IMG/VR virus record: IMGVR_UViG_3300042691_042003
Coordinates: 124,001 to 188,000 of that record
Direction: 5' to 3' (one strand)
Length of the DNA stretch: 64,000 bases
This document shows positions 1 to 64,000 of the stretch, piece after piece. Positions within the stretch are counted from its first letter, which is position 1. Each line of letters starts with the position of its first letter. The position numbers and the translations under genes were made by a program. The notes beneath the pieces are model-generated. The model did not search any database. It was not told the origin of the DNA and saw nothing but the letters and a program-made list of their open reading frames with translations.

Positions 1-123
1 GAATATTTCGGATATCAAATTCATACCGTAATAGTAGAAAATCGACACGGTTCCAAGAATATACATAATTGTCCTGAAGAAAAAATAAAGATGATGAAAG
101 ACAGATTTAGCATTAATTTATAA
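1..123 (+). CDS. C-terminal fragment of a phage AAA_33-type ATP-binding/kinase protein (gene starts upstream of the window)
   Basis: Frame 1 reads EYFGYQIHTVIVENRHGSKNIHNCPEEKIKMMKDRFSINL*. The IVENRHG..N.H..P....M..RF tail resembles recalled phage AAA_33 proteins. Confidence 0.6.
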   Translation, partial: EYFGYQIHTVIVENRHGSKNIHNCPEEKIKMMKDRFSINL

Positions 124-173
124 AAATGTTAATAACTTTTTCAAAACTATTTTTATTTTTGGAATATATTTAT

Positions 174-181
174 TATATTTG
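174..181 (+). promoter_or_regulatory. Bacteroidota-type -7 promoter element (TAnnTTTG) upstream of the ECF sigma gene
   Basis: TATATTTG at 174-181, 17 nt before ATG 199, exact match to TAnnTTTG. Confidence 0.55.
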
Positions 182-198
182 TATATCTTAAAATTCAT

Positions 199-807
199 AT
201 GGCAAAAAAACAAAAAACAGATTCTCTCAAAGATCTCGGCTATCAGTTTAAGCAAACTCGATCCGAAAAAGTATTTACCGAGCTTTATAATCGAATCAGA
301 CCAGGACTTTATAATTACATTTTCCAAATCGTTAAGAATAATGACGATACCGAAAATCTAATTTCTCACGTAATGTCTACTGTCTATAACAAGATCGATA
401 CATACGACCCTAAATGGCATATTTCAACTTGGATTTATCGAATTGCTTATACATGCGCTTGCATGGAATTACGCTTCCGTAAAGCAAGAAAAATCACTCA
501 TATGTCTCAATTAGAACAATCAGAAAACAAAAATCTGATCTCTAAAATCGAATTCGAATCTCTTGAAACTTATAAAGATGATCTAATTCTTAACGAAGAA
601 ATTCAAGAGAAAGAAAACGATACGAATCGTCTACATTCTATTATCAAAAATCTACCTGAAGAATATCGAATCGTAATTGAAGAAAAATTCTTTAACGATA
701 TGAAATATGATGAAATTGCACAAAAGCTAAACATACCTCTTCATACTGTTAAAAACCGAATCTCTCGAGGAAAAAGAATTATTAAAGAGAAGTACGGGAA
801 TATATAA
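199..807 (+). CDS. ECF-type RNA polymerase sigma factor
   Basis: Region 2-like segment (LYNYIF..VKN.DD.E.L..V..KIDTYDPKWHISTWIYRIA) and region 4 HTH (LPEEYR..I..KFFNDMKYDEIAQKLNIPLHTVKNRISRG); 202 aa. Confidence 0.88.
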   Translation: MAKKQKTDSLKDLGYQFKQTRSEKVFTELYNRIRPGLYNYIFQIVKNNDDTENLISHVMSTVYNKIDTYDPKWHISTWIYRIAYTCACMELRFRKARKITHMSQLEQSENKNLISKIEFESLETYKDDLILNEEIQEKENDTNRLHSIIKNLPEEYRIVIEEKFFNDMKYDEIAQKLNIPLHTVKNRISRGKRIIKEKYGNI

Positions 808-810
808 ATA
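803..810 (+). promoter_or_regulatory. Candidate late promoter TATAAATA
   Basis: Exact T4 late-promoter consensus, 10 nt before ATG 821. The motif is short and AT-rich, so support is weak. Confidence 0.4.
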
Positions 811-820
811 AAAAGGATTC

Positions 821-1117
821 ATGAAAAATACAAAACTTCCTTCTTTCAAAGAATTTAATAAGACTTTTGAAGATGTAAAAGTTGAAGAAGCTATGGGTGT
901 TGCTTCTAAAAAGCTACAAAAGGCAACTGAAGAATTCCATAGTGCTCAATTAGAACTTCAAAAGCTACAAAAACAATTTGTAGGTCTTGCTAAAGATGAT
1001 TCAAAAAGAGAAAGCATGAAACAAAGCATCCTTAATCAGCATAAAATAGTAAAACAAAAGGAAGCAATATTTGCTAAAGCTCTCGGTGATGAAGATATTG
1101 AAGACCTTGAAATCTAA
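821..1117 (+). CDS. Coiled-coil protein with capsid-targeting-like leader
   Basis: N-terminus MKNTKLPSFKEFNKTFE; helical heptad-rich body. Confidence 0.7.
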   Translation: MKNTKLPSFKEFNKTFEDVKVEEAMGVASKKLQKATEEFHSAQLELQKLQKQFVGLAKDDSKRESMKQSILNQHKIVKQKEAIFAKALGDEDIEDLEI

Positions 1118-1121
1118 ATTA

Positions 1122-1604
1122 ATGTGGTTTAATTTTTGGAAATGGCCTAAAGAACTAATTGACGATTATCGTCAATGGTCTGTAGTTAAAGAAGCTTTAC
1201 AAGAAGAAGATACAAAGCAGAAATTCGCAAATTTTAAATATGAAATGCGAATTGATAAAATAGGAAGAATATACACGGTTATTAATGTACCCGATGAACT
1301 TCTTCCTTTCGAATTTCGTAATCAAGTTTGGCCTTGGGTTTTAGATCAATTAAGAGAAATAGATGAACTTCTTCTTTCTTGTAGATTAAATGATTTAGTT
1401 TATCCTGAAGTACAAAAACTTGAAGAATATCCTGCATATTTAGTAGTTCTCACTCCTTCTACCGAATCTTTGGAGTGGGCCAAATTTTTTGGTTGGATTT
1501 TTAATTGTGTATTTACTTCTTCGTTTCTTTTCCTTACAAATAAGATAATTACAAAAACAACAGAAAAGTCTGCTATAGATTTTATTATATCTCTTTTTAA
1601 TTGA
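1122..1604 (+). CDS. Hypothetical membrane-anchored protein
   Basis: ATG 1122 (5 nt after the previous stop) preferred over 1071; hydrophobic C-terminal segment FFGWIFNCVFTSSFLFL. Confidence 0.7.
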   Translation: MWFNFWKWPKELIDDYRQWSVVKEALQEEDTKQKFANFKYEMRIDKIGRIYTVINVPDELLPFEFRNQVWPWVLDQLREIDELLLSCRLNDLVYPEVQKLEEYPAYLVVLTPSTESLEWAKFFGWIFNCVFTSSFLFLTNKIITKTTEKSAIDFIISLFN

Positions 1605-2383
1605 AAACGACAGTTGGAGACCACGGCAAAGGACGTTACTACGTGGTTGATGAAGACAGGAACATTAAGCTCCCTTCCGTAACGACAATACTTACCGAAA
1701 CTTCGGATAAATCAGCATTGGATGCTTGGGTAAAGCGTATAGGACAAGCTGAAGCCGATAAAATATCCACATTTTCTGCAAATCGAGGAACGTTCATGCA
1801 TTCACTTCATGAACATTACCTTTCTGCTAGATTTATTGAAAATCTAGAAAATCCCTTACAAATTTGTTTTAAAAGAGCTATTGAAGAATGCTCTTCTCTT
1901 ACTAAAGAAGAAATGGAAGTAGGGAAAAATCTTTTTCTTAATTTCCATAATAGCTCAGATTTTTATGAAAATGTAAAAGAAATTGCATTTCAAGAAGAAC
2001 CGGTTTGGTCTTTTTTAGGAGGAGGATATGCAGGAAGGTTAGATCTAATGATAAAGAATAAATCAGATGAATTTGTTCTTATAGATTTTAAGACTAGTAG
2101 AAAACCTAAAAAAGAAGATTGGATCGAAGGTTATAAAAAGCAAGTTTCTGCTTATTCTGTAGCTTCTAATGAAGTAAAAGGAATTTTTCCAATAAGATGC
2201 GAAATTTGGATTTCTTGTGAAACTGGAGAAGTACAAAAATTCTCAATAGAACGAGAGGATATAAAAAAATGGTTCTCAAAATTTTATGAAAATGTTCTAA
2301 CATATCATAAAACATTTCCTCAATATAATCATATAATGAATAATGATACCGAAGATAATACATCAAATCTGGGTAGGTCCTAA
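1601..2383 (+). CDS. PD-(D/E)XK exonuclease (Cas4/RecB-like phage nuclease)
   Basis: LPSVTTIL, RGTFMH, YAGRLD, IDFKTS and QVSAY motifs; TTG start. Confidence 0.85.
   Translation: MKTTVGDHGKGRYYVVDEDRNIKLPSVTTILTETSDKSALDAWVKRIGQAEADKISTFSANRGTFMHSLHEHYLSARFIENLENPLQICFKRAIEECSSLTKEEMEVGKNLFLNFHNSSDFYENVKEIAFQEEPVWSFLGGGYAGRLDLMIKNKSDEFVLIDFKTSRKPKKEDWIEGYKKQVSAYSVASNEVKGIFPIRCEIWISCETGEVQKFSIEREDIKKWFSKFYENVLTYHKTFPQYNHIMNNDTEDNTSNLGRS
2309..2337 (+). promoter_or_regulatory. Candidate class II promoter AAAAC-N16-CATATAAT
   Basis: Same bipartite motif and spacing as at 16398, 21176, 29839, 54237 and 56496; ends 5 nt before ATG 2343. Confidence 0.5.
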
Positions 2384-2990
2384 AAAGAAACCTGTAAAAT
2401 ATATGCAAACCTGGAAGGATATGAATCCAGAATGGGAACATATTATTTGGGACGATGAAATGATATCTGAAAAATATCCTAAAGGTTTTCGTAATCAATC
2501 TAAAATTGACGAAATCGAAGAATGGGCAGGAAAAGCAGATATTATGCGTTATGAAATTCTTAATGATTTTGGAGGGATTTATATTGATGCAGATTCAATT
2601 TGTACTAATTCTTTAGACGATCATTTTTTAAAGCATGATTCTTTTGCTTGTTTTGAAAACGAACAATGTCGAGGTAATCTTATAGCTAATGGTTATATAG
2701 GTGCTGTAAAAGGATGTAATTTAATGAAAATACTTATTGAAAAAATAAGTAAAATGAAATCTGTTTCATTTCAAAAAACCGGTAAAATGGCATGGCAATG
2801 TGTAGGACCTCTTCTTTTTACCGAAACTATTTTTGAAAGTAATTATCCTATTTCTGTTTATCCTTCTTTTGTTTTTATTCCTGAACATTATTCTGGTATT
2901 GTTTATCAAGGAAATGGTAAGTCATATTCAAAACAATTCTGGGGATCTACACATGAATTTAAAGATCCTGAATATTATAACAATTTATGA
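2343..2990 (+). CDS. Glycosyltransferase, GT32/Gly_transf_sug DxD family
   Basis: IPKIIHQIW N-terminus, KADIMRYEILNDFGGIYIDAD. Confidence 0.88.
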   Translation: MIPKIIHQIWVGPKKKPVKYMQTWKDMNPEWEHIIWDDEMISEKYPKGFRNQSKIDEIEEWAGKADIMRYEILNDFGGIYIDADSICTNSLDDHFLKHDSFACFENEQCRGNLIANGYIGAVKGCNLMKILIEKISKMKSVSFQKTGKMAWQCVGPLLFTETIFESNYPISVYPSFVFIPEHYSGIVYQGNGKSYSKQFWGSTHEFKDPEYYNNL

Positions 2991-3751
2991 ATAATAAAAT
3001 AACTGTCGTACTTAACGGATTCGGAAGGCCTCAACATTTTGATAGACAGCTAGATGCTGTAATGAATCAAACGGTAAAACCTACTGCGGTTATGTTATGG
3101 CAAAATGGAAATCAACATCAATTTCCCCCTTCTTCTGACAATCTAACTAAAGCCGTTTGTAATGATAATTTAGGTGTTTGGGCTAGATTTGCTTTTGCTC
3201 TTAATGCTAGGACTGAATGGATTTGTGTTTTTGATGATGATACAATTCCGGGTAATAGATGGTTTGAAAATTGCCTAGAAACTATGAAAACTCATGAAGG
3301 ACTTATGGGTACTGTAGGTATTCGACTTCATGGTGATTTAGGTATGTATCCGCTAAGACGTTATGGTTGGGCTGATATCAATAATAATAAACCTATCGAG
3401 GTAGATTATGTAGGGCATTCTTGGTTCTTTCATAGAGATTGGCTTTCTTTCTTTTGGAGAGAAATGCCACCTAAAGAACATAATATGTTAGTAGGTGAAG
3501 ATATTCATTTTTCACTTATGCTTAGAAAATGGGCAAATATAAATACTTTCGTTCCTCCACACCCTTCTAATGATAGATCTTTATGGGGATCTCAACCTGA
3601 AACAGCTCTTTCTATTGGAACCGATCAAGCTGCTCTTTCTATGAATCCTGGAAATCTGCAAAGAATGTCAGGATATGTAGAATTTGCAAAAACTATGGGA
3701 CTTCTTCCTATAAGAAAAAGGCCTGATTTTATTGAAGATGAAAATTTCTAA
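2987..3751 (+). CDS. GT-A fold glycosyltransferase (GT2-like)
   Basis: WICVFDDDTIPG DxD motif and GEDIHFS motif. Confidence 0.75.
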   Translation: MNNKITVVLNGFGRPQHFDRQLDAVMNQTVKPTAVMLWQNGNQHQFPPSSDNLTKAVCNDNLGVWARFAFALNARTEWICVFDDDTIPGNRWFENCLETMKTHEGLMGTVGIRLHGDLGMYPLRRYGWADINNNKPIEVDYVGHSWFFHRDWLSFFWREMPPKEHNMLVGEDIHFSLMLRKWANINTFVPPHPSNDRSLWGSQPETALSIGTDQAALSMNPGNLQRMSGYVEFAKTMGLLPIRKRPDFIEDENF

Positions 3752-3753
3752 AA

Positions 3754-4941
3754 ATGGAAAAAATTAATATAAAATTTTTAAATCATTCTTCTTTCTATCT
3801 TGAAAGTGAAGAATATATTGTATTAGTAGATCCTTGGTATTCAGGGAAAATATTCAATAATAGTTGGTCTTTATTAAAAGATACAGAAGATTCTATTATA
3901 GATTATTCTAAGGTTAAATATATTTCGATTTCACATGAGCATCCAGACCATTTGCATTGGCCTACATTAAAAAAGATAAAAGAAAAAACAAAAGAAGTAA
4001 CAATACTTCTTCCTAAAAGAAATAATCCGAACGTTTTAGAAGAATGTATTAAATTAGGATATAAATTTAAGTATTTAGATTATTTTGTAGAAAATAAAAT
4101 AGAAGAAAATTTATCGATATATCCATATCCTCACGGACATGACAGTGCTCTTATTTATGAAATAGAAGATAAAATTATTCTAAATCAAAACGATGCTTAT
4201 TTAGAAGATAACGTAATTTCTACTATTAATGAAAAATTTAAAAAAATAGATCTGTGGTTATTTCAATTTAGTTTAGCAGGATATTACGGAAATCGTACAG
4301 ATCCTAATACTATAATAGAAAATGGAACTAAATTTCATATAGATAAATTTATAAAATATCAAAATGATTTTAAACCTATAATGAGTGTTCCTTTTGCAAG
4401 CTATGTATATTTTTGCAAAGAATATAATAATTATATTAATGATTATGCAGTTAAATTAGAAGATATTCTAGAAAAAACTAATTACATAACTCAAATTCCA
4501 TTTTATAATGAAAATATAGATTTTCATTCAAATACTATGAATAAAAATAATTTAGAAAAATGGAATGAAATATACGAAAATTGCAAAAAAGAAATTAAAA
4601 AAGCAGAACCTTTCCCTGGAGAAGAAATTATAATAGAAGGATTTAAAAAAATATACGATGAAGGATATAGAATTCTTCAAGTAGGTGGCCTTATTTTAGA
4701 ATTTTTTGATTATGATAAGAATCTAGTTATAGATACTTCTAATAATAAGTATTATTTTATTAAAAAAGAAGAAACTCCTAAAGATTGGATAGCCGGAATA
4801 CTTCCAAGTGAAGAACTTTTAGCTTATATTAAGACTCCATGGGGTGCTGATACCTTAAACATAACTGGTACATTTAATAAAATAAACAATGATCTTTGGT
4901 ATATTTTTATGATGTCCAAAGAATTATTATATCAAAGATAA
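3754..4941 (+). CDS. Metallo-beta-lactamase-fold hydrolase (UlaG/CMP-NeuAc hydroxylase-like)
   Basis: NHSSF, VDPWYSG, SHEHPDHL (HxHxDH), HDSAL. Confidence 0.8.
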   Translation: MEKINIKFLNHSSFYLESEEYIVLVDPWYSGKIFNNSWSLLKDTEDSIIDYSKVKYISISHEHPDHLHWPTLKKIKEKTKEVTILLPKRNNPNVLEECIKLGYKFKYLDYFVENKIEENLSIYPYPHGHDSALIYEIEDKIILNQNDAYLEDNVISTINEKFKKIDLWLFQFSLAGYYGNRTDPNTIIENGTKFHIDKFIKYQNDFKPIMSVPFASYVYFCKEYNNYINDYAVKLEDILEKTNYITQIPFYNENIDFHSNTMNKNNLEKWNEIYENCKKEIKKAEPFPGEEIIIEGFKKIYDEGYRILQVGGLILEFFDYDKNLVIDTSNNKYYFIKKEETPKDWIAGILPSEELLAYIKTPWGADTLNITGTFNKINNDLWYIFMMSKELLYQR

Positions 4942-4952
4942 TATTTATTATA

Positions 4953-5681
4953 ATGAGAGAAAGAGACTTTAAAAAAGAGCTAGATTTCTTTTTAGAAAAA
5001 ATAAAAAGAAAAGAACCTTTTGCTTTTGCAAGGTATTCAGATGGAGAATACATGATTATGAATTCTTTAAACATAGATAAAGGCACTCAAGCTTTAGATG
5101 TTGATAAATGGTCATTTAATCTTCAAAATCAAATATTTTCAAAAGACCTTATTAAAACTTTATTTCATACTGAAATAAATTATTTTTATGCTATAGCTTG
5201 TCCTTGTTGTGGATTAGGTGTAGGACTAGCTGAATTTTATAAAAGAAATTTAAAATGCACAGAAGAAGAAATGACTTGGTCTAATCTTTGGATTAATTCT
5301 AATTACGAATCATTTATAAATTTCATAAAAAAATTAGATAGAAAAGTAAATCTATTGGTTAATTATGAAGGAGAAGATAAGGAATATCCATTTGAAGTCG
5401 ATAAATTTTTCAGCATTCCCGATGATTGTGTTAATTGGTATGAAAAAAATAGAGAATGGATTTTACAAAAAATGAAAGAAATTTCTAAAGAAGATGATCA
5501 GATATTTTTTGTTTCTGCCGGTCCTCTTTCTGAAATTTTAATTCATGAAATGTATTTAAATAATCCTAATAATCAATATATAGATACCGGTTCTTCTTTA
5601 GATATATTTGTTAAAGGACGAATAACAAGACCTTATCAAGGAGAAGGATCTAATTTTAAAAATCAAAAATGTTTATGGTAA
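4953..5681 (+). CDS. GT-D fold (DUF1792-like) glycosyltransferase candidate
   Basis: FARYSDGE resembles the GT-D R(F/Y)GDGE motif; SAGP and IDTGS motifs; ATG 4953 preferred over 4896. Confidence 0.6.
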   Translation: MRERDFKKELDFFLEKIKRKEPFAFARYSDGEYMIMNSLNIDKGTQALDVDKWSFNLQNQIFSKDLIKTLFHTEINYFYAIACPCCGLGVGLAEFYKRNLKCTEEEMTWSNLWINSNYESFINFIKKLDRKVNLLVNYEGEDKEYPFEVDKFFSIPDDCVNWYEKNREWILQKMKEISKEDDQIFFVSAGPLSEILIHEMYLNNPNNQYIDTGSSLDIFVKGRITRPYQGEGSNFKNQKCLW

Positions 5682-6385
5682 AAAATTTATCTCTTCTAGT
5701 ATATACTAATTCAAAATGTAAAGATTTACATGAAGGATATTTTAGTAGAATAAAAAAATTCTTTCCTTCATTAAAAAATATTTTTGCAACATCGGATGAA
5801 CCTATTGAAGGAATTAATTTCATAGAATATAATAACGATTCTTTCCATTATGAACAAATGATTAACGCATTAGATTTAATTCCTACTGATTATGTATTAT
5901 ACAATCAAGAGGATTATATTCTATTTGATTATGTACTCGAAGATAAAATAAAAAAATATTTAGAAATTCTAGAAAACGATAAAAATATTTCTTTTATACG
6001 ATTAATATATTCAGGTGTAAACGATTTTGAAATAAAACCTTATAAAGATGATCTTTTTTATTTAAATCCTAATTCTTTTTATTTCTACTCTACACAAGCA
6101 ACAATATGGAGAAAAGAAGACTTAAAACAAATGTTTTTATATTCGAAAGTAAAACAAATTTTTGACGAACCTGAAAATTCTTTTTACTTAAAATCTTTAA
6201 ATAAAAAAGGATTATGTTCGATTGAAAAAGGAAAAAAAGTAGGAGGGCATTATAATTCCTTAGTTTATCCTTATATTGCTACAGCTTTAGTTAAAGGTGA
6301 ATGGAATTATTCCGAATATCAAGAAGAGCTAGATGATTTTTTTAATGAATTTAAAATAAAAAAAGAATTAAGAGGAGAAAGATAA
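5669..6385 (+). CDS. GT-A-like hypothetical protein
   Basis: DYVLYNQEDY acidic motif, STQATIWRKEDL; lies within the glycan cluster. Confidence 0.55.
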   Translation: MFMVKNLSLLVYTNSKCKDLHEGYFSRIKKFFPSLKNIFATSDEPIEGINFIEYNNDSFHYEQMINALDLIPTDYVLYNQEDYILFDYVLEDKIKKYLEILENDKNISFIRLIYSGVNDFEIKPYKDDLFYLNPNSFYFYSTQATIWRKEDLKQMFLYSKVKQIFDEPENSFYLKSLNKKGLCSIEKGKKVGGHYNSLVYPYIATALVKGEWNYSEYQEELDDFFNEFKIKKELRGER

Positions 6386-6389
6386 AATT

Positions 6390-7154
6390 ATGGAATATAT
6401 ACAAGGTCAAAAATTTAAAGAATTAAACGATAATCATAAAATCTATTATTGCGATACACATAACGTTAATTCCTTTTTTAATAATATTAATTTTTCCCAT
6501 GAATTTATTTTAGTATCACATAATAGTGATGGTAGTATAACCGATAACCCAACTACCGAATATGATGCAGATATTAGGAAAATACCTAAAAATTTAAAAA
6601 AATGGTTCGGACAAAATTTAAAATGTAAATCAGATATTATAGAATCTATACCTATAGGATTAGAAAATTCTATGTGGTTTCCGGAAGAAAGAAAGATAGA
6701 AAAATTATTTAATAAAAAAAGTACAGAAAAAAATCTTAAAAATTTAGTTTATTTAAATCTAAATATAGATAACAATCCTTTAATCCGAGGACCTATTTAT
6801 AATATGTTACAAAATAAAAATTATGTTACAGTTCAATACGGTAGGAATGGATTAAATTATGATAATTATTTAGATAATTTATATAATCATTGCTTTATGA
6901 TTTGTCCTGAAGGTAATGGAATAGATGTTCATCAGCCGTGGGAATCTTTATATATAGGAACAATACCGATACAAAAAAAGAATATAAATAACGAAAATTG
7001 GAGAGAACTCCCTATTTGTTGGCTTGACGAATGGGAACAATTAAATGATGAAAATTTCCTATTATTAGAATATAAAAGAATATCCGAAAAAAAATTCGAT
7101 TTATCTAAATTGGATTTTAATTTTTGGAAGAATAAGATAAAAAATTCTATATGA
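6390..7154 (+). CDS. Exostosin/GT47-like glycosyltransferase
   Basis: ICPEGNGIDVHQPWESLYIGTIPI resembles the exostosin-family C-terminal motif. Confidence 0.65.
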   Translation: MEYIQGQKFKELNDNHKIYYCDTHNVNSFFNNINFSHEFILVSHNSDGSITDNPTTEYDADIRKIPKNLKKWFGQNLKCKSDIIESIPIGLENSMWFPEERKIEKLFNKKSTEKNLKNLVYLNLNIDNNPLIRGPIYNMLQNKNYVTVQYGRNGLNYDNYLDNLYNHCFMICPEGNGIDVHQPWESLYIGTIPIQKKNINNENWRELPICWLDEWEQLNDENFLLLEYKRISEKKFDLSKLDFNFWKNKIKNSI

Positions 7155-8200
7155 AGATAATTGTTATTGGAGCAGGTATTTTTGGAATTACAGTAGCATT
7201 AACATTATCAGAAAATAATTATGATGTTACCTTAGTAGAAAGAGAAGATGATATAATGAATAAAGCCAGTAAATGTAATCATAATAGACTTCATTTCGGA
7301 TTTCATTATCCAAGAAGTGAAAAAACTGCTAAGCAAAGTTTAGAAGGATATGATTTATTTTATAAAAATTTTTCAGATTCGATCGTAAAAAATTTTCCAA
7401 ATTATTATTTAATAGAAAAAAATAGCAAAATTAATAAAGATAATTTTAAAATATTTTGTGATAAATTAAATTTATCTTATCGAGAATTATTTCCTAAAAA
7501 TATTGAAATTAATAAAAATAATATTACATTTTGTGCAATAACAAAAGAGCCAATATTTGATTTTAATTCTATAAAAAATGATCTATATAATAGACTAAAA
7601 AAATCAAAAATCAATTTAATTTTAAATAAAAAAATAGAATCGAAATCAGATTTAAATGATTTCGATGTTGTAATTAATACAACATACAGTAATATTAATT
7701 GTATTAATAATCTTTTTAATATTCCTGAAATAAAATTAAAATTACAAGATGTTATAATTCCTATATTTAGAATGAATTCTGAAAAAATAGGATTAACTAT
7801 TATGGACGGTGATTATTGTTCAATAATGCCAAAAGGTTTTGAAGAAAATACTTTTTTATTATATCATGTAAAATATTCAGTCTTAAAAGAAAGTAAAGGA
7901 TATTTAGAAGACGAAAATTTAATAAATAATAATCCAGATTATATTAAGGATAAAATCGATAAAATTTATAAAAATTCAGAGAAATATTATCCTTTTTTAA
8001 AAAATTGTGAAAAAATTTCTTATTGGAGAACTACAAGAGCTTTACCTATAAATAATGATGATGAAAGATTAAGTACATTAACAATAAATAATATAGAAAA
8101 TAAAAAAATAATATCTCTTTTATCCGGTAAAATAACTACATGTTGGTTAATATCTAAAAAAATACTAAATATATTAAATGAAAACGATATTAATAGGTAA
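7151..8200 (+). CDS. FAD-dependent oxidoreductase
   Basis: IIVIGAGIFG dinucleotide-binding loop, ASKCNHNRLHFGFHYPR, C-terminal SGKITT. Confidence 0.85.
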   Translation: MKIIVIGAGIFGITVALTLSENNYDVTLVEREDDIMNKASKCNHNRLHFGFHYPRSEKTAKQSLEGYDLFYKNFSDSIVKNFPNYYLIEKNSKINKDNFKIFCDKLNLSYRELFPKNIEINKNNITFCAITKEPIFDFNSIKNDLYNRLKKSKINLILNKKIESKSDLNDFDVVINTTYSNINCINNLFNIPEIKLKLQDVIIPIFRMNSEKIGLTIMDGDYCSIMPKGFEENTFLLYHVKYSVLKESKGYLEDENLINNNPDYIKDKIDKIYKNSEKYYPFLKNCEKISYWRTTRALPINNDDERLSTLTINNIENKKIISLLSGKITTCWLISKKILNILNENDINR

Positions 8201-8942
8201 CGGTTATTGGGGATCTATAGTAAAAGAAAAATTAGAAAAACAAACCGATTTAATAGGGGTTTTAAATTCTAAAGATAATATTGATTCTTTTTTAAAAAAA
8301 GAAGTAGATTATATTTTTGTTTGTACTCCTACAAAAACCCATTACGAAATTGTTAAGAAATGTATAGAAAATCATAAAAATGTTTTTTGTGAAAAACCTT
8401 TTACGGGTAATTTCTTTAAAGCTAAAGAATTATATAAAATTTCAGAAAAAAATAATACAAAATTATTCGTCGATAATATTTTTTTATATCGCAATGAGTT
8501 AATTAATATTGAAAGTAATAATTTTAAAAAAATTAAATTTTTATGGAATAAATTTGAAAATCTATATAAAGAAGATCTGTTTACAACATTATTGTATCAT
8601 GATCTCTATTTATTATTAAATATAGCAAAAAATACATGGGACGTAGATTATTTAGAAATATTTGAAGATAAATTAAATTTAAAATTAAAAAATAAAAATT
8701 TAAAAGCAGAATTTATTTATGATAGAAATTATATAGGGAAAAAAGAAAAAAAGATATTTATAGACGATAAATTAATAGATTTTTCTAATCCTTCTAACGA
8801 CCCTTTATCAGAAATAATAGATAATTTAATAAAAAATAATATTAATTTTAATGAAAATAAAAAAATAACTTTGAAAACAATAAAATTATTAAATAAAATA
8901 CAAAATGAATCCATTTTACACACACCAAGAAGTATTAAATAA
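8178..8942 (+). CDS. Gfo/Idh/MocA-family NAD-dependent oxidoreductase
   Basis: LIGNGYWG, TPTKTH, VFCEKP. Confidence 0.85.
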   Translation: MKTILIGNGYWGSIVKEKLEKQTDLIGVLNSKDNIDSFLKKEVDYIFVCTPTKTHYEIVKKCIENHKNVFCEKPFTGNFFKAKELYKISEKNNTKLFVDNIFLYRNELINIESNNFKKIKFLWNKFENLYKEDLFTTLLYHDLYLLLNIAKNTWDVDYLEIFEDKLNLKLKNKNLKAEFIYDRNYIGKKEKKIFIDDKLIDFSNPSNDPLSEIIDNLIKNNINFNENKKITLKTIKLLNKIQNESILHTPRSIK

Positions 8943-9447
8943 AATTTTAGAATCTTTTGATTATTCAAAATCCGTACATTGTCTAGAATTCGGATCAGGA
9001 GAAGGTAGCTCATCAATTTTTTATAAATTTGCAAAATCTTATTCTAATTTATCTGTCGATTGTTTTGAACATGAAGAAGATTGGATGGATAACATGTCAA
9101 AAAAATATAAATTAGAAAATTATAATTTTAATCTTGTTAATTGGTCTAATATTAATTACGATGAATTAAAAATAAAAAAATATGATTTAATTTTTGTAGA
9201 TCAAGGTAATTGGAATGCTAGAATAGAAACAATAGATAAATTAATGAATTATTCTAAATACATTATACTACATGATTACTGTTATTATAATGGTTTTACA
9301 CCTGAAATAGGATATAATCCTGATAGTAATTACAATAATTTTGGAAAAGGGTCCTTTTTCGAAAAATATAATGAAGAATTTAGTATTAGTAGTTTTACCG
9401 ATCTTTATCCCCCTACATTAATTTTTAAATCGAAAAAATTATTTTAA
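8905..9447 (+). CDS. Class I SAM-dependent methyltransferase-like protein
   Basis: CLEFGSGEGS motif I, YDLIFVD, IILHD. Confidence 0.7.
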   Translation: MNPFYTHQEVLNKILESFDYSKSVHCLEFGSGEGSSSIFYKFAKSYSNLSVDCFEHEEDWMDNMSKKYKLENYNFNLVNWSNINYDELKIKKYDLIFVDQGNWNARIETIDKLMNYSKYIILHDYCYYNGFTPEIGYNPDSNYNNFGKGSFFEKYNEEFSISSFTDLYPPTLIFKSKKLF

Positions 9448-9451
9448 AATT

Positions 9452-10141
9452 ATGATTTTAAGTACAAAAGATATTGAAGATATTTATTCTCAATTTATTT
9501 TACCTAAAAAAAATGAGAATTATTTTAAAAAATATTCTTCTCTCCCAATTCATTTAAATAATAAAAAATGGAAATGGGAAGGAAAAGATTTTCCTAGAAT
9601 TATATCCCTCTTAGAATTTAAAGAATTTTTAGATAAAATGGAAAATCCTTTTTTTGAAAATGTGTTATCTTTTAATGGAGATTCTGATCCGGAATATGAA
9701 TTTTTAAAATACAAAAATTTAACAAATTATAATTATACAGATGATACTCTAAAATATGATTTACATAATTTAGAATTAGAAAAAAAAGATTTTGATTTTT
9801 TTATGTCTAATCAAACTTTAGAACATTTATATGACCCTTGTAAAGTTGTTAGAAATATTTACGATCATATGAAACCCGGAGGAATCGTTTATATGAATCT
9901 ACCGACAAATAATATGCCTCATTCTACACCATTTCATTATTATACAGGATTTACTCCTGTAGGTTTAGGTTGTATTTTTAAACAAGCAGGATTCAAAATA
10001 TTGGATATAGGTTTTTGGGGGAATCGGGAATATTTAGATTTTTCACTTTTTAAAAATATTTGGGCAGATTATACTCAAATGAATAATTTTTCTTCTGAAA
10101 TGGATAAAGAAGTAATTTCTTGGATTTTTGCTATAAAATAA
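9452..10141 (+). CDS. Methyltransferase type 11-like protein
   Basis: FDFFMSNQTLEHLYDP...MKPGG. Confidence 0.7.
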   Translation: MILSTKDIEDIYSQFILPKKNENYFKKYSSLPIHLNNKKWKWEGKDFPRIISLLEFKEFLDKMENPFFENVLSFNGDSDPEYEFLKYKNLTNYNYTDDTLKYDLHNLELEKKDFDFFMSNQTLEHLYDPCKVVRNIYDHMKPGGIVYMNLPTNNMPHSTPFHYYTGFTPVGLGCIFKQAGFKILDIGFWGNREYLDFSLFKNIWADYTQMNNFSSEMDKEVISWIFAIK

Positions 10142-10155
10142 AATTTAAATAAATT

Positions 10156-10872
10156 ATGAATTATGACGCGGTAATTTTATCATCAGAGAAGGATTATATT
10201 AAATTAGATTTTTTATTGGATTCTTTAATAAATTTAGACCCAAAACCTGAAAATATCTTTGTTATAAGTCCTACTGAAATCAAAGAAAAAAGAAAAGAGG
10301 TTAATTATTTTTTAGATGATGAAGTCCTTAAATTTAAAAAAGAAAATCTAAAATTTAGACCTAATTGGATTAAACAACAATTCTTAAAGCTATTTCAAGA
10401 TATTACAAAAAACGACTATTACCTAATTTTAGATTCAGATATTTTTTTAAATAAAAAAATAGAAATCTTTAAGAATAATAAACCTAATTTTCTTCTTTCG
10501 GTAGATCAAAACCATAAACCCTATTTTGATTTTTTAGAAAATTTTGGAATAAAGAAAATTTATGAAAGATCTTTTATATCTGAAATAATGTTATTTAATA
10601 AAAAAATCATAAGAAGGTTTTTAGAGGATTCTAATTTAACAGTCGATTCTTTTATTAATAAATCTATAGAAATAATTAACGATAATTGTTATATTTCGGA
10701 ATTTGAATTTTATGGAAATATGGTTCTTAAGTATTATCCTGATTTATATGATTTCACTATTTTAAATACAAGAGTTATAGGAAAACATGAAGATTGGAAT
10801 AAAAATGAAATATTGCAAACAATAAATAATAATCAAGATTTAGATATCATATCATATCACACATGGAAATAA
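10156..10872 (+). CDS. DUF6492-like GT-A protein
   Basis: WIKQQFLKL, YLILDSD, SEFEFYGN. Confidence 0.6.
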   Translation: MNYDAVILSSEKDYIKLDFLLDSLINLDPKPENIFVISPTEIKEKRKEVNYFLDDEVLKFKKENLKFRPNWIKQQFLKLFQDITKNDYYLILDSDIFLNKKIEIFKNNKPNFLLSVDQNHKPYFDFLENFGIKKIYERSFISEIMLFNKKIIRRFLEDSNLTVDSFINKSIEIINDNCYISEFEFYGNMVLKYYPDLYDFTILNTRVIGKHEDWNKNEILQTINNNQDLDIISYHTWK

Positions 10873-11759
10873 ATATCGTATTAATTCATATCGGTACAAT
10901 TTATCCGGATCACATGGATGATTGTATAGATCAATTATTAAAATTTAATCTTAAAGTTCATTTAGTAATAAGCTCTTCTTTAGTAGAGAAAATTAAAAGT
11001 AAAAAAATAATTTTATCTAAGGTAGAAGATTATACAGACGAAAAATATAATTCTTTTTTTATAGAAAAGTATGATAAAAATTTCACAGAAAATTTTAGAG
11101 ATGGATTTTGGAATTCTACTTCTTCAAGATTTTTTATTCTAGAAAATTATACAAGAAAAAATAATTTACAAAATTTTTATCATTTAGAACATGATAATCT
11201 TATTTTTAATAATTTAGAGAATGTAACGAATATTTTAAAAAATAAAAATGAAGAAATGTTTATAGTTATTGATTCGGAATCCAGATGTATTCCTTCAATA
11301 ATATTTATAAAAAATTATAAAATTTTAGAAATCTTAACTAATTTTATTTTTAATAATCGTTATAATAATGATATGGAAAACTTATTTTTATTTTTTCAAA
11401 TGAATAGAAATATAGTAGGTAATTTACCTATACTTCCTGACGATCATAATTTAAATTTGATTAGTAAAACTGGAATTATTGCTAGTAATAATATAAATTA
11501 TAGTAATCTTTACAAGGAATTAAAAATTGTTTTTGATGGTGCAGCTTTAGGTCAATATATAGGTGGCATAGATCCTAGAAATGATAGTGGTAACACTATA
11601 GGTTTTGTAAATGAAACTACAATTTTTAATGTTTCTGAAGTAGGATTTTCTTGGGTTAATTATAAACCAACCTTAAATATTAATAATCGTATTATTGATG
11701 TTTGTAATTTACATATACATTCTAAAAATTTAAACTTAAAAAATCTTTTAAAATTATAA
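10863..11759 (+). CDS. Glycosyltransferase-like hypothetical protein
   Basis: TSSRFFIL, HLEHDN, FDGAALGQYIGGIDPRN, NLHIHSK; motif set typical of phage glyco-island proteins. Confidence 0.55.
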   Translation: MEINIVLIHIGTIYPDHMDDCIDQLLKFNLKVHLVISSSLVEKIKSKKIILSKVEDYTDEKYNSFFIEKYDKNFTENFRDGFWNSTSSRFFILENYTRKNNLQNFYHLEHDNLIFNNLENVTNILKNKNEEMFIVIDSESRCIPSIIFIKNYKILEILTNFIFNNRYNNDMENLFLFFQMNRNIVGNLPILPDDHNLNLISKTGIIASNNINYSNLYKELKIVFDGAALGQYIGGIDPRNDSGNTIGFVNETTIFNVSEVGFSWVNYKPTLNINNRIIDVCNLHIHSKNLNLKNLLKL

Positions 11760-11790
11760 AACATATAAAATTATAAAGTAAAATAATAGG

Positions 11791-12462
11791 ATGATGGATA
11801 ATATAAACATTGATAAAGAAAAAATATGTATACTTTACACAGGGAAAAGCGAATTTATAAACGAAATAAAAAAAATTAAGAATTATAATAATTATAATTT
11901 TATTTTTTCTACATGGAAAGGTAATGAAAGTAAATACGAAAAGAATGATGTAGTCGTTTTTAATGATACTTCTAATTTAGCGATAAAAACAAGTTTAGAA
12001 TTACAAAGAATAACTATTTTAGAAGGATTAAAAAAATCAAAAGAATTAGGTTTTAGAAGAACTTTAAAATTAAGAGATGACTTAATTCCTACTAATTTAG
12101 ATAAATTTTTAGAATTAATAAACAATGAAAATATTAATATATTATGCTGGCATGAACATAATATAGGGTTACCTGGTTATTTTGTAGATTATCTAATTTC
12201 AGGAGAAACTGATTTATTAATAGACGTATATTCTAATATAGATATAAATTTTCATCAAGTATCAGAAGCCCCTTATACTAAATCATTATTAAGATATTCA
12301 GATAAAATAAAATTTTTCCTTTATGATTTAAATCAAAATAATAATGATTTATTTTGGTTTAGGATAGGTGATTTTTTAAGTAGCTACAATCCTAATTTAA
12401 TTCATACCAGTAAGTATATGCATTTAGAAAATTACGAAAATATTAAAAAAGAATATTTATGA
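11791..12462 (+). CDS. WavE-like polysaccharide synthesis protein
   Basis: FSTW and LKLRDD resemble the WavE STW and KxRSD motifs; VDYLISG. Confidence 0.5.
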   Translation: MMDNINIDKEKICILYTGKSEFINEIKKIKNYNNYNFIFSTWKGNESKYEKNDVVVFNDTSNLAIKTSLELQRITILEGLKKSKELGFRRTLKLRDDLIPTNLDKFLELINNENINILCWHEHNIGLPGYFVDYLISGETDLLIDVYSNIDINFHQVSEAPYTKSLLRYSDKIKFFLYDLNQNNNDLFWFRIGDFLSSYNPNLIHTSKYMHLENYENIKKEYL

Positions 12463-13184
12463 ATATATTAATACCTATGGCTGGAAGAGGAGAACGATTT
12501 AGTAATAATGGTTTTGACATTCCTAAACCTCTAATAGAATTAGAGGGTAAAACTATGATAGAATTAGCAATAAAATCTCTAAATATAGAAGGTAATTATA
12601 TATACGTAACATATAGATACACTAATAAAGAATTTAATCAAAAATTAGAAGAAATTCTTAATAGGATAACTCCTAATTGCACCATTATAAAAATAGATTA
12701 TATTACAGAAGGTCCTGCTTCCAGTGCATTATTAGCAAAAAAATACATAGATAATGAAGAAGAATTAATCATAACTAATTGTGACCAAATAATGTCATGG
12801 GATTCCAAAAATTTTTTAGAATTTATCAAAAAAACTGACAAAGAAGGTATAGTTGTTACGTATAATTCTTCTACCGAAAAGAATTCATATGTTAAATTAA
12901 ACGAAATAGGAGATGCAATAGAGTTAGCCGAAAAAAAGGTTATAAGCGAATTTTCCTTAAATGGTATACATTATTGGAAAAAAGGAAAATACTTTGTAGA
13001 ATCGGCAGAAGATATGATATCAAAAAATATAAGAGTAAATAATGAATTTTATATTTCTATGACATATAATGAAATGATTGAAAAAAAACTTAAAGTATCT
13101 AATTATCATATAATAAATAATCATCATCACGCAGTAGGTACTCCAGAAGATCTAAAAGAATATTTAAAAAATGGAAGTAAGTAG
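12459..13184 (+). CDS. Sugar-phosphate nucleotidyltransferase (NTP_transferase)
   Basis: ILIPMAGRGERF..PKPLI, TEGPAS, ITNCDQ, AEKKVIS, EFYIS, GTPEDL. Confidence 0.88.
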   Translation: MNILIPMAGRGERFSNNGFDIPKPLIELEGKTMIELAIKSLNIEGNYIYVTYRYTNKEFNQKLEEILNRITPNCTIIKIDYITEGPASSALLAKKYIDNEEELIITNCDQIMSWDSKNFLEFIKKTDKEGIVVTYNSSTEKNSYVKLNEIGDAIELAEKKVISEFSLNGIHYWKKGKYFVESAEDMISKNIRVNNEFYISMTYNEMIEKKLKVSNYHIINNHHHAVGTPEDLKEYLKNGSK

Positions 13185-13491
13185 ATTCGAAAATTATAAA
13201 GACGGCTGGTTTGTTGGTGATTTTTTTCCTTCTGCATATAAAACCAATCTATTCGAGGTATGTTACAAATTTCATAAAAAAGGTGAAGTTTGGGATAAAC
13301 ATTATCATAAGGTTTCAACCGAAATAAATTATTTAATTGAAGGAGAGATGATTATTCAAGAAAAGAAATTAAAAAGTGGAGATGTATTTGTCATACATCC
13401 TTATGAAATTGCAGATCCGGAATTTATTTCTGATTGTAAATTAATTATTATAAAAACCCCTTCTAGCACAAAAGATAAATACACAATTTAA
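13171..13491 (+). CDS. Cupin-fold protein
   Basis: GWFVGDF, HYHKVSTEINYLIEG (HxH..E), GDVFVIHP. Confidence 0.8.
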   Translation: MEVSRFENYKDGWFVGDFFPSAYKTNLFEVCYKFHKKGEVWDKHYHKVSTEINYLIEGEMIIQEKKLKSGDVFVIHPYEIADPEFISDCKLIIIKTPSSTKDKYTI

Positions 13492-13498
13492 AAAAGAT

Positions 13499-14731
13499 AT
13501 GGCAATAAATATTTTCACAAAAGATATTAATTACGAAAATTATTTTATCGTAAAATATTATTTAAAAGGAAGAACTTCCTTAAAAACAGCAGCTTGGAAT
13601 TTGGCTATAGGACAAAGTATAGGAAATCCTAATAATCGAAGCGTTTGGGAAACCGACCAAATGTTTCTAGATCATAGTTGTTTTATTTTAGAAGATGAGA
13701 AATATCTAGAATCGGTAAAAGAAGGAGAAATAGAAATTGCTTTTCCTTTAGCAAATTTAAATCTAGAAGAAGATGGAATATCTCAAATTCTTTGTCATAT
13801 TGCAGGTGGACAAGTAGATATCTTAGAATTAGAAATGTGTCATGTTTTAGATATTAATTTACCGAAAAAAATAGAAGATAAATTTAGATTAAAACCTGCA
13901 TTTGGTATTGATGGTTTTAGGAAATTTAATGGAGTTAAAGAAAAACCATTTTTTGGAGGAATTATTAAACCTAAGGTAGGAATGAGTCCTAAAATTCTTT
14001 TAGAAGCAGTGAAAGAGATGGTAGATGGAGGAGTTAATTTTATTAAAGAAGATGAATTATTAGGAAATCCTGATCATTGTAAATTATCAGAAAGGGTTCC
14101 TCTAATCACTAATTGGTTAACAAAAAATGCACCAAATGTTATATACACTTTTTGTATTAATGGAGATTCTCCTTATGCATTAGAAAGAGCTAATTTCGTA
14201 GAGAAGGAAGGAGGAAATGGAATTCATATTAATGTTTGGAGTGGATTAGGGATTTATAGAGCGATTAGAAAACAAAATCCTAACTTATGGATTCATTTTC
14301 AAAAAAGTGGAGATAAATTCTTTACTGATCGTAGATCTCCTTTTCATATATATTGGCCGGTTATTTGTAAAATTGCTGGATGGTCCGGTGCTGATTCGAT
14401 ACATGCTGGAATGATTGGAGGATATATGAATCAAGACGATCAAGAATTATCAGATTCTTTAAAAGTTTTATGGAAGTATAATATTGTTCCTGCTCTAAGT
14501 TGTGGAATGCATCCAGGTTTAGTTCAATACATAAATCAATTATTAAATAGTTATGATTGGATGGCTAATGTAGGAGGTGCAATGCACGGTCATCCTATGG
14601 GAACATTATCTGGAGGCCTTGCAATGAGACAAGCAATTGACGGAAATATTGACAAACCTGAATATAAGGCTGCTATAGAAAAATGGGGTACAAAAGAATT
14701 TTCTTCGGATTTAGCTTATAGAATATTTTAA
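13499..14731 (+). CDS. RuBisCO-like protein (form IV, non-carboxylating)
   Basis: GGIIKPKVGMS, GGVNFIKEDE, DSIHAG, PALSCG and VGGAMHGHP motifs; K334 equivalent is Tyr and H294 equivalent is Gln. Confidence 0.92.
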   Translation: MAINIFTKDINYENYFIVKYYLKGRTSLKTAAWNLAIGQSIGNPNNRSVWETDQMFLDHSCFILEDEKYLESVKEGEIEIAFPLANLNLEEDGISQILCHIAGGQVDILELEMCHVLDINLPKKIEDKFRLKPAFGIDGFRKFNGVKEKPFFGGIIKPKVGMSPKILLEAVKEMVDGGVNFIKEDELLGNPDHCKLSERVPLITNWLTKNAPNVIYTFCINGDSPYALERANFVEKEGGNGIHINVWSGLGIYRAIRKQNPNLWIHFQKSGDKFFTDRRSPFHIYWPVICKIAGWSGADSIHAGMIGGYMNQDDQELSDSLKVLWKYNIVPALSCGMHPGLVQYINQLLNSYDWMANVGGAMHGHPMGTLSGGLAMRQAIDGNIDKPEYKAAIEKWGTKEFSSDLAYRIF

Positions 14732-14744
14732 AAATAAAATAAAA

Positions 14745-15314
14745 ATGGAAACTTTGTTAGATGTAATAAAAAAATTTAATTTATATAAAAATTCTCATTT
14801 AGACGGAACTGATAAAGCTTATATTCATGATTTTATATCAGTTTTTTATCAAAAAGAATTTGAAAAAATTAAAAACAAAGAAATAAAAATCTTAGAAATA
14901 GGAACTTGCACGGGAGCATCTTTAAAATTATGGAAAGAATATTTTAAAAATTCTAAAGTAGAAGGAGTAGATATTCAAGATAGAGTAATGCCGGAATATA
15001 GAGATTCTAATATTAAGTATCATATAGGAGATGCATATAATTATGATTTTATTAATAAAATATCTAAAGAAAAATACGATATTATTATAGATGATGGACC
15101 TCACACAATAGAAACTCAATTATTTTTCGTTAATAATTATCATAAAATGTTAAATAATAAAGGATATTTAATAATTGAAGATGTAGATTCCGATGATAAT
15201 ATTAAAGCATTAAAAGAAAAAATACAAGAAATTTTTAAATCTGAACCTTTTGTATATGATAAAAGGAAAGAAATGAATATGAATAATGAAGTACTAATTT
15301 CAATAAAAAAATAA
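14745..15314 (+). CDS. Class I SAM-dependent methyltransferase
   Basis: GTDK..H, ILEIG...G.SL..W, YDIIIDDGPH, LIIED. Confidence 0.85.
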   Translation: METLLDVIKKFNLYKNSHLDGTDKAYIHDFISVFYQKEFEKIKNKEIKILEIGTCTGASLKLWKEYFKNSKVEGVDIQDRVMPEYRDSNIKYHIGDAYNYDFINKISKEKYDIIIDDGPHTIETQLFFVNNYHKMLNNKGYLIIEDVDSDDNIKALKEKIQEIFKSEPFVYDKRKEMNMNNEVLISIKK

Positions 15315-15318
15315 AATT

Positions 15319-15954
15319 ATGTTAATACAAAACTTTATAGATTTTATCAATACAAAACAAAAAATAGATCCTAAAATTATATTAGATATAGGTTCTAGAG
15401 ATTTAGATCAAAGTATTGAATTTAATTCGATATTTCCTAATTCTGTAATACATGCTTTTGAGCCAAATCCTGATCAATTTGCAATATGTGAAGAAGCTTC
15501 AAAAAATTATCCTAATATTCATGTTCATCAATTAGCAATTAGTAATAAAAAAGAAACTTTAAAATTCTATAGAACTATAGGAAATATAGGAGCCTCTTCT
15601 CTATTAGAACCAATTGATGTACCTTTTGGATGGACTAAAGAATATAATATTATTGATGTAGAATCCGAAAGGTTAGATTCTTGGTTAAAAAATAATAATA
15701 TAAAAGAAGCAGATATACTTTGGATGGACGCTCAAGGCGTAGAATTATTAGCTCTAGAAGGAATGGGAGAATTCTTAAAAGATGTAAAATTTATTCATTG
15801 TGAAGCTTCCGAAAAACCTTATTATAAAGGACATATCTTAAAAGAAGAATTAGAAAAATTTTTAGTAGATTCCGGTTTCGAAATAGAATTCCATCCAGTT
15901 TTTCATCCTTACGGAGAAGGTGATATATTCGCAGTTAATAAAAGATTTAACTAA
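15319..15954 (+). CDS. FkbM-family methyltransferase
   Basis: ILDIGSRD, HAFEPNP, SSLLEP, RLDSW, DILWMDAQGVEL. Confidence 0.88.
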   Translation: MLIQNFIDFINTKQKIDPKIILDIGSRDLDQSIEFNSIFPNSVIHAFEPNPDQFAICEEASKNYPNIHVHQLAISNKKETLKFYRTIGNIGASSLLEPIDVPFGWTKEYNIIDVESERLDSWLKNNNIKEADILWMDAQGVELLALEGMGEFLKDVKFIHCEASEKPYYKGHILKEELEKFLVDSGFEIEFHPVFHPYGEGDIFAVNKRFN

Positions 15955-15979
15955 TATAATAGATCTATTTATATATTAA

Positions 15980-16417
15980 ATGATTCTAATTTCACATAGA
16001 GGCAATATTTCAGGAAGAATAGAAGGTTTTGAAAATAAACCCGAGTATGTAGAAGACACGATAAGACTTGGATTTGATGTTGAAGTAGATCTAAGAATTC
16101 ATAATCAAAAGCTATATCTAGGACATGATGAACCTCAATACGAAATTTCTCTAGATTGGTTATATGAAAGAAATTCTAAACTTTGGATTCATTGTAAAGA
16201 TATTCAATCTCTACTTAAAGTAAGAGATAAACCACTTCATTTCTTTTGGCATGAAGAAGATACAATTACTCTAACTTCAAAAAATTATATTTGGGCATAT
16301 CCAGGAAAACAACCGATAAAGGGATCTATAGCAGTTATGCCAGAAATATATAATGATAATTTAGATCATTGTATTGGTATCTGTTCTGATTTTATAGGAA
16401 ACTATAAACAAAAATAG
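15980..16417 (+). CDS. GDPD/PLC-like phosphodiesterase-fold small protein
   Basis: ISHRGN, EN, GFDVEVD, LGHD, WIHCKD, GICSD. Confidence 0.7.
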   Translation: MILISHRGNISGRIEGFENKPEYVEDTIRLGFDVEVDLRIHNQKLYLGHDEPQYEISLDWLYERNSKLWIHCKDIQSLLKVRDKPLHFFWHEEDTITLTSKNYIWAYPGKQPIKGSIAVMPEIYNDNLDHCIGICSDFIGNYKQK

Positions 16418-16425
16418 CATATAAT
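16398..16425 (+). promoter_or_regulatory. Candidate class II promoter GAAAC-N15-CATATAAT
   Basis: Repeated bipartite motif upstream of ATG 16447. Confidence 0.5.
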
Positions 16426-16446
16426 AAAAAACAAAATAAATCACAT

Positions 16447-16974
16447 ATGAAAGTAATTAAAGCCGAGGATGTTCAAGAAATGCCTCAAAATGGTCAATCT
16501 AAAAATTCATCAATCGATAAAAAGAAAGTAGCAGAAATTCAAGAAAGATTTGATGCTTTTCGACAACTTTTAGAGACGAAAAAATATGAAGTTCTTCTTA
16601 ATGAAGATCAGACCACTTATCTTTTTGAAGATTTTTATAATTCAGTAGAATGGAAAGGGTATGAGTCATATGCTATCTCAGAAACTTATGATCGTCTTAA
16701 AGCTCTCGTAGATGAAAAAACAGGCGAACTTAAAGGTAAATCTGAGCCTGAAATTATCGAAGCTATTTTTCATTTTTTGAAAAATTATTCTGCTAACGGT
16801 ATTGGTGAAGCACGAATTTTTAAAGCTATATGCGATCAATTCTCTCTTCCTATGAAAGAGCTTAATGAAGATCGACAAGAACTAAGAGATCTTTCTATGG
16901 AACTTGTAGCCGCTGAACAAGGAATTTCAGTAGAACAACTTCAGAAAAGTTTAGAAAATCAACCAAGAGGATAA
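16447..16974 (+). CDS. Hypothetical helical protein
   Basis: 175-aa ORF with its own upstream motif; no recognisable domain. Confidence 0.7.
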   Translation: MKVIKAEDVQEMPQNGQSKNSSIDKKKVAEIQERFDAFRQLLETKKYEVLLNEDQTTYLFEDFYNSVEWKGYESYAISETYDRLKALVDEKTGELKGKSEPEIIEAIFHFLKNYSANGIGEARIFKAICDQFSLPMKELNEDRQELRDLSMELVAAEQGISVEQLQKSLENQPRG

Positions 16975-16992
16975 ATACCTTAAAAGACTTCA

Positions 16993-17226
16993 ATGTCATT
17001 TAAGAAATTTTTCGAATTTTTGCTAGAAGGCAAGAAAAAAGATTCTAAAGACATAGAGGAAGTATCAGCACCAGAACCAAAAGTTAATGCTGATACTCCT
17101 CTTGCTTGTCCTAAATGCGGATCTTTTAAATTACCTTGTGAATGCTATACAGACGATTATTATAATTCCAAGCTTTCACAGCAAACACCTAGACCCAATA
17201 AAATATTTAAACCAAAAAAGAAATGA
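16993..17226 (+). CDS. Small Cys-containing protein with capsid-targeting-like leader
   Basis: MSFKKFFEFLLE leader; CPKCG...PCEC; GATAAATA at 16970. Confidence 0.65.
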   Translation: MSFKKFFEFLLEGKKKDSKDIEEVSAPEPKVNADTPLACPKCGSFKLPCECYTDDYYNSKLSQQTPRPNKIFKPKKK

Positions 17227-17513
17227 ATAAAATAGATTCTTACATAAGAACAAATTTTCATTACATTGCTCTTTTCTTTTTGATTTTTAATTTTTTTAAT
17301 TCTTGTGATAGAGAAATAGGAAGACTCTCTAAAAGAATTGCAAAGCTAGAAGTTAAAATTGATTCACTCACTCAAGTAGTAGTTACTCGTAAAGATCTTA
17401 AAATTGAAGGTCTTCGTTCAGAAAAAAGGATGATCCAGTCTACCGATCGTAAAATCCTTGATGTTAATAGACAATCAGAAATTGATAGAGAGATTGAATC
17501 CCTATCCAAATGA
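17223..17513 (+). CDS. Membrane-anchored or lipoprotein coiled-coil protein
   Basis: Hydrophobic stretch ending FFNSC (possible lipobox), followed by a coiled coil. Confidence 0.6.
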
Positions 17514-18694
17514 ATTCATTAGATAAACAATACAAAGATCTACTTCAAACAATTCTAGATTTTGGAGTAGAAAAGAAAGATCGAACAGGAACCGGAACTA
17601 AATCAATTTTTGGTTACACTATTCGTCATTCTATGAAAGAAGGATTCCCACTTCTTACTACAAAGAAGATGCATTGGAAATCTATTGTCACTGAACTCCT
17701 TTGGTTTCTTCGAGGTGATACGAATATCAAATTTCTAGTAGATAATGGATGTCATATTTGGGATGGAGATGCGTATAAGAATTACGCATGGAAAACATCT
17801 ATGGATTCCGATGGACAACTAACAAAAGAAGAATTCATTGAACGTATTAAAATCGACGATGAATTTGCAAAACATTGGGGTGATCTAGGCCCAATTTATG
17901 GTAAGCAATGGAGAAATTGGAATGGTAAGCAGGTTTCTGTAATGGATGGAAAGGTAATGACGACAATTATAGATCAAATCTCTGATCTAATTGAAAATAT
18001 TAAAACAAATCCAGATAGTCGACGTCTAATGGTAAGTGCATGGAACCCTGTGGAATTAGATCAAATGGTTCTTCCTCCTTGTCATTATGGATTTCAAATG
18101 TACACGAGGGAGCTTTCTCTAAAAGAGAGAATGGAATTATGGGAAGCACTTCCTGATCGAGATGTTATGGATTTTCCTATAGGTCCTCTTTCCGACGAAC
18201 AATATCATGAAGTACTAACACAAATTGGTGTTGAAGAAAGAGCTATTTCACTTATGTGGAATCAACGTTCAGTCGATACTTTTCTGGGTCTACCTTTTAA
18301 TATTGCTTCTTACGGACTTCTTCTTTCTATTATTGCAAGAGAGGTTGGTATGGTTCCTGATCAACTTATAGGTAATCTAGGAGATGTTCATCTTTATTTA
18401 AATCATATCGAACAAGCAAAAGAACAAATTGGCAGAGATTATACATGGGAAGAACAAGTAGAATGGGTAATGAAAAATACCGATGTAGAAATGGAAAATC
18501 TTTATATTGTAGAAGAAATTTCTAAGGAAACTACACCTAAAAATACAAGACAACCCTTTCATCTTCCTACTTTAAAAATGGCAGATCATTCCATGTACGA
18601 AGGAAATTTTCTTCCTCAATATTGGTTTCCTTCAGATTTTGAAATTCTAAATTATCAATCCCATCCACCTATTAAAGCTCCTCTTTCTAATTAA
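17510..18694 (+). CDS. thyA: Thymidylate synthase (with insertions)
   Basis: [63 protein letters not shown]. Confidence 0.97.
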
Positions 18695-19530
18695 TGAGCT
18701 ACATACAAGGCATTGTAAAAGAGAATAGATCTTCTCTTTTTTTAATTTATTTTTATATTTTCATGGCTCAAATGATGTTTTTAACTGAGCCTTATGTTTT
18801 AGGGAAAGCTATAGATGGTCTTCTTGTAAAAGATTATTTTTGGCTTCTCGTATTTCTAGGTATAGAAATTCTTGCAAATGCTTTCATGTACAAACGAATG
18901 ATTTTCGATACTAAAATTTTTATTGAAATATACAATCAAATCGTTTATAAGTACCTTAAATCGGATAAGAGTTCTAACCTTTCTTCTAGAATTGCAAGAA
19001 CTGATATTGCACATAGTATTGTAAATTTTTTAGAAAATGATTTGCATTATTATGTAATGACTTCTATTTCTATTATAGGATCTCTATTTTTTATTTTTAC
19101 ACAGCATAAGCAAACAGGTTTTATTGTTGTTTTTTGTGCTATTCCCATGGCTTTTATTGCAAATAAATTTTATAAGCTAATTGCTAAAGGGACTAGAATA
19201 GGTCATGACCATTATGAACAAAGAGTTTCGGCAATGGAATCTGAAGATGAATCTGTTATTAAAACATTTTACGAAAGAAGACGAAGAGTTTTAATTTATT
19301 CATCAACTATACACGGTAAGAATTGGTTTTCTATAAATATGACAAAAACAATATTCCTAGTAATTTCTCTTATTGTTTTCACAAATAAAAATATAGGACT
19401 TACACAAGGACAAGCAATATCAATGTACTCTTACATCAATCAATTCCTTATTTCTCTTGTTTCAATTCCAGTAGGTATGGAAATTTATACAAGAATAAAA
19501 GACGTCTTAAATCGTATAAAAACAGAATAA
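18694..19530 (+). CDS. Stand-alone ABC transporter six-transmembrane domain
   Basis: EPYVLGKAIDGLL, multiple TM helices, final helix ...FLISLVSIP; no nucleotide-binding domain. Confidence 0.7.
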   Translation: MSYIQGIVKENRSSLFLIYFYIFMAQMMFLTEPYVLGKAIDGLLVKDYFWLLVFLGIEILANAFMYKRMIFDTKIFIEIYNQIVYKYLKSDKSSNLSSRIARTDIAHSIVNFLENDLHYYVMTSISIIGSLFFIFTQHKQTGFIVVFCAIPMAFIANKFYKLIAKGTRIGHDHYEQRVSAMESEDESVIKTFYERRRRVLIYSSTIHGKNWFSINMTKTIFLVISLIVFTNKNIGLTQGQAISMYSYINQFLISLVSIPVGMEIYTRIKDVLNRIKTE

Positions 19531-19533
19531 TTT

Positions 19534-19662
19534 ATGGAAATTTTATTACAAACACTTACTCATTTTCCAGGATGTTTTTTAGCTTGCATCCTTAGTCATC
19601 TACTCCTTCATAAGCTTAATTCTAAAAAAACTAAAAAATGTGATAACTGTAACTGTGGATAA
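19534..19662 (+). CDS. Small membrane peptide with Cys-rich tail (not in the ORF track)
   Basis: MEILLQTLTHFPGCFLACILSHLLLHKLNSKKTKKCDNCNCG*; starts 3 nt after the previous stop. Confidence 0.5.
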   Translation: MEILLQTLTHFPGCFLACILSHLLLHKLNSKKTKKCDNCNCG

Positions 19663-19680
19663 ATACAATAAAAATGAAGA

Positions 19681-20250
19681 ATGAATAAGACTGACAATAT
19701 TATAAAATGGTCTATCATCTCTATTTTTGTTGGATTATACTCACTTGTTAGTATAATATCTACAATTCACGTAGTCGATTTTTTTAAACTCAGTAATCCG
19801 ACTTGGTTAGCAATAACTCTTGCTATTGCTTTCGAAGTCGGTGCTGCAGCTTGTCTTGCAGCAATTATTATACTTGATAAAACTAGCAAATCCCTAGTTT
19901 GGCTTCTTTTTATTCTGATCACTGGAATGCAAATGATGGGAAATATGTATTATGCATACACTCATCTAGGAAATTATCAATTTTGGTCAGAGCTATTTGG
20001 ATTAATAGAAGAAGAAGATATTTTTCAAAAAAGAATTCTTTCTATAGTTTCCGGTGCAATACTTCCTGTAGTTGCTCTTGGCTTTATTAAATCTCTCGTA
20101 GATTATATAAGACCTTCAAATGAAGAAATTAATTTAATTAATTTAGAAAAATCTGAAGAAGATATTATCGAAGAAGATAAATATACAAAAACAGAAGTGT
20201 TGGAAGATAAACCAGTAGAACTGGTAATTCCAAGAGCTGGAGGATTATAA
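19681..20250 (+). CDS. Four-TM membrane protein
   Basis: Four hydrophobic segments and an acidic tail; GATAAATA at 19658. Confidence 0.7.
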   Translation: MNKTDNIIKWSIISIFVGLYSLVSIISTIHVVDFFKLSNPTWLAITLAIAFEVGAAACLAAIIILDKTSKSLVWLLFILITGMQMMGNMYYAYTHLGNYQFWSELFGLIEEEDIFQKRILSIVSGAILPVVALGFIKSLVDYIRPSNEEINLINLEKSEEDIIEEDKYTKTEVLEDKPVELVIPRAGGL

Positions 20251-20252
20251 GA

Positions 20253-20789
20253 ATGTCAAACACTACTACAACCGTTGAGGGATTATCGATATCTAATTTT
20301 TCTCAACAAGTTTTAGATTTACAAGCTGCAGGTTTTTGTTGTACCGATAAAGATTCTAGAAAGATTATTCGTTGGGTAGGATGTAAACCTAGCGTTTTTA
20401 GATCTTCTCAAACTGTTTTTTCTGCCAATGATCTTTCTCTTTGTAGCTGGTATCAAGAAGTAGGAACTTATAATTTTATAACGTATCTTCTAGATCCAGG
20501 AGATATACAAACAATCACAATGGATTCTAAGTATATTCTTACTAAAGCCGAATGGCCTACAAATTCATTAGAATCTCAAAAGTTAATTGAAGTAGGAATA
20601 GGACAACAAGCAGGTTATGTAGGAATGACGGTTCCTTTTACTATAGGGGCATCTTCTACATCTACGTATAATTATACCGTAATGAAAGATCTTTTTCACT
20701 TTAATTCAGAATCTAATGTTAAAACTCCAATGAAACTAAATAATATATCTCCTTATTCAGTTTCTATTTCTGTACTATTTGCAAATTAA
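20253..20789 (+). CDS. Hypothetical beta-rich protein, possibly virion-associated
   Basis: Ser/Thr-rich, operonic with 19681 and 20799. Confidence 0.6.
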   Translation: MSNTTTTVEGLSISNFSQQVLDLQAAGFCCTDKDSRKIIRWVGCKPSVFRSSQTVFSANDLSLCSWYQEVGTYNFITYLLDPGDIQTITMDSKYILTKAEWPTNSLESQKLIEVGIGQQAGYVGMTVPFTIGASSTSTYNYTVMKDLFHFNSESNVKTPMKLNNISPYSVSISVLFAN

Positions 20790-20798
20790 AATATAAAA

Positions 20799-21164
20799 AT
20801 GATAAAAACTATTAACGCTCTTAAAACTCTCTTTAGTTTAGGGAAACAAGCTACTGAAGATTCTTTCTCCGATTTAATTGATTCATTTTACGGCAAAGCC
20901 GAAGATTCTGTTTTATTAGGACCTTTAGGACTAACAGGGACTTATGGATTGATAGGACCAACTGGAGGAACTCATCGAGGATTAATAGGTCCTTCTTCTG
21001 GAAATTACCTAGGATTTTATTACTTAGGAGGTACTGCTCCAGGAAGTTCCTCATCATCTGGATCTACTGGACAAATAATTTTTTCAGTTACTGGAGGGAC
21101 CGGATATATGTATATTCATTCGGGTTCACAATGGATAAAAATTGAAGGTATTTCAAATTTTTAA
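20799..21164 (+). CDS. Gly-rich fibre-like small protein
   Basis: LKTLFSLGKQATEDSFSDLIDSF N-terminus and GPLGLTG/GLIGPTG repeats. Confidence 0.6.
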   Translation: MIKTINALKTLFSLGKQATEDSFSDLIDSFYGKAEDSVLLGPLGLTGTYGLIGPTGGTHRGLIGPSSGNYLGFYYLGGTAPGSSSSSGSTGQIIFSVTGGTGYMYIHSGSQWIKIEGISNF

Positions 21165-21175
21165 TACCTTATTCT

Positions 21176-21203
21176 AAAACTTTTTTTAAAAATTACATAT
21201 AAT
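21176..21203 (+). promoter_or_regulatory. Candidate class II promoter AAAAC-N15-CATATAAT
   Basis: Repeated motif; downstream CATATAATAAAAAACAAA is identical to the site at 16418. Confidence 0.5.
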
Positions 21204-21228
21204 AAAAAACAAATTTAAAAACAAATTT

Positions 21229-21426
21229 ATGGAAAAGAAAACAAAAGTAGAAAATGTAGGAGAAGCGATTTCAGTTTTGATGCAGGTTGCAGAGCTAGCT
21301 CAGAGTCGTGGAATTCTCTCTTTTGACGATGCAGTAGTTACAAAATCAGCAATGGATTTTCTTGTAGCTCTTAATGGAGGTAATGCACAACCTTCTGCTG
21401 CAGATGAAGGTCCTCAAGGATCTTAA
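21229..21426 (+). CDS. Hypothetical protein
   Basis: 65-aa ORF downstream of the promoter motif. Confidence 0.6.
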   Translation: MEKKTKVENVGEAISVLMQVAELAQSRGILSFDDAVVTKSAMDFLVALNGGNAQPSAADEGPQGS

Positions 21427-21428
21427 TA

Positions 21429-21662
21429 ATGATTCGGATGTTTAAAAAAGGGGAGGATATCAATTCTCCCCTTCAAATTGGAGATATCCTCGAAGTAGAA
21501 CCTGGAGTCTTTGTTAAAGTAAAAGAAATTATTAAAGAGACTGAAGAAGACTTTGCTGATATAAAAAAATGGAACATTCGAATAAAAACTGAAGTTATCG
21601 CAAATGACAAGGAATCAACTACCTCAAAATCCAGAAAAGGACAAAGATCTAGAAAAAATTAG
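21429..21662 (+). CDS. Hypothetical protein
   Basis: Operonic 77-aa ORF. Confidence 0.5.
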   Translation: MIRMFKKGEDINSPLQIGDILEVEPGVFVKVKEIIKETEEDFADIKKWNIRIKTEVIANDKESTTSKSRKGQRSRKN

Positions 21663-21867
21663 ATATTATCACGGTACTTGGGATAATTTTTTTAATTATT
21701 GGAAGAAGAGAGGAGTTGAGACGGATCCTTATAAAGGGTCTATTCTAAAACATCCTACTAATAAGAAGCAAAAAGAAAGTACTCTTCCTTATCAGGATTT
21801 TGGCACTTACGATAAATCAAAAAGAAATAAATTAATAGAATCATTTAGCGAATTCTTAGAAAATTAA
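21604..21867 (+). CDS. Hypothetical protein with C-terminal LIESFSEFLE motif
   Basis: 87-aa ORF; the tail resembles the leader motif family. Confidence 0.55.
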   Translation: MTRNQLPQNPEKDKDLEKIRYYHGTWDNFFNYWKKRGVETDPYKGSILKHPTNKKQKESTLPYQDFGTYDKSKRNKLIESFSEFLEN

Positions 21868-21901
21868 AAATTTTGGAGGGATAAGATCCCTATGAAGAAA
21901 T

Positions 21902-23131
21902 ATGCCTAAAAGTAAATCAAAAAGAAAATCAAGGCCTTTTACAAATATTGTACAAAAACAAGGCCAACCTGGTTATACTAATTTTCAAAATTTAAAACCA
22001 GCAACAGTATCTCTATCTATAATTGTAAAAAACGAAGCAGCCGTTATTGAACGAATGCTTAAAACAGTTTATCCAATTTTAGATTATTATGTAGTAGTTG
22101 ATACCGGTTCTACAGACGGTACTCAAGATATTATTAGAAAATTCTTTGAAGAGAAAGGAATTCCTGGAGAAGTTATCGATCATCCATGGAAAAATTTTGA
22201 AGATGCTCGTAATACTGCTCTAAATGCAGTTAAAGGAAAAGCAGATTTTGGATTTTGGATAGATGCAGATGAACAAGTAACGTATGATCCAGGATTTAAT
22301 CCATTAATGTTTAAAGCAGGTTTATCTCAATTCGATGGAGGTAATGTAAAAGTTACTTATGGAGGTCAAAATTACTTCCGTATGCAATTCTTTTCAACAA
22401 AAAAACCTTGGAGGTGGTATGGTCCTGTTCATGAAGTTCTCGTTTGTGATGAACCTACTAACGTTGGTGAAGTTCATGGAATTGGTGCTCTTGTAACTCC
22501 TGATGGTAATTCTTGGACATCAGAATCTATTCAACAAAAATATGAAGGTCATGCTAAAATTCTAGAAGAATATGTAGCAAACGATCCTAATAAAGATCCT
22601 CGTTGGGTATTTTATTTAGCACAATCTTATCGAGATGCAGGAACTCCTGAAAATCAGAAGAAATCTATTGAATGGTATTCAAAAAGAGCAGAAATGTTAA
22701 ATGGTTTCTGGGAAGAAATTTATTTCTCTCTTCTAATGGTTGCTTCACTTAAAGGTTCTCTACAATATCCAGTACCTGAAATTTTAGAATCTTATCGAAT
22801 TTGTGGAAAAGCTAATATTTATCGAGCTGAACATCTTATTCCACTTATTTTACACTATCATGCTGCAAAAGAATTTGATGTAGCTTACATGTATTCATCT
22901 CATGCAATGAAATTTGCAGGTAAATCACCCTTTCCTCAATCATCTCTATTCATTGATCCAGGCATATATCTTTGGAAAATTTACGATTTACACACTCTTT
23001 CTTGTTATTATTCAGGAAGAAGAGAAGAAGGTATAGAAACTTTTAAGAAGCTATGGAAAGCTCTTGAGAAAGGAGAAGTTCCACAATCAGAAGTTCCTAG
23101 ATTAACAGAAAACCGTAAATTCTTCTCATGA
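21902..23131 (+). CDS. GT2 glycosyltransferase with C-terminal TPR-like repeats
   Basis: LSIIVKNEA, VVDTGSTDGT, NFEDARN, WIDADE, GPVHE; RWVFYLAQSYRDAG TPR-like helices. Confidence 0.88.
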   Translation: MPKSKSKRKSRPFTNIVQKQGQPGYTNFQNLKPATVSLSIIVKNEAAVIERMLKTVYPILDYYVVVDTGSTDGTQDIIRKFFEEKGIPGEVIDHPWKNFEDARNTALNAVKGKADFGFWIDADEQVTYDPGFNPLMFKAGLSQFDGGNVKVTYGGQNYFRMQFFSTKKPWRWYGPVHEVLVCDEPTNVGEVHGIGALVTPDGNSWTSESIQQKYEGHAKILEEYVANDPNKDPRWVFYLAQSYRDAGTPENQKKSIEWYSKRAEMLNGFWEEIYFSLLMVASLKGSLQYPVPEILESYRICGKANIYRAEHLIPLILHYHAAKEFDVAYMYSSHAMKFAGKSPFPQSSLFIDPGIYLWKIYDLHTLSCYYSGRREEGIETFKKLWKALEKGEVPQSEVPRLTENRKFFS

Positions 23132-23337
23132 ATCAAGTAAAACTAGATAGGAAATTTGATATTTCTGTTAGATCTTGGATAAATGATAAGCCTATTACTG
23201 ATGATAATTGGCATGTTTTTTATACCGATACTAACAATGAAATGTTAATTGTTCTAATGGATCCCATTAATAATACTGAGGTAAAAATTGAAGTTGTAAA
23301 AAAGACAAATTATGAAGACAATAAAAAAGAAAACTGA
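23128..23337 (+). CDS. Hypothetical protein
   Basis: Operonic ORF with ATGA overlap. Confidence 0.55.
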   Translation: MNQVKLDRKFDISVRSWINDKPITDDNWHVFYTDTNNEMLIVLMDPINNTEVKIEVVKKTNYEDNKKEN

Positions 23338-23539
23338 AAAAGGTTTTGAATATAAAAGAGTTGCCGATTTAGAAGCAGATAAGTTAATTACTATGGGTTG
23401 GGATTTTTGTCCTAAATCTGAATGGAAAATTAACGTAAGAGATTTTGGTAAAGTAAAAGAAGAAACAAATTCTAGCGAGGATAAATATAAAAAGAATAAG
23501 AAGAATCGCAAGAATGAAACCACTTCTGAAGTACAATGA
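23312..23539 (+). CDS. Hypothetical basic protein
   Basis: Operonic ORF; GWDFCPKSEWK. Confidence 0.55.
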   Translation: MKTIKKKTEKGFEYKRVADLEADKLITMGWDFCPKSEWKINVRDFGKVKEETNSSEDKYKKNKKNRKNETTSEVQ

Positions 23540-24803
23540 TTTTGTAAATCTAATATTAGAATCAAAAACCTTAAATGAAGGAGGGGCTTATGGTCATTTA
23601 AATCATCCTTTTGATGATTTAGATCTCACATTTGCCGATCTACAAGAAATGTTAGATGCTACCATTAATGGAGCATTTGGGCCTGAAAATTTTGTTTCTG
23701 AAAAGACGGACGGACAAAATATCATGGTTTCTTGGAAAGGAGGAAGATTAATAGCTGCTCGTAATAAATCACATCTAAAAAATCAAGGAGCTAATGCCCT
23801 TTCGGCCGAGGCATTAGCTCAAATGTTCGCAGGCAGAGGAGAAATCGAGATTGCATTTACTACTGCAATGGATGATCTTTCTTCTGCCATTGCGGCATTT
23901 TCTCCTCAAGATAAAGATCGTTTTTTTGCTGAAGGAAAGAAATTTGCTTCGGTAGAAGTTATTACCCCTAAAACTCAAAATGTCGTTCCTTATGGTTTGA
24001 AAATGCTTGTTTTTCACGGAACAATGGAATATGATGAAGACGGTAACCCCATAGGTGAAGATAAACAAGCTGGAAGAGATTTAGGTAAAATTGTTAATGA
24101 TATTAATGTTGCAGTTCAGAAGAATTTCTTTATAAGAGGTCCTCACGATTTAGAAATAAAACCCCTTCCTAATACTAAAGCTAGAGAAGCTTATTATCGT
24201 AAGAAAATCGATACGGTAATGAAAGAAAGTGGATGCTCACCTTCTTCTACAGTAGGTGATTATGTAATAGGGATGGCTACTAATATTTTTAAAAGAGAAA
24301 CTAATAAAGCAGGAATTACAATCCCTTTTGACGTAGAAACAAAACTTATTAGAAGGATTGCAAGTATAGACGATTCTAAAACATATACAATTTCTCAAAT
24401 TAAAAAAGATTTAGGATCTGATGCTTCTTGGTTTATTGATTTAGAAAAGAAAGACTTTAAGAAAATTCAAAGAGAAATTTATGCTCCTTTAGAAAATATT
24501 TTTCTAGAAATTGGTACCGAAATGATGAAAAATATGTCTTCTTTTCTTTCTGCAAATCCTACACAAGCTGCAGAAGAAATGAAAGCAGAAATTGATCGAG
24601 TTATTTCTTCCATTAGAACTAATGGAGATGCTTCTGATGTTGAAAAGCTAGAACATGAGCTGAATCGTATTGCTACTTCAGGTGGTCTAGAATCAATTGT
24701 TCCTACTGAAGGAATAACATTTTTATTCAAAGGAAAGCTATATAAATACACAGGAATTTTTGCTCCGATCAATCAAATAAGAGGAATGCTTACTTATAGA
24801 TAA
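23514..24803 (+). CDS. DUF6267-like protein with covalent nucleotidyltransferase (ligase-like) motifs
   Basis: LNEGGAYGHLNHPF; EKTDGQN (KxDG, K64); EGITF..KLYKYTG near the C-terminus. Confidence 0.7.
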   Translation: MKPLLKYNDFVNLILESKTLNEGGAYGHLNHPFDDLDLTFADLQEMLDATINGAFGPENFVSEKTDGQNIMVSWKGGRLIAARNKSHLKNQGANALSAEALAQMFAGRGEIEIAFTTAMDDLSSAIAAFSPQDKDRFFAEGKKFASVEVITPKTQNVVPYGLKMLVFHGTMEYDEDGNPIGEDKQAGRDLGKIVNDINVAVQKNFFIRGPHDLEIKPLPNTKAREAYYRKKIDTVMKESGCSPSSTVGDYVIGMATNIFKRETNKAGITIPFDVETKLIRRIASIDDSKTYTISQIKKDLGSDASWFIDLEKKDFKKIQREIYAPLENIFLEIGTEMMKNMSSFLSANPTQAAEEMKAEIDRVISSIRTNGDASDVEKLEHELNRIATSGGLESIVPTEGITFLFKGKLYKYTGIFAPINQIRGMLTYR

Positions 24804-24827
24804 ATATAAAAAATAAATTAGAATTTT

Positions 24828-25706
24828 ATGAAAAGGATTTTTTCTCTTATATGTCTTAGTGTTTTAATCTCTTCTTGTGCTTTACAAGGCAATGAAAAAT
24901 CCGAAGAAATTCAACCTAGTAAAGAATCTATTAATAATGCTGCTAGAATAGCTACGGATAATCTTCTTTTAGGTAATCCTTCTAATGCACAAACTTCAAC
25001 TTCATTTCCTACAAATTATTTAATGCAAAAAACTCAGTTTGCATTAAGTTATAATCGAGATCAAGGAAAACCTAATTGGGTTTCCTGGCATTTAGATCCT
25101 ACTTGGGTGGGATCCTCTGATAGATGTAATTGTTTTTCTTCGGATGCCTTACTTCCTTCAGGATGGTATCGAGTAACCTCGACTTCATATACAAATTCGG
25201 GGTTTGATAGAGGTCATAATTGTCCTTCTGCTGATAGAACTCTCAATTCTACTGATAATAAAGTAACTTTTTTAATGACTAATATGATGCCTCAAGCTCC
25301 TAATAATAATCAAAGAACTTGGGCTAATTTAGAGAATTATTGTAGGACTCTTATGAATCAAGGAAATGAGCTGTATATTATTTGTGGATCTTATGGATCT
25401 GGAGGATATGGTTCTAATGGATTCAAAACTACAATAGATAATGGTAGAGTAACAGTTCCTAATAGAATTTGGAAAGTAATAGTTGTAATTCCTCAAGGAT
25501 CAAATGATATTTCTAGAATTACAACTTCAACAAGGGTTATAGCTTTAAATACACCTAATGCTAATGATCTTCTTACCACATGGGGATCATACAGGACATC
25601 TGTAGATGCAATTGAATCTGTAACTGGGTATGATCTTCTTTCTAATATCCCTGATGCAATAGAAAACGTTCTAGAAACAAATATAGATAATGGACCAACT
25701 CAATAA
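24828..25706 (+). CDS. DNA/RNA non-specific endonuclease, lipoprotein
   Basis: Lipobox LISSC; LSYNR...PNWVSW, GFDRGHNCPSAD, TNMMPQ, NQRTW. Confidence 0.92.
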   Translation: MKRIFSLICLSVLISSCALQGNEKSEEIQPSKESINNAARIATDNLLLGNPSNAQTSTSFPTNYLMQKTQFALSYNRDQGKPNWVSWHLDPTWVGSSDRCNCFSSDALLPSGWYRVTSTSYTNSGFDRGHNCPSADRTLNSTDNKVTFLMTNMMPQAPNNNQRTWANLENYCRTLMNQGNELYIICGSYGSGGYGSNGFKTTIDNGRVTVPNRIWKVIVVIPQGSNDISRITTSTRVIALNTPNANDLLTTWGSYRTSVDAIESVTGYDLLSNIPDAIENVLETNIDNGPTQ

Positions 25707-25714
25707 TTACCACT

Positions 25715-25960
25715 ATGAAAACCATAATCCTAATTCTTACATTTTTAACTTTTTCAACTTGTGTCCCTGTTAGATATAACAGAACTTCAAGGGTAGTTGT
25801 ACAACCTACTCCAGTAGTCGTTGTAAATCCACAACCAGCTTTATATTCTCCTTACTATCAATTTAGACCAATTCGTCCTGTAGTAAGACCTCCTTATTTA
25901 GGAAACGTTTATCATAAACCAAAAACCGTAGTAGTTGTTAGAGGTGGTAGAAGAAGATAA
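25715..25960 (+). CDS. Small Pro/Arg-rich putative lipoprotein
   Basis: MKTIILILTFLTFSTC signal with lipobox. Confidence 0.6.
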   Translation: MKTIILILTFLTFSTCVPVRYNRTSRVVVQPTPVVVVNPQPALYSPYYQFRPIRPVVRPPYLGNVYHKPKTVVVVRGGRRR

Positions 25961-25976
25961 TGGTTTCGGTCCTGGA

Positions 25977-26120
25977 ATGATGTTTGGTATACCTGGTCCA
26001 GGTCCTAAAAAAGATACGAAAGGAATTCCTTCTGATAAGAAAAAAGAAGTAGGAACCGAGGTAAAAAATATGAAGTCTAAATTTCTTAAATTTAAGGAAT
26101 TTACTTCTAAAAAAATATAA
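25977..26120 (+). CDS. Small protein with C-terminal KFLKFKEFTSK motif
   Basis: ATG 25977 preferred over TTG 25935; tail resembles T4 IPI KTFKEFTS. Confidence 0.45.
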   Translation: MMFGIPGPGPKKDTKGIPSDKKKEVGTEVKNMKSKFLKFKEFTSKKI

Positions 26121-26124
26121 AAAA

Positions 26125-26646
26125 ATGAGAAAATATATATTTTTCTTTGGGATTATTGGATTAGCTATTTCCCTTATGTCAGCTACTCTTAAAAGAGAAA
26201 GCAGTTATTTCGTTAGCGAAACCGATGAAACTATTTTTAGTGAAGTGGCAGAAATAGTTTATCCTAGAGACGAAGCTTGCAATCTTAAAAATATTAAAAA
26301 ATACGCTAGAATTTTTCTAAATCCTAGATACATTTTAGAATCTTTTGCTTATAAACCATATACAAATTTTGTAGATAAAAGAAGTATAAAGGCAGTTTTT
26401 TCTGTTTATGCTGGGGAAACTTATAGAGTTATAGATTTAAGTGAAGGATTTTCAAAACCAGTAATGGTAAATATTTTTGATTCTGATGGTAAAAAAATAT
26501 ATTCATCTGAAGGTAGTTCTAAAATGTTTGATTTCCTTGCTGAAAATTCAGGTGAATGTACTATTGAATGGATTTATCGAAGAGAGGATTCTCAAAAACC
26601 CGATAAAAAATGTGTAGCTTTTGCTGTAGGATATACAAATGAATAA
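26125..26646 (+). CDS. Secreted hypothetical protein
   Basis: Signal-peptide-like N-terminus and beta-rich body. Confidence 0.65.
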   Translation: MRKYIFFFGIIGLAISLMSATLKRESSYFVSETDETIFSEVAEIVYPRDEACNLKNIKKYARIFLNPRYILESFAYKPYTNFVDKRSIKAVFSVYAGETYRVIDLSEGFSKPVMVNIFDSDGKKIYSSEGSSKMFDFLAENSGECTIEWIYRREDSQKPDKKCVAFAVGYTNE

Positions 26647-27217
26647 TTTACTCACATATGAAGATTTTCTTTTTGAAGATGTAAGAGGAAATAAAGTTTG
26701 TATTTTCCCTGGTAGGTTTCAGCCTTTTCATCTTGGTCATATAGCAGCCTTAGAGAGAACCTCTAAGGTTTTCGGTGCTAAAGTCATTCCTATACAGATC
26801 CTTTCTAAAAGTAATAAATCTCCTATTCCTGATTCAGTTCTTATTAAAATGGGAAATGCAGTTGCTAAAGAATTTCACTTTATAGAAAAGTACATTCTTT
26901 ATCCGCAAGGCCTTATTACGTTTATTCCTGAAATGGTTAAGCTTCTTCAAGAACAAGGTTATTATCCAATTGGTGTAGGTTGTGGATCCGATAGACAAAA
27001 AGATTATGAAAGACAAGTTGCTAAATATATTTTAGCTCCTGATTCAGAAATACAAATTCCTCAATTTGAAGTTGCTATGGTTGACGAAAGAACCGAAGGA
27101 GGACCTTCAGGAACTAAAGTTCGTGAAGCTATTCAAGCTGATGATGAAGAAAAATTTAAAGATCTAACACCTAAATCGATACATTCGTTTTATAAAGAAT
27201 TGAAAAAGTATATATGA
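26639..27217 (+). CDS. HIGH-superfamily (cytidylyltransferase-like) nucleotidyltransferase
   Basis: FPGRFQPFHLGH (HxGH), CGSDRQKDY, SGTKVREAI; leader MNNLLTYEDFLFE. Confidence 0.82.
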   Translation: MNNLLTYEDFLFEDVRGNKVCIFPGRFQPFHLGHIAALERTSKVFGAKVIPIQILSKSNKSPIPDSVLIKMGNAVAKEFHFIEKYILYPQGLITFIPEMVKLLQEQGYYPIGVGCGSDRQKDYERQVAKYILAPDSEIQIPQFEVAMVDERTEGGPSGTKVREAIQADDEEKFKDLTPKSIHSFYKELKKYI

Positions 27218-28695
27218 AACTTCTAAAATTTAAAGATTTCGTAAGTAATTTTACATTTATTAATGAAGCCAGAGTTTGGGCTCATCCTGATAGGACTTAC
27301 GTTTTTAATCCTACCAATCATTCTAAAGTCCCTAATGATATCATTGATTTGACATTTAATTCTTGCTCTTCAGATGATATGCAAGGAGAACATAGTATGT
27401 TTTTTATTTCCGGTGATTCAAGGGTCGTGGAAATCGATCATGAAGAAGCTCTAAAATTATTAAAAAATAAAGATTATTCAATTCTTAGAGATAATGAAGG
27501 AAGGAACGTATTTTTAGTAGTTTCGGAAAGTAAAACAGGAATCTTAACTGAATTAAAAAAATCAAACGAAACTACTACTAACGTTAAAGAAGGTTTAGTA
27601 GTTTATTTCTATTATTCTAATATTCATGAAATTCCTAGTATTCAAAATGCTGAATCAATAATAAAAACTCTTAAAAATTTATCAATACCTTCAGAATCAC
27701 TAGATCCTAAAAGCGTAAGGGAGATTCAAGATTATTTAAACAATTTATTTCTAGATAAAGCTGCTATTAAGTCTTTAACCGATTTTTGGTCTGTAGGATA
27801 TGCTCTTAGTAATATTCTAGATAATAAAAAGCATATAATTTTAAGATCTAATTTATTTAATTCTATTCGTAGATTAGGAAATAAACTAACTAGATTGCCT
27901 GCTGATAAATGGTGTCCAGGCGATATTTATATTACTGATAGAAATTACTTAGGAGTAATTTCTGATTATGTTTCTGAAATAGAAAAAAATATACAAGATG
28001 ATAGCATTGCAAAGCTAAACGATTTATTTTCAGATGAAATGATGATTAATAATGAAAAAGGATCGGCCATAGGTTCTGTTGTTGCTATCTCACTTAAACA
28101 AGAAGAAGCTCAGGCAGGTAAAGCTAAAGAGTTCTTAAAAACTCTTACAAAAGATCAAAAACAATACAACGTTACAAAAGCTGAGTATAAATTGGATGAC
28201 TCTGAAATTGAATCTATGATCGAAGATTTAAGAAAAAAAATAGCTGACGCTTGTTCCAAGTCGGAAATTACAATTAATTTAGAGCAAGACACTAATTATA
28301 AAAACAGCAATCCAATATCCTTAAGGAATAAATTTGCTTCTTTAAAAGTTACTGCAAAGTTATTAGAAAATCCTGCTGAAATAGATGATAATATTCTCAA
28401 AAGCACTGCTTTTGCAATGAGTCTTACAGGAGTTAATCCTACTTTCTTTAAATTTATGGGAAGTTCTAAAGGAAATGCAAAAGTAGATAAATTCCCTAAA
28501 GGAGAAATGATTTATCTTCTCGATCATGGATTAGGAGATAAAAGATCTTCCATCGATATTGTAGATAGGAATTCTAATGCTGAAGTTATGTTTAGATTTA
28601 GGATTAAAAAAGGAGAATATGAAAAGCCTATTATTCTAAAATGCAGGCCTAATGGAGGTGTACAGTCAACTTTAGAAATAGAAAAAATGAAATAA
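27214..28695 (+). CDS. Large protein with leader and a possible PD-(D/E)xK-like core
   Basis: MKLLKFKDF...FINE leader; DKWCPGDIY and VAISLKQ. Confidence 0.6.
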   Translation: MKLLKFKDFVSNFTFINEARVWAHPDRTYVFNPTNHSKVPNDIIDLTFNSCSSDDMQGEHSMFFISGDSRVVEIDHEEALKLLKNKDYSILRDNEGRNVFLVVSESKTGILTELKKSNETTTNVKEGLVVYFYYSNIHEIPSIQNAESIIKTLKNLSIPSESLDPKSVREIQDYLNNLFLDKAAIKSLTDFWSVGYALSNILDNKKHIILRSNLFNSIRRLGNKLTRLPADKWCPGDIYITDRNYLGVISDYVSEIEKNIQDDSIAKLNDLFSDEMMINNEKGSAIGSVVAISLKQEEAQAGKAKEFLKTLTKDQKQYNVTKAEYKLDDSEIESMIEDLRKKIADACSKSEITINLEQDTNYKNSNPISLRNKFASLKVTAKLLENPAEIDDNILKSTAFAMSLTGVNPTFFKFMGSSKGNAKVDKFPKGEMIYLLDHGLGDKRSSIDIVDRNSNAEVMFRFRIKKGEYEKPIILKCRPNGGVQSTLEIEKMK

Positions 28696-28698
28696 ATA

Positions 28699-28998
28699 AT
28701 GAAGCTATTTTTTGGATGGTCTAATATTCGTTGGTTCTTATTAGAGATAGGGAAACTTTATAGTGCAGAAAAATCTTATTTTTCTAAAAAAAGAATTGAA
28801 TCTGGATTAGCTTTCTTAATCGGACAATGGGGAATGATTTACTACATGTTAGAAAAACACAGCATTTTAACTATGAGTGAAATTCTTTTCTGGGCAGCTG
28901 CTGAATTTGCAATTGCCGGATATATGCTAAATCATATCCAAAAAGAAAAGGTGACCCTTTCTGAAACAAATAATGAAGAACAACAAATAAATTCTTAA
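28699..28998 (+). CDS. Small membrane protein (holin-like candidate)
   Basis: Two hydrophobic helices; SYFSKKRIESGLAF. Confidence 0.5.
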   Translation: MKLFFGWSNIRWFLLEIGKLYSAEKSYFSKKRIESGLAFLIGQWGMIYYMLEKHSILTMSEILFWAAAEFAIAGYMLNHIQKEKVTLSETNNEEQQINS

Positions 28999-28999
28999 T

Positions 29000-29428
29000 A
29001 TGAAAATAAATACTTTCGAACAATTTTTGAATGAATCTGCAGTTAGATTTACTTCAAATCCTTCACACGCTCAGCTAGCAGCTGATGGCCTTTCTCTACT
29101 CGATCAAATTCGTGTTTGGCATTGGCAAGTAACTATTGGAGACCTTCATAAAGCTCTTGGAGATTTTTATGATGAATTTTCTGGATTAAACGATACCCTA
29201 GTTGAAGCAGTTATGGGTAAGTACGGTAGATTCAGTATTAAAGGAACTAAATCACAAATCCTTGTTGATTACGATGTAGCTACTTTTGATTCTGCAATTG
29301 CTAATTACGAATCTCTTTACACAAATGATTATCGTAAGCTTTTTACTTCTGATCCTGAAATCTGCAATATTCTTGACGAAATCGTAGCAGAAATGCAGAA
29401 GCTTAAGTACCTTTCAACAATGTCTTAA
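29000..29428 (+). CDS. Ferritin/Dps-like four-helix protein (DUF5856-like) with leader
   Basis: HWQ...HKALGDFYD...D.LVEAVMGKYGR; L.NILDEI...KLKYL; leader MKINTFEQFLNE. Confidence 0.75.
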   Translation: MKINTFEQFLNESAVRFTSNPSHAQLAADGLSLLDQIRVWHWQVTIGDLHKALGDFYDEFSGLNDTLVEAVMGKYGRFSIKGTKSQILVDYDVATFDSAIANYESLYTNDYRKLFTSDPEICNILDEIVAEMQKLKYLSTMS

Positions 29429-29429
29429 T

Positions 29430-29840
29430 ATGTTCGATTCTAATTTTACTTTTACGTTGGATGACGTAAAAGACTATCAGCATTTGGAATTTCTAATAAA
29501 AGAAGAAGCTTTTCGAATATTTAATTCAAAAAAAGCAAGAAATGGAAGAACTTTTGAAGAAATTCTAGATAAAGTAAAAGTCGGTAAAACCGCCGAATAT
29601 TATCTAGTAGAACAAGGTCTTTTTAAACCAGCAAAAGACATATATCATGATTTAATTGATGAAGAAGAAGATTTTGTAGAAGTAAAAGCTTATGATGTTT
29701 ATGATTCTAATGCTCCTCATGTAAAATCAGAAATAGAAAGGATTCGTAATTCAGAATGGAATCAATCTAAATGGATGCTACTATTTCAGTATCGAAATAA
29801 TAGATACACTTTTTTAGAAAAAATTTTTATTAAGGATTGA
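29430..29840 (+). CDS. Putative restriction-endonuclease-fold (PD-(D/E)XK) protein
   Basis: GKTAE...HDLID...VEVKA spacing. Confidence 0.5.
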   Translation: MFDSNFTFTLDDVKDYQHLEFLIKEEAFRIFNSKKARNGRTFEEILDKVKVGKTAEYYLVEQGLFKPAKDIYHDLIDEEEDFVEVKAYDVYDSNAPHVKSEIERIRNSEWNQSKWMLLFQYRNNRYTFLEKIFIKD

Positions 29841-29867
29841 AACTCATAAAAATTTCAATCATATAAT
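29839..29867 (+). promoter_or_regulatory. Candidate class II promoter GAAAC-N16-CATATAAT driving the hairpin array
   Basis: Repeated motif ending about 20 nt before the first stem. Confidence 0.55.
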
Positions 29868-29880
29868 TTATACTTTTAAA

Positions 29881-30165
29881 AATTAAAGATTAGATACAGC
29901 AAACTAAATACAAACTATGGATCAATCGTTTAATAAGGTCGGATCTTATTCTACGAAAAACGAAAAACGAATCCTCGTTCCAGCAATGGTAATCAAAGTC
30001 GAATCTCTAATCTGAACTAATTAAAAGGGTAGTTTCCGCAAATTAATTACATGAATACCGCACAATTCAAATCCTCTACCCTGTCTAAAAAATTAAAGAG
30101 TGAATTCAGCAATAATTAACAAATTATCAATTGAACCTTGACCAACCCCTTCACTCTGTTTTTTT
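29881..30165 (+). ncRNA. Array of three stem-closed RNA units sharing a C(A/C)GCAA motif
   Basis: Stems AGATTAGA/TCTAATCT (29887-29894/30006-30013), AGGGTAG/CTACCCT (30026-30032/30076-30082) and AGAGTGAA/TTCACTCT (30097-30104/30150-30157). Each is preceded by AATTAA, followed by C(A/C)GCAA after the 5' arm, and followed by G after the 3' arm. Confidence 0.8.
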
Positions 30166-30189
30166 AAGAAATTTTTCAAATCAAATTAT

Positions 30190-31629
30190 ATGAGCACTTT
30201 CGTTAAAGCAATGCAAAATAGAAACGAGGTTACCAAAAACGGTATGGTAACTAATAGTTCATCTCTTTCTTCTTGTGTAGATTTGTTCTTCACTATTGGA
30301 GCTTATCGATCTAAGGTCAATGATCCTCAAGCAATGATGGATCTTATAGGTAAACTTGAAGCTTCTTTCAGTCAGGATCCTTTGCTTACTCGTAAAATGC
30401 TTTTTTGGGTAAGGGATGTACGAGGAGGTGCAGGTGAACGAGAAGTTTTCCGTAAAATCCTTCGTTATCTTTGCCATACATATCCAAAATATGTAGAAAA
30501 TAACATCCATCTAATTCCTGAATTTGGTAGATGGGATGATCTTTTTATTACTTTCGGTACTTCTGTAGAAGATGTTGCAATGGAATTTATTGAAGATACT
30601 TTAAGTAGTGAAAATTCAGGTCTTCTTGCTAAATGGATTCCTAGGACAGGAGGTAAAATTTCTAAGGAGAAAAGAGTAATTGCTAATAAGATTAGGACTC
30701 ACTTAGGAATGACTCCTCGAGATTTTCGTAAATTTATCGTTTCTAAAACCAATGTTGTAGAACAACAAATGTGTAAGAAGGAATTTGATAAAATCGAATA
30801 TCAAAAAGTTCCTTCTCTTGCAATGAGCCGTTATACAAATGCTTTCCAGAAGAATGATTCTGAAGGTTATGGAAAATATATTTCTGCTGTTCAATCAGGT
30901 GAAGCTAAAGTAAATGCTTCTGCTGTTTATCCTTATGATATTGTAAAAAATCTTCGATACGGAGATCAAAATCTTTCTATTGAACAATGGAAAGCTCTTC
31001 CAAATTTCATGGAAGGAAGTAAAGAAAGAGTACTTCCTGTATGTGATGTTTCTGGTTCAATGGAAACTCCTGTTAGTGGAATAACAACTGCATTAGATGT
31101 TTGTATCTCATTAGGTCTTTATATTTCTGAAAGAAACGAAGGTCCTTTTAAGAATGCATTTATTACATTTTCCGAAAACCCTACTCTTCAATATTTGCAA
31201 GGTGATTTACGGTCTCGTTTTATGCAACTTCAATCCTCTGAATGGGGAATGAATACAAATCTAGAAGGAACATTTAAAACAATTCTAGAACAAGCTAAAA
31301 AGAACGATCTTATACAAGAAGAAATGCCTACTTGCATTCTTATTATGTCAGATATGGAATTTGATCAGGCAATCGATCATGAAGAAACTGCAATGGATAT
31401 GATTCGTAGAGAATTCGATTCTCATGGATATGATCTTCCTAAAATTGTTTTTTGGAATCTTAATGCAGGAAAAAGAAATATTCCTGTTCAAATGGATGAA
31501 AATGGGACTGCTTTGATTAGTGGATTCTCTCCTTCCATTCTTAAATCAGTTCTTTCTGGATCTACTATGACCCCTGAATCCATTATGATGGAAACACTTA
31601 ACACAGAAAGGTACTCTGTTGTAAAATGA
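30190..31629 (+). CDS. DUF2828-like Ro60/TROVE-type helical repeat plus vWA (MIDAS) protein
   Basis: DLFF, KMLFWVRDVRGGAGERE, FGRWDDL, AKWIPR, QKVPSLAM; vWA CDVSGSM and IMSDMEFD. Confidence 0.85.
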   Translation: MSTFVKAMQNRNEVTKNGMVTNSSSLSSCVDLFFTIGAYRSKVNDPQAMMDLIGKLEASFSQDPLLTRKMLFWVRDVRGGAGEREVFRKILRYLCHTYPKYVENNIHLIPEFGRWDDLFITFGTSVEDVAMEFIEDTLSSENSGLLAKWIPRTGGKISKEKRVIANKIRTHLGMTPRDFRKFIVSKTNVVEQQMCKKEFDKIEYQKVPSLAMSRYTNAFQKNDSEGYGKYISAVQSGEAKVNASAVYPYDIVKNLRYGDQNLSIEQWKALPNFMEGSKERVLPVCDVSGSMETPVSGITTALDVCISLGLYISERNEGPFKNAFITFSENPTLQYLQGDLRSRFMQLQSSEWGMNTNLEGTFKTILEQAKKNDLIQEEMPTCILIMSDMEFDQAIDHEETAMDMIRREFDSHGYDLPKIVFWNLNAGKRNIPVQMDENGTALISGFSPSILKSVLSGSTMTPESIMMETLNTERYSVVK

Positions 31630-32024
31630 TAAATCCAACTGAAATAATTTCTTCCGTAATTGGTTATGAAGGAAGAATGATTAGTTTTTCTAAGTCAGGA
31701 TATAGAAGAGATCATCCTGAAAATATAGTAATTTTTAATGCAAATATCATTCAAAAAATTGACGGAAGATACGAGAAGATATGGTTCGGAGATCTTGATA
31801 TTACTCTCGATTATGAAAAGCTAATTCAAATTTCCGAATTGCTAGATACGGAAATTTTTGTACTTCACGAAATGGATTGTAGGTTTGATAACGAAGATAA
31901 ACCTAATGTAATGAATTTCGTAGTAAGCTCTTTCTTTAATCGAAATAGCCCTATTGAAATTAATAAATCTTTTGATACATATTATAAAATAATTAATGGA
32001 ATTCCAAAACGCATAAATGCTTAA
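31626..32024 (+). CDS. Hypothetical protein
   Basis: Operonic; GRMISFSKSGY...FNANI...KIWFGDLD. Confidence 0.7.
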   Translation: MINPTEIISSVIGYEGRMISFSKSGYRRDHPENIVIFNANIIQKIDGRYEKIWFGDLDITLDYEKLIQISELLDTEIFVLHEMDCRFDNEDKPNVMNFVVSSFFNRNSPIEINKSFDTYYKIINGIPKRINA

Positions 32025-32517
32025 TAGGAAAAATAAAATAAACGATGAAGTTCGTTACCCTCAGGTAAGGGTCATAGGTGAAGGAGAATCACAAATAATG
32101 AGCTCTCGAGATGCCTATCAATTAGCAAAATCTCAAAATCTTGATTTAATTCTTGTAAATGAAAATCAAAATCCTCCAATAGTTAGGATTGCCGATTATC
32201 AGAAATTTTTATACTTACAAGAAAAATCAGAAAAAGAAAGATCGAAAAACACAAAATTTGAGATAAAAGAAATTCAACTTAGTTGTGATATAGCCGAAAA
32301 TGATTTAAAAACTAAGGCTAATCACGCTATTCGATTTCTTCAAAAAGGAGATCGAGTTAAAGTTGTTTTAGCTTTAATTGGTAGGCAAAAAAGTACTCCT
32401 CAAAGAGGAGAAAATACCATGTTAAATTTTGAAGAACGGATATCAGATATTGCTAGTCCCGAATCGGCTATTAAATATGACGGTAATCGTTGGATAGCAA
32501 TATATAAAAGAAAATGA
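32017..32517 (+). CDS. infC: Translation initiation factor IF-3
   Basis: INDEVRYPQVRVI, DLILV..NQNPPIVRIADYQKFLY, KEIQL...ENDL.TK...AIRFLQKGDRVKV...GRQ. Confidence 0.93.
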   Translation: MLNRKNKINDEVRYPQVRVIGEGESQIMSSRDAYQLAKSQNLDLILVNENQNPPIVRIADYQKFLYLQEKSEKERSKNTKFEIKEIQLSCDIAENDLKTKANHAIRFLQKGDRVKVVLALIGRQKSTPQRGENTMLNFEERISDIASPESAIKYDGNRWIAIYKRK

Positions 32518-32720
32518 GAATAACAAATAATAGATTACAAGATTGGGTAATTACCTTTATTATCATGATGGGATTAACTTGTTTTTTCGGATTACTTGTA
32601 GATCCTACGCTATTTGAATACACCCCAGAAAATCCAAGTATTTTTATTAAACAAAAAGCTTTTGTTTTAACTAGTACTTTTATCAATGGAATATTATCTT
32701 ATTTTTTAACAAGGAAATAA
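32514..32720 (+). CDS. Two-TM membrane protein
   Basis: Two hydrophobic segments; operonic. Confidence 0.6.
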   Translation: MRITNNRLQDWVITFIIMMGLTCFFGLLVDPTLFEYTPENPSIFIKQKAFVLTSTFINGILSYFLTRK

Positions 32721-32721
32721 A

Positions 32722-33624
32722 ATGTTAGGAGTACACGTTTTTGAAAAAAGAGGTCCTATCGAATGGGAAGATGAAATGCTTGCAGTTAATCTCCTTTCAA
32801 TTCTTAGTTGGAAAAAATTTCATGGACCGATACATCTTTATACGAACGAAGAGTATCTGGAAACTCTTCGCAAATGGGGTATCGATAAGTTTTATGATAA
32901 AATAGATACTCATACTTTAAAACAAATTCCAGATAGGCTAAACCAAAAAGATTATTGGGCTTTCGGTAAAATTCACGTTGCAGGTGAAATTTCTGAACCT
33001 TTCGTTTTAATAGATACCGATCTTTGGTTAAACGGTCCTTTAGAATTTGATAATGATTATTCTTTTGTTGCTTATCATTATGAAAATTTTGATATTGAAT
33101 CTAAATTAAATCCTTATGTAGATTTCGATAATTTTATTCCTGAAAAATGGATAGGACGATGGAATAAAGATATTATGCCTGTAAATACAGCACTTCTTTG
33201 GTTTAATAATAACGTACTAAAAAACGAATGGATTGAAATTGCTAAGGAAATTGCTCTTCAACCGAATCAGACTTCTCTAGAAGATCGATTCGGATCCAAA
33301 AAAATGGTTCTTATTGAGCAAAGAATTCTTCCTATGCTTGCTTACGAAAGAGGATTAAAATACGATACTTTCATTTATCACATTTATCAAAGTCATCTTA
33401 TAGGTAATCGAGAAGGTTTCGAATGGGATCCTCCTACTAGGGATTGGAATGAACAAGAAAGAAAAGACTTTAGTAAAATTCGACATATTTGGGGTGCAAA
33501 AAAATACTTTAAATTCGATAAAGAATTTAAAAGAGATGTTTTTGATTGTATTTTGTATGATTTTGAACCTTTCAAAGAGAAGGAAGAATTCAAAAAATTA
33601 TTATCAAAATTAATCATCGAATAA
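32722..33624 (+). CDS. DUF6734-like GT-A-type protein
   Basis: SILSWKK...LYT, WAFGKI...EPFVLIDTDLWL. Confidence 0.6.
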   Translation: MLGVHVFEKRGPIEWEDEMLAVNLLSILSWKKFHGPIHLYTNEEYLETLRKWGIDKFYDKIDTHTLKQIPDRLNQKDYWAFGKIHVAGEISEPFVLIDTDLWLNGPLEFDNDYSFVAYHYENFDIESKLNPYVDFDNFIPEKWIGRWNKDIMPVNTALLWFNNNVLKNEWIEIAKEIALQPNQTSLEDRFGSKKMVLIEQRILPMLAYERGLKYDTFIYHIYQSHLIGNREGFEWDPPTRDWNEQERKDFSKIRHIWGAKKYFKFDKEFKRDVFDCILYDFEPFKEKEEFKKLLSKLIIE

Positions 33625-33643
33625 AAATCAACATATAATTATT

Positions 33644-34138
33644 ATGGAAAAACCTATTTATCAATCTACGGTCGAATTCTATTATTTTAATAGAGTAGAA
33701 GGAAATACTTTCCCAAAAGGAACCGTTTTTTATCCAGAAATTCTTTCTGATGAATATGTAGGAATTCATTACGATTTAAAAAAACCGGTTAGAATTTCTT
33801 CTAATTTTTTCGAAGAAAATAAAATTGTTCGATTTAACGAAGTATCTCATGAGTATCTAAACGGTTTTATGATTTTCATCGAAGCTATAAGACTTTTAAG
33901 ATATTCTAAAATGAATAAAGAAGAAATGATTGAAGAATTATCAAAAGCTTTAGGTTTTCTTGCTTTTTCCGATACAGATTTCGAAGATATCGATAAAGAT
34001 TTAGATTGGCCTGAAAATGAATTATTTAACCAGAAAACAGAAAAGATTGATGAATATGTTATAGGTAAATCACCTGTAACTGCTTATACTTGGTCTTGGT
34101 CAAGTTCAGGAGCTCATTCTACCTACAAATATGATTAA
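33644..34138 (+). CDS. Hypothetical protein
   Basis: 164-aa ORF after CATATAAT at 33632. Confidence 0.6.
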   Translation: MEKPIYQSTVEFYYFNRVEGNTFPKGTVFYPEILSDEYVGIHYDLKKPVRISSNFFEENKIVRFNEVSHEYLNGFMIFIEAIRLLRYSKMNKEEMIEELSKALGFLAFSDTDFEDIDKDLDWPENELFNQKTEKIDEYVIGKSPVTAYTWSWSSSGAHSTYKYD

Positions 34139-34361
34139 TACTAAAGATCTAAAATCGAAACCTACAATTAATTTTTCTCAAGGGATTTTTACTTGGATGA
34201 CTAAGTTAACTAATGAAGAACTTAAGGCTTGGGAAGATTCTGCATTCGAAAGAGCTAAAAAAATGTTTGAAGAACAAAATAGAGAATATCGTCATGATGA
34301 AGCTGCTGCTTTTGTTAGAGACGAAGCAAGGCTAATAGAAAGAGATTATACACATTTTTAA
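34131..34361 (+). CDS. Hypothetical protein
   Basis: Operonic ORF. Confidence 0.55.
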   Translation: MINTKDLKSKPTINFSQGIFTWMTKLTNEELKAWEDSAFERAKKMFEEQNREYRHDEAAAFVRDEARLIERDYTHF

Positions 34362-34362
34362 T

Positions 34363-34629
34363 ATGAAAAAAGCAATTAGATTTACGGCTTCTTGGTGTGG
34401 CCCTTGTAAAATGTACGCACCAATTTGGGAAAAAGTTTCGGAAGAGAAATCAAGTTGGGAATTCCAAACTGTTGATATCGATGAAAATTACGAATTAGCA
34501 AGTAAATACAATGTTCGTTCGGTTCCTACAACTATTTTTGAAGAGAATGGAACAGTTATATCTAGACATGTAGGAGTTCTACAAAAAAATGATTTACTTC
34601 TAAAGCTAGATGAAAATTCATTGAATTAA
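34363..34629 (+). CDS. trxA: Thioredoxin
   Basis: FTASWCGPCK, VDIDE, YNVRSVPT. Confidence 0.92.
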   Translation: MKKAIRFTASWCGPCKMYAPIWEKVSEEKSSWEFQTVDIDENYELASKYNVRSVPTTIFEENGTVISRHVGVLQKNDLLLKLDENSLN

Positions 34630-34773
34630 TCCAATGACCTATTTGTATTGTTTAAATTTAGTTCTGAACGTAAAGAGAAGAGATTTAAATTTGTACACTC
34701 TTTACAGAAATATAAAATTATCACTTAGCTTAGACTTTATTTTTATTATTTTCTATATTTTATACACAAATTC

Positions 34774-34980
34774 ATGAAAGGCAAACTTGTAAAATTTAAT
34801 GGTGATTGGGTTATCCAATATTTTGATGCATTTTCCGTAAGTAATATCCCTTTACATCCGGCAGATAAAACTTCTTTTTTAAACGAAGGATCTGAAGTAG
34901 AATTCGATATTTTTGATGAAGAAGTAATGATCGAAGGTAAAGATAGGTTTGCTAGAATTTTAATCCAACATAATTTTTAA
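34774..34980 (+). CDS. Hypothetical protein (OB-like small beta domain)
   Basis: MKGKL..W...LPLHP-type start; similar to 41050. Confidence 0.55.
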   Translation: MKGKLVKFNGDWVIQYFDAFSVSNIPLHPADKTSFLNEGSEVEFDIFDEEVMIEGKDRFARILIQHNF

Positions 34981-35996
34981 TGGAAATAGACGTAATATTA
35001 GGACTTCAATACGGAGATGAGGCAAAAGCTAAATGCACTTATTCTCTTCTAAAACCTCATCCTGGAGGTGGATCTGATGAATATGATTATGCTTTTCGAT
35101 TTAATGGAGGACCTAATGCAGGTCATACCATTTATCATGAAAAACGTAAGATCGTAACTCATCAAGTTCCAATTGGTGTATTTTTTGATATACCTTCCAT
35201 TATCGGACCCGGATGTGTTGTTGATTTAGGAAAGCTAGAAGCCGAAGTAAAAGAAATTTCGGAATTTCTAGGAAAGGATATATCTAATCTTATTTCTATA
35301 GATTATCGAGCACACATCATAACCGAAGAACATAAAGAATTAGATTCGGATGGATCTACTATTGGATCGACTCGTTCAGGTATTGGTTATGCATATTCTG
35401 ATAAACATCTTAGAAGAGGAATCCGTTTTGAAAATGTCGTTTCAGATTTTCAAAAGATCGATTCTCTACAAATTCTAAACGGACAAAACGATTATTTTAT
35501 CCTATTTGAAGGAGCTCAAGGATGGGGTTTAGATATTAATTTTGGTGATTATCCTTACGTAACTTCTTCTCTTTGTGGAATTGCAGGGGTAATTGCAAGT
35601 GGTGTAAGACCTATCGATATACGTAACGTAATTGGAGTAGCAAAGATATATGAAACTTACGTAGGTAACAAACAATTTCAATCGGAAGATCCGATTTTTA
35701 TACGATTACAAGAAGAAGGACAAGAGATTGGTGCAACAACCGGTCGTAAAAGACAATGTAATTGGTTAGATTTAGATCGTCTAATCGAGGCTTGTAGTGT
35801 TAATCAAGTCACTGCAATTATTATAAACAAAACTGATATTCTTGAAAAGGTAGGAGTTTTTAAGTGCTTCTTTGAAGGAAAAATGAAAGAATTTAATTCT
35901 ATTGATGATCTAAAAGATTTTATCACTAAAACTTTAGAAGAATCATTTGGAGAAGATTTTCCGATTGTTTTTTCTGATAATCCTTATACTATATGA
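34980..35996 (+). CDS. purA: Adenylosuccinate synthetase, compact form
   Basis: GLQYGDEAKAK, GGPNAGHT, EGAQG, PYVTSS, GATTGRKR, NKTD; catalytic Asp13 retained. Confidence 0.88.
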   Translation: MEIDVILGLQYGDEAKAKCTYSLLKPHPGGGSDEYDYAFRFNGGPNAGHTIYHEKRKIVTHQVPIGVFFDIPSIIGPGCVVDLGKLEAEVKEISEFLGKDISNLISIDYRAHIITEEHKELDSDGSTIGSTRSGIGYAYSDKHLRRGIRFENVVSDFQKIDSLQILNGQNDYFILFEGAQGWGLDINFGDYPYVTSSLCGIAGVIASGVRPIDIRNVIGVAKIYETYVGNKQFQSEDPIFIRLQEEGQEIGATTGRKRQCNWLDLDRLIEACSVNQVTAIIINKTDILEKVGVFKCFFEGKMKEFNSIDDLKDFITKTLEESFGEDFPIVFSDNPYTI

Positions 35997-36253
35997 GATT
36001 TGAAGATTTTTATACTCGTTATGTAGGAGAAATTATACCTGGAAAACCTTCTTATATTCGTAACGGTCAAGCTTTAATGAATTTTCTTCATGAAATTTGG
36101 CCTGATGAATCAAAAAGGATTGTAGAAGGGATTTATCAAGATCAAAACCTTGATTGTTTTCATAACGATAGCTACATATCCATTACAATTAATCATTTAG
36201 AAAAAGTTTGGCATAAAAGAGATGAAGAACAGAGAAAATATATCCTCGATTGA
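35993..36253 (+). CDS. Hypothetical protein
   Basis: IRNGQALMNFL...LDCFHND. Confidence 0.6.
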   Translation: MRFEDFYTRYVGEIIPGKPSYIRNGQALMNFLHEIWPDESKRIVEGIYQDQNLDCFHNDSYISITINHLEKVWHKRDEEQRKYILD

Positions 36254-36506
36254 GTTACTTAATTCAGAAGGACCTATCCTTAAAGCTTATAAAATAGGAA
36301 AGGAATTCGTCGTACAAGATGAACATAAAGAGCTAATCGGAATCCTTAAGAAAGATAAAATGATAGATTTTATTTATGACAAAATGTCACTTATTGATTC
36401 TAAAAATCGACTTTTCGTTTATGGAAAATTTCCCGGTTCTATGAAACCTGACCTAAGAAAGCTTGCAGAATTTATTGGTTTAGATACTGAAGGAATGACA
36501 TTTTAA
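36222..36506 (+). CDS. Hypothetical protein
   Basis: Operonic ORF converging on the minus-strand gene. Confidence 0.55.
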   Translation: MKNRENISSIELLNSEGPILKAYKIGKEFVVQDEHKELIGILKKDKMIDFIYDKMSLIDSKNRLFVYGKFPGSMKPDLRKLAEFIGLDTEGMTF

Positions 36507-37969
36507 ATTCCATATTGATCTCGATAATTTTGAAATTCTTTTCTTATCTGAGATGCACTTCGAACTCCAATCCAAATTTTTGTCACTCCAATAGAACCTT
36601 TAAAAAATCTAGAAGGTCCATTACCCCATGCACCTATTCGCATAGAAGAACTAGAATAATTTATATTAACTCCTCCTGTAGGAGTATCAGATTCTACTAA
36701 TTCTCCGTTAAGATATGCTCTAGCTGTATCAGAAGGAGAAAAAGTTACTGCTATATGATACCAAGTATTTGAAGTCATAGCAGGAAAGTTGACAGATTTT
36801 TCTCCACCTCCTACTAAAGCAACAGCAAAATAATATTGATTAAGGGTAGAAGAATTCTGCTGAATTACCCAATTAGTATCGGAATCATGATTTGTATCAA
36901 TTATATTAGCGAATGCTACTTGAGAGCTTCCTGGTTTTACCCACATACTGATTGTAAAATTCTGTTGATTAAAACTAGACATAACTGAAATATAATCATC
37001 AGTACCATTAAAAGTAAACACTCCATATCTTTCGTAAGAAAAATAAGGAGGAGAACCAAATAAAGTAATTGGAAAACCGCCTGTTAGGCTTATTATCGAA
37101 GTTCCCGTACCTCCATATGATCTAATGTAAGAAGGATCGATATGAAGATATGAGTTATCTTGAGAATTAAAATTAGGATCGACAATTTTCAATATCCCTC
37201 TAATAGTTACATTAAAAGGATTTCTAGAAGTTTCTCCCCAACCTCCTAAGCTTGAAAAATTTAAAAACCCGTCTTGAGGGATTTCTGGCAAAGTGGGTAA
37301 AGAAAATATATTATCCAAAGGATTAGTACTAATACTTACTCCCCATTGGCCAGTTAATCCAGTAGAAGAAACGTCTAAGTAATTAGATCCGTCTATATCT
37401 ACCGAATAGGGCCAATAAACTGTCGGACTTTGTCCTAAATTTCCTGATCCATCTAATCTAAAAGGGATAGACCAATTTCCGTCGGTAAAAGATCCTCCAC
37501 CGACGCTTTCGAATGCTAGTTTCCAAATAAAATGTAGATATGAATTTCCTCTATTTATTCCTTTTGTATAAAAAAAGCAACTAATAGGTTTACAACCTAC
37601 TGTACCGTTTATTGAAGTTGAAATCATTACATATCCCCCTCCTCCTCCGAAATAAAAAGGATTCCAATTAATTTCCGGATAATTTATAACAGAAGCAGTA
37701 TCTAAAAAAGCTCCTGATCTTTTAAAATTTAAATTATGTAAGTAGCCATTTCCATAACCATTTGCCATATTTTGATTCGTTTCGTTCGCAGAAATAAATG
37801 CGTCATCGATTAAACCTTTAAAAGGTTGAATTGAAGGATTTCCATTCGAATTACGCCCTTTAAATATTAAAGCGGTTCCTCCACTATTAAAATTTATTTC
37901 ATATCCATCTTCAATGTATCCTGATCCCTGTTGAGGACCGCCTATTATTCTAGGATCATCTATTCTCAT
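36503..37969 (-). CDS. Gly/Ser-rich protein with C-terminal LamG-like jelly-roll (probable virion fibre/adhesin)
   Basis: FNGTDDY, FTISMWVKP, WYHIAVT, YLNGEL, FFKGSIG...EIRKEF pattern. Confidence 0.8.
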   Translation of the reverse strand: MRIDDPRIIGGPQQGSGYIEDGYEINFNSGGTALIFKGRNSNGNPSIQPFKGLIDDAFISANETNQNMANGYGNGYLHNLNFKRSGAFLDTASVINYPEINWNPFYFGGGGGYVMISTSINGTVGCKPISCFFYTKGINRGNSYLHFIWKLAFESVGGGSFTDGNWSIPFRLDGSGNLGQSPTVYWPYSVDIDGSNYLDVSSTGLTGQWGVSISTNPLDNIFSLPTLPEIPQDGFLNFSSLGGWGETSRNPFNVTIRGILKIVDPNFNSQDNSYLHIDPSYIRSYGGTGTSIISLTGGFPITLFGSPPYFSYERYGVFTFNGTDDYISVMSSFNQQNFTISMWVKPGSSQVAFANIIDTNHDSDTNWVIQQNSSTLNQYYFAVALVGGGEKSVNFPAMTSNTWYHIAVTFSPSDTARAYLNGELVESDTPTGGVNINYSSSSMRIGAWGNGPSRFFKGSIGVTKIWIGVRSASQIRKEFQNYRDQYGI

Positions 37970-38526
37970 GAATACATATTTATTTTTGCAACTCCATTTA
38001 TGTTTAGATTTAGGGTTTGTGAAGAACTAGTAGAAGTAACACCTACTAATATAGTAGGAGGGGATGTATTAGTGGTAGTAATTCTTAAACCGGAAATATC
38101 GACCTTTGTAAAATCTGTAGTTATAGTTGCCATTGTGTCATTATCGGTTCCAGTATAAATCAAAGATCCTATTGAATCAGGAGGAGTGAAAGACATAGAA
38201 AAAGCTCGATTAATATCTGTAGTTATTTCCCAAAATCCATAAAAATGAAAAAATCCTTTAGTTGGATCATTATAATTATTAGTTATCCGAAACCAATTGA
38301 AATCATTACCAAAAACATAATTTCCAACTAAAGATCTTTTAAAATTAAAAGGAGACCATTCTATATCTCCGTTCCATTTATTAAACTTAAAATAATCTAG
38401 AGAACAAAAATCTCTTGAATCAATAGTGGTTATTCCATGAGGTTGTATCAATTTATATGAAACAAAAGAAGCAAGAGCAGGATTATGTCCTAAGAGATTT
38501 TTAAAATTTGGACTATGTATTTTCAT
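37966..38526 (-). CDS. Hypothetical protein (possibly structural)
   Basis: 186-aa ORF co-directional and overlapping with the LamG gene. Confidence 0.6.
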   Translation of the reverse strand: MKIHSPNFKNLLGHNPALASFVSYKLIQPHGITTIDSRDFCSLDYFKFNKWNGDIEWSPFNFKRSLVGNYVFGNDFNWFRITNNYNDPTKGFFHFYGFWEITTDINRAFSMSFTPPDSIGSLIYTGTDNDTMATITTDFTKVDISGLRITTTNTSPPTILVGVTSTSSSQTLNLNINGVAKINMYS

Positions 38527-38546
38527 TTATAGATTACACCATTTAG

Positions 38547-38600
38547 TTTATCTATCTTCTTAATTTAATCTAATATATTATAATTTTAAGGATAGATAAA
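38547..38600. promoter_or_regulatory. Inverted repeat between divergent genes (back-to-back GATAAA motifs)
   Basis: TTTATCTATC (38547-38556) and GATAGATAAA (38591-38600) form a perfect 10-bp inverted repeat. Confidence 0.55.
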
Positions 38601-38617
38601 TTAAAGGAATATGTTAA

Positions 38618-39262
38618 ATGTATATAGACGATCTTTACTTACATAAAAAAGGTTATACTTTTTCTGCAGGATCAGGTAGTACATCCATTGATTCAATTTC
38701 ATCTGGACTTAGATTGCAGTATGAAGATGATTATCTTCCAAGTATAGAATCTTCAGCTATATTATCTTTTTTAGATAAAGATTCAGTGGATAAGATATTT
38801 TATACAATTACTAATGGAGGTAGTGCTTCGACTCTTAATTCGTGGGGAGCAACTGCTACGATTCTTAATTCATTTTGGCAGGTTATCGGTAAAAAGGTAG
38901 TTGATTTCAGATTAAGGATTTCTTTAAATACTCCTAGTAGCGGTTCTGCAGTAGGAGGAACAACCTATAAAATAAGAATTATTCCTCCTGCACCTTTAGT
39001 GATAAATAGTAGTTCTAAAAGCACTTCAAATGTAGCAGCAAATATATCTTTTGAAAGGACTTCTAGAGGAGGAGGAGGTCCTATTGAATATTATGTAAGT
39101 TCTTCTCCTCCTTATATGAATTATATGGATGTAGGTTCCGATGTTACAAATGAAGGAATTATAATAGATCTTAAGTTTAACGATTTTGCTCCTTGGTCTT
39201 TAGTAGATTTATATGGTCTTATATTGAATGTAAATGGTATGGCTTTTATTGAATCTTTTTGA
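38618..39262 (+). CDS. Hypothetical Ser/Gly-rich beta protein (possibly structural)
   Basis: 214-aa ORF divergent from 38526. Confidence 0.6.
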   Translation: MYIDDLYLHKKGYTFSAGSGSTSIDSISSGLRLQYEDDYLPSIESSAILSFLDKDSVDKIFYTITNGGSASTLNSWGATATILNSFWQVIGKKVVDFRLRISLNTPSSGSAVGGTTYKIRIIPPAPLVINSSSKSTSNVAANISFERTSRGGGGPIEYYVSSSPPYMNYMDVGSDVTNEGIIIDLKFNDFAPWSLVDLYGLILNVNGMAFIESF

Positions 39263-39287
39263 GAATCTTTCTTATACTTAACTTTGA

Positions 39288-39368
39288 TGTAATATCCGTG
39301 TACCTTTTTTGTTCATTTTGATTTTTTTCTGTAGAGAATTTGTATTATATTAGCTTTATCAAATTAAT
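39288..39368 (+). promoter_or_regulatory. Class I bipartite promoter (TGTAATA box plus TTTGTATTATATTAGC core)
   Basis: Box at 39288, core at 39339 (offset 51); near-identical copies at 51638, 52131 and 53587. Confidence 0.8.
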
Positions 39369-39377
39369 TATTCTCTT

Positions 39378-39623
39378 ATGGAACAATCTCCTAAATACTC
39401 TACAGCATACGTTAACGATCTGATGCAAGATCCTGACGTTCTCGGTCTTAACCTTGCTAATGCAACTCCTCAAGTCTTAAGTCTTATTTCTCTTTGGGCT
39501 TCTAAACAAGAATTCAAAGCTGCCGAAGAAGAACGTTACGAAGATGCTGCTCGTTACCGTGATATTCTAAAATGCAAAACGGTTTTCGTTCGTAAAGTAG
39601 ATGATGGATTCGAAATAATCTAA
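39378..39623 (+). CDS. UVR (UvrB/UvrC)-motif protein
   Basis: AAEEERYEDAARYRD. Confidence 0.7.
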   Translation: MEQSPKYSTAYVNDLMQDPDVLGLNLANATPQVLSLISLWASKQEFKAAEEERYEDAARYRDILKCKTVFVRKVDDGFEII

Positions 39624-39624
39624 T

Positions 39625-40095
39625 ATGTACTGTAAATGTTCAACTCGTATACCTGAGCCTCGTCTAAAGCTAGGTTACAAAACTTGCGTAAGTTGTTCGA
39701 CCGAAGCTCGATGGTCAGGTGTTCCTGTGATTAATCATAAAACAGGCAACGAAATTCAAATCGTTAAAGACCCTGAAGTAGCTGCTGAATTCCTCGCTAA
39801 AAGTGCACGAGTAGGTTTCGGAACATTACGTGGTATGACCACGAGTTATCGAAAACCGACGAATATAGTGTCTAAAATAAAAGAAATTCCAGTTAAACCT
39901 GCACCATCTACGATTGTTTCTAGAACTATCCTGCCTAATGAATTTGAAACCGTAGGTACAGAAGTTATGAACATCTTAGAAACTGAAGGTACGGAAGCCG
40001 CATATAATCATATACAAGTATCTCTTCAAAATCGTCGAATATTTGGAATTCACGCAAATCAGCTACGTTCAATTATACAAGCTCTACAAAAATGA
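39625..40095 (+). CDS. Protein with N-terminal DksA/TraR-like C4 zinc finger
   Basis: CKC..RIPEPRL...CVSC. Confidence 0.6.
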   Translation: MYCKCSTRIPEPRLKLGYKTCVSCSTEARWSGVPVINHKTGNEIQIVKDPEVAAEFLAKSARVGFGTLRGMTTSYRKPTNIVSKIKEIPVKPAPSTIVSRTILPNEFETVGTEVMNILETEGTEAAYNHIQVSLQNRRIFGIHANQLRSIIQALQK

Positions 40096-40601
40096 TCGAG
40101 GTTTTCTTTCCTAAAACGACTTACGAAAAATATCGATACTTGGGTTCTGTTCCTTGGGACGACGAAGGAGATATTTCTAAAGCAATGCTTCCTCTCGTCC
40201 TTCTAATGGATCATAAGGCAAAACCAGGTTGGTGTCCCCGTTGGTTTCTTCGCCTTCTTCATCGAGTAGGAAATCGTAACTCTTCAGTTAGAGTTTATAA
40301 TCGAACGCTGAGTAATCTTCTCCGTCACTTAACAAAAGGTTATTTCATTTGGGATTATAAAACGAAATGGAAAGACTACGATCTACGTATATCAATTTCA
40401 GGTGATGAAGAATGTTGGTTCCTTCTTAGAGCTATCGAACAAGCTTTTTACGATAGAGGTTTTAAAGAAGAGCTAATCGAAGAGCTAAAAGATCTCGATC
40501 CTAAAGGTTATTACAAAGGACTTCCTACCGAGGTTCTGAAAGTTAAATTGCTAGATTTACAAAATCAATCTCTTGAAGATGAAGAAGAAACAGAAATTTA
40601 A
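40092..40601 (+). CDS. Hypothetical protein
   Basis: Operonic; WCPRWFLRLL. Confidence 0.65.
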   Translation: MIEVFFPKTTYEKYRYLGSVPWDDEGDISKAMLPLVLLMDHKAKPGWCPRWFLRLLHRVGNRNSSVRVYNRTLSNLLRHLTKGYFIWDYKTKWKDYDLRISISGDEECWFLLRAIEQAFYDRGFKEELIEELKDLDPKGYYKGLPTEVLKVKLLDLQNQSLEDEEETEI

Positions 40602-40866
40602 AATCGAAAATCGTAGATCAGTCTTCTCTCCTCTAGAAGATTGGTGCACATTTTCAATCGGTAAAACTCATGATTTTATTGAAGTAACCGAATGGACAAA
40701 TGGAGAAGGTTATGATGTTCAAATATGTGATTCACAAAGAACAGTCCTCTCCTCTTTTACATGGGGTCAATTTCAACTTATTAAAAAGCTAATTAAACAT
40801 TTAGATGAAAGTACCAACAATTCCTCCGAAGGAGAAAGCAGATCAGCTACTCAAATCAATTCTTAA
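40573..40866 (+). CDS. Hypothetical protein
   Basis: DFIEVTEWTNGEGYDV. Confidence 0.6.
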   Translation: MKMKKKQKFKIENRRSVFSPLEDWCTFSIGKTHDFIEVTEWTNGEGYDVQICDSQRTVLSSFTWGQFQLIKKLIKHLDESTNNSSEGESRSATQINS

Positions 40867-41053
40867 ATCAATGGGTCTAAAAACTCATCATCAAATTTCC
40901 ATTGAAGAATATCTTGATGCTCGTGATTGTGCAAATGCTGCTATTGATGCTATCTTCGATTTTATGAAAGAAGATGATGAATTGCATGATTGTGCTCATT
41001 TTGCTAATTCTGTTTGGGTTGATTATTATATGAAAGTACGTAAAGAACTATGA
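40805..41053 (+). CDS. Hypothetical protein
   Basis: PKEKA..L...A..CA..AID..YY..V..EL pattern. Confidence 0.6.
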   Translation: MKVPTIPPKEKADQLLKSILKSMGLKTHHQISIEEYLDARDCANAAIDAIFDFMKEDDELHDCAHFANSVWVDYYMKVRKEL

Positions 41054-41283
41054 ACACTATACACAAAGGAAAAATTTACAAGGATAAAGAAGGAACCTGG
41101 TTAGTTCTATCCGATGAAACAACCTATCAACTACATCCTGACGATGTTGAACAAATTCTAAAAGATTCAAGAATTTTTGATAATCTCGAAGCAAGAATTC
41201 TCAATTTTCCTGATGTTCGATTTCGAATAGAAAAACATCAGAAATTTTCAGGGTCTATAAAATACGCAAAACTAGAAGAATAA
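41050..41283 (+). CDS. Hypothetical protein
   Basis: KGKIYK...W...YQLHPDD; similar to 34774. Confidence 0.6.
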   Translation: MNTIHKGKIYKDKEGTWLVLSDETTYQLHPDDVEQILKDSRIFDNLEARILNFPDVRFRIEKHQKFSGSIKYAKLEE

Positions 41284-41465
41284 TGGACTTTATATTAGGA
41301 CTAATTACATTAGCATTAGGATTAGGAATTTACTTTGCACCAACACTTATTGCAGGTAATACAAATCATCGTCAATTTACAGGAATTTTACTTCTTAATT
41401 TATTTTTAGGATGGACATTTATTGGTTGGGTCGCAGCTCTGATCTGGGCCGTAGTAAAAGATTAA
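41283..41465 (+). CDS. imm: Superinfection immunity protein (T4 Imm family)
   Basis: IYFAPTLIA...ILLLNLFLGWTFIGWVAALIWA. Confidence 0.85.
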   Translation: MDFILGLITLALGLGIYFAPTLIAGNTNHRQFTGILLLNLFLGWTFIGWVAALIWAVVKD

Positions 41466-41466
41466 A

Positions 41467-42183
41467 ATGAGTAAGAGATTTACTGATACTATCGATACTT
41501 ATTTTAAAGATATTGAGAATGTCTCTTCTCCTCTAACAAAAGAAGAAGAGAAGAAGCTTGCTATTAGAATACAAGGAGGAGATGAACGAGCCATCAATGA
41601 ACTCGTTATGCATAATCTAAAATTTGTAGTTCTGCTTGCAAATCGTTTCTCTCATTTAGGTGAAGCTCTTGACGATCTTATTCAAGAAGGAAATACCGGA
41701 CTTATTGAAGCCGCAAGAAGATTTACACCAGATAAAAATGTAAAGTTTATTACGTATGCACAATTTTGGATTCGTAAAAGATTAAACGAATTTATTGCAA
41801 GACACGGTAGAACTGTTAGAATTCCTCATAATCAGGAGTATGATGATTATAAAAAGAGGATTCGAGGAGAATCAGTTCCTGATCGATCTAATATTGAAAT
41901 AGATCGTCCTTTAGAGGAAGGAGATTCCATGACTATGGGAGATTTAATTCTTTCAGAAGAATTTTCAGATCCTTTCGAATCAGAAACCGATGATTCTCAT
42001 CTTTCAATTTTTTTAAATCAATTAAACGAAGAAGAGTTAAAAATTATTAAGCTTTTTTATGGAATTGAAGAAATAAAACCTCGTTCGACTAGAGAAATAG
42101 GAACCGAATTAAATCTAGAAGAAAGTCGAGTTAATCGAATTCTAAAAATCGCAAGAGCTAAAATGAGAAAAGTAATTAAATGA
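41467..42183 (+). CDS. Sigma-70 family factor (RpoD-like, no region 1.1)
   Basis: Y..DI...LTKEEE..LA, NLKFVV, DLIQEGN.GLIEAARRF...KFITYA.FWIR, RTVRIP, region 4 HTH. Confidence 0.9.
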   Translation: MSKRFTDTIDTYFKDIENVSSPLTKEEEKKLAIRIQGGDERAINELVMHNLKFVVLLANRFSHLGEALDDLIQEGNTGLIEAARRFTPDKNVKFITYAQFWIRKRLNEFIARHGRTVRIPHNQEYDDYKKRIRGESVPDRSNIEIDRPLEEGDSMTMGDLILSEEFSDPFESETDDSHLSIFLNQLNEEELKIIKLFYGIEEIKPRSTREIGTELNLEESRVNRILKIARAKMRKVIK

Positions 42184-42656
42184 AAAGAAAATCATTCTAC
42201 CTAATTCTACTTCTGACTTCAATTATTTGTTGTGGTCACGGACAAACGATTACCTTTATGTCTGGTATTGAGAGGGATCTCTCTTCTCAATCTCAAGCAC
42301 AAATTATACAAGGTGCACTTCCGAAAGCGAAAATTACAACATTCAAGCACACTGAAGTCGGTAAACTTATTACACATTCACGTAAGAACCCTAATTCAAT
42401 TATTATTCTTTTTTCAGCTGCTGCAAAGCATACTTATCGAGTAGTAACCGAAACAAATTCGGAAATTTGGATTGTCGAGCCTCATTACTCTTCGGCTAAA
42501 ACGATTAAAGACGCTATTAAGATAGGCTTTCCGAAGAGTCAAATTATTCTAGGACCTACGTCAATTCGAGGAGCTAATATTTCTACAGGTTGTCGAAGAA
42601 CTCCTAATGGTCTAAATCATTTTCAAGCTCTTAAATTCGTTACAACTCTTCTATGA
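42180..42656 (+). CDS. Secreted or lipoprotein hypothetical protein
   Basis: Signal peptide ending ICCG. Confidence 0.55.
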   Translation: MKRKSFYLILLLTSIICCGHGQTITFMSGIERDLSSQSQAQIIQGALPKAKITTFKHTEVGKLITHSRKNPNSIIILFSAAAKHTYRVVTETNSEIWIVEPHYSSAKTIKDAIKIGFPKSQIILGPTSIRGANISTGCRRTPNGLNHFQALKFVTTLL

Positions 42657-43228
42657 AATTCACACATATTAATCCAATACATGAAATGAAACTCTTCAAT
42701 GAAGAGATGAAGAAAGATGAAAAAATTAAAAAGGTTCGTTCTCTTCTAGAAGAAGCATTCAGAACTTTAGGTATAGAGAAAACTCCTTCAAATGAAGACA
42801 CTCCTATGAGAGTAGCTAAGATGTGGGTTAACGAACAGTTTTCTTCTCTTAATGAAACTCCTCCTTATTCAACTCTATTTGATTCCGAAGGTTATGATGA
42901 AGAAATTATCGTAAAAGATATTGAAGTAGCTACGACTTGTGAACATCACCTCCTTCCTATTATAGGAACAGCAACAGTTAGTTATATTCCTAATGGTCAT
43001 ATAATAGGTCTTTCGAAAATCAATCGAATTGTTCGTCATTTTTGTAAGAAGCCTCAAGTTCAAGAAAGACTTACCGTAGAAGTAGCCAATCATCTTAAAG
43101 AAATTCTTAACACTGAGGATGTAAAAGTTGTTATTGAAGCAAAACATTTTTGTGTTCATTTTAGAGGAATTGAGGATCATCATTCTACAACAAAAACTTC
43201 TTCTACACATGGATATTTTAAAAAATAA
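42653..43228 (+). CDS. folE: GTP cyclohydrolase I
   Basis: DTPMRVAKM, CEHHLLP, GLSKINR, PQVQERLT, HFCVHFRG. Confidence 0.93.
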   Translation: MKFTHINPIHEMKLFNEEMKKDEKIKKVRSLLEEAFRTLGIEKTPSNEDTPMRVAKMWVNEQFSSLNETPPYSTLFDSEGYDEEIIVKDIEVATTCEHHLLPIIGTATVSYIPNGHIIGLSKINRIVRHFCKKPQVQERLTVEVANHLKEILNTEDVKVVIEAKHFCVHFRGIEDHHSTTKTSSTHGYFKK

Positions 43229-43295
43229 ATGAAAAAAGGTTGATCCAAAATATAAATAAAGTTATATAATAATATAACTAAAATAATATTTTGAA

Positions 43296-45632
43296 ATGAA
43301 CCTTAAATCACTCATTATTGGAGCACTCCTATTCATAGTTCCAATAATATCACATTCACAAACTACAGTCACGATTGGTGGTGGTGGTACAATTACTTGT
43401 CCCAATGTTCCAACAGCTACCTGGACTACACCTCCTTCAGGAGTAACCTTTTCAAATTGGTCAAGAGGATCAGGTGTTACTTGTGCTTCCTCTTCTGATG
43501 GACTTTCAGGTAGTGGATTTAATACTACTTCTTATACAGCTTCACACACATCGAACAAATTTTTTAGATTTACTCTTACCACAAATTCAATCACATCAGT
43601 AAGAGTTTCTGCACTTACTTGGTTAACGACGGTTAGTTCAGGAGGTGCAAATTTCACTATTGCCTATCAAAATGCAGGAGGACCTCTTACTCAATTTGGT
43701 TCAACTCTAACCAATCCAATCACAAATTCATTTACTGGAACAGTTACTATCGCTCCTAGTACATCATGTATATTTTTTCTTATTCCTTCAGGGACTAATA
43801 GTTCGACTCGAACTGTAAGACTAATAAATGGATCTACAATAACTCTAAATCCAGTTCCTGTAATTAATACGAGTGGATCTCTCTCTTCTCGTTCAACAGT
43901 ATATGGAACTCCTTCTACTTCAACCTCTTTCAGCGTATCAGGAACTAATCTCACAGGTGGAATTACTATAACTCCTCCTTCTGCATACGAGGTTTCAACC
44001 TCTAACACGTTTGCAACCGTAGGAACTTCCACCTCACCACTCATCATAGGCACTTCAGGAACCGTTTCTTCTACGACTATATTTGTTCGACTGAGAGAAA
44101 CAGCTGTTCCAGGAACCTATAACTCGCAATCAATTACTCTAACTGCAACGAATGCTACGACAAGAATCGTTAATACCGCTTCTTCAGGAAATATCGTAAG
44201 TACAAAGGCACTAACCATTTCATCTCCTTCAGTTGTAACAAAAACCTACGACGGAACAAATACAGCTACGATTGTAGGAACTCTTACAGGAACTATCGGT
44301 ACCGATGTAGTAACCTTTATAGGATCCGGAACCTTCTCATCAGTAAATGCAGGAACCGGTATTTCAGTAACATCTTCTGCCACTCTTTCAGGAACTCATG
44401 CTTCTCGATATACTCTGACACAACCAACAGGTCTTTTAGGAAATATTACTAAGGCTAATCAAACCATCTCATTTGAACAACTTCCTTACAAATCTTCTTT
44501 AGATCTCCCTTTTGCTCCTATTGCAAGTGCAACTTCAAACCTACCTTTAATTGTTACCTCATCTAATTCGTCAGTGGCTTCTATACTTTCAGGAGAAATA
44601 CAAATAAATGGAATTGGAACTACGACTATTACGATTTCACAAGGAGGGGATGGAAATTGGAATCCAGCTACTTCCGTTAGTCAAGATCTAATTATAGACT
44701 ATCCAATTTCTCGTTGGTCATTCGAAACCTCAACCGTTAGTGGGATCGGACAAACACCTTCAATATCTTCTCCTTCTGCTGAGATAGGAGAGCAAAATTC
44801 CAATACCTCATTTACAGGATTTCATACATCACCTCTCACTGTTTGGACAAATTTTGTAGGCAATGGAGATGGTCGTTCAATATCTGCTGATCGTTGGACC
44901 GTAGGAGATTATTTTCAATTTACTCTCAATACGAAATACACAACAATTATCCGTCTCTCTTTCGACCAAAATTCTTCAGCAACGGGTCCTAAAGATTTCA
45001 GATTGCAATGGTCAATTGACGGAACAAACTTCACTAATATTGAAGATTATCAAATAGCATATAATACCGCTTCTAATACAGTTTATTCTTGGACGGCTAC
45101 TAATTATTTCTCTCAATCTACTCTCTCTTTCGATCTCTCTACAATAACCGAAATAAACGATCAATCTCAAGTTTTCTTTCGTCTTCTTAACACAACAAAT
45201 GGAGCTTTGCTAGGAGGAACGGTACAAACTGCAGGAACTTCACGTATAGATAATTTCTCTCTATTTGGTTCATTAGATATTCCTCTTCCTTTACAAATTC
45301 TAGATTTTAAAGGAACAGCTTATGAAAGGCAAAATTTTCTAAGATGGACTTTATCAGAACAAATATCGGTAACCGTTCAAAAATATATCAACGGTTCTTG
45401 GAAGGATCTATCTACAATTGAGGATTCTCGTTACATAGATTCTTTACCGGAAAGAATTTCATACTATCGATTAGTAACTGATTCGAATATTTCTAAGCCT
45501 ATATACATTCTCAATTCGTCTGTAGAAGGAGAAGAATTTCAATACTTCGATCTAACAGGAAGGCCTAACGAAACCTCTAAAATCCTCGTTCGTAAGTCTG
45601 CTATCGATTCTAAAATAATTATTAAGAATTAA
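43296..45632 (+). CDS. Secreted multi-domain Ser/Thr-rich protein with YDG-like domain and a degenerate T9SS-type C-terminus
   Basis: Signal peptide; KTYDGTNTA; ITKANQTISF; PLPLQILDFKG; C-terminal YFDLTGR...KIIIKN. Confidence 0.75.
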   Translation: MNLKSLIIGALLFIVPIISHSQTTVTIGGGGTITCPNVPTATWTTPPSGVTFSNWSRGSGVTCASSSDGLSGSGFNTTSYTASHTSNKFFRFTLTTNSITSVRVSALTWLTTVSSGGANFTIAYQNAGGPLTQFGSTLTNPITNSFTGTVTIAPSTSCIFFLIPSGTNSSTRTVRLINGSTITLNPVPVINTSGSLSSRSTVYGTPSTSTSFSVSGTNLTGGITITPPSAYEVSTSNTFATVGTSTSPLIIGTSGTVSSTTIFVRLRETAVPGTYNSQSITLTATNATTRIVNTASSGNIVSTKALTISSPSVVTKTYDGTNTATIVGTLTGTIGTDVVTFIGSGTFSSVNAGTGISVTSSATLSGTHASRYTLTQPTGLLGNITKANQTISFEQLPYKSSLDLPFAPIASATSNLPLIVTSSNSSVASILSGEIQINGIGTTTITISQGGDGNWNPATSVSQDLIIDYPISRWSFETSTVSGIGQTPSISSPSAEIGEQNSNTSFTGFHTSPLTVWTNFVGNGDGRSISADRWTVGDYFQFTLNTKYTTIIRLSFDQNSSATGPKDFRLQWSIDGTNFTNIEDYQIAYNTASNTVYSWTATNYFSQSTLSFDLSTITEINDQSQVFFRLLNTTNGALLGGTVQTAGTSRIDNFSLFGSLDIPLPLQILDFKGTAYERQNFLRWTLSEQISVTVQKYINGSWKDLSTIEDSRYIDSLPERISYYRLVTDSNISKPIYILNSSVEGEEFQYFDLTGRPNETSKILVRKSAIDSKIIIKN

Positions 45633-45763
45633 TGGAATCTAAATTTAAATCTGAACTAGAAAAACTAGAAAAACTAGAATCCGAAAGAGATTCTAATTTT
45701 CCTTTAATTATTGCATTTGTTGCAATAGGAATAATGATAATAGGTTGTTATTTTCTATTCTAA
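45632..45763 (+). CDS. Small single-TM protein (not in the ORF track)
   Basis: MESKFKSELEKLEKLESERDSNFPLIIAFVAIGIMIIGCYFLF*; TAATG overlap. Confidence 0.55.
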   Translation: MESKFKSELEKLEKLESERDSNFPLIIAFVAIGIMIIGCYFLF

Positions 45764-45767
45764 TTGT

Positions 45768-45793
45768 AAGTCTCGATTCGTCGAGACTTTTTT
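45768..45793 (+). terminator. Intrinsic terminator
   Basis: AAGTCTCGA-TTCG-TCGAGACTT followed by a T run. Confidence 0.85.
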
Positions 45794-45846
45794 AGTCGGT
45801 AATTTTTTCGAATATATAATAAAAGGATTTATTTGAAGAAATACTT

Positions 45847-47751
45847 ATGAAATTAAGAAGAGTTAGCTTACGAAGCTCATCAAATATTCTAGCTAAAGGA
45901 TCTACTGCTCAAACGGGATATTTCTTAGGAGCCGGAGGAGACGGGAAGGTTGGATGGGCTTTAGGGTCTTCCGATAGAGCTGCTAATTCTACTCTAACTT
46001 ATGGAGAAGCAAAATTTCTTGCTACGAATGGATTGCTGACTGTCGGTTGTTTTTATAATATTAATTCTATTTTGTCTTATACTGGAAGAGATCCTGATGG
46101 ACAAATAATTAACATATACACGAGAGCGATTAGCTCAACTCAATTTAGTGAAAGCTGTTTTATTACGTTTTGGAATTGTGATTGGCAAGGAGTAGGAGAC
46201 TATACAGGTGCTCAAGGTAATTTTTATTCAACTCAATATCCTCAATGGAGATATGCTAAAGAAGCTCTATATGCTGAGAATGATGTAGTTATACATCGAA
46301 TATCAGAATCTGAACCTTATAGGATGTATATTTTATTAGATTCGGGAAGTCCAGCAGATCCAATAGGTCCTCAAGGTGGTTCTAGATGGAGCCTTCTTTC
46401 TTATTCTGATACTAACGGTTATATTAGAGAAATAAATGAATGTATTTGGAATTGGTCTGATAATAGATTAGAGAGTCGAAAATGTTCGAGAGGAAATGAA
46501 TATACTCTAACTAAAGACGATTGGAAATATAGAGATACAACAACCTATTTCGGTTATTTTATAGATGGTATTTTTGATCCAAACGTTTCAAATCCTATTT
46601 TACTCTTTCCTTGGGGAAGCGATAAACATAAAAACAATAAGATAATCAATTCGATTTTTTCTTCGAATTGTGATGAAGCAGAAGGTAATATTCTAATCAA
46701 CTCATCAAGAATTTATAATAATTATTACAATATCAATAATGCTAATGATACAGATCATTACATAAAAATAAATAATAATTTTTTAAGTGATCGAAGTGAC
46801 ATTACAGAAAATTTTAAAAGGGGATTTGATTATGTTATTACTCCAGAAGTTATTTTTAACGGAGACCTATCAAGAAATAAACTAACGAACGGTAGTTTTA
46901 TAAAAAGATTAGGATGTAATATTTATGGTACAACTACGAATTTTGAAATAACTAAAAATATTTTAGTCGAATCTCAATTAGGAGGTGGTGGAAATAATTA
47001 CGAACAAATATTTAGTGGAAGCTTTTATTTTAAAAATAATGTTTGTAACAAATTTAATTTTCAAGACAACATTCCCTTTCAAAATTCTAATGGAGAAATC
47101 ATGGATTTTGAAATCTCAGATAATGTCTTTAGTTATACTACTGTTGTAAATAATTCTTTTGGTTTAGTATCAATACAACAAAACGAAATAAATTATTCTA
47201 GATTTGAAGGAAATACATTAGGATATAACGGAGTCTCTTTTCTTATTTCTATCAAAAACAATTCCCTGAGCAATTTTTATTTTTACCTTTTTGATTACAA
47301 TAATAAAGACTCAGCATTTACTTTTTCAGATAATATATGTAAAGGAAGATTAGATGAAAACGATCCTACCACTACTTCAACTAAATTTGGAAATATGACA
47401 ATAGGAGGAGGCGTCGAATCTTTCTTTTCCGGTAATGTTCTTGATTCGCAAAGCTATTTTCTTGCAAATACAATTACAAACGATAGCTTAAGAGTAAGAA
47501 ATTGTCATTTTTATCCTTATTCAGGATTATTCGGATGTACATTATATGGAGGAGAAACGGTAATTTCTAATTGTATATTCAATACAACTTTAGATTTAAT
47601 AAATTTTGATGATGATCGAGTAGGTTTATACAATCTCAATTACACTAAAAATTTCTGGGATAATTCAACTAAGTCCTCTCAATTTTTATGGATTGCAAAT
47701 GACACTTCTCCTCTTTATATACAAATATATAACGTTGATGCAATTATATGA
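45847..47751 (+). CDS. Asn-rich right-handed beta-helix protein (paralog 1; probable fibre/adhesin)
   Basis: FWNCDWQGVGDY, FPWG, repeated N..I..N motifs. Confidence 0.65.
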   Translation: MKLRRVSLRSSSNILAKGSTAQTGYFLGAGGDGKVGWALGSSDRAANSTLTYGEAKFLATNGLLTVGCFYNINSILSYTGRDPDGQIINIYTRAISSTQFSESCFITFWNCDWQGVGDYTGAQGNFYSTQYPQWRYAKEALYAENDVVIHRISESEPYRMYILLDSGSPADPIGPQGGSRWSLLSYSDTNGYIREINECIWNWSDNRLESRKCSRGNEYTLTKDDWKYRDTTTYFGYFIDGIFDPNVSNPILLFPWGSDKHKNNKIINSIFSSNCDEAEGNILINSSRIYNNYYNINNANDTDHYIKINNNFLSDRSDITENFKRGFDYVITPEVIFNGDLSRNKLTNGSFIKRLGCNIYGTTTNFEITKNILVESQLGGGGNNYEQIFSGSFYFKNNVCNKFNFQDNIPFQNSNGEIMDFEISDNVFSYTTVVNNSFGLVSIQQNEINYSRFEGNTLGYNGVSFLISIKNNSLSNFYFYLFDYNNKDSAFTFSDNICKGRLDENDPTTTSTKFGNMTIGGGVESFFSGNVLDSQSYFLANTITNDSLRVRNCHFYPYSGLFGCTLYGGETVISNCIFNTTLDLINFDDDRVGLYNLNYTKNFWDNSTKSSQFLWIANDTSPLYIQIYNVDAII

Positions 47752-47765
47752 TTTAATTTTTTTAT

Positions 47766-49550
47766 ATGAGATTCGGTGATGTAAATTTTAATTCTTTTAT
47801 TTTAATAAACGGAGTGACTGGTCCTTCAGGGAGAGGGATAGAATATGGTCCTACTGGAGCTATAAGATTTGGAATTCCTTCTAGTTCAGGAATTACAGGT
47901 TCTACGGGAATTTCTTTCTTCTCTCCTTCTTATAGCGTTTTTAGAAATGCAATACTTACTAGAGATCTTTCTTTTCTAAACAATTACGATGCAATAGGAG
48001 TAAATATGCCTGGTTTTGGAGCAACTTCAAATCTTCAATCTGCGATATTTTTTAATCCTAATTCACAATCAACAAATGTTTGGAAAGGAGTAGGAATATT
48101 TTGGGATGCTGATTTTAATGACATAGGTGATTACACTAACGAACCTTTTATGGGAATTCGATACGGTATGTGGTTTCCTGGAGTCACTGCTGATGCTGAA
48201 ATTTTTCAAAACGGAAATGTTTTTATTTACTCTTCTGGAATTACAGGTCCTTACTTACATTATAAAGTTATAGATAAAACCAATCCTACAGATCCTCCTA
48301 ATGTAGACGATAAAACCTATCAAAAAATAACGATTTCAGACGGAAAAGGCTACATAAAAAATGCTGATCCTATGGAATGGGATTGGGAAAACAATCAGCT
48401 CATTTCTAGAAGCGATCAAATGGGAAATAGTTATCGAATAAGTAAATCCTCTGCTCAATCTTTAGGTTACACAGGATCTCCTATTTTTGGATTTCCATGG
48501 GGATCTGAAAGAGTTTACAATAATAAAATTGAGGGCTCTATTTTTTACTTAGGACATCTCCGAATAGATAATTACGGTTCAACCTCAGTTATGGTTACTA
48601 ATAATGATGTGTCTTCTTCATCTGTAGTAGTATTTAATTCTGAATCCTTTTCTGATTACGATCGAACGATAAAAAACAATATTTTTCAAAATTCAAATCT
48701 TGAATTTAATTCTTATCGATTGGTTGATTTTAATGAAAATGTTTTTATCGATTCCTCGATAGGAAATATAGGAATTACTTACAATCTTTCTTATGCAGGA
48801 CCTACTGCTTCGGTTAATAGAAATTACTTGATTGGATCTACTTTTGGGTCTTTTTCCATTTACTCTCCTTCATTTCAAATATCCGATAATTATCTAAATA
48901 ACTCTACTCTTCAATCTTTTGGGAATAATGTTGATTACGGAAGCAGCTTCTTTAGAAAAAATCTCGTAAACGGATCTTCTTTAAAAGTAGATTACTTATC
49001 CGGTAATGAAGCAAATTTCACATTCGAAAAAAATTATTTTAATCAAACGGTTTTAGGATTCACCGGTCAATTTTCGATAGTCTTTTCGGAAAATTACTTA
49101 AGTGGATCTACTGTAATTAATATGATTAGCGCAAAATCTAGTGAAGTAAAGAGAAATGTATTTGCAGGACTTGTAGAAAATATTGTTCTGACTAATGAAT
49201 CTCGAGCTGATATCCTTATTGAAAATTATTTTGAAAGAGGATCTATTCTGAAAAATTTTGAAATCCAAACTCGATTAGAGAAAAATCATCTCTCTACAGG
49301 AGTTCCTATTATTGCAGAAGATATAGGTGGTGGAAGATACACTACTGTTGATTTAGGAACAATTAGAGGAATTAATTGGAAACCGGGAGCTACAGGAGAT
49401 AAAGCTATTTTTACAACAACTGCTGGCAAATTCTACGTTGAAGAAATATCAAAAGATATTTCTCTAAACGATAAAGATCTTTACTCGAGCTCTATATTTG
49501 AAGATACAAATGCAGAAGAAAATTACTACTTAGGAATAATTAGGATTTAA
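47766..49550 (+). CDS. Beta-helix protein (paralog 2)
   Basis: FWDADFNDIGDY, FPWGSERVYNNKI, repeated F..N...S motifs, GxTG repeats. Confidence 0.65.
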   Translation: MRFGDVNFNSFILINGVTGPSGRGIEYGPTGAIRFGIPSSSGITGSTGISFFSPSYSVFRNAILTRDLSFLNNYDAIGVNMPGFGATSNLQSAIFFNPNSQSTNVWKGVGIFWDADFNDIGDYTNEPFMGIRYGMWFPGVTADAEIFQNGNVFIYSSGITGPYLHYKVIDKTNPTDPPNVDDKTYQKITISDGKGYIKNADPMEWDWENNQLISRSDQMGNSYRISKSSAQSLGYTGSPIFGFPWGSERVYNNKIEGSIFYLGHLRIDNYGSTSVMVTNNDVSSSSVVVFNSESFSDYDRTIKNNIFQNSNLEFNSYRLVDFNENVFIDSSIGNIGITYNLSYAGPTASVNRNYLIGSTFGSFSIYSPSFQISDNYLNNSTLQSFGNNVDYGSSFFRKNLVNGSSLKVDYLSGNEANFTFEKNYFNQTVLGFTGQFSIVFSENYLSGSTVINMISAKSSEVKRNVFAGLVENIVLTNESRADILIENYFERGSILKNFEIQTRLEKNHLSTGVPIIAEDIGGGRYTTVDLGTIRGINWKPGATGDKAIFTTTAGKFYVEEISKDISLNDKDLYSSSIFEDTNAEENYYLGIIRI

Positions 49551-49556
49551 TTTAGA

Positions 49557-51431
49557 ATGAGATACAACAGAATAAATATAACCGACGAAATCCGAGCAAG
49601 AGGAGCAACACCAGTTCCAGGTCAGGTGTTGAGTTTTAATTCAGAAGGCCTACCAATTTTTTTAACTCCTACTGAAAATACCTCTTCACCGACTGCAGCA
49701 CTAACCGATATTACTGCTTCTTTTTACACTCAGATAGTGAATGGAACGATAGGAGGATCGAGCAGATTTTACAGAATAACCAATGGCAATCAGATCAATT
49801 CAATCGTCGATCAGGTTATTGTAACTCATCCTACGTCTACAGGTCTTCTCAATCAAGAAGGACAATTTGGTAGATTTATAAATGCTGATTGGCAAGGAGT
49901 TGGTTCGTATGGAGGTGTCGAATCTCTTACTGGAATTCCTTTCGGATCAAATGCAGGTCTTTGGTCTTCTGGATACGATCCTTACATCTCTCTTGGACAG
50001 GTAGTTATTTACGGATCTACAGGAACTACAGGAGGATTTTTACATTATCAAATGGTTGATGCCGGAAGTCTAAACGGCACACCTCCTTCTGTAAACACTT
50101 CGGCTTACACACTTCTTCCAAAATCTGCTTCGGCAATAGGACAATACGGTTATGTAGAAAAGTGGTATAAGATACGACTAAATAGATATACATACACTCC
50201 TGGTGGAGACAGTCTTATTTTAAGTTCAGTAGAAGATGATCAAGGAAATTCTGTTTCAATTCCTCCTCATCGAGGATGGTTTGTATCATTCAGATCAAGC
50301 TTTGGAATAGACAATTGGTTCGCAGATGGTACAAATACAATCACTCATTTTCCTTGGGGAAGAGAAACCGTTAAGAACAATCGAATAGATGCCTCTTATA
50401 TAGATTTCTTCAACCTCAATTTCGACGCATTCGAATCAAATGAAATTCGTAATTCAGTCATTCATTTTAATACTTCCGTTTTCGCTGCTACAGATTCGGG
50501 AAATAAACTAGAGGCAATAGGTAATACTCTCTACAATTCGACTATTCAGAGCAACACCTTCTTCGAAAAACAAACAGGAGGTAGAAATCGATTCAACAAC
50601 AACGAACTAATCAATTCATCTATAGAGGACTCTTACTTCTTTGGAACCGACTTCAGCGAAAATCAAGTAATAAATAGCACGATAAGAGGACTTACTGGAA
50701 CCTACGACGAAGGATCTCCTGCTCGATCTTCATTTCAAAGAAACACTATAGCAAGCACTACTATAGAGAATCTAGAGCTTATTCCTTATCCAGGAATCAC
50801 TACCGAATTTGTAGATAATCACTTCTACAATTCTGCAATCACTTCGGTTAAGTTAAATCAAACTACATCTCCAGGAATTTCTAAAAATCTTCTACACGAT
50901 TCTCGTTTAGAAACTATACAATTAGAACCAGGTGCAAAAATTTTAAACAATCAACTCTTCTCTGCCACATTATCTTCTCAATTTGATACTACACCCTTAA
51001 TAAGTAACTCATCTATTTCTGAAAATAAACTCTTTCCAGGATCTCTTATCGCTTCATCATTTTCTGATTCAATGTACCTTACTACAATAGAAGGAAATCG
51101 ATTAGATCCTTCTTCATCTATACAAAATGTAACTCGTTCTTCTCCTAATACAGGATCTATCATTATTAAAGATAATATTCTTCATTCAGGATCTGGATTA
51201 TCTAATACAACTATTTCAGATGCCAATTCTTCTTACACGCTACAAAGAACAACATTCTCTCCTCTTGCACTAATAGTAGGTTCTTCTTTAACTGAAACAG
51301 CTTTTTCTTTAGAAGATCTTATTATTAATACAAAATCTCAAGTAGTGTATAAAGGAATAGACGACGGAGATAATCTAGGCTTATATACTCTAAGGATAGA
51401 CGGATCCAATACAGTCATTCGACAGGTATAA
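49557..51431 (+). CDS. Beta-helix protein (paralog 3)
   Basis: FINADWQGVGSY, FPWGRETVKNNRI, repeated N.L..S.I motifs. Confidence 0.65.
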   Translation: MRYNRINITDEIRARGATPVPGQVLSFNSEGLPIFLTPTENTSSPTAALTDITASFYTQIVNGTIGGSSRFYRITNGNQINSIVDQVIVTHPTSTGLLNQEGQFGRFINADWQGVGSYGGVESLTGIPFGSNAGLWSSGYDPYISLGQVVIYGSTGTTGGFLHYQMVDAGSLNGTPPSVNTSAYTLLPKSASAIGQYGYVEKWYKIRLNRYTYTPGGDSLILSSVEDDQGNSVSIPPHRGWFVSFRSSFGIDNWFADGTNTITHFPWGRETVKNNRIDASYIDFFNLNFDAFESNEIRNSVIHFNTSVFAATDSGNKLEAIGNTLYNSTIQSNTFFEKQTGGRNRFNNNELINSSIEDSYFFGTDFSENQVINSTIRGLTGTYDEGSPARSSFQRNTIASTTIENLELIPYPGITTEFVDNHFYNSAITSVKLNQTTSPGISKNLLHDSRLETIQLEPGAKILNNQLFSATLSSQFDTTPLISNSSISENKLFPGSLIASSFSDSMYLTTIEGNRLDPSSSIQNVTRSSPNTGSIIIKDNILHSGSGLSNTTISDANSSYTLQRTTFSPLALIVGSSLTETAFSLEDLIINTKSQVVYKGIDDGDNLGLYTLRIDGSNTVIRQV

Positions 51432-51637
51432 AAGAGTCAAAATCTCTTCAAGTCTTCTGAGCGTAGAAAAGATATATAAAGGTCTGTGTGAAGAGCCCTC
51501 GTGCACACGAGCGTAAGAGTTCCTTCTAAGGGCCTAGATATATAAGTCTTTTCAAATTTAATCAAAGTACTCCAAGATCATCCCAATTTAAGTGTGCGCT
51601 CGCTCTTCGGGTTGATGGGCTCCCTCTCCACTCGTGA

Positions 51638-51720
51638 TGTAATATCCGTGTAATAAATTTGTTAAAAAAGATTTTTTTCTTTTGAAACTTTGTATTATAT
51701 TAGCTATATCAAATTAATAA
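51638..51720 (+). promoter_or_regulatory. Class I bipartite promoter
   Basis: TGTAATA-TCCG-TGTAATA at 51638-51655; TTTGTATTATATTAGCTATATCAAATTAATAA from 51689. Confidence 0.82.
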
Positions 51721-51725
51721 TACTT

Positions 51726-51926
51726 ATGAATCTTACACCTTCTCATGCTACTCTCCAAGATCCATTCTCACCTAAAAGAGAAATCATAACATGTGAAGTT
51801 CTATCGTGGAACACTGAAGAACGAACTCTCTTCGTAATACACACTAACGGTTTCGGTCGTTTTAAAATACATTTCAACGACGTTATCGAATTCACCTTTC
51901 CTACTTGCGTAAACGAAATTGCCTAA
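51726..51926 (+). CDS. Hypothetical early protein
   Basis: ATG 51726 preferred; the TTG at 51690 lies inside the promoter. Confidence 0.6.
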   Translation: MNLTPSHATLQDPFSPKREIITCEVLSWNTEERTLFVIHTNGFGRFKIHFNDVIEFTFPTCVNEIA

Positions 51927-51933
51927 TCAAACT

Positions 51934-52125
51934 ATGAATATCTTACACACTCAGTACCAGTCTCGTACTCTTCCTATCGGTTATTCAGTTTCCGATAATC
52001 TTTCACCTTCTCTCCGTTCCACTATCTGGAAACACGGTAAGAAGTACGCTTACCTTATCAATCCTATGGGTGGGATTAGAAGGGTCTCTTATTCTACACT
52101 CGAAACGATGGTCTACGGTAGATAA
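51934..52125 (+). CDS. Hypothetical early protein
   Basis: ATG 51934, or TTG 51919. Confidence 0.55.
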   Translation: MNILHTQYQSRTLPIGYSVSDNLSPSLRSTIWKHGKKYAYLINPMGGIRRVSYSTLETMVYGR

Positions 52126-52130
52126 TTGAA

Positions 52131-52213
52131 TGTAATATTCATGTAATAAAATCCATAAAATAGATTTTTCTCTTTGCGAATAAGGTATTATATTAGCTAT
52201 ATCAAATTAATAA
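52131..52213 (+). promoter_or_regulatory. Class I bipartite promoter
   Basis: TGTAATA-TTCA-TGTAATA at 52131; GTATTATATTAGCTATATCAAATTAATAA core at the same offset. Confidence 0.8.
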
Positions 52214-52216
52214 TAA

Positions 52217-53290
52217 ATGGAAAAGATTAAAGCAACCAACGCCATTCTTATCAAAGCCAAGAAACGTCACGAGGCTTCTAAATTCGCAAAGCAATGGACC
52301 ATCGATAAGCCTTACGAGAAAGGTTACATATTTAAAGGACTCTTCCGTACCGGTCAACACTGGCTCGTTCAAAAAGGAAAAGAGTACTTCATAGATCCAA
52401 TCAATCAAATGCCGAAAAGCAAACCTCAACCCACGAAAGGAACCCCTTCTATACGTCTCGTTCAAATAGCTGATCTCAACTACGACGAGAACATCTTCAA
52501 ACCACTCAAAACTGGTGATTCCATCGATTACATGTTTTCATCAGACGGTGGAATCTTCCCTGCTACTAACTACATGATTATTGGGGATCCCGGCATTGGT
52601 AAATCTACTCAAACACTCGATATACTCGCTAAGATTAAGCGAAACGATCCTACTAAGAAAGTTCTCTTCATCTCTGGTGAAATGAATGAAATTGATATGT
52701 ATGGCTACGTTAAACGTTATCCGGCTTTCGGTCGAATCCCTACTCTCTTTCTCTGCGATTACCTTGATGAAAATCCGGCTAAGGTACTCGAAGAAACCTT
52801 CAAACAAGGTTGGGATCTAATACTTATCGACTCCTTCATCGAGGTACAAGAATCTATTCAAGCTGCTACCAACATGCCTCGTACAGCTGCTGAAAAATGG
52901 ATGATCGATCTAATGGTTACGAACAACAAAGGAAACAACCGAGAAAAACGTTACACTTCATTCCTTGCAATTCAACAAGTCACGAAAGGGGGTAACTTCG
53001 TCGGATCTAATAAATTGAAACACAACACTACCGGTATGATCGAGCTACGATACTCTTCTGAATTCTCTGGGGATCGTTTTGCTAAGGTAACTAAAAACCG
53101 TAGGGGCTTCAAATACGAGAAAATCTTCTTCTCACTCGACAATCCTAATCAAGTAGAATACGATGAAAAACGTCTACAACGAGATGAAGATATTCGTCAA
53201 CGTCTTCAAAAGGAAAAGGATATTCTCCTTTCCGAAGAAGAAAAATTCAATCAAATCTTTGGTCTTAACACAACAACAGTAGAAGAGTAA
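52217..53290 (+). CDS. RadA/Sms-like RecA-fold ATPase
   Basis: Walker A IGDPGIGKST, LFISGEM, Walker B LILIDS, QVTKGG.FVGS..LKH, KNRRG; no Lon domain. Confidence 0.78.
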   Translation: MEKIKATNAILIKAKKRHEASKFAKQWTIDKPYEKGYIFKGLFRTGQHWLVQKGKEYFIDPINQMPKSKPQPTKGTPSIRLVQIADLNYDENIFKPLKTGDSIDYMFSSDGGIFPATNYMIIGDPGIGKSTQTLDILAKIKRNDPTKKVLFISGEMNEIDMYGYVKRYPAFGRIPTLFLCDYLDENPAKVLEETFKQGWDLILIDSFIEVQESIQAATNMPRTAAEKWMIDLMVTNNKGNNREKRYTSFLAIQQVTKGGNFVGSNKLKHNTTGMIELRYSSEFSGDRFAKVTKNRRGFKYEKIFFSLDNPNQVEYDEKRLQRDEDIRQRLQKEKDILLSEEEKFNQIFGLNTTTVEE

Positions 53291-53291
53291 T

Positions 53292-53591
53292 ATGAACGAT
53301 TTCTTTAACGAAGAGTTTCTCTCAGCCGATGAAGATCCTATTGGTAATGATTTTCTCAGAGAGGTTTATGAAGCCGAACTCGAACAAAGTATGAGATGGT
53401 CTTACTCACGAATTGAAAAGATGGGTATTGACAAATGGTTTCAGATTTTCCCTTTCTCACAAAAGAAGAAGGAACGTATAGTAGAAAACATGATGCTTTG
53501 GTTTGCTCATGAAGATCGAGAAGAATATGAAAAATCTGCTTATCTCAAGTCTGGTCTAGACAAGCTCAAGCAATCACCCGTACAGATGTAA
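53292..53591 (+). CDS. Acidic protein with UVR-like motif
   Basis: HEDREEYEKSAYLK. Confidence 0.6.
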   Translation: MNDFFNEEFLSADEDPIGNDFLREVYEAELEQSMRWSYSRIEKMGIDKWFQIFPFSQKKKERIVENMMLWFAHEDREEYEKSAYLKSGLDKLKQSPVQM

Positions 53592-53669
53592 TATCCGTGT
53601 AATAAATTCATTAAAATAGATTTTTTCTTGCCAGACTTTTGTATTATATTAGCTTTATCAAATTAATAA
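53587..53669 (+). promoter_or_regulatory. Class I bipartite promoter
   Basis: TGTAATA-TCCG-TGTAATA at 53587; TTTGTATTATATTAGC at 53638. Confidence 0.82.
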
Positions 53670-53672
53670 TAA

Positions 53673-53885
53673 ATGGTTCACACTATTAAAGCTACGCAAT
53701 CTCCAACTTTCGAAGAATTCTATTGCATCGACTCTTACAACGAAAGGTCCCTCTATCGAATAAGAAAAATCGAAGGACGATGGTCTCTAACAAAACCAAG
53801 TGCAGGAAAGGAGATCTTCCTCTCATCACACGTCTCAAAGAAACAAGCTACACAAGCTGCCGAATACCACGCTAAAAGTTTTTAA
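53673..53885 (+). CDS. Hypothetical early protein
   Basis: Immediately follows the promoter. Confidence 0.6.
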   Translation: MVHTIKATQSPTFEEFYCIDSYNERSLYRIRKIEGRWSLTKPSAGKEIFLSSHVSKKQATQAAEYHAKSF

Positions 53886-53887
53886 AA

Positions 53888-53947
53888 AAAAGTTAAAATA
53901 AATTTTTTTCTTTGCGAAATTTGTTTTATATTAGCTATATCAAATTA
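53888..53947 (+). promoter_or_regulatory. Class I promoter variant (no TGTAATA box)
   Basis: AAAAGTTAAAATAAATTTTTTTCTTTGCGAAATTTGTTTTATATTAGC; near-identical to 63202-63249. Confidence 0.75.
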
Positions 53948-53965
53948 AAATAAAAAGAACTCACT

Positions 53966-54238
53966 ATGCATGTACAATCTCTTTACGACGAAATCTTCAA
54001 ACCTGAACAAATCCGTCGAGATCAACGTAATCGAATCCGAGAAATCGTCAAAACTAATTCGGCCAATCCTTCAATCGCAATTGGACTCGTCCGAGACTAC
54101 TGTAAAGGCAATTCGAAAGTAGGTTTCATCCGGTTCGATAATCCTACCAACCCTCAAAACATCCTCGTTTTCACCGAAGGAACTACCTACTACTATCGTC
54201 TCACCGAAACGAAACGAATCGAACCAGCAACTCTTTGA
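53966..54238 (+). CDS. Hypothetical early protein
   Basis: Follows the promoter. Confidence 0.6.
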   Translation: MHVQSLYDEIFKPEQIRRDQRNRIREIVKTNSANPSIAIGLVRDYCKGNSKVGFIRFDNPTNPQNILVFTEGTTYYYRLTETKRIEPATL

Positions 54239-54265
54239 AACTCCACTCAAGTAAATACATATAAT
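54237..54265 (+). promoter_or_regulatory. Candidate class II promoter GAAAC-N16-CATATAAT
   Basis: Repeated motif before ATG 54286. Confidence 0.5.
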
Positions 54266-54285
54266 AAATAACTTCTAAAACAATT

Positions 54286-55371
54286 ATGGTTACACAAGCT
54301 CAGTACACTACCTTCAAGGAAGAAAGTCTACAAAATCAACCGATCCGTAAAAACATCCGTCTTACCGATCTTCAATTCGTTACACTCGATTGTGTTGAAT
54401 ACTCTGGTATTAAATTAGGAATCTCCAGAACAGCGCTCAAAGATCTACTCTCTATAGTTGGAATCTCGCTTTCTGGTATGAAAACTCTCGAATCCTCAAT
54501 CGGTGAGGAAGGGGCTAACAAGTTTCTCAATGCTCTAAAGAACGCAATTGGTTCTCACAAATCAGCCGAAGTTACCATCCTAGTAACACCAGATCGAGTA
54601 ATCTCAAGAATGCAAAAGACCGGTAAAATCGATCTTATCTCTGCTCCCACATTCTTCGATACCTTCGAAAGAATCATGAACACTCACTCTCTCGAAATCA
54701 AAGATATGTCCTTCAATAAGCAGAACGGTAATATCCACATCAACACTCACAAGCCGAAAGATCAATTCCAGGTAAATAATTTCAAAGATGAAATCTTTAC
54801 CACTGGTCTCAGTCTAAGTCGTACCATAGAGGGTATACAAGCCGATCCTTTTATGCACCGTCTCGTTTGCACTAATGGTATGGTAACTCGAGCCTTCGAT
54901 GAATCATTTAATCTACGTTCCCTCGAACCTAAGATGTGGAATGACTTCTTCCAACACCTCGAAAGGATCGAAAAATCCGGTTTTGTTCCTTCCAAATTTA
55001 CTGGTAAGGTTAATCAAGCAATGCAAACTCCTGCTTCTCTAGCCGAACTTGAAAGAGCCTCCAATCTCTTACTTAACAATTCCAACCTACCGGAAAACGA
55101 ACTGGAATTCTTCCTTAAGGGACACAAAAACACCTACAATCGATTACACTCTGCCGGTATCGACGAAACTAAATTGTCCACCGATCAGAAACGTAACCTA
55201 CGTACTGGTGTTAAAATGTGGGATCTAATCAATGGAATCACCGATTTCGCAAGTCACAACTACGGTTACGAAAAGAAACAAAATTCTGATCGTCACCTGC
55301 AAGTACAAGCTGGGGATCTACTTGCTAAAGGATTCGATACTCAAAACATCATCCTTAACCAGCCTTTCTAA
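54286..55371 (+). CDS. DUF932/TIGR03299-like phage protein
   Basis: RLVCTNGM; MWDLINGITDFASH. Confidence 0.7.
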   Translation: MVTQAQYTTFKEESLQNQPIRKNIRLTDLQFVTLDCVEYSGIKLGISRTALKDLLSIVGISLSGMKTLESSIGEEGANKFLNALKNAIGSHKSAEVTILVTPDRVISRMQKTGKIDLISAPTFFDTFERIMNTHSLEIKDMSFNKQNGNIHINTHKPKDQFQVNNFKDEIFTTGLSLSRTIEGIQADPFMHRLVCTNGMVTRAFDESFNLRSLEPKMWNDFFQHLERIEKSGFVPSKFTGKVNQAMQTPASLAELERASNLLLNNSNLPENELEFFLKGHKNTYNRLHSAGIDETKLSTDQKRNLRTGVKMWDLINGITDFASHNYGYEKKQNSDRHLQVQAGDLLAKGFDTQNIILNQPF

Positions 55372-55420
55372 CTTTTCCGTGAAGCCACACGTTCTAAACG
55401 TGTTTTAATTTGATCAACAG

Positions 55421-55444
55421 AGGACTCCTACTAGGGGTCCTTTT
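55421..55444 (+). terminator. Intrinsic terminator
   Basis: AGGACTCC-TACTA-GGGGTCCT followed by TTT. Confidence 0.7.
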
Positions 55445-55450
55445 GTTGTC

Positions 55451-55925
55451 AGTACTTCTAGTGGGTAAGACCATTAGTAGAGTGGGTCTTACTCGTACTA
55501 GATGGATTACCACTTTAGTACACTACTCTCTAGTACTAGTAGTGGTGCTTAGCTAGTCTGTGCCATTAGTAGACACCACTTTAAAAGACTAGTAATGAAA
55601 GGCACTTTAGTACACTACCAGCTAGTGTTAGTAGTGAACTAGACCGGATAGGTACCATTAGTAGTGCACTAGTACTGATGTACACTACTAGTTAGATTGA
55701 TTAGACTACTAGTAGAGGATTGATCTAATTGAATTAGACCTAGTTGGTTATTTTTGATTATTGTAGAAGTGGTTATAGGGTGTGCTAGATCAGTATAGAC
55801 CAAAAAAGACCAATCTAGATGGTTTTAGACTATATAGGATGGTATAGAGTGGTTTTAGGGTCATATAAGGCCATTTTAGACTATTTTAGCCATTCTAGAT
55901 GGTTTTTAACCACTTTAGTGGGTAT
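55451..55925. repeat. Non-coding CTAG-rich region with a degenerate 92-bp tandem repeat
   Basis: CCATTAGTAG at 55471, 55563 and 55655; CACTTTAGTACACTAC at 55511 and 55603; TCTAGATGGTTTT at 55814 and 55894. Confidence 0.8.
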
Positions 55926-56257
55926 AGCTATGCATATCAGATCCCCAGGGTCAAGTAGCGTTAACGTCACGAAGGTCATCCTAGCCGGCTCGAGGCCATG
56001 CGATTCCGGAACTCGCCGATCCACGAAACCTTTGGCCTGACATTGGAGATCTCTGGTAATCTCGTTCTCTGGTATCTTCCTCTCAATACCCTCTGTTTCA
56101 CTCCGTTACTCACCGATTTCCCCTTTAGTAATACCTTATATACGAGTATCCGTTGTACCTGAGGACCCTCTCGATGTTCACCCCACGACCTTTAGTCACT
56201 CTGCCTTAATCCGTTATGAAAAATTTTTTTTCCAGATTTCTCGGATAAATCGTATAC

Positions 56258-56407
56258 ATGAGAGTAAATAAATTAAAAGCTCTCATGTTACACTCTATTC
56301 GCACCTTCTTCACCATGTTAGCTTCATTCCTCTTCTTCTATGTGGTTTTCCCTGCTCTGTTTTACCTTCTGTTTAACCGCGATCGTCGCAGCCGTGATGA
56401 TGAGTGA
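56258..56407 (+). CDS. Small single-TM protein (not in the ORF track)
   Basis: MRVNKLKALMLHSIRTFFTMLASFLFFYVVFPALFYLLFNRDRRSRDDE*. Confidence 0.45.
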   Translation: MRVNKLKALMLHSIRTFFTMLASFLFFYVVFPALFYLLFNRDRRSRDDE

Positions 56408-56495
56408 TCGAAGAACCTCTGGTAAAACCGAGCCCTCCGCGAAAGTGCGGTCGAGAAAAATCCCCCGTACTCGAAGCATTAGTGCGAATCGTAGG

Positions 56496-56524
56496 AAAAC
56501 CGGTAGGTGACGAATACATATAAT
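56496..56524 (+). promoter_or_regulatory. Candidate class II promoter AAAAC-N16-CATATAAT
   Basis: Repeated motif before ATG 56547. Confidence 0.45.
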
Positions 56525-56546
56525 ATATAGTTTATACACTTTTAGT

Positions 56547-56918
56547 ATGCAAGTTGAAAAAACAAGAAGAGTGAAGAGTAAGTCGAAAGCTTCGATTAAA
56601 GATTGGACAGTTCTCTACTGCAGAACGACTAGAGAGGTAGAGGATGCTATCAGAGACAAGAGATTTATTCATTCTCATATTATACGTGCGGTAAAGCGAA
56701 TGCTAAAGAAGAGAGTCACAACCGATATGTGCCTTGAAATCTACTGTATTGCTGATAGTACCTCATTCTGGATTTCTGTTAAGCTCGATGATTATGAAGA
56801 GGTTCTCGATCTGATTCTACGTCATTTAGAAGAGAGAGAAGAATATGAGGAATGTGCAGAAATAGTAAAGCTGATGGAAGGATGTAAAGTCCTAAAAAAA
56901 GAGCTAGAAGAAGAATGA
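56547..56918 (+). CDS. Hypothetical protein with C-terminal UVR-like motif
   Basis: LEEREEYEECAEIVKL. Confidence 0.65.
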   Translation: MQVEKTRRVKSKSKASIKDWTVLYCRTTREVEDAIRDKRFIHSHIIRAVKRMLKKRVTTDMCLEIYCIADSTSFWISVKLDDYEEVLDLILRHLEEREEYEECAEIVKLMEGCKVLKKELEEE

Positions 56919-57238
56919 AACTCGTAGAGAGGCTAAATGAATTCATGGCCGATGGATCTAAATTTCAAATGGCCTCACAGGCTAATAAAACCTGGAAATC
57001 TGTTTGGAAAATTGATATCCCTTTCGAAGGTCAAAAAAGATTTATTACTATAGAAGGAGGAATAACCGATGTAATGCCTAATTATCATCAAGCCGTAATC
57101 AACGTTCTTGTTCGTCAGATTAATGTAGAAGGAGGAGCTGAAGATGTCTCTTCTGAACAAATCACTGTTTGGGAGAAGAATTTTGTTGATAGAGACGAAG
57201 CTATCGATGAGGTTAAAAAAATGAGAAATCAATTTTGA
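56915..57238 (+). CDS. Hypothetical protein
   Basis: MKLVERLNEF leader; operonic. Confidence 0.6.
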   Translation: MKLVERLNEFMADGSKFQMASQANKTWKSVWKIDIPFEGQKRFITIEGGITDVMPNYHQAVINVLVRQINVEGGAEDVSSEQITVWEKNFVDRDEAIDEVKKMRNQF

Positions 57239-57882
57239 AACTTGTAGAATCGTTTGAAGCTTTTAAAGGAGGGACCGTTTGTCTTTCAGCCAATCTCGTT
57301 CCTCATGAAAGATTTCATCTTTGTGATTGGTGGAGAATTGGTAATTGTGATTGGTGGTGGTGGTCTCGTCGGAACACTCCTAATCTTGCTATAGATTCAA
57401 TATCAGATATAGATGAAGAGCTGAGAGGAATTGTCTCTTCTCTTTGGAGAAATCGAATACCGACTACTCCTTCTTGTTCAGGACATTCAGATTTTGGAGA
57501 TCGTCGCGATTCTATTCATTCTTCTATTATTCAAACAATGAGATCTTCTCCTCTTCGATGTTACCGAGGAGGAACTCATATAGATATAGATTCAATTGAA
57601 GATCTTGATCCTGATTGGTACGATCGAATTGTTGACTATCAACGTCGAGGTGTTCTCGGTTGGAAGAAACAAGGTTGGGAGGATTCAATAGATTGGCCTT
57701 CTCAAACAATGTCAGATCGAGGTTGCTTCTTTCTTCTTACCGAGACTTCTGAAGAGTGGAAAAGACTCGAAGAGATTATCAAGTCTAAACTAAACGAAGA
57801 GAATCCAGGTTATCCTGGTCAGGCTGCACCTCTCTCTACACAGTTACATTTACAGATAGCACCACCATCTATTGTCTTATAA
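57235..57882 (+). CDS. Hypothetical protein with TxxSCSGH motif
   Basis: TTG start; MKLVESFEAF leader; LWRNRIPTTPSCSGH. Confidence 0.55.
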   Translation: MKLVESFEAFKGGTVCLSANLVPHERFHLCDWWRIGNCDWWWWSRRNTPNLAIDSISDIDEELRGIVSSLWRNRIPTTPSCSGHSDFGDRRDSIHSSIIQTMRSSPLRCYRGGTHIDIDSIEDLDPDWYDRIVDYQRRGVLGWKKQGWEDSIDWPSQTMSDRGCFFLLTETSEEWKRLEEIIKSKLNEENPGYPGQAAPLSTQLHLQIAPPSIVL

Positions 57883-57958
57883 ATAGAGTGAAAGATAAAT
57901 ATTAAAAAAATACTATTTGTGCAATTCCGCATATAATAGTAAAATCTAATATTTATTT

Positions 57959-59554
57959 ATGAAAAAACTCTTTTTAATTCTGCTCACGGTTGCCAGTTTT
58001 CTGTCAATCTCTCCTGCTCAAGCTGTTGATTGGGCAGTTGTTTGTGTAAAGCAAGGCCCTGCTAGAGGTTATGTTGCTGGCAATCTCAGACCTGGTCATA
58101 TTGCTAAACCTCTTCGTATGCTCGATCCTTTAGCAACGACTATTCCTTCTGTTGCCGGTAATGGATATCCTGTTCCTCCTCGTTCTCTTCCACAAAGAGC
58201 TCTTGTTGCTGAACAATCCGATATTTCAGGTGATATGAATTTCTTCGCTCTCGGATTTGGTGGTCAAATCGTAATGAGATCTTCCGAATGGATTATGAAT
58301 GGTCCTGGAACCGACTTTACTGTATTTGAAACTACATGGGGTGATCCTTCTTGTCGTCCTTCAAATTCCGAACAAGCTCTTATTGAGATTTCCGAAGATG
58401 GTGTTAATTGGATGACTCCTGGTTCTTTAAGTACAGGTCTTGGAGGTGCTTATAACTCTTGTTATAATGGTTCATTCGATATCACACCTCTTATGAAGAT
58501 TCAATTTATACGTATTACTGATCGTACTAATCCTGATTGGAGAGTTCAAGGTGATGGCAATGATGGTTATGATGTAGATGGTATCGTTGTAAATTATTCT
58601 CTTCCACCTACTGCATTTTCTGCTCCACAATCACCTATATGTGATTATCAGCAAGGAGTTGCTTCTCAATATGTAGGTGCTGCAGGAAATTTCCCTGGTC
58701 GTGGAATTGTTTCGACTCGTAAGAATTTCTCTAAAGCTAATATTAATGAAGATGGATTCCCCACTGCTGCAATGACTAATCCTGGTCTTCGTGATTCCGG
58801 TCCTGCTAGTGGATCTTATAATTTCTTCTCTCTCGGTTTTGGTGGTTGGGCTTGTCTTCAACTTCCTTATACTGTGTTTAATGGTCCTGGTCCTGAATTC
58901 TATTCATTCGAAACGACTTGGAATAATCAGCCTTGTCCTAATTATCCAGAAAGAGCTAATGTTTCGGTTTCGGTTGATGGAACAAATTGGTCTTCAACTG
59001 TACTAATTTGTAAAGATGCTCTTGGTATTGTTGGAACCTCTTCAGCTATTGATTTATCTTCATTCGGACCTGAATTCTCTATGGTTAATTTTATTCGTTT
59101 TCAAGAAGCATCTAATCCTGCTGATTTTGGTGGAGGTGCTGATGGTTATGATATGGATAATATTGTTATTTCTCAGCTACCACCTCCTACTCCAAGTGCT
59201 ACACCAACTGGATTTTCTTGTGAAACGATTACCTCAAATCGTATTGCTATCGTAGAAGGTCAAAACACTTATATGGATGGTGGAATTCCTGAAGAGATGT
59301 TTCCTCTCGAAATCGTAGGAGGAAATGTAGTTACTGATAAGCTTTCTTTCTTTGCAACTATCGCTGAAGAAGGAACCTATCATTACACTGTAAGAAGCTA
59401 TCAAGGAACTTTTGTTTCTGAAGGTCTTCTTCAAGGATCTCTTTTCGAAACACCTACTACAGAAGTTGATGTTAGGAATTTTAGTAATGGAGTTTACTTC
59501 TTAACTCTCTCTTCTAATACAACTAAAGAAACCGTTAAGTTCGTAAAGAACTAA
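57959..59554 (+). CDS. Secreted protein with two repeated domains and a T9SS type-A C-terminal sorting domain
   Basis: Signal peptide; FFALGFGG/FFSLGFGG, FETTW and ADGYD/DGYDVDG repeats; C-terminus VDVRNFSNGVYFLTL...TVKFVKN. Confidence 0.8.
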   Translation: MKKLFLILLTVASFLSISPAQAVDWAVVCVKQGPARGYVAGNLRPGHIAKPLRMLDPLATTIPSVAGNGYPVPPRSLPQRALVAEQSDISGDMNFFALGFGGQIVMRSSEWIMNGPGTDFTVFETTWGDPSCRPSNSEQALIEISEDGVNWMTPGSLSTGLGGAYNSCYNGSFDITPLMKIQFIRITDRTNPDWRVQGDGNDGYDVDGIVVNYSLPPTAFSAPQSPICDYQQGVASQYVGAAGNFPGRGIVSTRKNFSKANINEDGFPTAAMTNPGLRDSGPASGSYNFFSLGFGGWACLQLPYTVFNGPGPEFYSFETTWNNQPCPNYPERANVSVSVDGTNWSSTVLICKDALGIVGTSSAIDLSSFGPEFSMVNFIRFQEASNPADFGGGADGYDMDNIVISQLPPPTPSATPTGFSCETITSNRIAIVEGQNTYMDGGIPEEMFPLEIVGGNVVTDKLSFFATIAEEGTYHYTVRSYQGTFVSEGLLQGSLFETPTTEVDVRNFSNGVYFLTLSSNTTKETVKFVKN

Positions 59555-59572
59555 TCGTTTAAGTACTTACAC

Positions 59573-59597
59573 AAAGGGCTCGAAAGAGCCCTTTTTT
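59573..59597 (+). terminator. Intrinsic terminator
   Basis: AAAGGGCTC-GAAA-GAGCCCTTT followed by TTT. Confidence 0.88.
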
Positions 59598-59654
59598 GTG
59601 CTTTACTTCATATGATAAATATCTAGAAATAAATTTAAGAAAATACTTCATATA

Positions 59655-59912
59655 ATGAAAAATCTATTTACTTACGAAGAATTTTTAAACGAAGGGTCTA
59701 CTAAGGTTGATGGAATCAATATAATTGATACCAAATACGTAGTAGCTCATAATTTCAAAAAACCCAGTGGAAAGGGCGTTTGGAAATGGTCTTTTTATTC
59801 AGACGGAGGAGATTCAGTAAAGACTCCTATTATGGATTATGAAAAGGCTAAAAAATGGGCAGCTGATTGGGCTAAGTTTAAAAAAGAACCTTGGGTTTAT
59901 TTATTACCTTAA
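59655..59912 (+). CDS. Small protein with capsid-targeting-like leader
   Basis: MKNLFTYEEFLNE; GATAAATA at 59614. Confidence 0.7.
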   Translation: MKNLFTYEEFLNEGSTKVDGINIIDTKYVVAHNFKKPSGKGVWKWSFYSDGGDSVKTPIMDYEKAKKWAADWAKFKKEPWVYLLP

Positions 59913-59927
59913 AAAAAAATTAATTTT

Positions 59928-60896
59928 ATGAAAAGAATTTTTTATCTCATTGGAGCTCTCTTCCTTTTTTCTTCTTGTCGCAGAGAAGACATGGAAATCA
60001 AAAACCCGGAAACCTCTCCATCGGTTGAAGTAAGACAATGTGCTTCTATGGATGTTCTTCAAAAACAACTACAAGAAGATCCTCAACTTCAATCTCGTAT
60101 GGATGAAATCGAAACCAATCTTGAAAAGAATCAAAATCTTATGAAGATGGGTCGATTAGTAAATGGTGTTTATGAAATTCCTGTTTGGGTTAATGTTCTT
60201 TATAGAACATCTGCTGAAAATATTTCTCAAACTCAAATTCAATCTCAGATTGATGTACTTAACGAAGATTTCGGAGGAACAAATACAGATAATGTTTTAG
60301 TCCCTTCTACTTTTTCAACATTGAAAGCCGGAAATTGTAATATCCGTTTTGTTCTACAAGGTGTTACTCGTAAATCAACTACGAAAACTTCTTGGAGGAC
60401 TGATAATTCTATGAAGATTTCTTCTAAGGGAGGAATTAATCCTACTTCGCCTACGATATATTTAAATCTATGGGTCTGCACTCTCGCTAATGGTATTCTA
60501 GGTTATGCTCAATTTCCAGGAGGATCTTCATCAACTGATGGTGTTGTTATTCTAAATACTGCCTTTGGTAGAACAGGAACTGCTACAGCTCCTTTCAATA
60601 AAGGTCGAACTGCTACTCATGAAGTTGGTCATTGGTTAAACCTTCGTCATATTTGGGGTGATGCTACTTGTGGTTCTGATTTAGTTAACGATACACCAAC
60701 TCATAATACTGCTAATTACGGTTGTCCAGCAGCTGGTCATCGTTCAACTTGTACTGGAACTCCAATTGAAATGTGGATGAATTACATGGATTACACTGAC
60801 GATGCTTGTATGTATATGTTTTCTACTGGTCAAAAATCTAGAATGTTAGCTACTTTTGCTTCAGGAGGTGGAAGAACATCGTTTGCTCAACCTTAA
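59928..60896 (+). CDS. M43 (pappalysin/ulilysin-like) zinc metalloprotease, lipoprotein
   Basis: Lipobox FSSC; IPVWVNV, LGYAQFP, DGVVI, HEVGHWLNLRHIWG, NYMDYTDD. Confidence 0.92.
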   Translation: MKRIFYLIGALFLFSSCRREDMEIKNPETSPSVEVRQCASMDVLQKQLQEDPQLQSRMDEIETNLEKNQNLMKMGRLVNGVYEIPVWVNVLYRTSAENISQTQIQSQIDVLNEDFGGTNTDNVLVPSTFSTLKAGNCNIRFVLQGVTRKSTTKTSWRTDNSMKISSKGGINPTSPTIYLNLWVCTLANGILGYAQFPGGSSSTDGVVILNTAFGRTGTATAPFNKGRTATHEVGHWLNLRHIWGDATCGSDLVNDTPTHNTANYGCPAAGHRSTCTGTPIEMWMNYMDYTDDACMYMFSTGQKSRMLATFASGGGRTSFAQP

Positions 60897-60904
60897 TTAT
60901 ATTC

Positions 60905-61102
60905 ATGAAATTTTACACATATCGAGAATTTTTAAGAGAAACAGCATATAAAGAAGGAAGTAGAAAACCTACGGCTGAAGAAAGAAAAATGTGTAAATCA
61001 CCTGAAGGATTTAATCAGATAAATCATTGTAAAGCTTTAGGACTTATTCCTAGAGCAGATGGAACTAAAAAAGTAAGTGCTAAATACGGAGGAGATGAGT
61101 AA
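60905..61102 (+). CDS. Small protein with capsid-targeting-like leader
   Basis: MKFYTYREFLRE; CKSPEGFNQINHC. Confidence 0.65.
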   Translation: MKFYTYREFLRETAYKEGSRKPTAEERKMCKSPEGFNQINHCKALGLIPRADGTKKVSAKYGGDE

Positions 61103-61823
61103 TGAAAAAGATATACAAAGACTAGAAGATTCTTTAAGAGGAAAAAAGGTCTTACTAATAACGACCTCAAATCGTTGGTCAGGACATGATGAAAAACCTA
61201 AATCGTCTAGACTTGCTGAAGATCTGGCTAGTAGAATAGGTGCTACAATAATCGATGCTTCAAAATTGAAGATTTATCCTTGCGAAGGAAATGTTTCTAC
61301 CGTTAACGGAAATAATTGCGGAACCGTAGATTCGGTTTTAAAAGATAAGACGAAGAATCCTACAGGTCATCATCGTTGCTGGGTTAATATTAATAATCCT
61401 GACGACGAACTTTGGAAAATAAGCAAAGAGATATTTGAAGCTGATTCGGTTATATTTTTCGCTTCAGTGAGATGGGGTCAAACCAATTCTATATATCAGA
61501 AACTAATTGAACGCTTGAATTGGCTAGAGAATCGCTGGGCAACTTTGAATGAGAGTAATATATTATCTAATAAGGAGGCAGGCATTGTCCTAGTTGGCCA
61601 CAATTGGAACGGAGTAGCTGTTTTAGAAACACAAAAGCAGGTTCTACAATTTTATGGATTTAAAGTTCCTACCGAGCTATCGTTTAATTGGCAATGGACT
61701 ACCGATCCTTTTGATGAATCCGAAGAAGGATATATTCAAGATCCTAAAGATTTTAAAGAAGATTTCGATCTTGGATCTAATGCATTGAAAGAATCATTCA
61801 AAAACTTCTTTAAAAGACAATGA
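61095..61823 (+). CDS. Flavodoxin-fold NAD(P)H-dependent FMN reductase / iron-sulfur flavoprotein-like protein
   Basis: TTSNR...SSRLA, CEGNVS..C..C, ADSVIF..SVRWG..S.YQKLIERL; ATG 61095 preferred over GTG 61077. Confidence 0.75.
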   Translation: MSNEKDIQRLEDSLRGKKVLLITTSNRWSGHDEKPKSSRLAEDLASRIGATIIDASKLKIYPCEGNVSTVNGNNCGTVDSVLKDKTKNPTGHHRCWVNINNPDDELWKISKEIFEADSVIFFASVRWGQTNSIYQKLIERLNWLENRWATLNESNILSNKEAGIVLVGHNWNGVAVLETQKQVLQFYGFKVPTELSFNWQWTTDPFDESEEGYIQDPKDFKEDFDLGSNALKESFKNFFKRQ

Positions 61824-62617
61824 AAAACTTAAAAACTTACGATAGCTGGTTAAACGAATCAACAGTTAATCCTATTGTTGAGGATCTACTTACTCGAGCA
61901 GAACCTACTATTCAACAGATGGTTAATAAATCTAGAGAGGCTTATGTAAAACAATACGAGCGTGAATGGACTAAATACGATGAAACGATTACTAGATTAA
62001 TCATAATCTCTAATATGGTTCGATCTTTTGAAATTTACACGAAACATAATGATAGACTCGTTAACTTTACAGTAAAAGGATCTCCAAAAGGATCTATGGT
62101 TATCTCTTCACAAATTGATAGAGATGATGTACCTCATTATTTAGATACTGAGGTAATTTATGCAGGAGGTTATAATATACAGGCTCTTCATTATCGTTAT
62201 ATTACGAAAACTAATCTAACTAAAACTGGAGCTGATACTAAAACCAAAGAGATAGGAGAAAAAATCAAGAAGCTTTCTAAACTAGAAAAGATCAATAAAG
62301 AAATCGAAGGTTATCAAGTCAGAATAAAGGATAATGAAGAGAATATTGCTAAAAATTCGGTTTTATCTGACGAAGAAATAAAGGATATTCTTCGAAAGGG
62401 AGAGTATGGTAGTACTATTGATACTACATGGGAGGATGTTGTTCGGAACAAAGGACATTACGATAGCAGAGAAGAATTTGAAACTTCTCAAAAGCAATAC
62501 ATCGCTGATAAGATAGTATTTTGGAAAAGGGTAAATATTGAATGGAAAATTGAGAATAATACAGCTCTCAAAAAGAATATTGACAAATTAAATAAGAAGT
62601 TAGAGACACTAATATGA
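61820..62617 (+). CDS. Coiled-coil protein with capsid-targeting-like leader
   Basis: MKNLKTYDSWLNES; GGYNIQALHYRY. Confidence 0.7.
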   Translation: MKNLKTYDSWLNESTVNPIVEDLLTRAEPTIQQMVNKSREAYVKQYEREWTKYDETITRLIIISNMVRSFEIYTKHNDRLVNFTVKGSPKGSMVISSQIDRDDVPHYLDTEVIYAGGYNIQALHYRYITKTNLTKTGADTKTKEIGEKIKKLSKLEKINKEIEGYQVRIKDNEENIAKNSVLSDEEIKDILRKGEYGSTIDTTWEDVVRNKGHYDSREEFETSQKQYIADKIVFWKRVNIEWKIENNTALKKNIDKLNKKLETLI

Positions 62618-63210
62618 AAAATTTAAAAACCTACGATAGCTGGTTGAATGAATCTTCAGGAGATTTACTTAAACCGAGAAGAGGAAAACCTTTACATTTC
62701 GATCATCGTAGATATCCAGAGCTAGCAGGTGAGCTATTCAATCTTATTACTATTGCATATTCGGAAATAGGAGGTCATGCTAAAATAAAATCTCCAGAAG
62801 ATATATTCTCTGATCCTGATTGGAATTTCTGGGAAGGTACTGATATTCACGGATCTCAAGATTTTGATATTGTCATATTTGGACAGAAGACTAAATTTGG
62901 TGTTAAATTTTCCGGGGTAGGACATGATGGAGCAAAAGATTCTAAGAAAGAGTATCTAGACGATCTAGGATCAGATCTTAAGAATTTAGGTTATTACATC
63001 GAATCTTCTGGAAAATTTGCTGAGATTCTTATGAATAAGTACGGATGTCCTGTTATAGAAGACGAAGAAACTGTTGTTAAAGTTCTTGGTAAACAAGTTC
63101 AATGGATAGGTAAATCTTCAAATCCAGAACATACAGGTAATGGATGGTACATACGTAATATTGGAGGACATCCTCATGAAAAGATTTTAATAGGTCGACC
63201 AAAAAGTTAA
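62614..63210 (+). CDS. Hypothetical protein with an identical leader
   Basis: MKNLKTYDSWLNES; Y..IGGH, GVGHDG. Confidence 0.7.
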   Translation: MKNLKTYDSWLNESSGDLLKPRRGKPLHFDHRRYPELAGELFNLITIAYSEIGGHAKIKSPEDIFSDPDWNFWEGTDIHGSQDFDIVIFGQKTKFGVKFSGVGHDGAKDSKKEYLDDLGSDLKNLGYYIESSGKFAEILMNKYGCPVIEDEETVVKVLGKQVQWIGKSSNPEHTGNGWYIRNIGGHPHEKILIGRPKS

Positions 63211-63249
63211 AATAAATTTTTTTCTTTACGATATTTGTTTTATATTAGC
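63202..63249 (+). promoter_or_regulatory. Class I promoter variant
   Basis: AAAAGTTAAAATAAATTTTTTTCTTTACGATATTTGTTTTATATTAGC; two differences from 53888-53935. Confidence 0.75.
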
Positions 63250-63266
63250 AATACAAAAATAAACAT

Positions 63267-64000
63267 ATGAAAGTAGCATTTTTTCACGGACTCGAATCTT
63301 CCCCAAAATCTGATAAGAATGATTCTCTTCGAAGCAGATTCGATTTTGTTTACGATCCTCCTATGTCTTATTCGGATCCCGGTCTATTTGAAAAAGTTCT
63401 TTCAGAGGTAAAGAAAAATAAAATCGATCTTCTTATAGGGTCATCTATGGGTGGTTGGTTCGCTTATTGCATTTCAACTCTGACAGGAATTCCCACACTC
63501 CTTTTTAATCCTGCAGTTCATAGTCGTCCTACGGAACCTAAAGTTAGGATAGGAAATAGAAAAGCAAAGCACACTCTAGTCTTAGGAATCAGTGATAAAG
63601 TTATTATTCCTATGCTTACTCAAAATTGGGTTGCAAAAGAAGGAATCGGTTCTTTTAAAATTTATTTTGAATCTAACGAACATAGGACCCCTATCGATAT
63701 TTTTGATAAATGGTTAGATATTGAATCTAATAAGCTTAATGAAGAATGGTCAACCGAATCTCCTGGTAATTTACCTGATTGGTCATTTTTACCAGTTGAA
63801 GCTGTACAAACTCTCGTTCCTAATTTTCTAACTAAACGCCCTCCAGTTGGTAATCTCGTAATTGAAGATGATTCGGAAGTTGAAGATGTTAGAAGAGCAC
63901 AAAGAAACCTTTCTGATGATGATATTCGTTTTATTAAAGATGCACATGATTCTCCTCCTCAGATTTTCTATCAATGGTTAGTTCTTAGAGGTGAAAGGCC
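63267..64000 (+). CDS. YqiA/YcfP-like alpha/beta hydrolase with C-terminal extension (runs off the window; not in the ORF track)
   Basis: FFHGLESS, LIGSSMGG nucleophile elbow, LFNPA; frame open to 64000. Confidence 0.8.
   Translation, partial: MKVAFFHGLESSPKSDKNDSLRSRFDFVYDPPMSYSDPGLFEKVLSEVKKNKIDLLIGSSMGGWFAYCISTLTGIPTLLFNPAVHSRPTEPKVRIGNRKAKHTLVLGISDKVIIPMLTQNWVAKEGIGSFKIYFESNEHRTPIDIFDKWLDIESNKLNEEWSTESPGNLPDWSFLPVEAVQTLVPNFLTKRPPVGNLVIEDDSEVEDVRRAQRNLSDDDIRFIKDAHDSPPQIFYQWLVLRGER

What the first reader, a model, noticed from the sequence alone, without database searches (positions are those of the whole stretch)
821..63210. Family of T4 capsid-targeting-sequence-like leaders marks a predicted set of packaged, co-injected proteins
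Seen: unrelated ORFs begin with the same short motif. Examples: MKNTKLPSFKEF (821), MSFKKFFEFLLE (16993), MKPLLKYNDF...LNE (23514), MNNLLTYEDFLFE (26639), MKLLKFKDF...INE (27214), MKINTFEQFLNE (29000), MKLVESFEAF (57235), MKNLFTYEEFLNE (59655), MKFYTYREFLRE (60905), MKNLKTYDSWLNE (61820 and 62614). C-terminal copies occur in 21604 (LIESFSEFLE), 25977 (KFLKFKEFTS) and 61095 (LKESFKNFF). Known: T4 internal proteins carry MKTYQEFIAE (IPII/IPIII) or MKTFKEFTS (IPI), which directs them into the prohead and is cut after Glu by gp21; IPI* is an injected anti-restriction protein. Inference: this phage tags at least ten cargoes, several of them enzymes, for head packaging and injection. That would be a much larger delivered toolkit than in T4, and the C-terminal placement would be an unusual variant.
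Basis: partly seen in the sequence, partly recalled or inferred. Interest (0 to 1): 0.85.

Follow-up and report, generated by a model that had tools for sequence, protein, structure and literature searches.

The report
T4-type capsid-targeting leaders, uncultured jumbo phage
A 246-kb uncultured T4-like phage puts almost the same short N-terminal "address tag" that phage T4 uses to load proteins into its head onto many unrelated proteins, so its probable packaged and co-injected proteins can be predicted from sequence; actual packaging is untested.

Summary
A pattern taken in advance from T4 mutational data ([YF]..[FW][ILV].E, which covers IPIII residues 4, 7, 8 and 10) hits 7 N-termini in the window. 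It hits once in 19,323 internal positions (expected 0.06, P about 4e-13). Three more ORFs (23514, 27214, weakly 821) carry an IPI-like extended form.

The 57235 example and the three "C-terminal copies" do not hold up.

The window is part of IMGVR_UViG_3300042691_042003. That contig also carries gp4, gp2, a T4-type portal, a Peptidase_S77 (gp21) protease with the catalytic His and Ser, and a gp23-type capsid gene. Five more tagged genes lie directly upstream of that cluster.

In 26 related head-module loci the tag is about 35-fold enriched at N-termini. It sits on 25 unrelated protein families.

In 117 homologues of the 23514 protein the extension varies from 14 to 46 aa. It still ends in [LIV]-x-E just before the conserved domain in 115 of them.

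Best reading: these are T4-type capsid-targeting propeptides, a known mechanism found in a distant clade and on a larger scale. Packaging, cleavage and injection are inferred, not shown.

The parts
16993..17226 (+). 77-aa ORF with a strict CTS-like leader, MSFKKFFEFLLE|G. The predicted mature part is 7.3 kDa with pI 9.1, so it is IP-like, small and basic.
26639..27217 (+). 192-aa HxGH nucleotidyltransferase (PPAT/NMNAT-like) with a strict leader, MNNLLTYEDFLFE|D. The catalytic domain starts at residue 19, against residue 3 in solved PPAT.
29000..29428 (+). 142-aa DUF5856 protein (same PHROG as T4 rI.-1) with a strict leader, MKINTFEQFLNE|S.
59655..59912 (+). 85-aa ORF with a strict leader, MKNLFTYEEFLNE|G. 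The mature part is 8.3 kDa with pI 9.5.
60905..61102 (+). 65-aa ORF with a strict leader, MKFYTYREFLRE|T. The mature part is 5.8 kDa with pI 9.3.
61820..62617 (+). 265-aa ORF with a strict leader, MKNLKTYDSWLNE|S. It has a distant homologue in Tenacibaculum phage pT24.
62614..63210 (+). 198-aa ORF with the same 14-aa leader as 61820. The two leaders differ by 5 synonymous and 0 non-synonymous changes, and the rest of the two proteins is unrelated.
23514..24803 (+). 429-aa DUF6267-type protein with an invariant KxDG motif (possibly ligase-like). It has an extended, IPI-like leader with predicted cleavage sites at ILE-17 and LNE-22, just before the conserved GGAYGH.
27214..28695 (+). 493-aa protein of unknown function with an extended leader, MKLLKFKDFVSNFTFINE|A. 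Distant homologues lie beside terminase, portal and protease genes in other T4-like contigs.
821..1117 (+). 98-aa ORF and a weak candidate. It has SFKEF at residues 8-12 and only a loose V-x-E site near residue 23.
57235..57882 (+). It has a TTG start, no [ILV]xE site and an atypical ORF sequence.
21604..21867 (+). Has a C-terminal look-alike (..ESFSEFLEN) that does not fit the strict pattern. Not supported as a tag.
25935..26120 (+). Ends in ..MKSKFLKFKEFTSKKI, which resembles the start of T4 IPI. It may be a relic or chance. Not supported as a C-terminal tag.
61077..61823 (+). Has a C-terminal look-alike (..ESFKNFFKRQ). Not supported as a tag.

Best explanation
The leaders are T4-type capsid-targeting propeptides. 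A 12-13 residue N-terminal peptide has the consensus M-K-N-L-x-[TS]-[YF]-x-[ED]-[FW]-[LIV]-x-E. A longer IPI-like version also occurs. The peptide is predicted to dock the newly made protein onto the scaffolding core of the assembling prohead. After the shell closes, the phage's gp21-family serine protease is predicted to cut after the Glu. The mature protein would then stay inside the head and leave with the DNA at infection.

Shown here:
- the motif, its strict N-terminal position and its statistics;
- its identity with the T4 CTS at the four functionally mapped positions;
- its presence on unrelated proteins;
- the gp21-type protease, portal and gp23-type capsid genes on the same contig, with a cluster of tagged genes directly upstream of them;
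- a conserved [LIV]-x-E junction before the conserved domain in one cargo family.

Inferred: docking to the core, cleavage, retention in the head and injection.
For: 1. Motif and statistics. There are 7 N-terminal matches against 1 internal match to a pattern fixed in advance from T4 data (P 4.5e-13). The same pattern finds T4 IPII and IPIII, and finds nothing at pT24 N-termini.

2. Agreement with T4 genetics. In the T4 CTS, residues 4 and 7 mainly carry targeting, and residues 8 and 10 carry processing (PMC9026906). These are the invariant positions here. One relative starts MKSYQEFVNE, against T4's MKTYQEFIAE.

3. Selection acts on the protein. The leaders of 61820 and 62614 differ by 5 synonymous and 0 non-synonymous changes, and the two proteins are otherwise unrelated.

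4. Same contig. It carries gp4, gp2, Portal_T4, Peptidase_S77 and Gp23 genes. The protease scores 46.6 bits against a Pfam cut-off of 27 and matches T4 gp21 structure 5JBL. It keeps H85 and S140, and keeps an LxxE-9 motif like T4's LLIE-9. The capsid propeptide keeps KW.P[IL][IL]E, as in gp23.

5. Five tagged genes lie directly upstream of that head cluster.

6. Across 26 related head-module loci there are 101 N-terminal hits in 4,785 positions, against 69 in 114,039 internal positions. The 72 unique tagged proteins fall into 25 unrelated mature families.

7. A scan of a public viral-contig collection for TY[ED][ED]F[LF]NE gave 49 matches. Thirty-one have the ORF's first Met within 8 residues upstream, usually exactly 5.

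8. In 117 homologues of the 23514 protein the extension is 14-46 aa long. P1 is E in 115 and P3 is L, I or V in 115, directly before the conserved GGAYGH. The AlphaFold model shows a short helix at residues 7-16, then a low-confidence linker at 17-28 that holds the predicted site.

9. In 26639 the leader is an add-on that solved homologues lack.

10. The protease carries a long acidic C-terminal extension with 5.5-6 [LIV]xE per 100 aa, against 1.6 for the window's proteins. This is what a cleavable scaffold would look like.
Against: - No virion proteome, cleavage data or expression timing exists for this uncultured phage.
- The tagged genes inside the window lie among metabolic and accessory genes, not in the head module.
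- No gp22 homologue was detected by sequence, so the docking partner is unidentified.
- The T4 late-promoter octamer is not enriched (13 found, 15.9 expected).
- Mature parts are not uniformly basic as T4 IPs are; their pI ranges from 4.5 to 9.5.
- Two cargoes are large (45 and 54 kDa), although T4 Alt is larger.
- Some tagged proteins could be core components that are degraded rather than delivered.
Confidence: 0.66

Rival explanations
1. The leaders are real protease-recognised propeptides, but most tagged proteins are prohead core or scaffold accessories. These would be degraded or expelled during maturation, or would stay in the head without any role in the next host. There would then be no large injected 'toolkit'.
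For: T4 gp67, gp68 and gp22 are core proteins that gp21 cuts into fragments (PMC5694885). Several head-module tagged proteins are acidic or low-complexity. Some have second LNE or LxE sites just after the first.
Against: Folded, enzyme-like cargoes have a single junction site directly before the conserved domain. That suggests release of an intact mature protein, as with the T4 IPs and Alt. Small basic mature proteins resemble T4 IPs.
Confidence: 0.17
2. The N-terminal motif serves something unrelated to the capsid. Candidates are a translation-initiation or mRNA feature of AT-rich genes, a degron, or a docking helix for another phage complex.
For: The motif is built from residues with AT-rich codons. 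The tagged genes in the window are not next to head genes. Expression timing is unknown.
Against: Codons vary while the residues stay fixed. AT-rich pT24 has no such N-termini. The motif matches T4's experimentally mapped CTS position for position. Tagged genes cluster at the head module across 26 loci. The [LIV]xE junction is conserved even though the linker length varies.
Confidence: 0.1
3. The similarity is a chance or compositional artefact of lysine- and phenylalanine-rich N-termini.
For: The genome is only about 31% G+C, and loose versions of the motif do occur internally.
Against: P is about 4e-13 with a pattern fixed in advance. Shuffled N-termini give a mean of 0.03 hits. The pattern replicates in 26 related loci and in a collection-wide scan.
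Confidence: 0.01

Closest known systems
[quoted passage not shown]
   Same: A short N-terminal peptide directly after Met. Aromatic residues sit at the positions equivalent to 4 and 7, with [ILV] at 8 and Glu at 10. The residue after the Glu is usually small or polar. The tag sits on unrelated, often small basic proteins. The genome has a gp21-family protease. An extended form resembles IPI (MKTFKEFTS...ITE).
   Different: Two or three extra residues lie between Met-Lys and the Thr/Ser-Tyr/Phe. Many more tagged genes are predicted: 9-10 in this window plus at least 5 at the head module, against 3 IPs plus Alt in T4. The cargoes include enzyme-like proteins. The phage is a 246-kb uncultured freshwater phage whose nearest cultured relative infects a flavobacterium. 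Nothing has been tested experimentally.
Variable internal-protein loci of T-even phages with CTS-like leaders (Repoila et al. 1994, as cited in PMC9026906 and PMC3012670)
   Same: Diverse, fast-evolving proteins share only the leader. They are interpreted as injected counter-defence proteins.
   Different: Those are close relatives of T4 in enterobacteria. Here the same code appears in a very distant branch of the T4 superfamily, where capsid and protease are recognisable only at Pfam level.
Long propeptides of phiKZ, 201phi2-1 and SPN3US head and ejection proteins (PMC5694885)
   Same: N-terminal propeptides are removed after Glu by a related prohead protease, and are proposed to target proteins into the head.
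   Different: Those propeptides are mostly 80-160 residues long with S/A/G at P3. Here they are 12-22 residues long with L/I/V at P3, which is the T4 style.
Encapsulin cargo-loading peptides (established knowledge, not tested here)
   Same: A short terminal peptide directs unrelated cargo into an HK97-fold shell.
   Different: They are usually C-terminal, are not cleaved, and involve no injection. The C-terminal look-alikes in this window are not supported.

Membership tests
T4-type capsid targeting sequence (CTS) | Located at the extreme N-terminus, starting within a few residues of Met | tested here: met
   All strict matches start at residue 6 or 7. In the collection-wide scan the Met is usually exactly 5 residues upstream of the TY.
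T4-type capsid targeting sequence (CTS) | Residues equivalent to IPIII Tyr4 and Phe7 (targeting) and Ile8 and Glu10 (processing) | tested here: met
   Seven window ORFs match [YF]..[FW][ILV].E. The positions come from PMC9026906. ORFs 23514 and 27214 keep positions 4, 7 and 8 but have the Glu site further downstream, as in IPI. ORF 821 keeps only the aromatic pair.
T4-type capsid targeting sequence (CTS) | Same leader on otherwise unrelated mature proteins | tested here: met
   61820 and 62614 share only their first 15 residues. There are 25 unrelated mature families among 72 unique tagged proteins.
T4-type capsid targeting sequence (CTS) | Genome encodes a gp21-family (Peptidase S77) prohead protease that cuts after [LI]-x-E | tested here: met
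   Peptidase_S77 on the same contig, scoring 46.6 bits against a cut-off of 27. It matches 5JBL, and H85 and S140 are conserved. Its cleavage specificity was not assayed.
T4-type capsid targeting sequence (CTS) | A scaffolding core (gp22-like) that the leader binds | tested here: inconclusive
   No sequence match to T4 gp22. Candidates by composition are the protease's acidic C-terminal extension and a 519-aa protein, both with 5-6 [LIV]xE per 100 aa.
T4-type capsid targeting sequence (CTS) | Tagged protein is present when proheads assemble (late expression) | tested here: inconclusive
   Five tagged genes are embedded in the head module. The window's tagged genes are not. The T4 late-promoter octamer is not enriched.
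T4-type capsid targeting sequence (CTS) | Protein is incorporated into the head and the leader is removed after Glu | not testable with these tools
   Needs virion mass spectrometry or a reporter-fusion assay. Indirect support: P1 is E in 115 of 117 homologues and P3 is L, I or V in 115 of 117 homologues, just before the conserved domain of the 23514 family.
T4-type capsid targeting sequence (CTS) | Mature protein is injected with the DNA | not testable with these tools
phiKZ-type long head-protein propeptides | Propeptide of roughly 80-160 residues ending in [SAG]-x-E | tested here: not met
   The leaders are 12-22 residues in this phage and 14-46 in the 23514 family, and P3 is L, I or V. Reference values come from PMC5694885.
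T4 superfamily (phage lineage) | T4-type portal, gp23-type capsid protein, gp2, gp4 and baseplate genes | tested here: met
   PF07230, PF07068, PF26869 and PF12322 are on the same contig. A gp4 homologue is 40% identical to T4's.

The most novel reading that the evidence does not exclude
The T4 capsid-targeting code may be conserved almost letter for letter across very distant branches of the T4 superfamily. If so, it works as a sequence-readable address label. Reading it in uncultured jumbo phages predicts a co-injected protein set of 15 or more proteins per phage, and at least 25 families across this clade. The set includes enzymes: an HxGH nucleotidyltransferase, a KxDG ligase-like protein that is fused to such a transferase in other phages, an ATP-grasp enzyme and a HAD-type hydrolase. 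These would be delivered ready-made to act before any phage gene is expressed, for example against host defences that deplete nucleotides or cut RNA.
Probability: 0.35. Interest if true: 0.8.

Novelty: new member of a known kind. Interest (0 to 1): 0.58.

Why it matters
Proteins that a phage injects with its DNA act first in an infection. In T4 they include known counter-defence proteins: IPI* acts against GmrSD, and IPIII is needed on strain ECOR17 (PMC3012670; bioRxiv 10.1101/2022.04.14.488369). Such proteins are hard to find without virion proteomics, and that is impossible for uncultured phages.

If this leader is a true CTS, a simple N-terminal motif scan gives a candidate list of delivered proteins for a widespread environmental clade. 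The 23514 family alone has 1,197 database relatives.

The finding would also show that the T4 targeting code has been kept across a very large evolutionary distance. It would further suggest that the well-developed T4 protein-packaging tools could carry over to phages of other bacterial phyla.

Tried and rejected
- Megablast of 48 kb of the window against GenBank phages found nothing.
- Three attempts to reach the head genes of the window's contig through the pT24 portal failed. I tried a single sequence, a homologue search that I cut off too strictly at 1e-60, and an 8-sequence alignment. The route that worked was a DNA pattern for the leader. It hit a second place on the same contig, next to gp4.
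- The T4 late-promoter octamer TATAAATA is not enriched, so nothing can be said about timing.
- There are no tRNA genes and no Rfam matches in the window.
- Literature searches for the leader peptides themselves, and for CTS-like leaders outside the T-even and phiKZ groups, found nothing. The library is incomplete, so this is weak evidence of novelty.
- The function of the 27214 protein is unresolved. It has no Pfam, PHROG, NCBIfam or PDB match, only faint restriction-enzyme-like features.
- The RNA-ligase-like reading of the 23514 protein rests on an invariant KxDG and on weak Foldseek hits to T4 Rnl1 (E 0.02-0.3). It is only a lead.
- The C-terminal copies are rejected as a tag. Simple read-through into the next gene is excluded for 21604 and 25935, because the reading frames differ.


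Full report
**What is in the window**

The window is AT-rich, about 31% G+C, with a 21-26% island at 4-16 kb. It is densely packed with plus-strand ORFs. It corresponds to about 124,001-188,000 of the 246,081-bp contig IMGVR_UViG_3300042691_042003.

Gene tables for the contig's flanks show a T4 baseplate-assembly domain, topoisomerase, PhoH and a sigma factor. The only annotated phage with any protein match is Tenacibaculum phage pT24. This is a 235-kb T4-like phage with a gp23-type capsid protein, a T4 portal and a Peptidase_S77 protease. The host of the window's phage is not established. A sub-threshold type-IX-secretion sorting domain and the pT24 link point to Bacteroidota.

**Checking the observation**

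To avoid tuning a pattern on the data, I took one from T4 genetics. In the IPIII leader MKTYQEFIAE, residues 4 and 7 mainly carry targeting, and residues 8 and 10 carry processing (PMC9026906). I confirmed the leader sequence itself from the T4 record and from bioRxiv 10.1101/2021.01.19.427310.

The resulting pattern, [YF]..[FW][ILV].E, gives:
- 7 matches within the first 11 start positions of the window's 103 ORFs (16993, 26639, 29000, 59655, 60905, 61820, 62614);
- 1 match in 19,323 internal positions, where 0.06 N-terminal matches would be expected (P 4.5e-13);
- IPII and IPIII in 100 kb of T4, as a positive control;
- no N-terminal match in pT24, which is just as AT-rich.

Shuffled N-termini give 0.03 hits on average. 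An all-against-all comparison of N-termini, made without any pattern, recovers the same family.

ORFs 23514 and 27214 carry an extended form. It has the aromatic pair and a hydrophobic residue, with the [ILV]-x-E site 5-12 residues further on. T4 IPI is built the same way (MKTFKEFTS...ITE). ORF 821 is a weak case.

ORF 57235 fails: it has a TTG start and no Glu site. None of the three C-terminal look-alikes meets the strict pattern. They are only marginally enriched under a pattern chosen after the fact (4 hits against 0.84 expected). I do not accept them as tags.

**Protein-level selection and modularity**

The adjacent genes 61820 and 62614 encode the same first 14 residues. Their DNA differs at five synonymous sites and at no non-synonymous site. 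Beyond residue 15 the two proteins are unrelated. Codon choice for Thr, Leu, Tyr and Phe varies among the leaders. Selection therefore acts on the peptide, not on an RNA or DNA element, and the peptide is portable.

**The decisive context lies elsewhere on the same contig**

I scanned the public viral-contig collection for DNA that could encode TY[ED][ED]F[LF]NE. It gave 49 matches. In 31 of them the ORF's first Met lies within 8 residues upstream, usually exactly 5. This shows that the leader is widespread and strictly N-terminal.

One match lay on the window's own contig, outside the window. It sits in a tandem run of tagged genes next to a homologue of T4 head-completion protein gp4. The gene table around it reads gp4, gp2 (PF26869), portal (PF07230), Peptidase_S77 (PF03420, 614 aa), then gp23-type capsid protein (PF07068). 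I fetched this segment as L075, contig positions 69,034-89,510.

What L075 shows:
- **Protease.** It exceeds the Pfam threshold (46.6 bits against 27) and matches the T4 gp21 crystal structure 5JBL. It keeps the residues equivalent to gp21 His85 and Ser140. The crystallised T4 protein carries Ala at both positions, which fits their being the catalytic pair.
- **N-terminal motifs.** The protease keeps an N-terminal L-x-x-E at residue 9, like T4's LLIE-9. The capsid propeptide keeps KW.P[IL][IL]E, as in gp23.
- **A scaffold-like extension.** The protease has a long acidic C-terminal extension with 5.5-6 [LIV]-x-E motifs per 100 residues, against 1.6 for the window's proteins. That is what a cleavable scaffold would look like. 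No gp22 homologue is detectable by sequence.
- **Tagged genes.** Five tagged genes (262, 150, 305, 271 and 131 aa) lie directly upstream of gp4. An ATP-grasp enzyme and an 83-aa protein downstream of the capsid gene have extended or variant leaders.

**Comparative support**

Using gp4 as an anchor returned 26 head-module loci of one clade. For these I allowed Tyr as well at the second aromatic position. The pattern then hits 101 times in 4,785 N-terminal positions and 69 times in 114,039 internal positions, about 35-fold enrichment. Most loci have 2 to 6 tagged genes, and two short or distant loci have none. One relative starts MKSYQEFVNE, almost the T4 sequence.

The mature parts of the 72 unique tagged proteins (window plus these loci) fall into 25 families with no detectable similarity to one another.

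Homologues of the 27214 protein in other T4-like contigs sit beside terminase, portal and protease genes. They carry other leaders that also end in L-x-E-Ala. pT24 has its own N-terminal family of the type [ILVM]-x-x-Y-[LIV]-x-E, with 7 found against 0.75 expected under a post hoc pattern. The code therefore seems to drift between lineages while keeping the hydrophobic-x-Glu ending.

**A cleavage-site signature in one cargo family**

The 23514 protein has 1,197 database relatives, all uncultured. In 117 of the 120 best, the conserved domain starts at GGAYGH. The extension before it varies from 14 to 46 residues and varies in sequence. The residue just before the domain is Glu in 115 of 117, and the residue two before that is Leu, Ile or Val in 115 of 117. 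In 112 of 117 an aromatic pair lies within the first 14 residues.

An AlphaFold model built from 27 homologues has mean pLDDT 79. It shows a short helix at residues 7-16, a low-confidence linker at 17-28 that contains the predicted site, and then the folded body. This is what a removable targeting propeptide should look like.

**What the cargoes are**

- **26639** is an HxGH nucleotidyltransferase of the PPAT/NMNAT type. Its first strand aligns to residue 3 of solved enzymes but lies at residue 19 here, so the leader is an add-on.
- **23514** is of the DUF6267 type by language-model similarity. It has an invariant K-x-D-G motif and weak structural resemblance to T4 RNA ligase 1. In other phages this module is fused to a cytidylyltransferase-like domain, which links it functionally to 26639. 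The ligase reading is only a lead.
- **29000** belongs to DUF5856 and to the same PHROG as T4 rI.-1.
- **16993, 59655 and 60905** would give 6-8 kDa mature proteins with pI 9.1-9.5, much like the T4 IPs.
- **27214, 61820 and 62614** are of unknown function.

**Interpretation**

The most economical explanation is that these are T4-type capsid-targeting propeptides. The sequence-level membership criteria are met: position, the four mapped residues, portability and a gp21-type protease in the same genome. The physical criteria could not be tested: incorporation, cleavage and injection. The docking partner is unidentified.

The main rival keeps the protease link but doubts delivery. On that view some tagged proteins may be core components that are destroyed. 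Readings unrelated to the capsid, and chance, are poorly supported.

**Novelty**

The CTS and its use by T-even phages to load diverse internal proteins are published (PMC3012670, PMC9026906). A review already suggests it may be a general device of T4-like phages (PMC9026906).

What is new here:
- the code is nearly unchanged in a very distant, uncultured, probably Bacteroidota-infecting clade;
- the scale, with about 9-10 candidates in this window and at least 14-17 in the 84.5 kb of the contig examined;
- the enzyme-like nature of some cargoes.

I found no paper reporting these leaders, but the searchable library is incomplete. I file the finding as a new member of a known kind, of moderate to good interest. 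Its main value is as a way to predict delivered proteins of uncultured phages.

Noticed in passing
window 4000-16000 (e.g. 13499-14731): A low-GC island (21-26% G+C against about 31% elsewhere) is packed with glycosyltransferase, methyltransferase and oxidoreductase genes. It includes a RuBisCO-large-chain-like ORF (PF00016, E 1e-32). It looks like a sugar or surface-modification gene block with an unusual RuBisCO-like enzyme.
   Followed up: no
window 55400-56500: An ORF-poor stretch of about 1.1 kb holds three or four imperfect direct repeats of a ~34-nt unit (CACTTTAGTACACTAC...TAGTAGTG, 55511-55712) and a palindrome at 55656-55677. There is no tRNA and no Rfam match. It is iteron-like, so possibly an origin or a regulatory region.
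   Followed up: partly
window 17510-18694: The thymidylate synthase is 394 aa long and its Pfam match is split into two stretches. This implies an insertion of roughly 100 residues.
   Followed up: no
window 30190-31629: A TROVE/Ro-like protein (DUF2828 plus DUF7788; phrog_850 'RNA-binding protein', E 3e-148).
   Followed up: no
window 43296-51431 and 57959-59554: A 778-aa secreted protein with a YDG domain is followed by three tandem ~600-aa paralogue-like ORFs with no family match. A 531-aa protein has sub-threshold F5/8-type-C and type-IX-secretion sorting domains, which hints at a Bacteroidota host.
   Followed up: no
L005-L010 (Tenacibaculum phage pT24, NC_049383): pT24 lacks the window's leader. 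It has its own N-terminal family, for example M..ISEYLEEKINE and MRDI.HYIKEELE, with 7 N-terminal matches against 0.75 expected. This cultured phage could be used to test the idea by virion proteomics.
   Followed up: partly
L075:12924-14768 (same contig, outside the window): The S77 protease is 614 aa long. Its acidic C-terminal extension carries repeats such as GIEYTKHIAE and IIEYTEYLKE, which themselves resemble the leader motif. It may be a fused scaffold whose self-association motif the leaders imitate.
   Followed up: partly
L075:18723-20198; L017:13490-14107 and L020:16378-16995: Leader-like N-termini also occur on an ATP-grasp enzyme (same contig) and on HAD-type hydrolases (MKLIIESWNKFLVE|A) in other T4-like contigs.
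   Followed up: no
window 36503-38526: This is the only sizeable minus-strand block. It holds a 488-aa protein with a concanavalin-like (Laminin_G_3) domain that matches a phage virion structural family, and a 186-aa partner.
   Followed up: no
window 25935-26120: The ORF ends in MKSKFLKFKEFTSKKI followed by a stop. The stretch KFKEFTS is nearly the start of T4 IPI (TFKEFTS). It may be the relic of a leader whose gene body was replaced, or it may be chance.
   Followed up: partly

What the first reader, a model, noticed from the sequence alone, without database searches (positions are those of the whole stretch)
11791..16417. Phage-borne RuBisCO-like protein in an apparent biosynthetic sugar-activation module
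Seen: a coupled run of WavE-like protein, sugar-phosphate nucleotidyltransferase, cupin and a 410-aa RuBisCO-fold protein, then two methyltransferases and a GDPD-like protein. By hand alignment the RLP keeps K157/K159 (K175/K177 equivalents), the carbamylation motif K183-E-D-E (KDDE), H302 (H327), S334 and GG359-360. It has Q39 for E60, Q268-K269 for H294-R295 and Y309 for K334. Known: loss of K334 marks non-carboxylating form IV RLPs; characterised RLPs are enolases, isomerases or (trans/de)carboxylases in methionine salvage and branched-sugar (apiose, hamamelose) catabolism. Inference: this RLP acts anabolically, rearranging a ketose phosphate into an unusual, possibly branched, sugar that is then NDP-activated, transferred and methylated. 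I do not recall such a role being characterised.
Basis: partly seen in the sequence, partly recalled or inferred. Interest (0 to 1): 0.85.

Follow-up and report, generated by a model that had tools for sequence, protein, structure and literature searches.

The report
Phage RuBisCO-like sugar-activation gene module
A large phage carries a non-carboxylating relative of RuBisCO inside a tightly conserved gene set (nucleotidyltransferase, cupin, mini-phosphodiesterase, WavE-like transferase) that also sits in bacterial capsule and LPS loci, so this RuBisCO relative most likely helps build a nucleotide-activated sugar for surface glycans, a role not yet described for the RuBisCO family.

Summary
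That pattern is invariant in 129 relatives. The protein belongs to a separate, strongly supported clade outside the form III-like, MtnW-like and OiaX-like groups. This is the 'form IV-like' phage/Beckwithbacteria clade that Jaffe et al. reported with function unknown, so 'phage-borne RLP' is not new.

What appears new is the context. In 99 loci with full flanks, a nucleotidyltransferase lies within 7 kb of the RLP in 96, the cupin in 75 and the 145-aa mini-GDPD in 74. A WavE/DUF7796-like transferase is present in 60. Natural fusions tie the parts together: RLP-NTase (128-member cluster), NTase-cupin, HAD-NTase and NTase-GDPD-like.

The module also occurs in cells: a Pelagibacter LPS-core locus, a Kps-type capsule locus, Legionella next to LicD, and contigs assigned to CPR and DPANN MAGs. 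The best reading is an anabolic pathway in which the RLP enolises and isomerises a ketose phosphate that is then nucleotide-activated, transferred and, in this phage, methylated. The substrate, the product and the role of the mini-GDPD remain unknown. I found no paper on this function.

The parts
11791..12462 (+). 223-aa putative GT-A-type transferase, distantly WavE/DUF7796-like
   Evidence: No Pfam hit itself. Homologues sit directly upstream of the NTase in 9 other loci. The family profile matches the DUF7796 family (hhalign 89%, E=2e-6). Two of 7 members hit PF07507 WavE at 1.8e-4. It also matches a PF07507-annotated neighbour of an RLP-NTase fusion (93.6%). The Atlas links it to viral WavE, DUF7796 and GNT-I clusters.
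12459..13184 (+). 241-aa nucleotidyltransferase (NDP-sugar pyrophosphorylase type)
   Evidence: PF00483, 39.4 bits against cut-off 21.2. Best solved relative is 4evw, an uncharacterised NDP-sugar pyrophosphorylase (6e-13), followed by heptose/mannose-1-P guanylyltransferases. Found within 7 kb of the RLP in 96 of 99 full loci and in all 23 RLP groups. It is fused in other genomes to the RLP, cupin, HAD and a GDPD-like domain.
13171..13491 (+). 106-aa single-domain cupin; HxH(x4)E motif with H44 and E51 invariant and H46 in >=90% of sequences
   Evidence: Weak Cupin_2 hit. AF2 pLDDT 96.1. Best sequence-profile and fold matches among small cupins are the Thermococcus mini phosphomannose isomerases 7zvm/7zvy (5e-5; Foldseek 1.9e-5, TM 0.66). 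Present in 75 of 99 loci. Fused to the C-terminus of the NTase in 6 loci.
13499..14731 (+). 410-aa RuBisCO-like protein of the 'form IV-like' clade
   Evidence: PF00016 1.2e-32. Far below every NCBIfam cut-off for forms I-III, MtnW and OiaX. Falls in a separate clade with 100% SH-aLRT support. Active-site signature is invariant in 129 sequences.
14745..15314 (+). 189-aa class-I SAM methyltransferase (variable accessory)
   Evidence: Methyltransf_31/24 hits. Homologues in only 13 of 132 loci.
15319..15954 (+). 211-aa FkbM-family methyltransferase (accessory of one module variant)
   Evidence: PF05050 3.8e-18 and TIGR01444. Lies directly downstream of the RLP in L043, L044, L045, L046, L073, L074 and L081, where the RLP is only 53-57% identical.
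15980..16417 (+). 145-aa minimal GDPD/PLC-like phosphodiesterase-fold protein ('P145')
   Evidence: Invariant H6-R7, N19, E35-x-D37, H49. Profile hit to GDPD 7e0v at 1.6e-4. AF2 pLDDT 97.5. GDPD is the top fold match. Present in 74 of 99 loci. It stays next to the RLP even where the NTase and cupin are absent (L138).
2343..11759 (+). variable low-GC (about 21-24%) glycan-gene island upstream of the module (context, not conserved with it)
   Evidence: Contains DXD sugar-binding glycosyltransferase, GT2, MBL-fold, FAD and GFO/IDH/MocA oxidoreductases and methyltransferases. GC profile. Most of these ORFs have homologues in fewer than 10 of 132 RLP loci.

Best explanation
The region is a conserved biosynthetic module that makes and uses a nucleotide-activated unusual sugar (or sugar phosphate) for glycan decoration.

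Shown:
- The RLP, an NDP-sugar-pyrophosphorylase-type nucleotidyltransferase, a small metal-type cupin, a minimal GDPD-fold protein and a WavE/DUF7796-like transferase travel together in phages, bacteria and archaea.
- They are repeatedly fused to one another.
- In cells they lie in LPS-core or capsule loci.

Inferred mechanism:
1. The RLP keeps the enolisation machinery of RuBisCO: the carbamylatable K183, the Mg ligands D185 and E186, K157 and K159, and the P1 phosphate loop G336/G359-G360.
2. It has lost the carboxylation residues (E60>Q39, N123>G104, H294>Q268, K334>Y309).
3. It therefore acts as a Mg-dependent enolising isomerase or epimerase that turns a common ketose phosphate into a rare keto-sugar phosphate.
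4. The cupin, like the cupin of bifunctional PMI/GDP-mannose pyrophosphorylases, then interconverts keto and aldo forms.
5. Where an HAD domain is present, it removes or moves a phosphate.
6. The nucleotidyltransferase makes the NDP derivative.
7. The WavE-like protein transfers it, and in this phage the FkbM and class-I methyltransferases O-methylate it.

The mini-GDPD handles a phosphodiester step that I cannot place. In the phage the acceptor is probably a host envelope glycan or a virion glycan.
For: Synteny:
- NTase near the RLP in 125 of 132 loci, and in 96 of 99 loci with full flanks. Cupin in 75, P145 in 74, all three in 63.
- The same set is kept at 30% RLP identity (L133).

Fusions:
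- RLP-NTase: 128-member cluster of mostly 667-671 aa proteins from independent data sets.
- NTase-cupin in 6 loci, HAD-NTase including a complete Pelagibacter chromosome, and NTase-GDPD-like in a Micrarchaeota MAG contig.

Cellular context:
- Pelagibacter locus among GmhA/HldE/GT9/KdsB genes.
- Kps-type capsule locus with RLP-NTase, cupin, GDPD-like, a second NTase and WavE.
- Legionella RLP-NTase next to LicD.
- Common neighbours are SDR epimerases, GT2 and DegT aminotransferases.

Enzyme features:
- The active-site signature is invariant in 129 sequences.
- The cupin is closest to the mini phosphomannose isomerases.
- The NTase is nearest to mannose/heptose-1-P guanylyltransferases.
- The HAD domain resembles beta-phosphoglucomutase, sugar-phosphate phosphatases and CbbY.
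Against: - No substrate, product or activity was tested, so the order of steps is unknown.
- No kinase or classical mutase is conserved in the module. How a glycosyl-1-phosphate would arise is therefore unexplained.
- The distal (P2) site is remodelled (R295>K269, H298>D272, H327 kept), so I cannot claim a bisphosphate substrate.
- The mini-GDPD has no assigned step.
- DPANN and Legionella loci keep only RLP+NTase, and Legionella pairs them with LicD. That points to a phospho-alcohol donor rather than a glycosyl donor.
- The cupin and GDPD assignments rest on weak scores (E about 1e-4 to 1e-5).
- The acceptor in the phage is unknown.
Confidence: 0.55

Rival explanations
1. Phospho-sugar or phospho-alcohol donor variant. 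The NTase activates a non-anomeric phosphate ester made by the RLP, as in CDP-ribitol, CDP-glycerol or CDP-6-fructose. A LicD-type, or here GDPD-fold/WavE-like, enzyme then transfers the X-phosphate and creates a phosphodiester-linked decoration.
For: - Legionella and Tatlockia loci place a LicD family gene (7e-43) divergently next to RLP-NTase.
- Minimal loci have only RLP+NTase, with no mutase or kinase.
- RLP substrates known from the literature are ketose 1-phosphates (PMC6302742).
- A GDPD-fold protein handles phosphodiesters.
Against: - LicD occurs only in the 4 Legionellaceae loci.
- The recurrent transferase elsewhere is GT-A-like (WavE, DUF7796, GNT-I-like), which suggests glycosyl transfer.
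- The NTase's nearest solved relatives act on glycosyl-1-phosphates.
Confidence: 0.2
2. Small-molecule or DNA-modification pathway. The nucleotide-activated intermediate is either cyclised by the mini-GDPD to a cyclic phosphate (IspD/IspF-like logic) or attached to phage DNA bases. It does not end up on a surface glycan.
For: - An NTase-GDPD-like fusion exists.
- The RLP-P145 pair persists without NTase or cupin in L138.
- In the window a thymidylate-synthase homologue with an insertion lies 1.1 kb downstream.
Against: Cellular homologues lie in LPS-core and capsule loci with glycosyltransferases. The thymidylate-synthase neighbour is shared by only 2 of 132 loci.
Confidence: 0.1
3. Salvage enzyme for methylthioadenosine or 5-deoxyribose, like MtnW or the Rhodospirillum rubrum RLP. 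The cupin would play the role of acireductone dioxygenase or of the 1-methylthio-xylulose-5-P methylsulfurylase.
For: RLP+cupin pairs are known in the methionine salvage and MTA-isoprenoid shunt pathways (PMC6302742 and PMC5893883).
Against: - The RLP lies outside the MtnW-like cluster in the tree.
- MtnW models score 76-102 bits against cut-offs of 409-514.
- No MtnA/B/K/X genes were seen in the surveyed neighbourhoods.
- No acireductone dioxygenase appears among the cupin's listed matches.
- The fusion to an NTase is unexplained by salvage.
Confidence: 0.05
4. Catabolic RLP acting on an acid-sugar phosphate, like the apiose-pathway decarboxylase/transcarboxylase (OiaX type), or a true carboxylase that boosts host carbon metabolism.
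For: The second-best solved hit is the Burkholderia RLP 3nwr (9e-33), and the OiaX model gives 1e-33. Phage auxiliary metabolic genes are common (PMC6389311).
Against: - OiaX scores 117 bits against a cut-off of 700, and the protein is outside that cluster.
- K334, H294, E60 and N123 are all replaced, invariantly.
- No PRK, R15P isomerase, sugar kinase, dehydrogenase or transporter is conserved in the neighbourhood.
Confidence: 0.04

Closest known systems
'Form IV-like' RuBisCO-like proteins of phages and Beckwithbacteria (Jaffe et al. 2019, Mol Biol Evol, PMC6389311)
   Same: It is the same clade. It is divergent from other RLPs, sits on roughly 200-kb myovirus-type contigs, groups with Beckwithbacteria, and lacks key catalytic residues.
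   Different: That paper left the function open, and its main text contains none of the words nucleotidyl, cupin or glycosyl. Here the clade is shown to be tied to an NTase/cupin/mini-GDPD/WavE-like module. It is also found in Pelagibacter, Legionella, Azospirillum and Turneriella genomes and in Verrucomicrobiae and DPANN MAGs.
Characterised form IV RLPs: MtnW (DK-MTP-1-P enolase), R. rubrum RLP (5-methylthioribulose-1-P isomerase), apiose-pathway RLPs (OiaX type)
   Same: Same fold. It retains the K175, K177, KCX201, D203 and E204 equivalents, and, as in RLPs generally, the K334 equivalent is lost. Enolisation chemistry on a keto-sugar phosphate is expected (PMC6302742).
   Different: It forms a separate clade with its own invariant signature (Q39, N43-P44, Q268-K-S-G, Y309, C335). 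The known enzymes act in salvage or catabolism, whereas this one sits in biosynthetic glycan loci and is fused to an NTase.
GDP-mannose pathway with bifunctional type II phosphomannose isomerase / GDP-mannose pyrophosphorylase (NTase-cupin)
   Same: The NTase-cupin domain order of the fusions, the cupin's closeness to mini phosphomannose isomerases, and the NTase's relatedness to mannose-1-P guanylyltransferases and to the H. pylori PMI/GMP entry 2qh5.
   Different: The similarities are weak. No phosphomannomutase is conserved. An RLP and a GDPD-fold protein are added.
CDP-ribitol / LicD (TarI-TarJ, ISPD-FKTN) type phospho-alcohol decoration
   Same: A pentulose-phosphate-derived unit is activated by an NTase and transferred by LicD. 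Legionella loci pair RLP-NTase with LicD.
   Different: No reductase is present, LicD is absent from phage and SAR11 loci, and the RLP takes the place of the reductase step.
GDP-heptose pathway (GmhA, HddA, GmhB HAD phosphatase, HddC NTase)
   Same: The HAD plus NTase logic, and the NTase's similarity to the chain 6jq8, deposited as a putative 6-deoxy-D-mannoheptose pathway protein. The Pelagibacter module sits beside heptose genes.
   Different: There is no kinase and no SIS isomerase inside the module. The HAD domain is present only in a minority of loci.

Membership tests
RuBisCO large-subunit superfamily | Significant match to the catalytic TIM-barrel domain (PF00016) and the N-terminal domain | tested here: met
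   PF00016 1.2e-32 (113.8 bits, cut-off 30.1). The N-domain scores 20.0 bits, just under the cut-off of 20.7. There are 98 PDB RuBisCO/RLP hits.
Bona fide RuBisCO (forms I-III) | Full catalytic set including E60, N123, H294 and K334 (spinach numbering) | tested here: not met
   Q39, G104, Q268 and Y309 occupy these positions in the alignment to 2cwx, and they are invariant in 129 relatives. The rubisco_III model scores 149.7 bits against a cut-off of 497.
Bona fide RuBisCO (forms I-III) | Carbamylatable lysine and Mg ligands (K201, D203, E204), K175 and K177 | tested here: met
   K183, D185, E186, K157 and K159 are invariant. Carbamylation itself is not testable here.
MtnW (2,3-diketo-5-methylthiopentyl-1-P enolase) | Score above the equivalog cut-off and placement in the YkrW clade | tested here: not met
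   TIGR03332 scores 75.9 against 513.6, and NF007095 scores 101.9 against 409. The protein lies outside the MtnW-like cluster in the tree.
OiaX (3-oxo-isoapionate-4-P decarboxylase) type RLPs | Score above the equivalog cut-off and placement in that clade | tested here: not met
   NF042437 scores 116.8 against 700. It falls in a separate clade.
'Form IV-like' phage/Beckwithbacteria RLP clade (Jaffe et al.) | Groups with Beckwithbacteria and large-phage sequences, apart from other RLPs | tested here: met
   A 39-row clade with 100% SH-aLRT support holds the window, phage loci and the Beckwithbacteria locus L097. A relative's contig carries a Gp23 capsid gene.
Sugar-phosphate nucleotidyltransferase (PF00483), for ORF 12459-13184 | Pfam score above the gathering cut-off and an N-terminal G-x-G-x-R motif | tested here: met
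   39.4 bits against 21.2. The N-terminal PMAGRGERF...PKPLI segment aligns with 4evw. Substrate and NTP specificity were not tested.
Glycerophosphodiester phosphodiesterase (GDPD) superfamily, for ORF 15980-16417 | HR...E-x-D...HD catalytic/metal motif on a TIM-barrel | tested here: inconclusive
   The motif is present and invariant. The profile hit to 7e0v covers only the first 52 residues at E=1.6e-4. Foldseek's top hit is GDPD 1o1z, but at E=5e-3 and TM 0.53, and the Atlas gives TM 0.75-0.77 to GDPD clusters. There is no PF03009 hit, and 145 aa is too short for a full barrel.
Cupin superfamily / small phosphomannose isomerases, for ORF 13171-13491 | Double-stranded beta-helix with an HxH...E metal motif; isomerase activity | tested here: inconclusive
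   The fold and motif are met. The nearest matches among small cupins are the mini-PMIs 7zvm/7zvy, but at TM 0.66 and 23% identity. Activity was not tested.
WavE (PF07507), for ORF 11791-12462 | Match to the WavE model | tested here: inconclusive
   The window protein has no hit. Two of 7 family members reach 1.8e-4. The family profile matches a PF07507-annotated protein at 93.6% and DUF7796 at 89%.

The most novel reading that the evidence does not exclude
The module is a previously unrecognised, kinase- and mutase-independent route to a nucleotide-activated ketose or otherwise rare sugar.

1. The RLP reshapes a ketose 1-phosphate.
2. A first nucleotidyl transfer activates that phosphate.
3. 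The mini-GDPD moves the phosphate onto the anomeric oxygen through a cyclic phosphodiester.
4. A second nucleotidyl transfer makes the true glycosyl donor.

This would be the first anabolic job for the RuBisCO superfamily. Large aquatic phages would use it to rewrite envelope or virion glycans.
Probability: 0.12. Interest if true: 0.85.

Novelty: new variant of a known kind. Interest (0 to 1): 0.7.

Why it matters
All RLP functions I could find described (and my own knowledge) are in sulfur salvage or sugar catabolism. A clade that works in nucleotide-sugar or glycan biosynthesis would add an anabolic role to the RuBisCO superfamily. It would also give a function to a very abundant 'unknown' clade: 401 IMG/VR contigs, more than 2600 homologues, and carriers that include SAR11, and contigs in CPR and DPANN MAGs. 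It would point to an undescribed glycan constituent in some of the most abundant marine bacteria and in their large phages, which bears on phage-host recognition. The conserved five-part module and the cultured carriers make the question directly testable.

Tried and rejected
- tblastn of the RLP against 50,697 GenBank phage records found nothing, so no isolate phage is available.
- Five literature searches for RLP plus nucleotidyltransferase, LicD, cupin, Pelagibacter or capsule found no functional study. The Tabita 2007 review is not held.
- An apparent link between P145 and a roughly 260-aa family in my clustering came from one ORF spanning two adjacent genes. The two families are unrelated. 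The 260-aa family is DUF7796 and has no PDB relative.
- A Legionella 148-aa neighbour is not a P145 homologue.
- The 106-aa gene called upstream in the Pelagibacter locus does not match the cupin profile, and it carries the LGHDEP motif typical of P145.
- Window ORFs 4896-5681, 5669-6385, 6390-7154, 10156-10872 and 10863-11759 show no relation to DUF7796 and remain unknown.
- The 434-aa gene that replaces NTase/cupin in L005 has no informative PDB match.
- The P145 alignment was too diverse for a locus scan.
- Promoter and terminator scans gave nothing above chance.
- I considered that the adenylosuccinate-synthetase homologue is PurZ and judged it unlikely.

Full report
**Observation.** Seven + strand ORFs lie between 11791 and 16417. 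They overlap or are separated by at most 25 bp.
- Pfam confirms a sugar-phosphate nucleotidyltransferase at 12459-13184 (39.4 bits) and a weak Cupin_2 match at 13171-13491.
- It also confirms a RuBisCO large-chain catalytic domain at 13499-14731 (1.2e-32), a class-I methyltransferase and an FkbM methyltransferase.
- It gives nothing for the first ORF (223 aa) or the last (145 aa).
Retained: K157/K159, K183-E-D-E, H302, S334, G359-G360. Changed: Q39, Q268-K269, Y309.
- The same alignment to 2cwx puts G104 at the N123 position.

**The window is phage-like.**
- It matches an IMG/VR contig of 246,081 bp.
- It carries PHROG matches to a sigma factor, a nuclease, a virion structural protein, a thymidylate synthase and a TROVE-like RNA-binding protein.
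- A relative with an 88%-identical RLP carries a Gp23 capsid gene.

**Where the RLP belongs.**
- It scores far below the curated cut-offs of every NCBIfam model: form III 150 against 497, OiaX 117 against 700, MtnW 76-102 against 409-514.
- I built a tree of 122 superfamily members. The window groups with phage loci and loci from SAR11, Legionella, Azospirillum, Turneriella, Verrucomicrobiae, Beckwithbacteria and DPANN in a 39-row clade with 100% SH-aLRT support. That clade is separate from the clusters I labelled form III-like, MtnW-like and OiaX-like.
- This matches the 'form IV-like' clade that Jaffe et al. found on about 80 phage fragments and in Beckwithbacteria, with function unknown (PMC6389311).
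- So a phage-borne RLP is not new. No isolate phage in GenBank has it.
- Across 129 sequences down to about 32% identity, the following are invariant: Y20, G38-Q39, N43-P44, K157, K159, K183-E-D-E, R199, H243, N245, Q268, S270-G271, Y309, S334-C335-G336 and G359.
- This argues for one conserved chemistry and one kind of substrate.

**Context is the main result.**
- I fetched 132 loci that encode clade members, from viral contigs, genomes and assemblies.
- tblastn with every window ORF showed that only four are widely shared: the NTase (125 loci), the cupin (92), the RLP itself and the 145-aa ORF (91). All other ORFs were shared by 13 loci or fewer.
- In the 99 loci with at least 5 kb on both sides, the NTase is within 7 kb in 96, and in all 23 RLP sequence groups. 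The cupin is there in 75 (16 groups), P145 in 74 (14 groups) and all three in 63.
- The set persists at 30% RLP identity.
- A fifth recurrent partner is a GT-A-like family. It appears as DUF7796 in 61 loci or as the window's 223-aa type in 10 loci.
- The 223-aa type is linked to DUF7796 and WavE by profile comparison and by the Atlas.
- The FkbM methyltransferase follows the RLP in a sub-variant shared with loci whose RLP is only 53-57% identical.

**Fusions.**
- The RLP-NTase fusion is a 128-member cluster of mostly 667-671 aa proteins from Tara, JGI, MGnify and ENA data.
- NTase-cupin fusions occur in six loci of several groups.
- HAD-NTase fusions occur in many phages and in a complete Pelagibacter chromosome.
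- One Micrarchaeota MAG protein joins an NTase to a P145-like domain.
- The NTase is therefore the hub of a single pathway.
- A tree of the NTase domains separates a cupin-adjacent type, which includes the window's, from an HAD-fused or cupin-less type.

**Cellular settings.**
- In Pelagibacter sp. Uisw_094 the module lies among GmhA, HldE-like, GT9 and KdsB genes, which is the LPS inner-core region.
- On a marine contig it lies in a Kps-type capsule locus. The order there is RLP-NTase, cupin, a 207-aa GDPD-like protein, a second NTase and a true WavE, next to phosphonate genes.
- In Legionella species RLP-NTase sits beside a divergent LicD.
- Frequent neighbours elsewhere are SDR epimerases/dehydratases, GT2 and DegT aminotransferases.

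**The partners.**
- P145 has an invariant HRG..EN..ExD..GHD pattern. Its profile hits GDPD 7e0v at 1.6e-4. Its model has pLDDT 97.5 and its best fold matches are GDPDs.
- The cupin (pLDDT 96) has an HxH(x4)E motif with H44 and E51 invariant and H46 in at least 90% of sequences. Among small cupins it is closest to the Thermococcus mini phosphomannose isomerases.
- The NTase is closest to the uncharacterised 4evw, and then to heptose/mannose-1-P guanylyltransferases.
- The HAD domain resembles beta-phosphoglucomutase, sugar-phosphate phosphatases and CbbY.

**Mechanism (inference).**
- The RLP retains the carbamate/Mg site, K175/K177 and the P1 glycine loops. It has lost E60, N123, H294 and K334. 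From established RuBisCO and RLP enzymology, this predicts enolisation followed by reprotonation (isomerase or epimerase), not carboxylation.
- The NTase-cupin and HAD-NTase architectures echo the GDP-mannose and GDP-heptose logic.
- I therefore propose this order: ketose phosphate, RLP, rare keto-sugar phosphate, (cupin, HAD), NTase, NDP derivative, WavE-like transfer, methylation.
- Several points stay open. No kinase or mutase is conserved. The distal site is remodelled (K269, D272, H302). P145 has no assigned step.
- The Legionella LicD context favours a phospho-sugar donor instead. I rank that as the main rival.

**Other rivals.** Salvage, catabolic and carboxylase readings are disfavoured by phylogeny, residues and context.

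**Literature and verdict.** I found no paper on the function.

Noticed in passing
window 17510-18694: Thymidylate-synthase homologue of 394 aa. It matches in three stretches and carries a large insertion relative to the 266-position Pfam model.
   Followed up: no
window 34980-35996: Short (338 aa) adenylosuccinate-synthetase homologue. PHROGs labels its family as PurZ-like, but it is much closer to PurA structures (8e-49) than to PurZ (2e-13), so a 2-aminoadenine genome is not indicated.
   Followed up: partly
window 57959-59554; L085: A 531-aa protein has a weak F5/8 type C match and a weak type IX secretion C-terminal sorting-domain match (both below Pfam cut-offs). A 74%-identical RLP lies on a contig binned with a Saprospirales MAG. 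Together these hint at a Bacteroidota host.
   Followed up: no
window 4001-12000: GC drops to about 21-24%, against 30-40% in the rest of the window. The stretch holds glycosyltransferases, oxidoreductases, an MBL-fold protein, methyltransferases and five ORFs with no detectable family, which looks like a variable glycan island.
   Followed up: partly
window 43296-51431: Four consecutive large ORFs (594-778 aa) have no PHROG hit. Only one has a Pfam hit, a YDG domain. They may be novel structural or adhesin-like proteins.
   Followed up: no
window 30190-31629: TROVE/Ro-like RNA-binding protein (DUF2828, DUF7788, VWA), 45-47% identical to proteins of Cronobacter S13-like and Vibrio jumbo phages.
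   Followed up: no
proteins P0249, P0266, P0160, P0161 (superfamily search): Other RuBisCO-superfamily fusions turned up: TIR-RLP (583 aa), RLP-APH kinase (1265 aa) and IF-2B-family isomerase-RuBisCO (726-742 aa). The TIR fusion could be defence-related.
   Followed up: no
L139:1-9900: The Kps-type capsule locus with the RLP-NTase fusion also encodes PEP mutase, a split TPP decarboxylase, Fe-ADH, an NTP_transf_3 enzyme and sulfatase-family proteins. This suggests a phosphonate-decorated capsule.
   Followed up: no
L138:2528-2959: The 174-kb phage that keeps only RLP+P145 encodes an RpiB-type sugar-phosphate isomerase 7 kb upstream. This may be a hint at pentose phosphate substrates.
   Followed up: no

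Follow-up and report, generated by a model that had tools for sequence, protein, structure and literature searches.

A putative RNA-ligase-like nucleotidyltransferase of a T4-related jumbo phage with a probable capsid-targeting leader and a recurrent adenylyltransferase partner

The ORF 23514-24803 on the + strand of the analysed window, a stretch of 64,000 nucleotides from the 246-kb genome of a T4-related jumbo phage, encodes a 429-amino-acid protein (P0001; ORF call and translation). It is a previously unannotated putative enzyme with an unprecedented domain layout, comprising an internal insert, no OB domain and a two-histidine block. The data lean, on balance, towards a catalytically intact RNA ligase of the covalent lysyl-NMP superfamily, probably acting on tRNA, which would be delivered by the capsid. 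The strongest contextual signal, absent from an earlier note on this DNA, is an NMNAT/PPAT-like adenylyltransferase that recurs as a fused domain or close neighbour of the ligase-like protein. The earlier note had described the ORF and placed its motif residues; the ORF is real and the residues lie where they had been placed. No alternative genetic code was needed for reading the window, and none of the sequence was marked as resembling human DNA. The gene and its elements are:

23514..24803, + strand: gene of the RNA-ligase-like covalent nucleotidyltransferase P0001, 429 amino acids (translation; AlphaFold2 (AF2) pLDDT 91.6; RNA ligases as top structural matches)
23514..23579, + strand: leader at the N-terminus (residues 1-22), in which a short amphipathic helix precedes a flexible linker with L-N-E at its end; putative capsid targeting sequence with a putative prohead-protease site (low pLDDT; likeness to the N-termini of T4 IPI/IPII/IPIII)
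23580..23618, + strand: family-specific N-terminal block, residues 23-35, GGAYGHL-x-HPF-D/E-D (conservation; collinear block in DUF6267)
23700..23720, + strand: motif I, E63-K64-T-D66-G67-Q-N (invariant in 50/50 sequences; aligned with T4 Rnl2 EKIHGTN and T4 Rnl1 K99)
23754..23765, + strand: motif Ia-like, A-A-R83-N (conservation; aligned with the motif Ia region of T4 Rnl2)
23943..23969, + strand: motif III, F-A-S-V-E148-V-I-T-P (invariance; aligned with the T4 Rnl1 FEFVAP segment, E159)
24003..24020, + strand: motif IIIa, M-L-V-F167-H168-G (conservation; aligned with T4 Rnl2 FYVFD)
24174..24677, + strand: mainly helical module, residues ~221-388, between motifs IIIa and IV (DSSP on the AF2 model)
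24702..24722, + strand: motif IV, P-T-E399-G400-I-T-F403 (invariance; aligned with T4 Rnl1 E227-G228)
24729..24755, + strand: motif V, K406-G-K408-L-Y-K411-Y-T-G (invariance of K411; aligned with T4 Rnl1 K240)

The protein gave no match in Pfam, PHROG, NCBIfam or PDB (phmmer; PDB also with the family profile), and neither PF09414 nor PF09511 matched it. Among 50 members of the family, sub-threshold matches to PF09414 (RNA_ligase) were obtained for ten (best E 0.0055), which makes it the most recurrent family, and three of the 50 weakly matched the adenylation domain of NAD-ligases. Alignment of the family profile with the single sequences of T4 Rnl1 and Rnl2 (hhalign) gave collinear motifs, but with E-values of 0.03-0.19 it was not significant, and no sequence-based method was significant against any known ligase family.

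Conservation was determined in an alignment of 50 homologs with 34-86% identity to the protein. K64, D66, G67, R83, E148, H168, E399, G400, F403 and K411 are invariant in 50/50 sequences, while N84 (48/50), F167 (40/50), K408 (37/50) and K406 (32/50) are less strictly kept. The order of motifs I, Ia, III, IIIa, IV and V (K64, R83, E148, F167/H168, E399-G400 and K411) is that of the superfamily, with K64 as the predicted nucleotidyl-accepting lysine. The roles which the earlier note had given to K64 (I), E148 (III), E399-G400 (IV) and K411 (V) hold, as these residues are invariant and collinear with T4 Rnl1 (K64/K99, E148/E159, E399-G400/E227-G228, K411/K240; motif III is also locally similar, E-x-V/I-x-P). 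In the block 23-35, which precedes motif I, G23, G24, G27, H28, H31 and P32 are conserved in at least 90% of the sequences; H28 and H31 are the two near-invariant histidines.

The AF2 model of the protein (pLDDT 91.6) has a nucleotidyltransferase fold. Foldseek retrieved nothing but RNA ligases, DNA ligases and capping enzymes among its best ~40 matches in the PDB (lowest E 2.4e-3); these E-values are modest, and the TM-scores are low because of the helical insert. VIA, a search independent of Foldseek, returned ATP-dependent RNA ligases as all of its best 12 matches (Z 7.3-9.6, 179-215 residues aligned), with NgrRnl, Trl1, TbREL1, T4 Rnl1, T4 Rnl2 and archaeal Rnl3 represented. Individual scores were Z 9.6 for 5cot, Z 9.1 for 1xdn, Z 8.8 for 1s68 and 2hvq and Z 8.9 over 190 residues for T4 Rnl1, the match to 9do4 (T4 Rnl1) being limited to chain residues 13-251. 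DNA ligases and capping enzymes follow with Z 5.4-6.7, and the cap-binding domain of snurportin was matched at Z 5.7. Since Z-scores of 8-10 lie barely above the noise level quoted for the tool, it is the uniformity of the matches and the invariant residues that carry the argument. In BFVD the family's own members were followed by viral proteins named RNA ligase. The AlphaFold/Foldseek comparison that the earlier note had proposed as a check of the fold was thus answered with RNA ligases as best matches, and its idea of a divergent RNA-ligase-type enzyme is supported by the fold, the match ranking and the collinear invariant motifs.

An insert of ~170 amino acids interrupts the nucleotidyltransferase domain between motifs IIIa and IV. 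This is the long helical insert already recognized in the earlier note; by DSSP on the AF2 model residues ~221 to 388 are mainly helical, with helices at 221-239, 247-266, 272-282, 293-339, 349-370 and 373-388. The structural alignments with ligases skip the insert and cover 180-215 residues across model residues 24-429. The AF2 model contains neither an OB domain with motif VI nor any beta-barrel domain; only 18 residues (412-429, one helix) follow K411. The DNA ligases and capping enzymes among the matches possess both the OB domain and motif VI, while RNA ligase clades have an accessory module of their own instead, which in this protein is the helical insert.

Among the known enzymes T4 Rnl1 (gp63), the ligase repairing tRNA anticodon breaks, has the same fold and is likewise a phage enzyme without OB domain. 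It differs in that its helical tRNA-binding domain follows motif V, whereas the helical module described here precedes motif IV; moreover, it has no significant sequence similarity to the protein, no capsid leader and no link to an HxGH adenylyltransferase. The nick-sealing ligases Rnl2/REL1 and Rnl5 (Naegleria NgrRnl) are the top structural matches, and the E-K context of motif I as well as motif Ia of T4 Rnl2 can be aligned. Their accessory domains are C-terminal (Rnl2) or N-terminal (Rnl5), in contrast to the internal insert of the phage protein.

The family is probably a sister of Pfam DUF6267 (PF19782), judging from a comparison of predicted structures (TM 0.71-0.79 over ~349 residues). 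The DUF6267 motifs HLEHLED, KWDG, VFHTYY and PEGFVAI, followed by K-L-V-D and F-S-R-A-N, are collinear with those of the family. The PF19782 model (cut-off 27 bits) found nothing in the whole target genome at E<=10 or in Microcystis phage Mel-JY01, a cultured phage with a member of the family (WWT39297), while it scores 375-435 bits in S-PM2 and S-SZBM1; in turn, the family profile found nothing in S-PM2, S-SZBM1 or T4. With both profile searches blank, the link to DUF6267 rests on the fold and motif collinearity only. DUF6267 proteins of T4-like cyanophages (e.g., S-PM2d138 and SSZBM1_141) are also partnered with a 'cytidylyltransferase', which is fused in S-PM2, with the domain order reversed relative to the family described here, and adjacent in S-SZBM1. 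The S-PM2 record places DUF6267 in a gene cluster of T4-like phages (T4-LIKE GC 71). DUF6267 is without assigned function, has hitherto been annotated only via the fused 'cytidylyltransferase' domain and is not mentioned in the literature searched.

The family comprises 1,826 clusters at 50% identity and is phage-only as far as the records show. In most cases the member is only one of several domains in a large ("polyvalent") protein, with relatives of 500-1,930 amino acids, and 120 of the 150 best cluster representatives are fusion proteins. Like the polyvalent phage proteins described before (Iyer et al., 2017, PMC5512222), these relatives string together many domains, while the protein of the jumbo phage stands alone. 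Partner domains were searched in 51 non-ligase segments from 43 fusion proteins. A CTP_transf_like domain (NMNAT/PPAT-like adenylyltransferase) was present in 31/51 segments; rarer partners were an AAA_33/Zeta/KTI12 P-loop (PNK-like) kinase (3/51), a CCA-adding enzyme (2/51), consisting of a PolyA_pol head with its RNA-binding domain, and HD. One relative (P0268) unites an adenylyltransferase, DUF5661, kinase, HD, CCA-adding enzyme and the ligase-like domain in a single chain. The heal-and-seal logic of the bacterial kinase-phosphatase-ligase Pnkp and of yeast Trl1 is repeated in these fused relatives. In the window, the corresponding adenylyltransferase is encoded by a separate gene:

26639..27217, + strand: partner gene, 192-amino-acid adenylyltransferase of the HxGH ('HIGH') class, NMNAT/PPAT-like, with a strict CTS-like leader (PF01467)

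Its profile matches the archaeal NMNAT 1f9a (E 2.8e-10), and its AF2 model (pLDDT 88.5) has NadD/NMNAT/PPAT as best Foldseek matches. In two related phages (L009 and L010) the adenylyltransferase gene lies 1.5-1.8 kb downstream of the ligase homolog. Prediction of a complex between the ligase-like protein and the adenylyltransferase gave a score of 0.00, which is not evidence either way. Neither the ligase-like domain nor its HxGH partner is described in the polyvalent-protein survey (PMC5512222), and the jumbo-phage and NAD-ADPr surveys do not mention the ligase-like domain.

The protein is probably sent into the virus head by a T4-style tag, as suggested by the analogy of its N-terminus to the internal proteins of T4. 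T4 IPI, IPII, IPIII and Alt carry a short N-terminal peptide MK-x-x-(F/Y)-x-E-F-(I/L)-x-E and are processed by a gp21-type protease, and both elements are likewise found in the target genome. According to the T4 record IPII and IPIII start with MKTYQEFIAE and IPI with MKTFKEF, ending in ITE. A core of this kind occurs within the first 12 residues of 27 ORFs of the target genome (strict pattern); elsewhere only three occurrences were counted in ~76,000 positions, which corresponds to a ~130-fold N-terminal enrichment. With ~30 leader genes in total the genome is far above T4's number. The earlier note had called the protein "leader-bearing", and residues 1-22 are indeed distinct, ahead of the near-invariant block 23-33 (GGAYGHL-x-HPF): a short helix is followed by a low-confidence linker (pLDDT <50 for residues 15-22, AF2 model). 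The leader is a looser and longer variant, K-Y-N-D-F-V followed by L-E16 or N-E22, and the strict form is present in the close homolog P0081. An LLKFKDF-type N-terminal consensus is common to the homologs, with linkers of variable length. Inside fusion proteins, too, the L-x-E ahead of the GGAYGH block is conserved (in some of them as LLLM or LLQC), and it may consequently belong to the domain and not mark a cleavage site.

The gene lies in an island of ORFs carrying leaders of the same kind. The ORFs around the ligase homolog that begin with this leader number 9, 11 and 4 in three related phages, and in L009 the ligase homolog itself begins with it. Further leader clusters at 73-79 kb and 92-96 kb flank the head genes, among them those of the protease (82 kb) and the capsid protein (84 kb); the gp21-type prohead protease (PF03420 Peptidase_S77, 48.7 bits, G000:C1:82026-82358) adjoins the Gp23-type capsid gene. 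The genes of T4 internal proteins also form variable islands sharing only the leader (PMC3012670). The 'cytidylyltransferase' partner has repeatedly been detected in virion proteomes of T4-like cyanophages (PMC10665884, PMC9146016), and the DUF6267 protein of S-SZBM1 is not among the 30 virion proteins reported for this cyanophage. The delivery with the genome proposed in the earlier note is made plausible by the T4-like N-terminus, the gp21-type protease and the leader island; the packaging step itself is presumed. While the T4 cargo consists of an anti-restriction protein and an ADP-ribosyltransferase, the cargo here would be a predicted RNA-repair enzyme. To our knowledge, T4's own RNA ligases are not packaged.

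Catalysis, cleavage and the biological role of the protein are what we infer from these data. In the proposed mechanism K64 would attack the alpha-phosphate of ATP, the presumed cofactor, to form enzyme-AMP; the AMP would be passed to a 5'-phosphate end, and attack by a 3'-OH would then seal the break. R83, E148, F167/H168, E399 and K411 may hold the nucleotide as in T4 Rnl1 and Rnl2. Most relatives have the ligase-like protein fused to the NMNAT/PPAT-like HxGH adenylyltransferase or encoded beside it, and the two would work together. The T4-like leader together with the gp21-type protease makes it probable that the protein enters the prohead, is cleaved behind glutamate E16 or E22 and is then injected together with the DNA. 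Once injected, the enzyme may reseal host or phage RNA, most likely tRNA cut by defence ribonucleases, before phage genes are expressed. The RNA-repair role suggested in the earlier note fits the fusions of relatives to a PNK-like kinase, HD and a CCA-adding enzyme; its tRNA substrate has the standing of a presumption.

Rather unlikely, but to be taken seriously, is an ordinary cytoplasmic RNA-repair ligase that is not packaged, with the N-terminal motif serving another purpose, e.g., as a conserved region of translation start or as a handle by which genes are shuffled through recombination. Packaging is argued by analogy to T4 only, the leader of the protein deviates from the strict pattern, the virion proteome reported for S-SZBM1 does not list the DUF6267 relative, and the motif before the domain is conserved within fusion proteins, too. 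On the other hand, the ~130-fold enrichment of the motif at N-termini, where a glutamate follows as at the T4 cleavage sites, the encoded gp21-type protease, the several leader clusters flanking head genes and the detection of the partner enzyme in cyanophage virions argue for delivery. We regard it as distinctly unlikely that a packaged enzyme of this fold acts on DNA, sealing nicks or joining ends of the injected DNA or repairing damage by host nickases, even though a protein packed against DNA in the head would be well placed for this, the fold is common to DNA ligases (matched at Z 5.4-6.7) and 3/50 members weakly match the NAD-ligase adenylation domain. That RNA rather than DNA would be the substrate we infer from the missing OB domain, the match ranking and the rare fusions: the protein lacks OB domain and motif VI, RNA ligases outrank DNA ligases in VIA, a CCA-adding enzyme and a PNK-like kinase occur as fusion partners in relatives, and a complete NAD-dependent DNA ligase is already encoded by the phage.

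The constant pairing with a small-molecule adenylyltransferase, which classical RNA repair does not explain, could be accommodated by two further readings. It is a long shot that the ligase-like enzyme and the NMNAT-like partner are injected from the capsid as one self-sufficient module, with the nucleotide cofactor of the ligase supplied or recycled by the partner; either the ligase would be charged from NAD+ and the partner would remake NAD+ from the released NMN and ATP, or the partner would run backwards and convert NAD+ to ATP. Slightly less probable again, and thus very doubtful, is nucleotidyl transfer without ligation, by which RNA 5' ends or another phosphate-bearing substrate would be capped or adenylylated with the partner's nucleotide. 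Capping enzymes share the fold and are among the weaker matches, but the OB domain needed by them is absent, RNA ligases are the best matches, and the fused kinase, HD and CCA-adding enzyme are classical end-healing partners of a ligase. Least probable is an inactive structural or scaffold protein merely keeping the ligase-like fold. Non-catalytic derivatives of the fold exist (e.g., the snurportin cap-binding domain), but every catalytic position is invariant in 50 sequences at otherwise 34-45% identity, a pattern typical of an active enzyme.

Further genes of the neighbourhood are:

27214..28695, + strand: 493-amino-acid protein of unknown function with a looser and longer leader variant (N-terminus; same island as the ligase-like gene)
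29000..29428, + strand: 142-amino-acid protein with a strict leader (homolog in the relative L010 carries DUF5856)
30190..31629, + strand: Ro60/TROVE-like RNA-binding protein with vWA domain (PHROG 850, E 2.9e-148; DUF2828/DUF7788/VWA_CoxE)

For the 493-amino-acid product no family match was found, and its Atlas matches are hypothetical viral clusters only. The Ro60-like gene lies 5.4 kb downstream, where the earlier note had seen it; as a conserved partner it was rejected, being absent from the +/-8 kb flanks in three related phages. Searches of the window yielded neither a tRNA nor a member of any Rfam family, and thus no Y-RNA-like partner for the Ro60-like gene. An Endonuclease_NS gene directly downstream was rejected as partner as well, since it has a lipoprotein signal peptide and is not conserved beside the homologs. 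In the target genome no kinase or phosphatase was found nearby and no CCA-adding enzyme. A role of the protein as the phage's replicative DNA ligase was rejected because the genome already encodes the NAD-dependent enzyme.

In the phage response to host anticodon nucleases and other defence RNases, sealing is the task of RNA ligases. The family would add a new and very abundant RNA ligase clade with a constant, unexplained adenylyltransferase partner, and it would provide a first clue to the function of Pfam DUF6267; as reagents, new RNA ligases are of use as well. If the cofactor module were true, RNA repair could continue in cells drained of NAD+ or ATP by abortive-infection defences, and the module would be the first RNA ligase system linked to NAD as well as the first demonstrated case of an RNA-repair machine carried inside a virion. 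If the leader truly targets the capsid, a ready-made RNA-repair enzyme and about 30 other proteins would be injected, which would extend the idea of the T4 internal proteins from anti-restriction to RNA repair and provide easily tested candidate injected effectors.

The window lies on a single viral contig of 246,081 bp with direct terminal repeats and 31% G+C. On its plus strand, ORF 23514..24803 encodes the 429 aa protein studied here. The residues named in the earlier note were located exactly: E63-K64-T-D66-G67, S146-V-E148-V, E399-G400-I-T-F403 and K411, the last preceded by K406 and K408. Searches of the sequence libraries matched zero Pfam, PHROG or NCBIfam families, neither phmmer nor the family profile found PDB relatives, and the protein is unannotated in every database searched. 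A word-indexed search returned 1,197 homologs, every one labelled "hypothetical", and when 1.84 billion cluster representatives were searched exhaustively with the profile, a family of 1,826 proteins came out at E<=0.001 (689 at E<=1e-30). In an alignment of 50 members, with identities down to 34%, sixteen columns were invariant, including K64, D66, G67, R83, E148, H168, E399, G400, F403 and K411. A chance K-x-D-G tetrapeptide is ruled out, because the family is large and its catalytic columns are invariant. Homolog alignments also showed a nearly invariant block with two histidines N-terminal of motif I (residues 23-33, G-G-A-Y-G-H-L-x-H-P-F).

The sequences of T4 rnlB and rnlA were taken from the T4 GenBank record and aligned with the family profile. 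On Rnl2, the family segment E-K-T-D-G-Q-N falls on E-K-I-H-G-T-N, A-A-R-N on the motif Ia region and L-V-F-H-G on F-Y-V-F-D. A profile lacking the helical insert aligned with Rnl1 across all motifs and paired K64 with K99, E148 with E159, E399-G400 with E227-G228 and K411 with K240; the E148/E159 pair falls in a locally similar E-x-V-x-P segment. These alignments were non-significant by score (E 0.03-0.11), since the template is a single sequence, and were used solely to show collinearity. Mutational and structural work of the Shuman laboratory has established these T4 residues as the catalytic ones. The Pfam RNA_ligase model matched 10 of the 50 family members weakly and was the most recurrent family in that scan.

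An AlphaFold2 model built on the 50-member alignment (pLDDT 91.6, pTM 0.86) is beta-rich at residues 62-82, 143-183 and 400-412, and contains the long helical insert expected between the motifs at about 221-388; the N-terminus is flexible, with residues 15-22 below pLDDT 50. The comparison with T4 Rnl1 and Rnl2 that had been proposed came out in favor of a ligase-like fold. In Foldseek against the PDB the best E-value was modest (2.4e-3), and the first forty or so matches comprised RNA ligases, DNA ligases and capping enzymes only. In VIA, which works independently of Foldseek and was run against 48,161 representative chains, ranks 1-12 were all ATP-dependent RNA ligases, namely Naegleria NgrRnl, fungal Trl1, trypanosome REL1, T4 Rnl1, T4 Rnl2 and archaeal Rnl3 enzymes, with 179-215 residues aligned within model residues 24-429 and Z 7.3-9.6, where Z 8-10 by itself is close to the tool's stated background. 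DNA ligases and capping enzymes ranked lower (Z 5.4-6.7). A viral structure library returned the family's own members first, followed by viral proteins named "RNA ligase". The case for the fold stands on the uniform match list together with the invariant catalytic residues, not on Z alone; a ligase-type fold is nearly certain, and an active lysyl-NMP enzyme very probable.

Only 18 residues follow K411, leaving room for neither an OB domain nor motif VI. This is consistent with RNA ligases and speaks against both DNA ligases and capping enzymes. The helical accessory module interrupts the chain between motifs IIIa and IV, whereas the matched Rnl1, Rnl2, Rnl5 and Trl1 structures have their accessory domain appended. 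Because of the missing OB domain, the internal insert and the two-histidine block, we assign the protein to a new clade of a known superfamily. The kind of enzyme is known; its architecture is new. That it joins polynucleotides is likely; RNA is slightly favored as its substrate.

In ESM Atlas searches, clusters bearing DUF6267 superposed on the model with TM 0.71-0.79 over ~349 residues. The PF19782 model gave no match to the window protein; it scores 375-435 bits on two proteins of T4-like cyanophages:

L017:2486-4261, S-PM2d138, DUF6267 protein with K-W-D-G and P-E-G-F-V-A-I motifs
L016:2978-4171, SSZBM1_141, DUF6267 protein with the same two motifs

Their elements follow the same order as in our protein (H-L-E-H-L-E-D, K-W-D-G, V-F-H-T-Y-Y, helical region, P-E-G-F-V-A-I, K-L-V-D, F-S-R-A-N), and each occurs with an adenylyltransferase of the type seen in the family studied here, either in one chain or as a neighboring gene. 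The two families are probable sister families. Given these motifs and the adenylyltransferase association, S-PM2d138 and SSZBM1_141 are probably unrecognised ligase-type enzymes as well. DUF6267 is mentioned by no paper in the literature searched.

Among the best 150 of the 1,826 cluster representatives, 120 are fusions and 30 stand alone; 61 of the fusions have at least 1,000 aa, the longest 1,930 aa. A Pfam scan covering 51 non-ligase segments of 43 fusion proteins identified CTP_transf_like in 31, DUF5661 in six, an AAA_33/Zeta_toxin P-loop kinase in three, a PolyA_pol head with its RNA-binding domain in two and HD in one. The relative P0268 unites an adenylyltransferase, DUF5661, kinase, HD, CCA-adding enzyme and ligase-like domain in one chain, which together make up the heal-and-seal toolkit for repairing RNA and tRNA. 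Many of the polyvalent fusion relatives (P0124-P0268) also have recurring unannotated segments in common, such as a D-I-N-I-P-V-x-V-G-D-T-I block and G-M-P-T-I-N-G-K, and at least one harbors an intein. In the window the adenylyltransferase partner is a separate gene (26639..27217, plus strand, 192 aa). In two related phages it is found 1.5-1.8 kb downstream from the ligase homolog. Microcystis phage Mel-JY01 encodes the two as a single fusion, whose only annotation is "cytidylyltransferase like protein". Since its profile matches the archaeal NMN adenylyltransferase 1f9a (E 2.8e-10) and its model (pLDDT 88.5) matches NadD, NMNAT and PPAT, the partner belongs to the HxGH class and is an adenylyltransferase of the small-molecule type. 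Of the roles it might play for the ligase, supplying a cofactor is the most interesting.

Further genes of the phage are as follows (window coordinates unless the whole genome, G000, is named).

13499-14731, plus strand, RuBisCO large-chain-like protein, 410 aa, PF00016 (E 1.2e-32)
17510-18694, plus strand, thymidylate-synthase homolog, 394 aa, Pfam model matched in two stretches
24828-25706, plus strand, DNA/RNA non-specific endonuclease, PF01223 (E 1.2e-51), lipoprotein-type signal peptide ending in cysteine
30190-31629, plus strand, Ro60/TROVE-like protein with vWA domain
G000:C1:54287-55510 (L004:1426-2649), plus strand, second, different ligase-like ORF, 407 aa, outside the window
G000:C1:204550-211695 and 225490-225887, tRNA genes and tmRNA-like element (ARAGORN)

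The Endonuclease_NS gene immediately downstream was rejected as a module member on account of its signal peptide and non-conserved position; its product is probably exported and outside the ligase module. The Ro60-like gene noted earlier, 5.4 kb downstream, is present (PHROG 850, DUF2828, DUF7788) and is not a conserved neighbor; ARAGORN and Rfam detected no Y-RNA or tRNA-like gene near it, and no tRNA or Rfam RNA within the window. Outside the window ARAGORN called five tRNA genes (Met x2, Leu x2, Arg) and a candidate tmRNA-like element with a 29-residue tag. The phage has its own NAD-dependent DNA ligase and a small AAA_33 kinase ORF 23 kb upstream of the target; no CCA-adding enzyme was found in its genome. 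The second ligase-like ORF adjoins a helicase-like gene, matches PF09414 RNA_ligase weakly (E 0.002) and carries E-K-L-N-A-T as a motif I-like segment, with alanine in place of the usual glycine. Positions ~4000-14000 form a very AT-rich island (G+C 0.21-0.25 vs 0.31 for the genome) with genes for a metallo-beta-lactamase-fold protein, FAD/NAD oxidoreductases, a SAM methyltransferase and DUF6492. The island resembles a cassette for modifying sugars or small molecules and may have been acquired separately. The RuBisCO large-chain-like protein is unusual for a phage and could be a RuBisCO-like protein of sugar or nucleoside metabolism. The two-stretch match of the thymidylate-synthase homolog indicates ~100 inserted aa in comparison with ordinary ThyA.

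Among the phage's genes are those for a gp21-type prohead protease and a Gp23-type capsid protein. The nearest relatives of the capsid protein are from an uncultured 462-kb phage (55% identity), the Prevotella Lak megaphages (41%) and Tenacibaculum phage pT24 (34%), and they suggest a host in Bacteroidota. Some 30 ORFs, or about one gene in ten, share an opening peptide that resembles the T4 capsid-targeting sequence, MKN-L-x-T-F/Y-E-E-F-L-N-E; T4 IPII and IPIII begin M-K-T-Y-Q-E-F-I-A-E, and IPI M-K-T-F-K-E-F with a longer linker ending I-T-E. The strict core (aromatic, x, acidic/polar, aromatic, aliphatic, x, E, within the first 12 residues) is found at the N-terminus of 27 genome ORFs and three times elsewhere in ~76,000 positions, an enrichment of about 130-fold. 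All 27 lie on the plus strand in six clusters (48-57, 73-79, 92-96, 147-153, 183-187 and 238-241 kb of the genome), two of which flank head genes. The leader-bearing ORFs within the window are:

26639, 29000, 59655-59912, 60905-61102, 61820-62617 and 62614-63210, plus strand, ORFs with the strict leader
23514, 27214, 821-1117 and 16993-17226, ORFs with looser variants

The ligase-like protein carries the longer, IPI-like variant, with glutamates at 16 and 22; its homolog P0081 bears the strict form, and in each of three related phages the ligase homolog stands within a run of 4-11 leader-bearing ORFs. T4 internal proteins have been described as a diverse group with only the targeting sequence in common (PMC3012670), and a "cytidylyltransferase" is repeatedly present in cyanophage virion proteomes (PMC10665884, PMC9146016). 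Against delivery, fusion proteins also keep the L-x-E in front of the conserved block (in some cases as LLLM or LLQC), and the S-SZBM1 DUF6267 protein is absent from the 30 reported virion proteins. Delivery in the capsid is on balance modestly favored, and the full reading, a capsid-delivered RNA (probably tRNA) ligase, narrowly so. Beyond this enzyme, the roughly 30 ORFs with the leader may together represent a large group of injected proteins.
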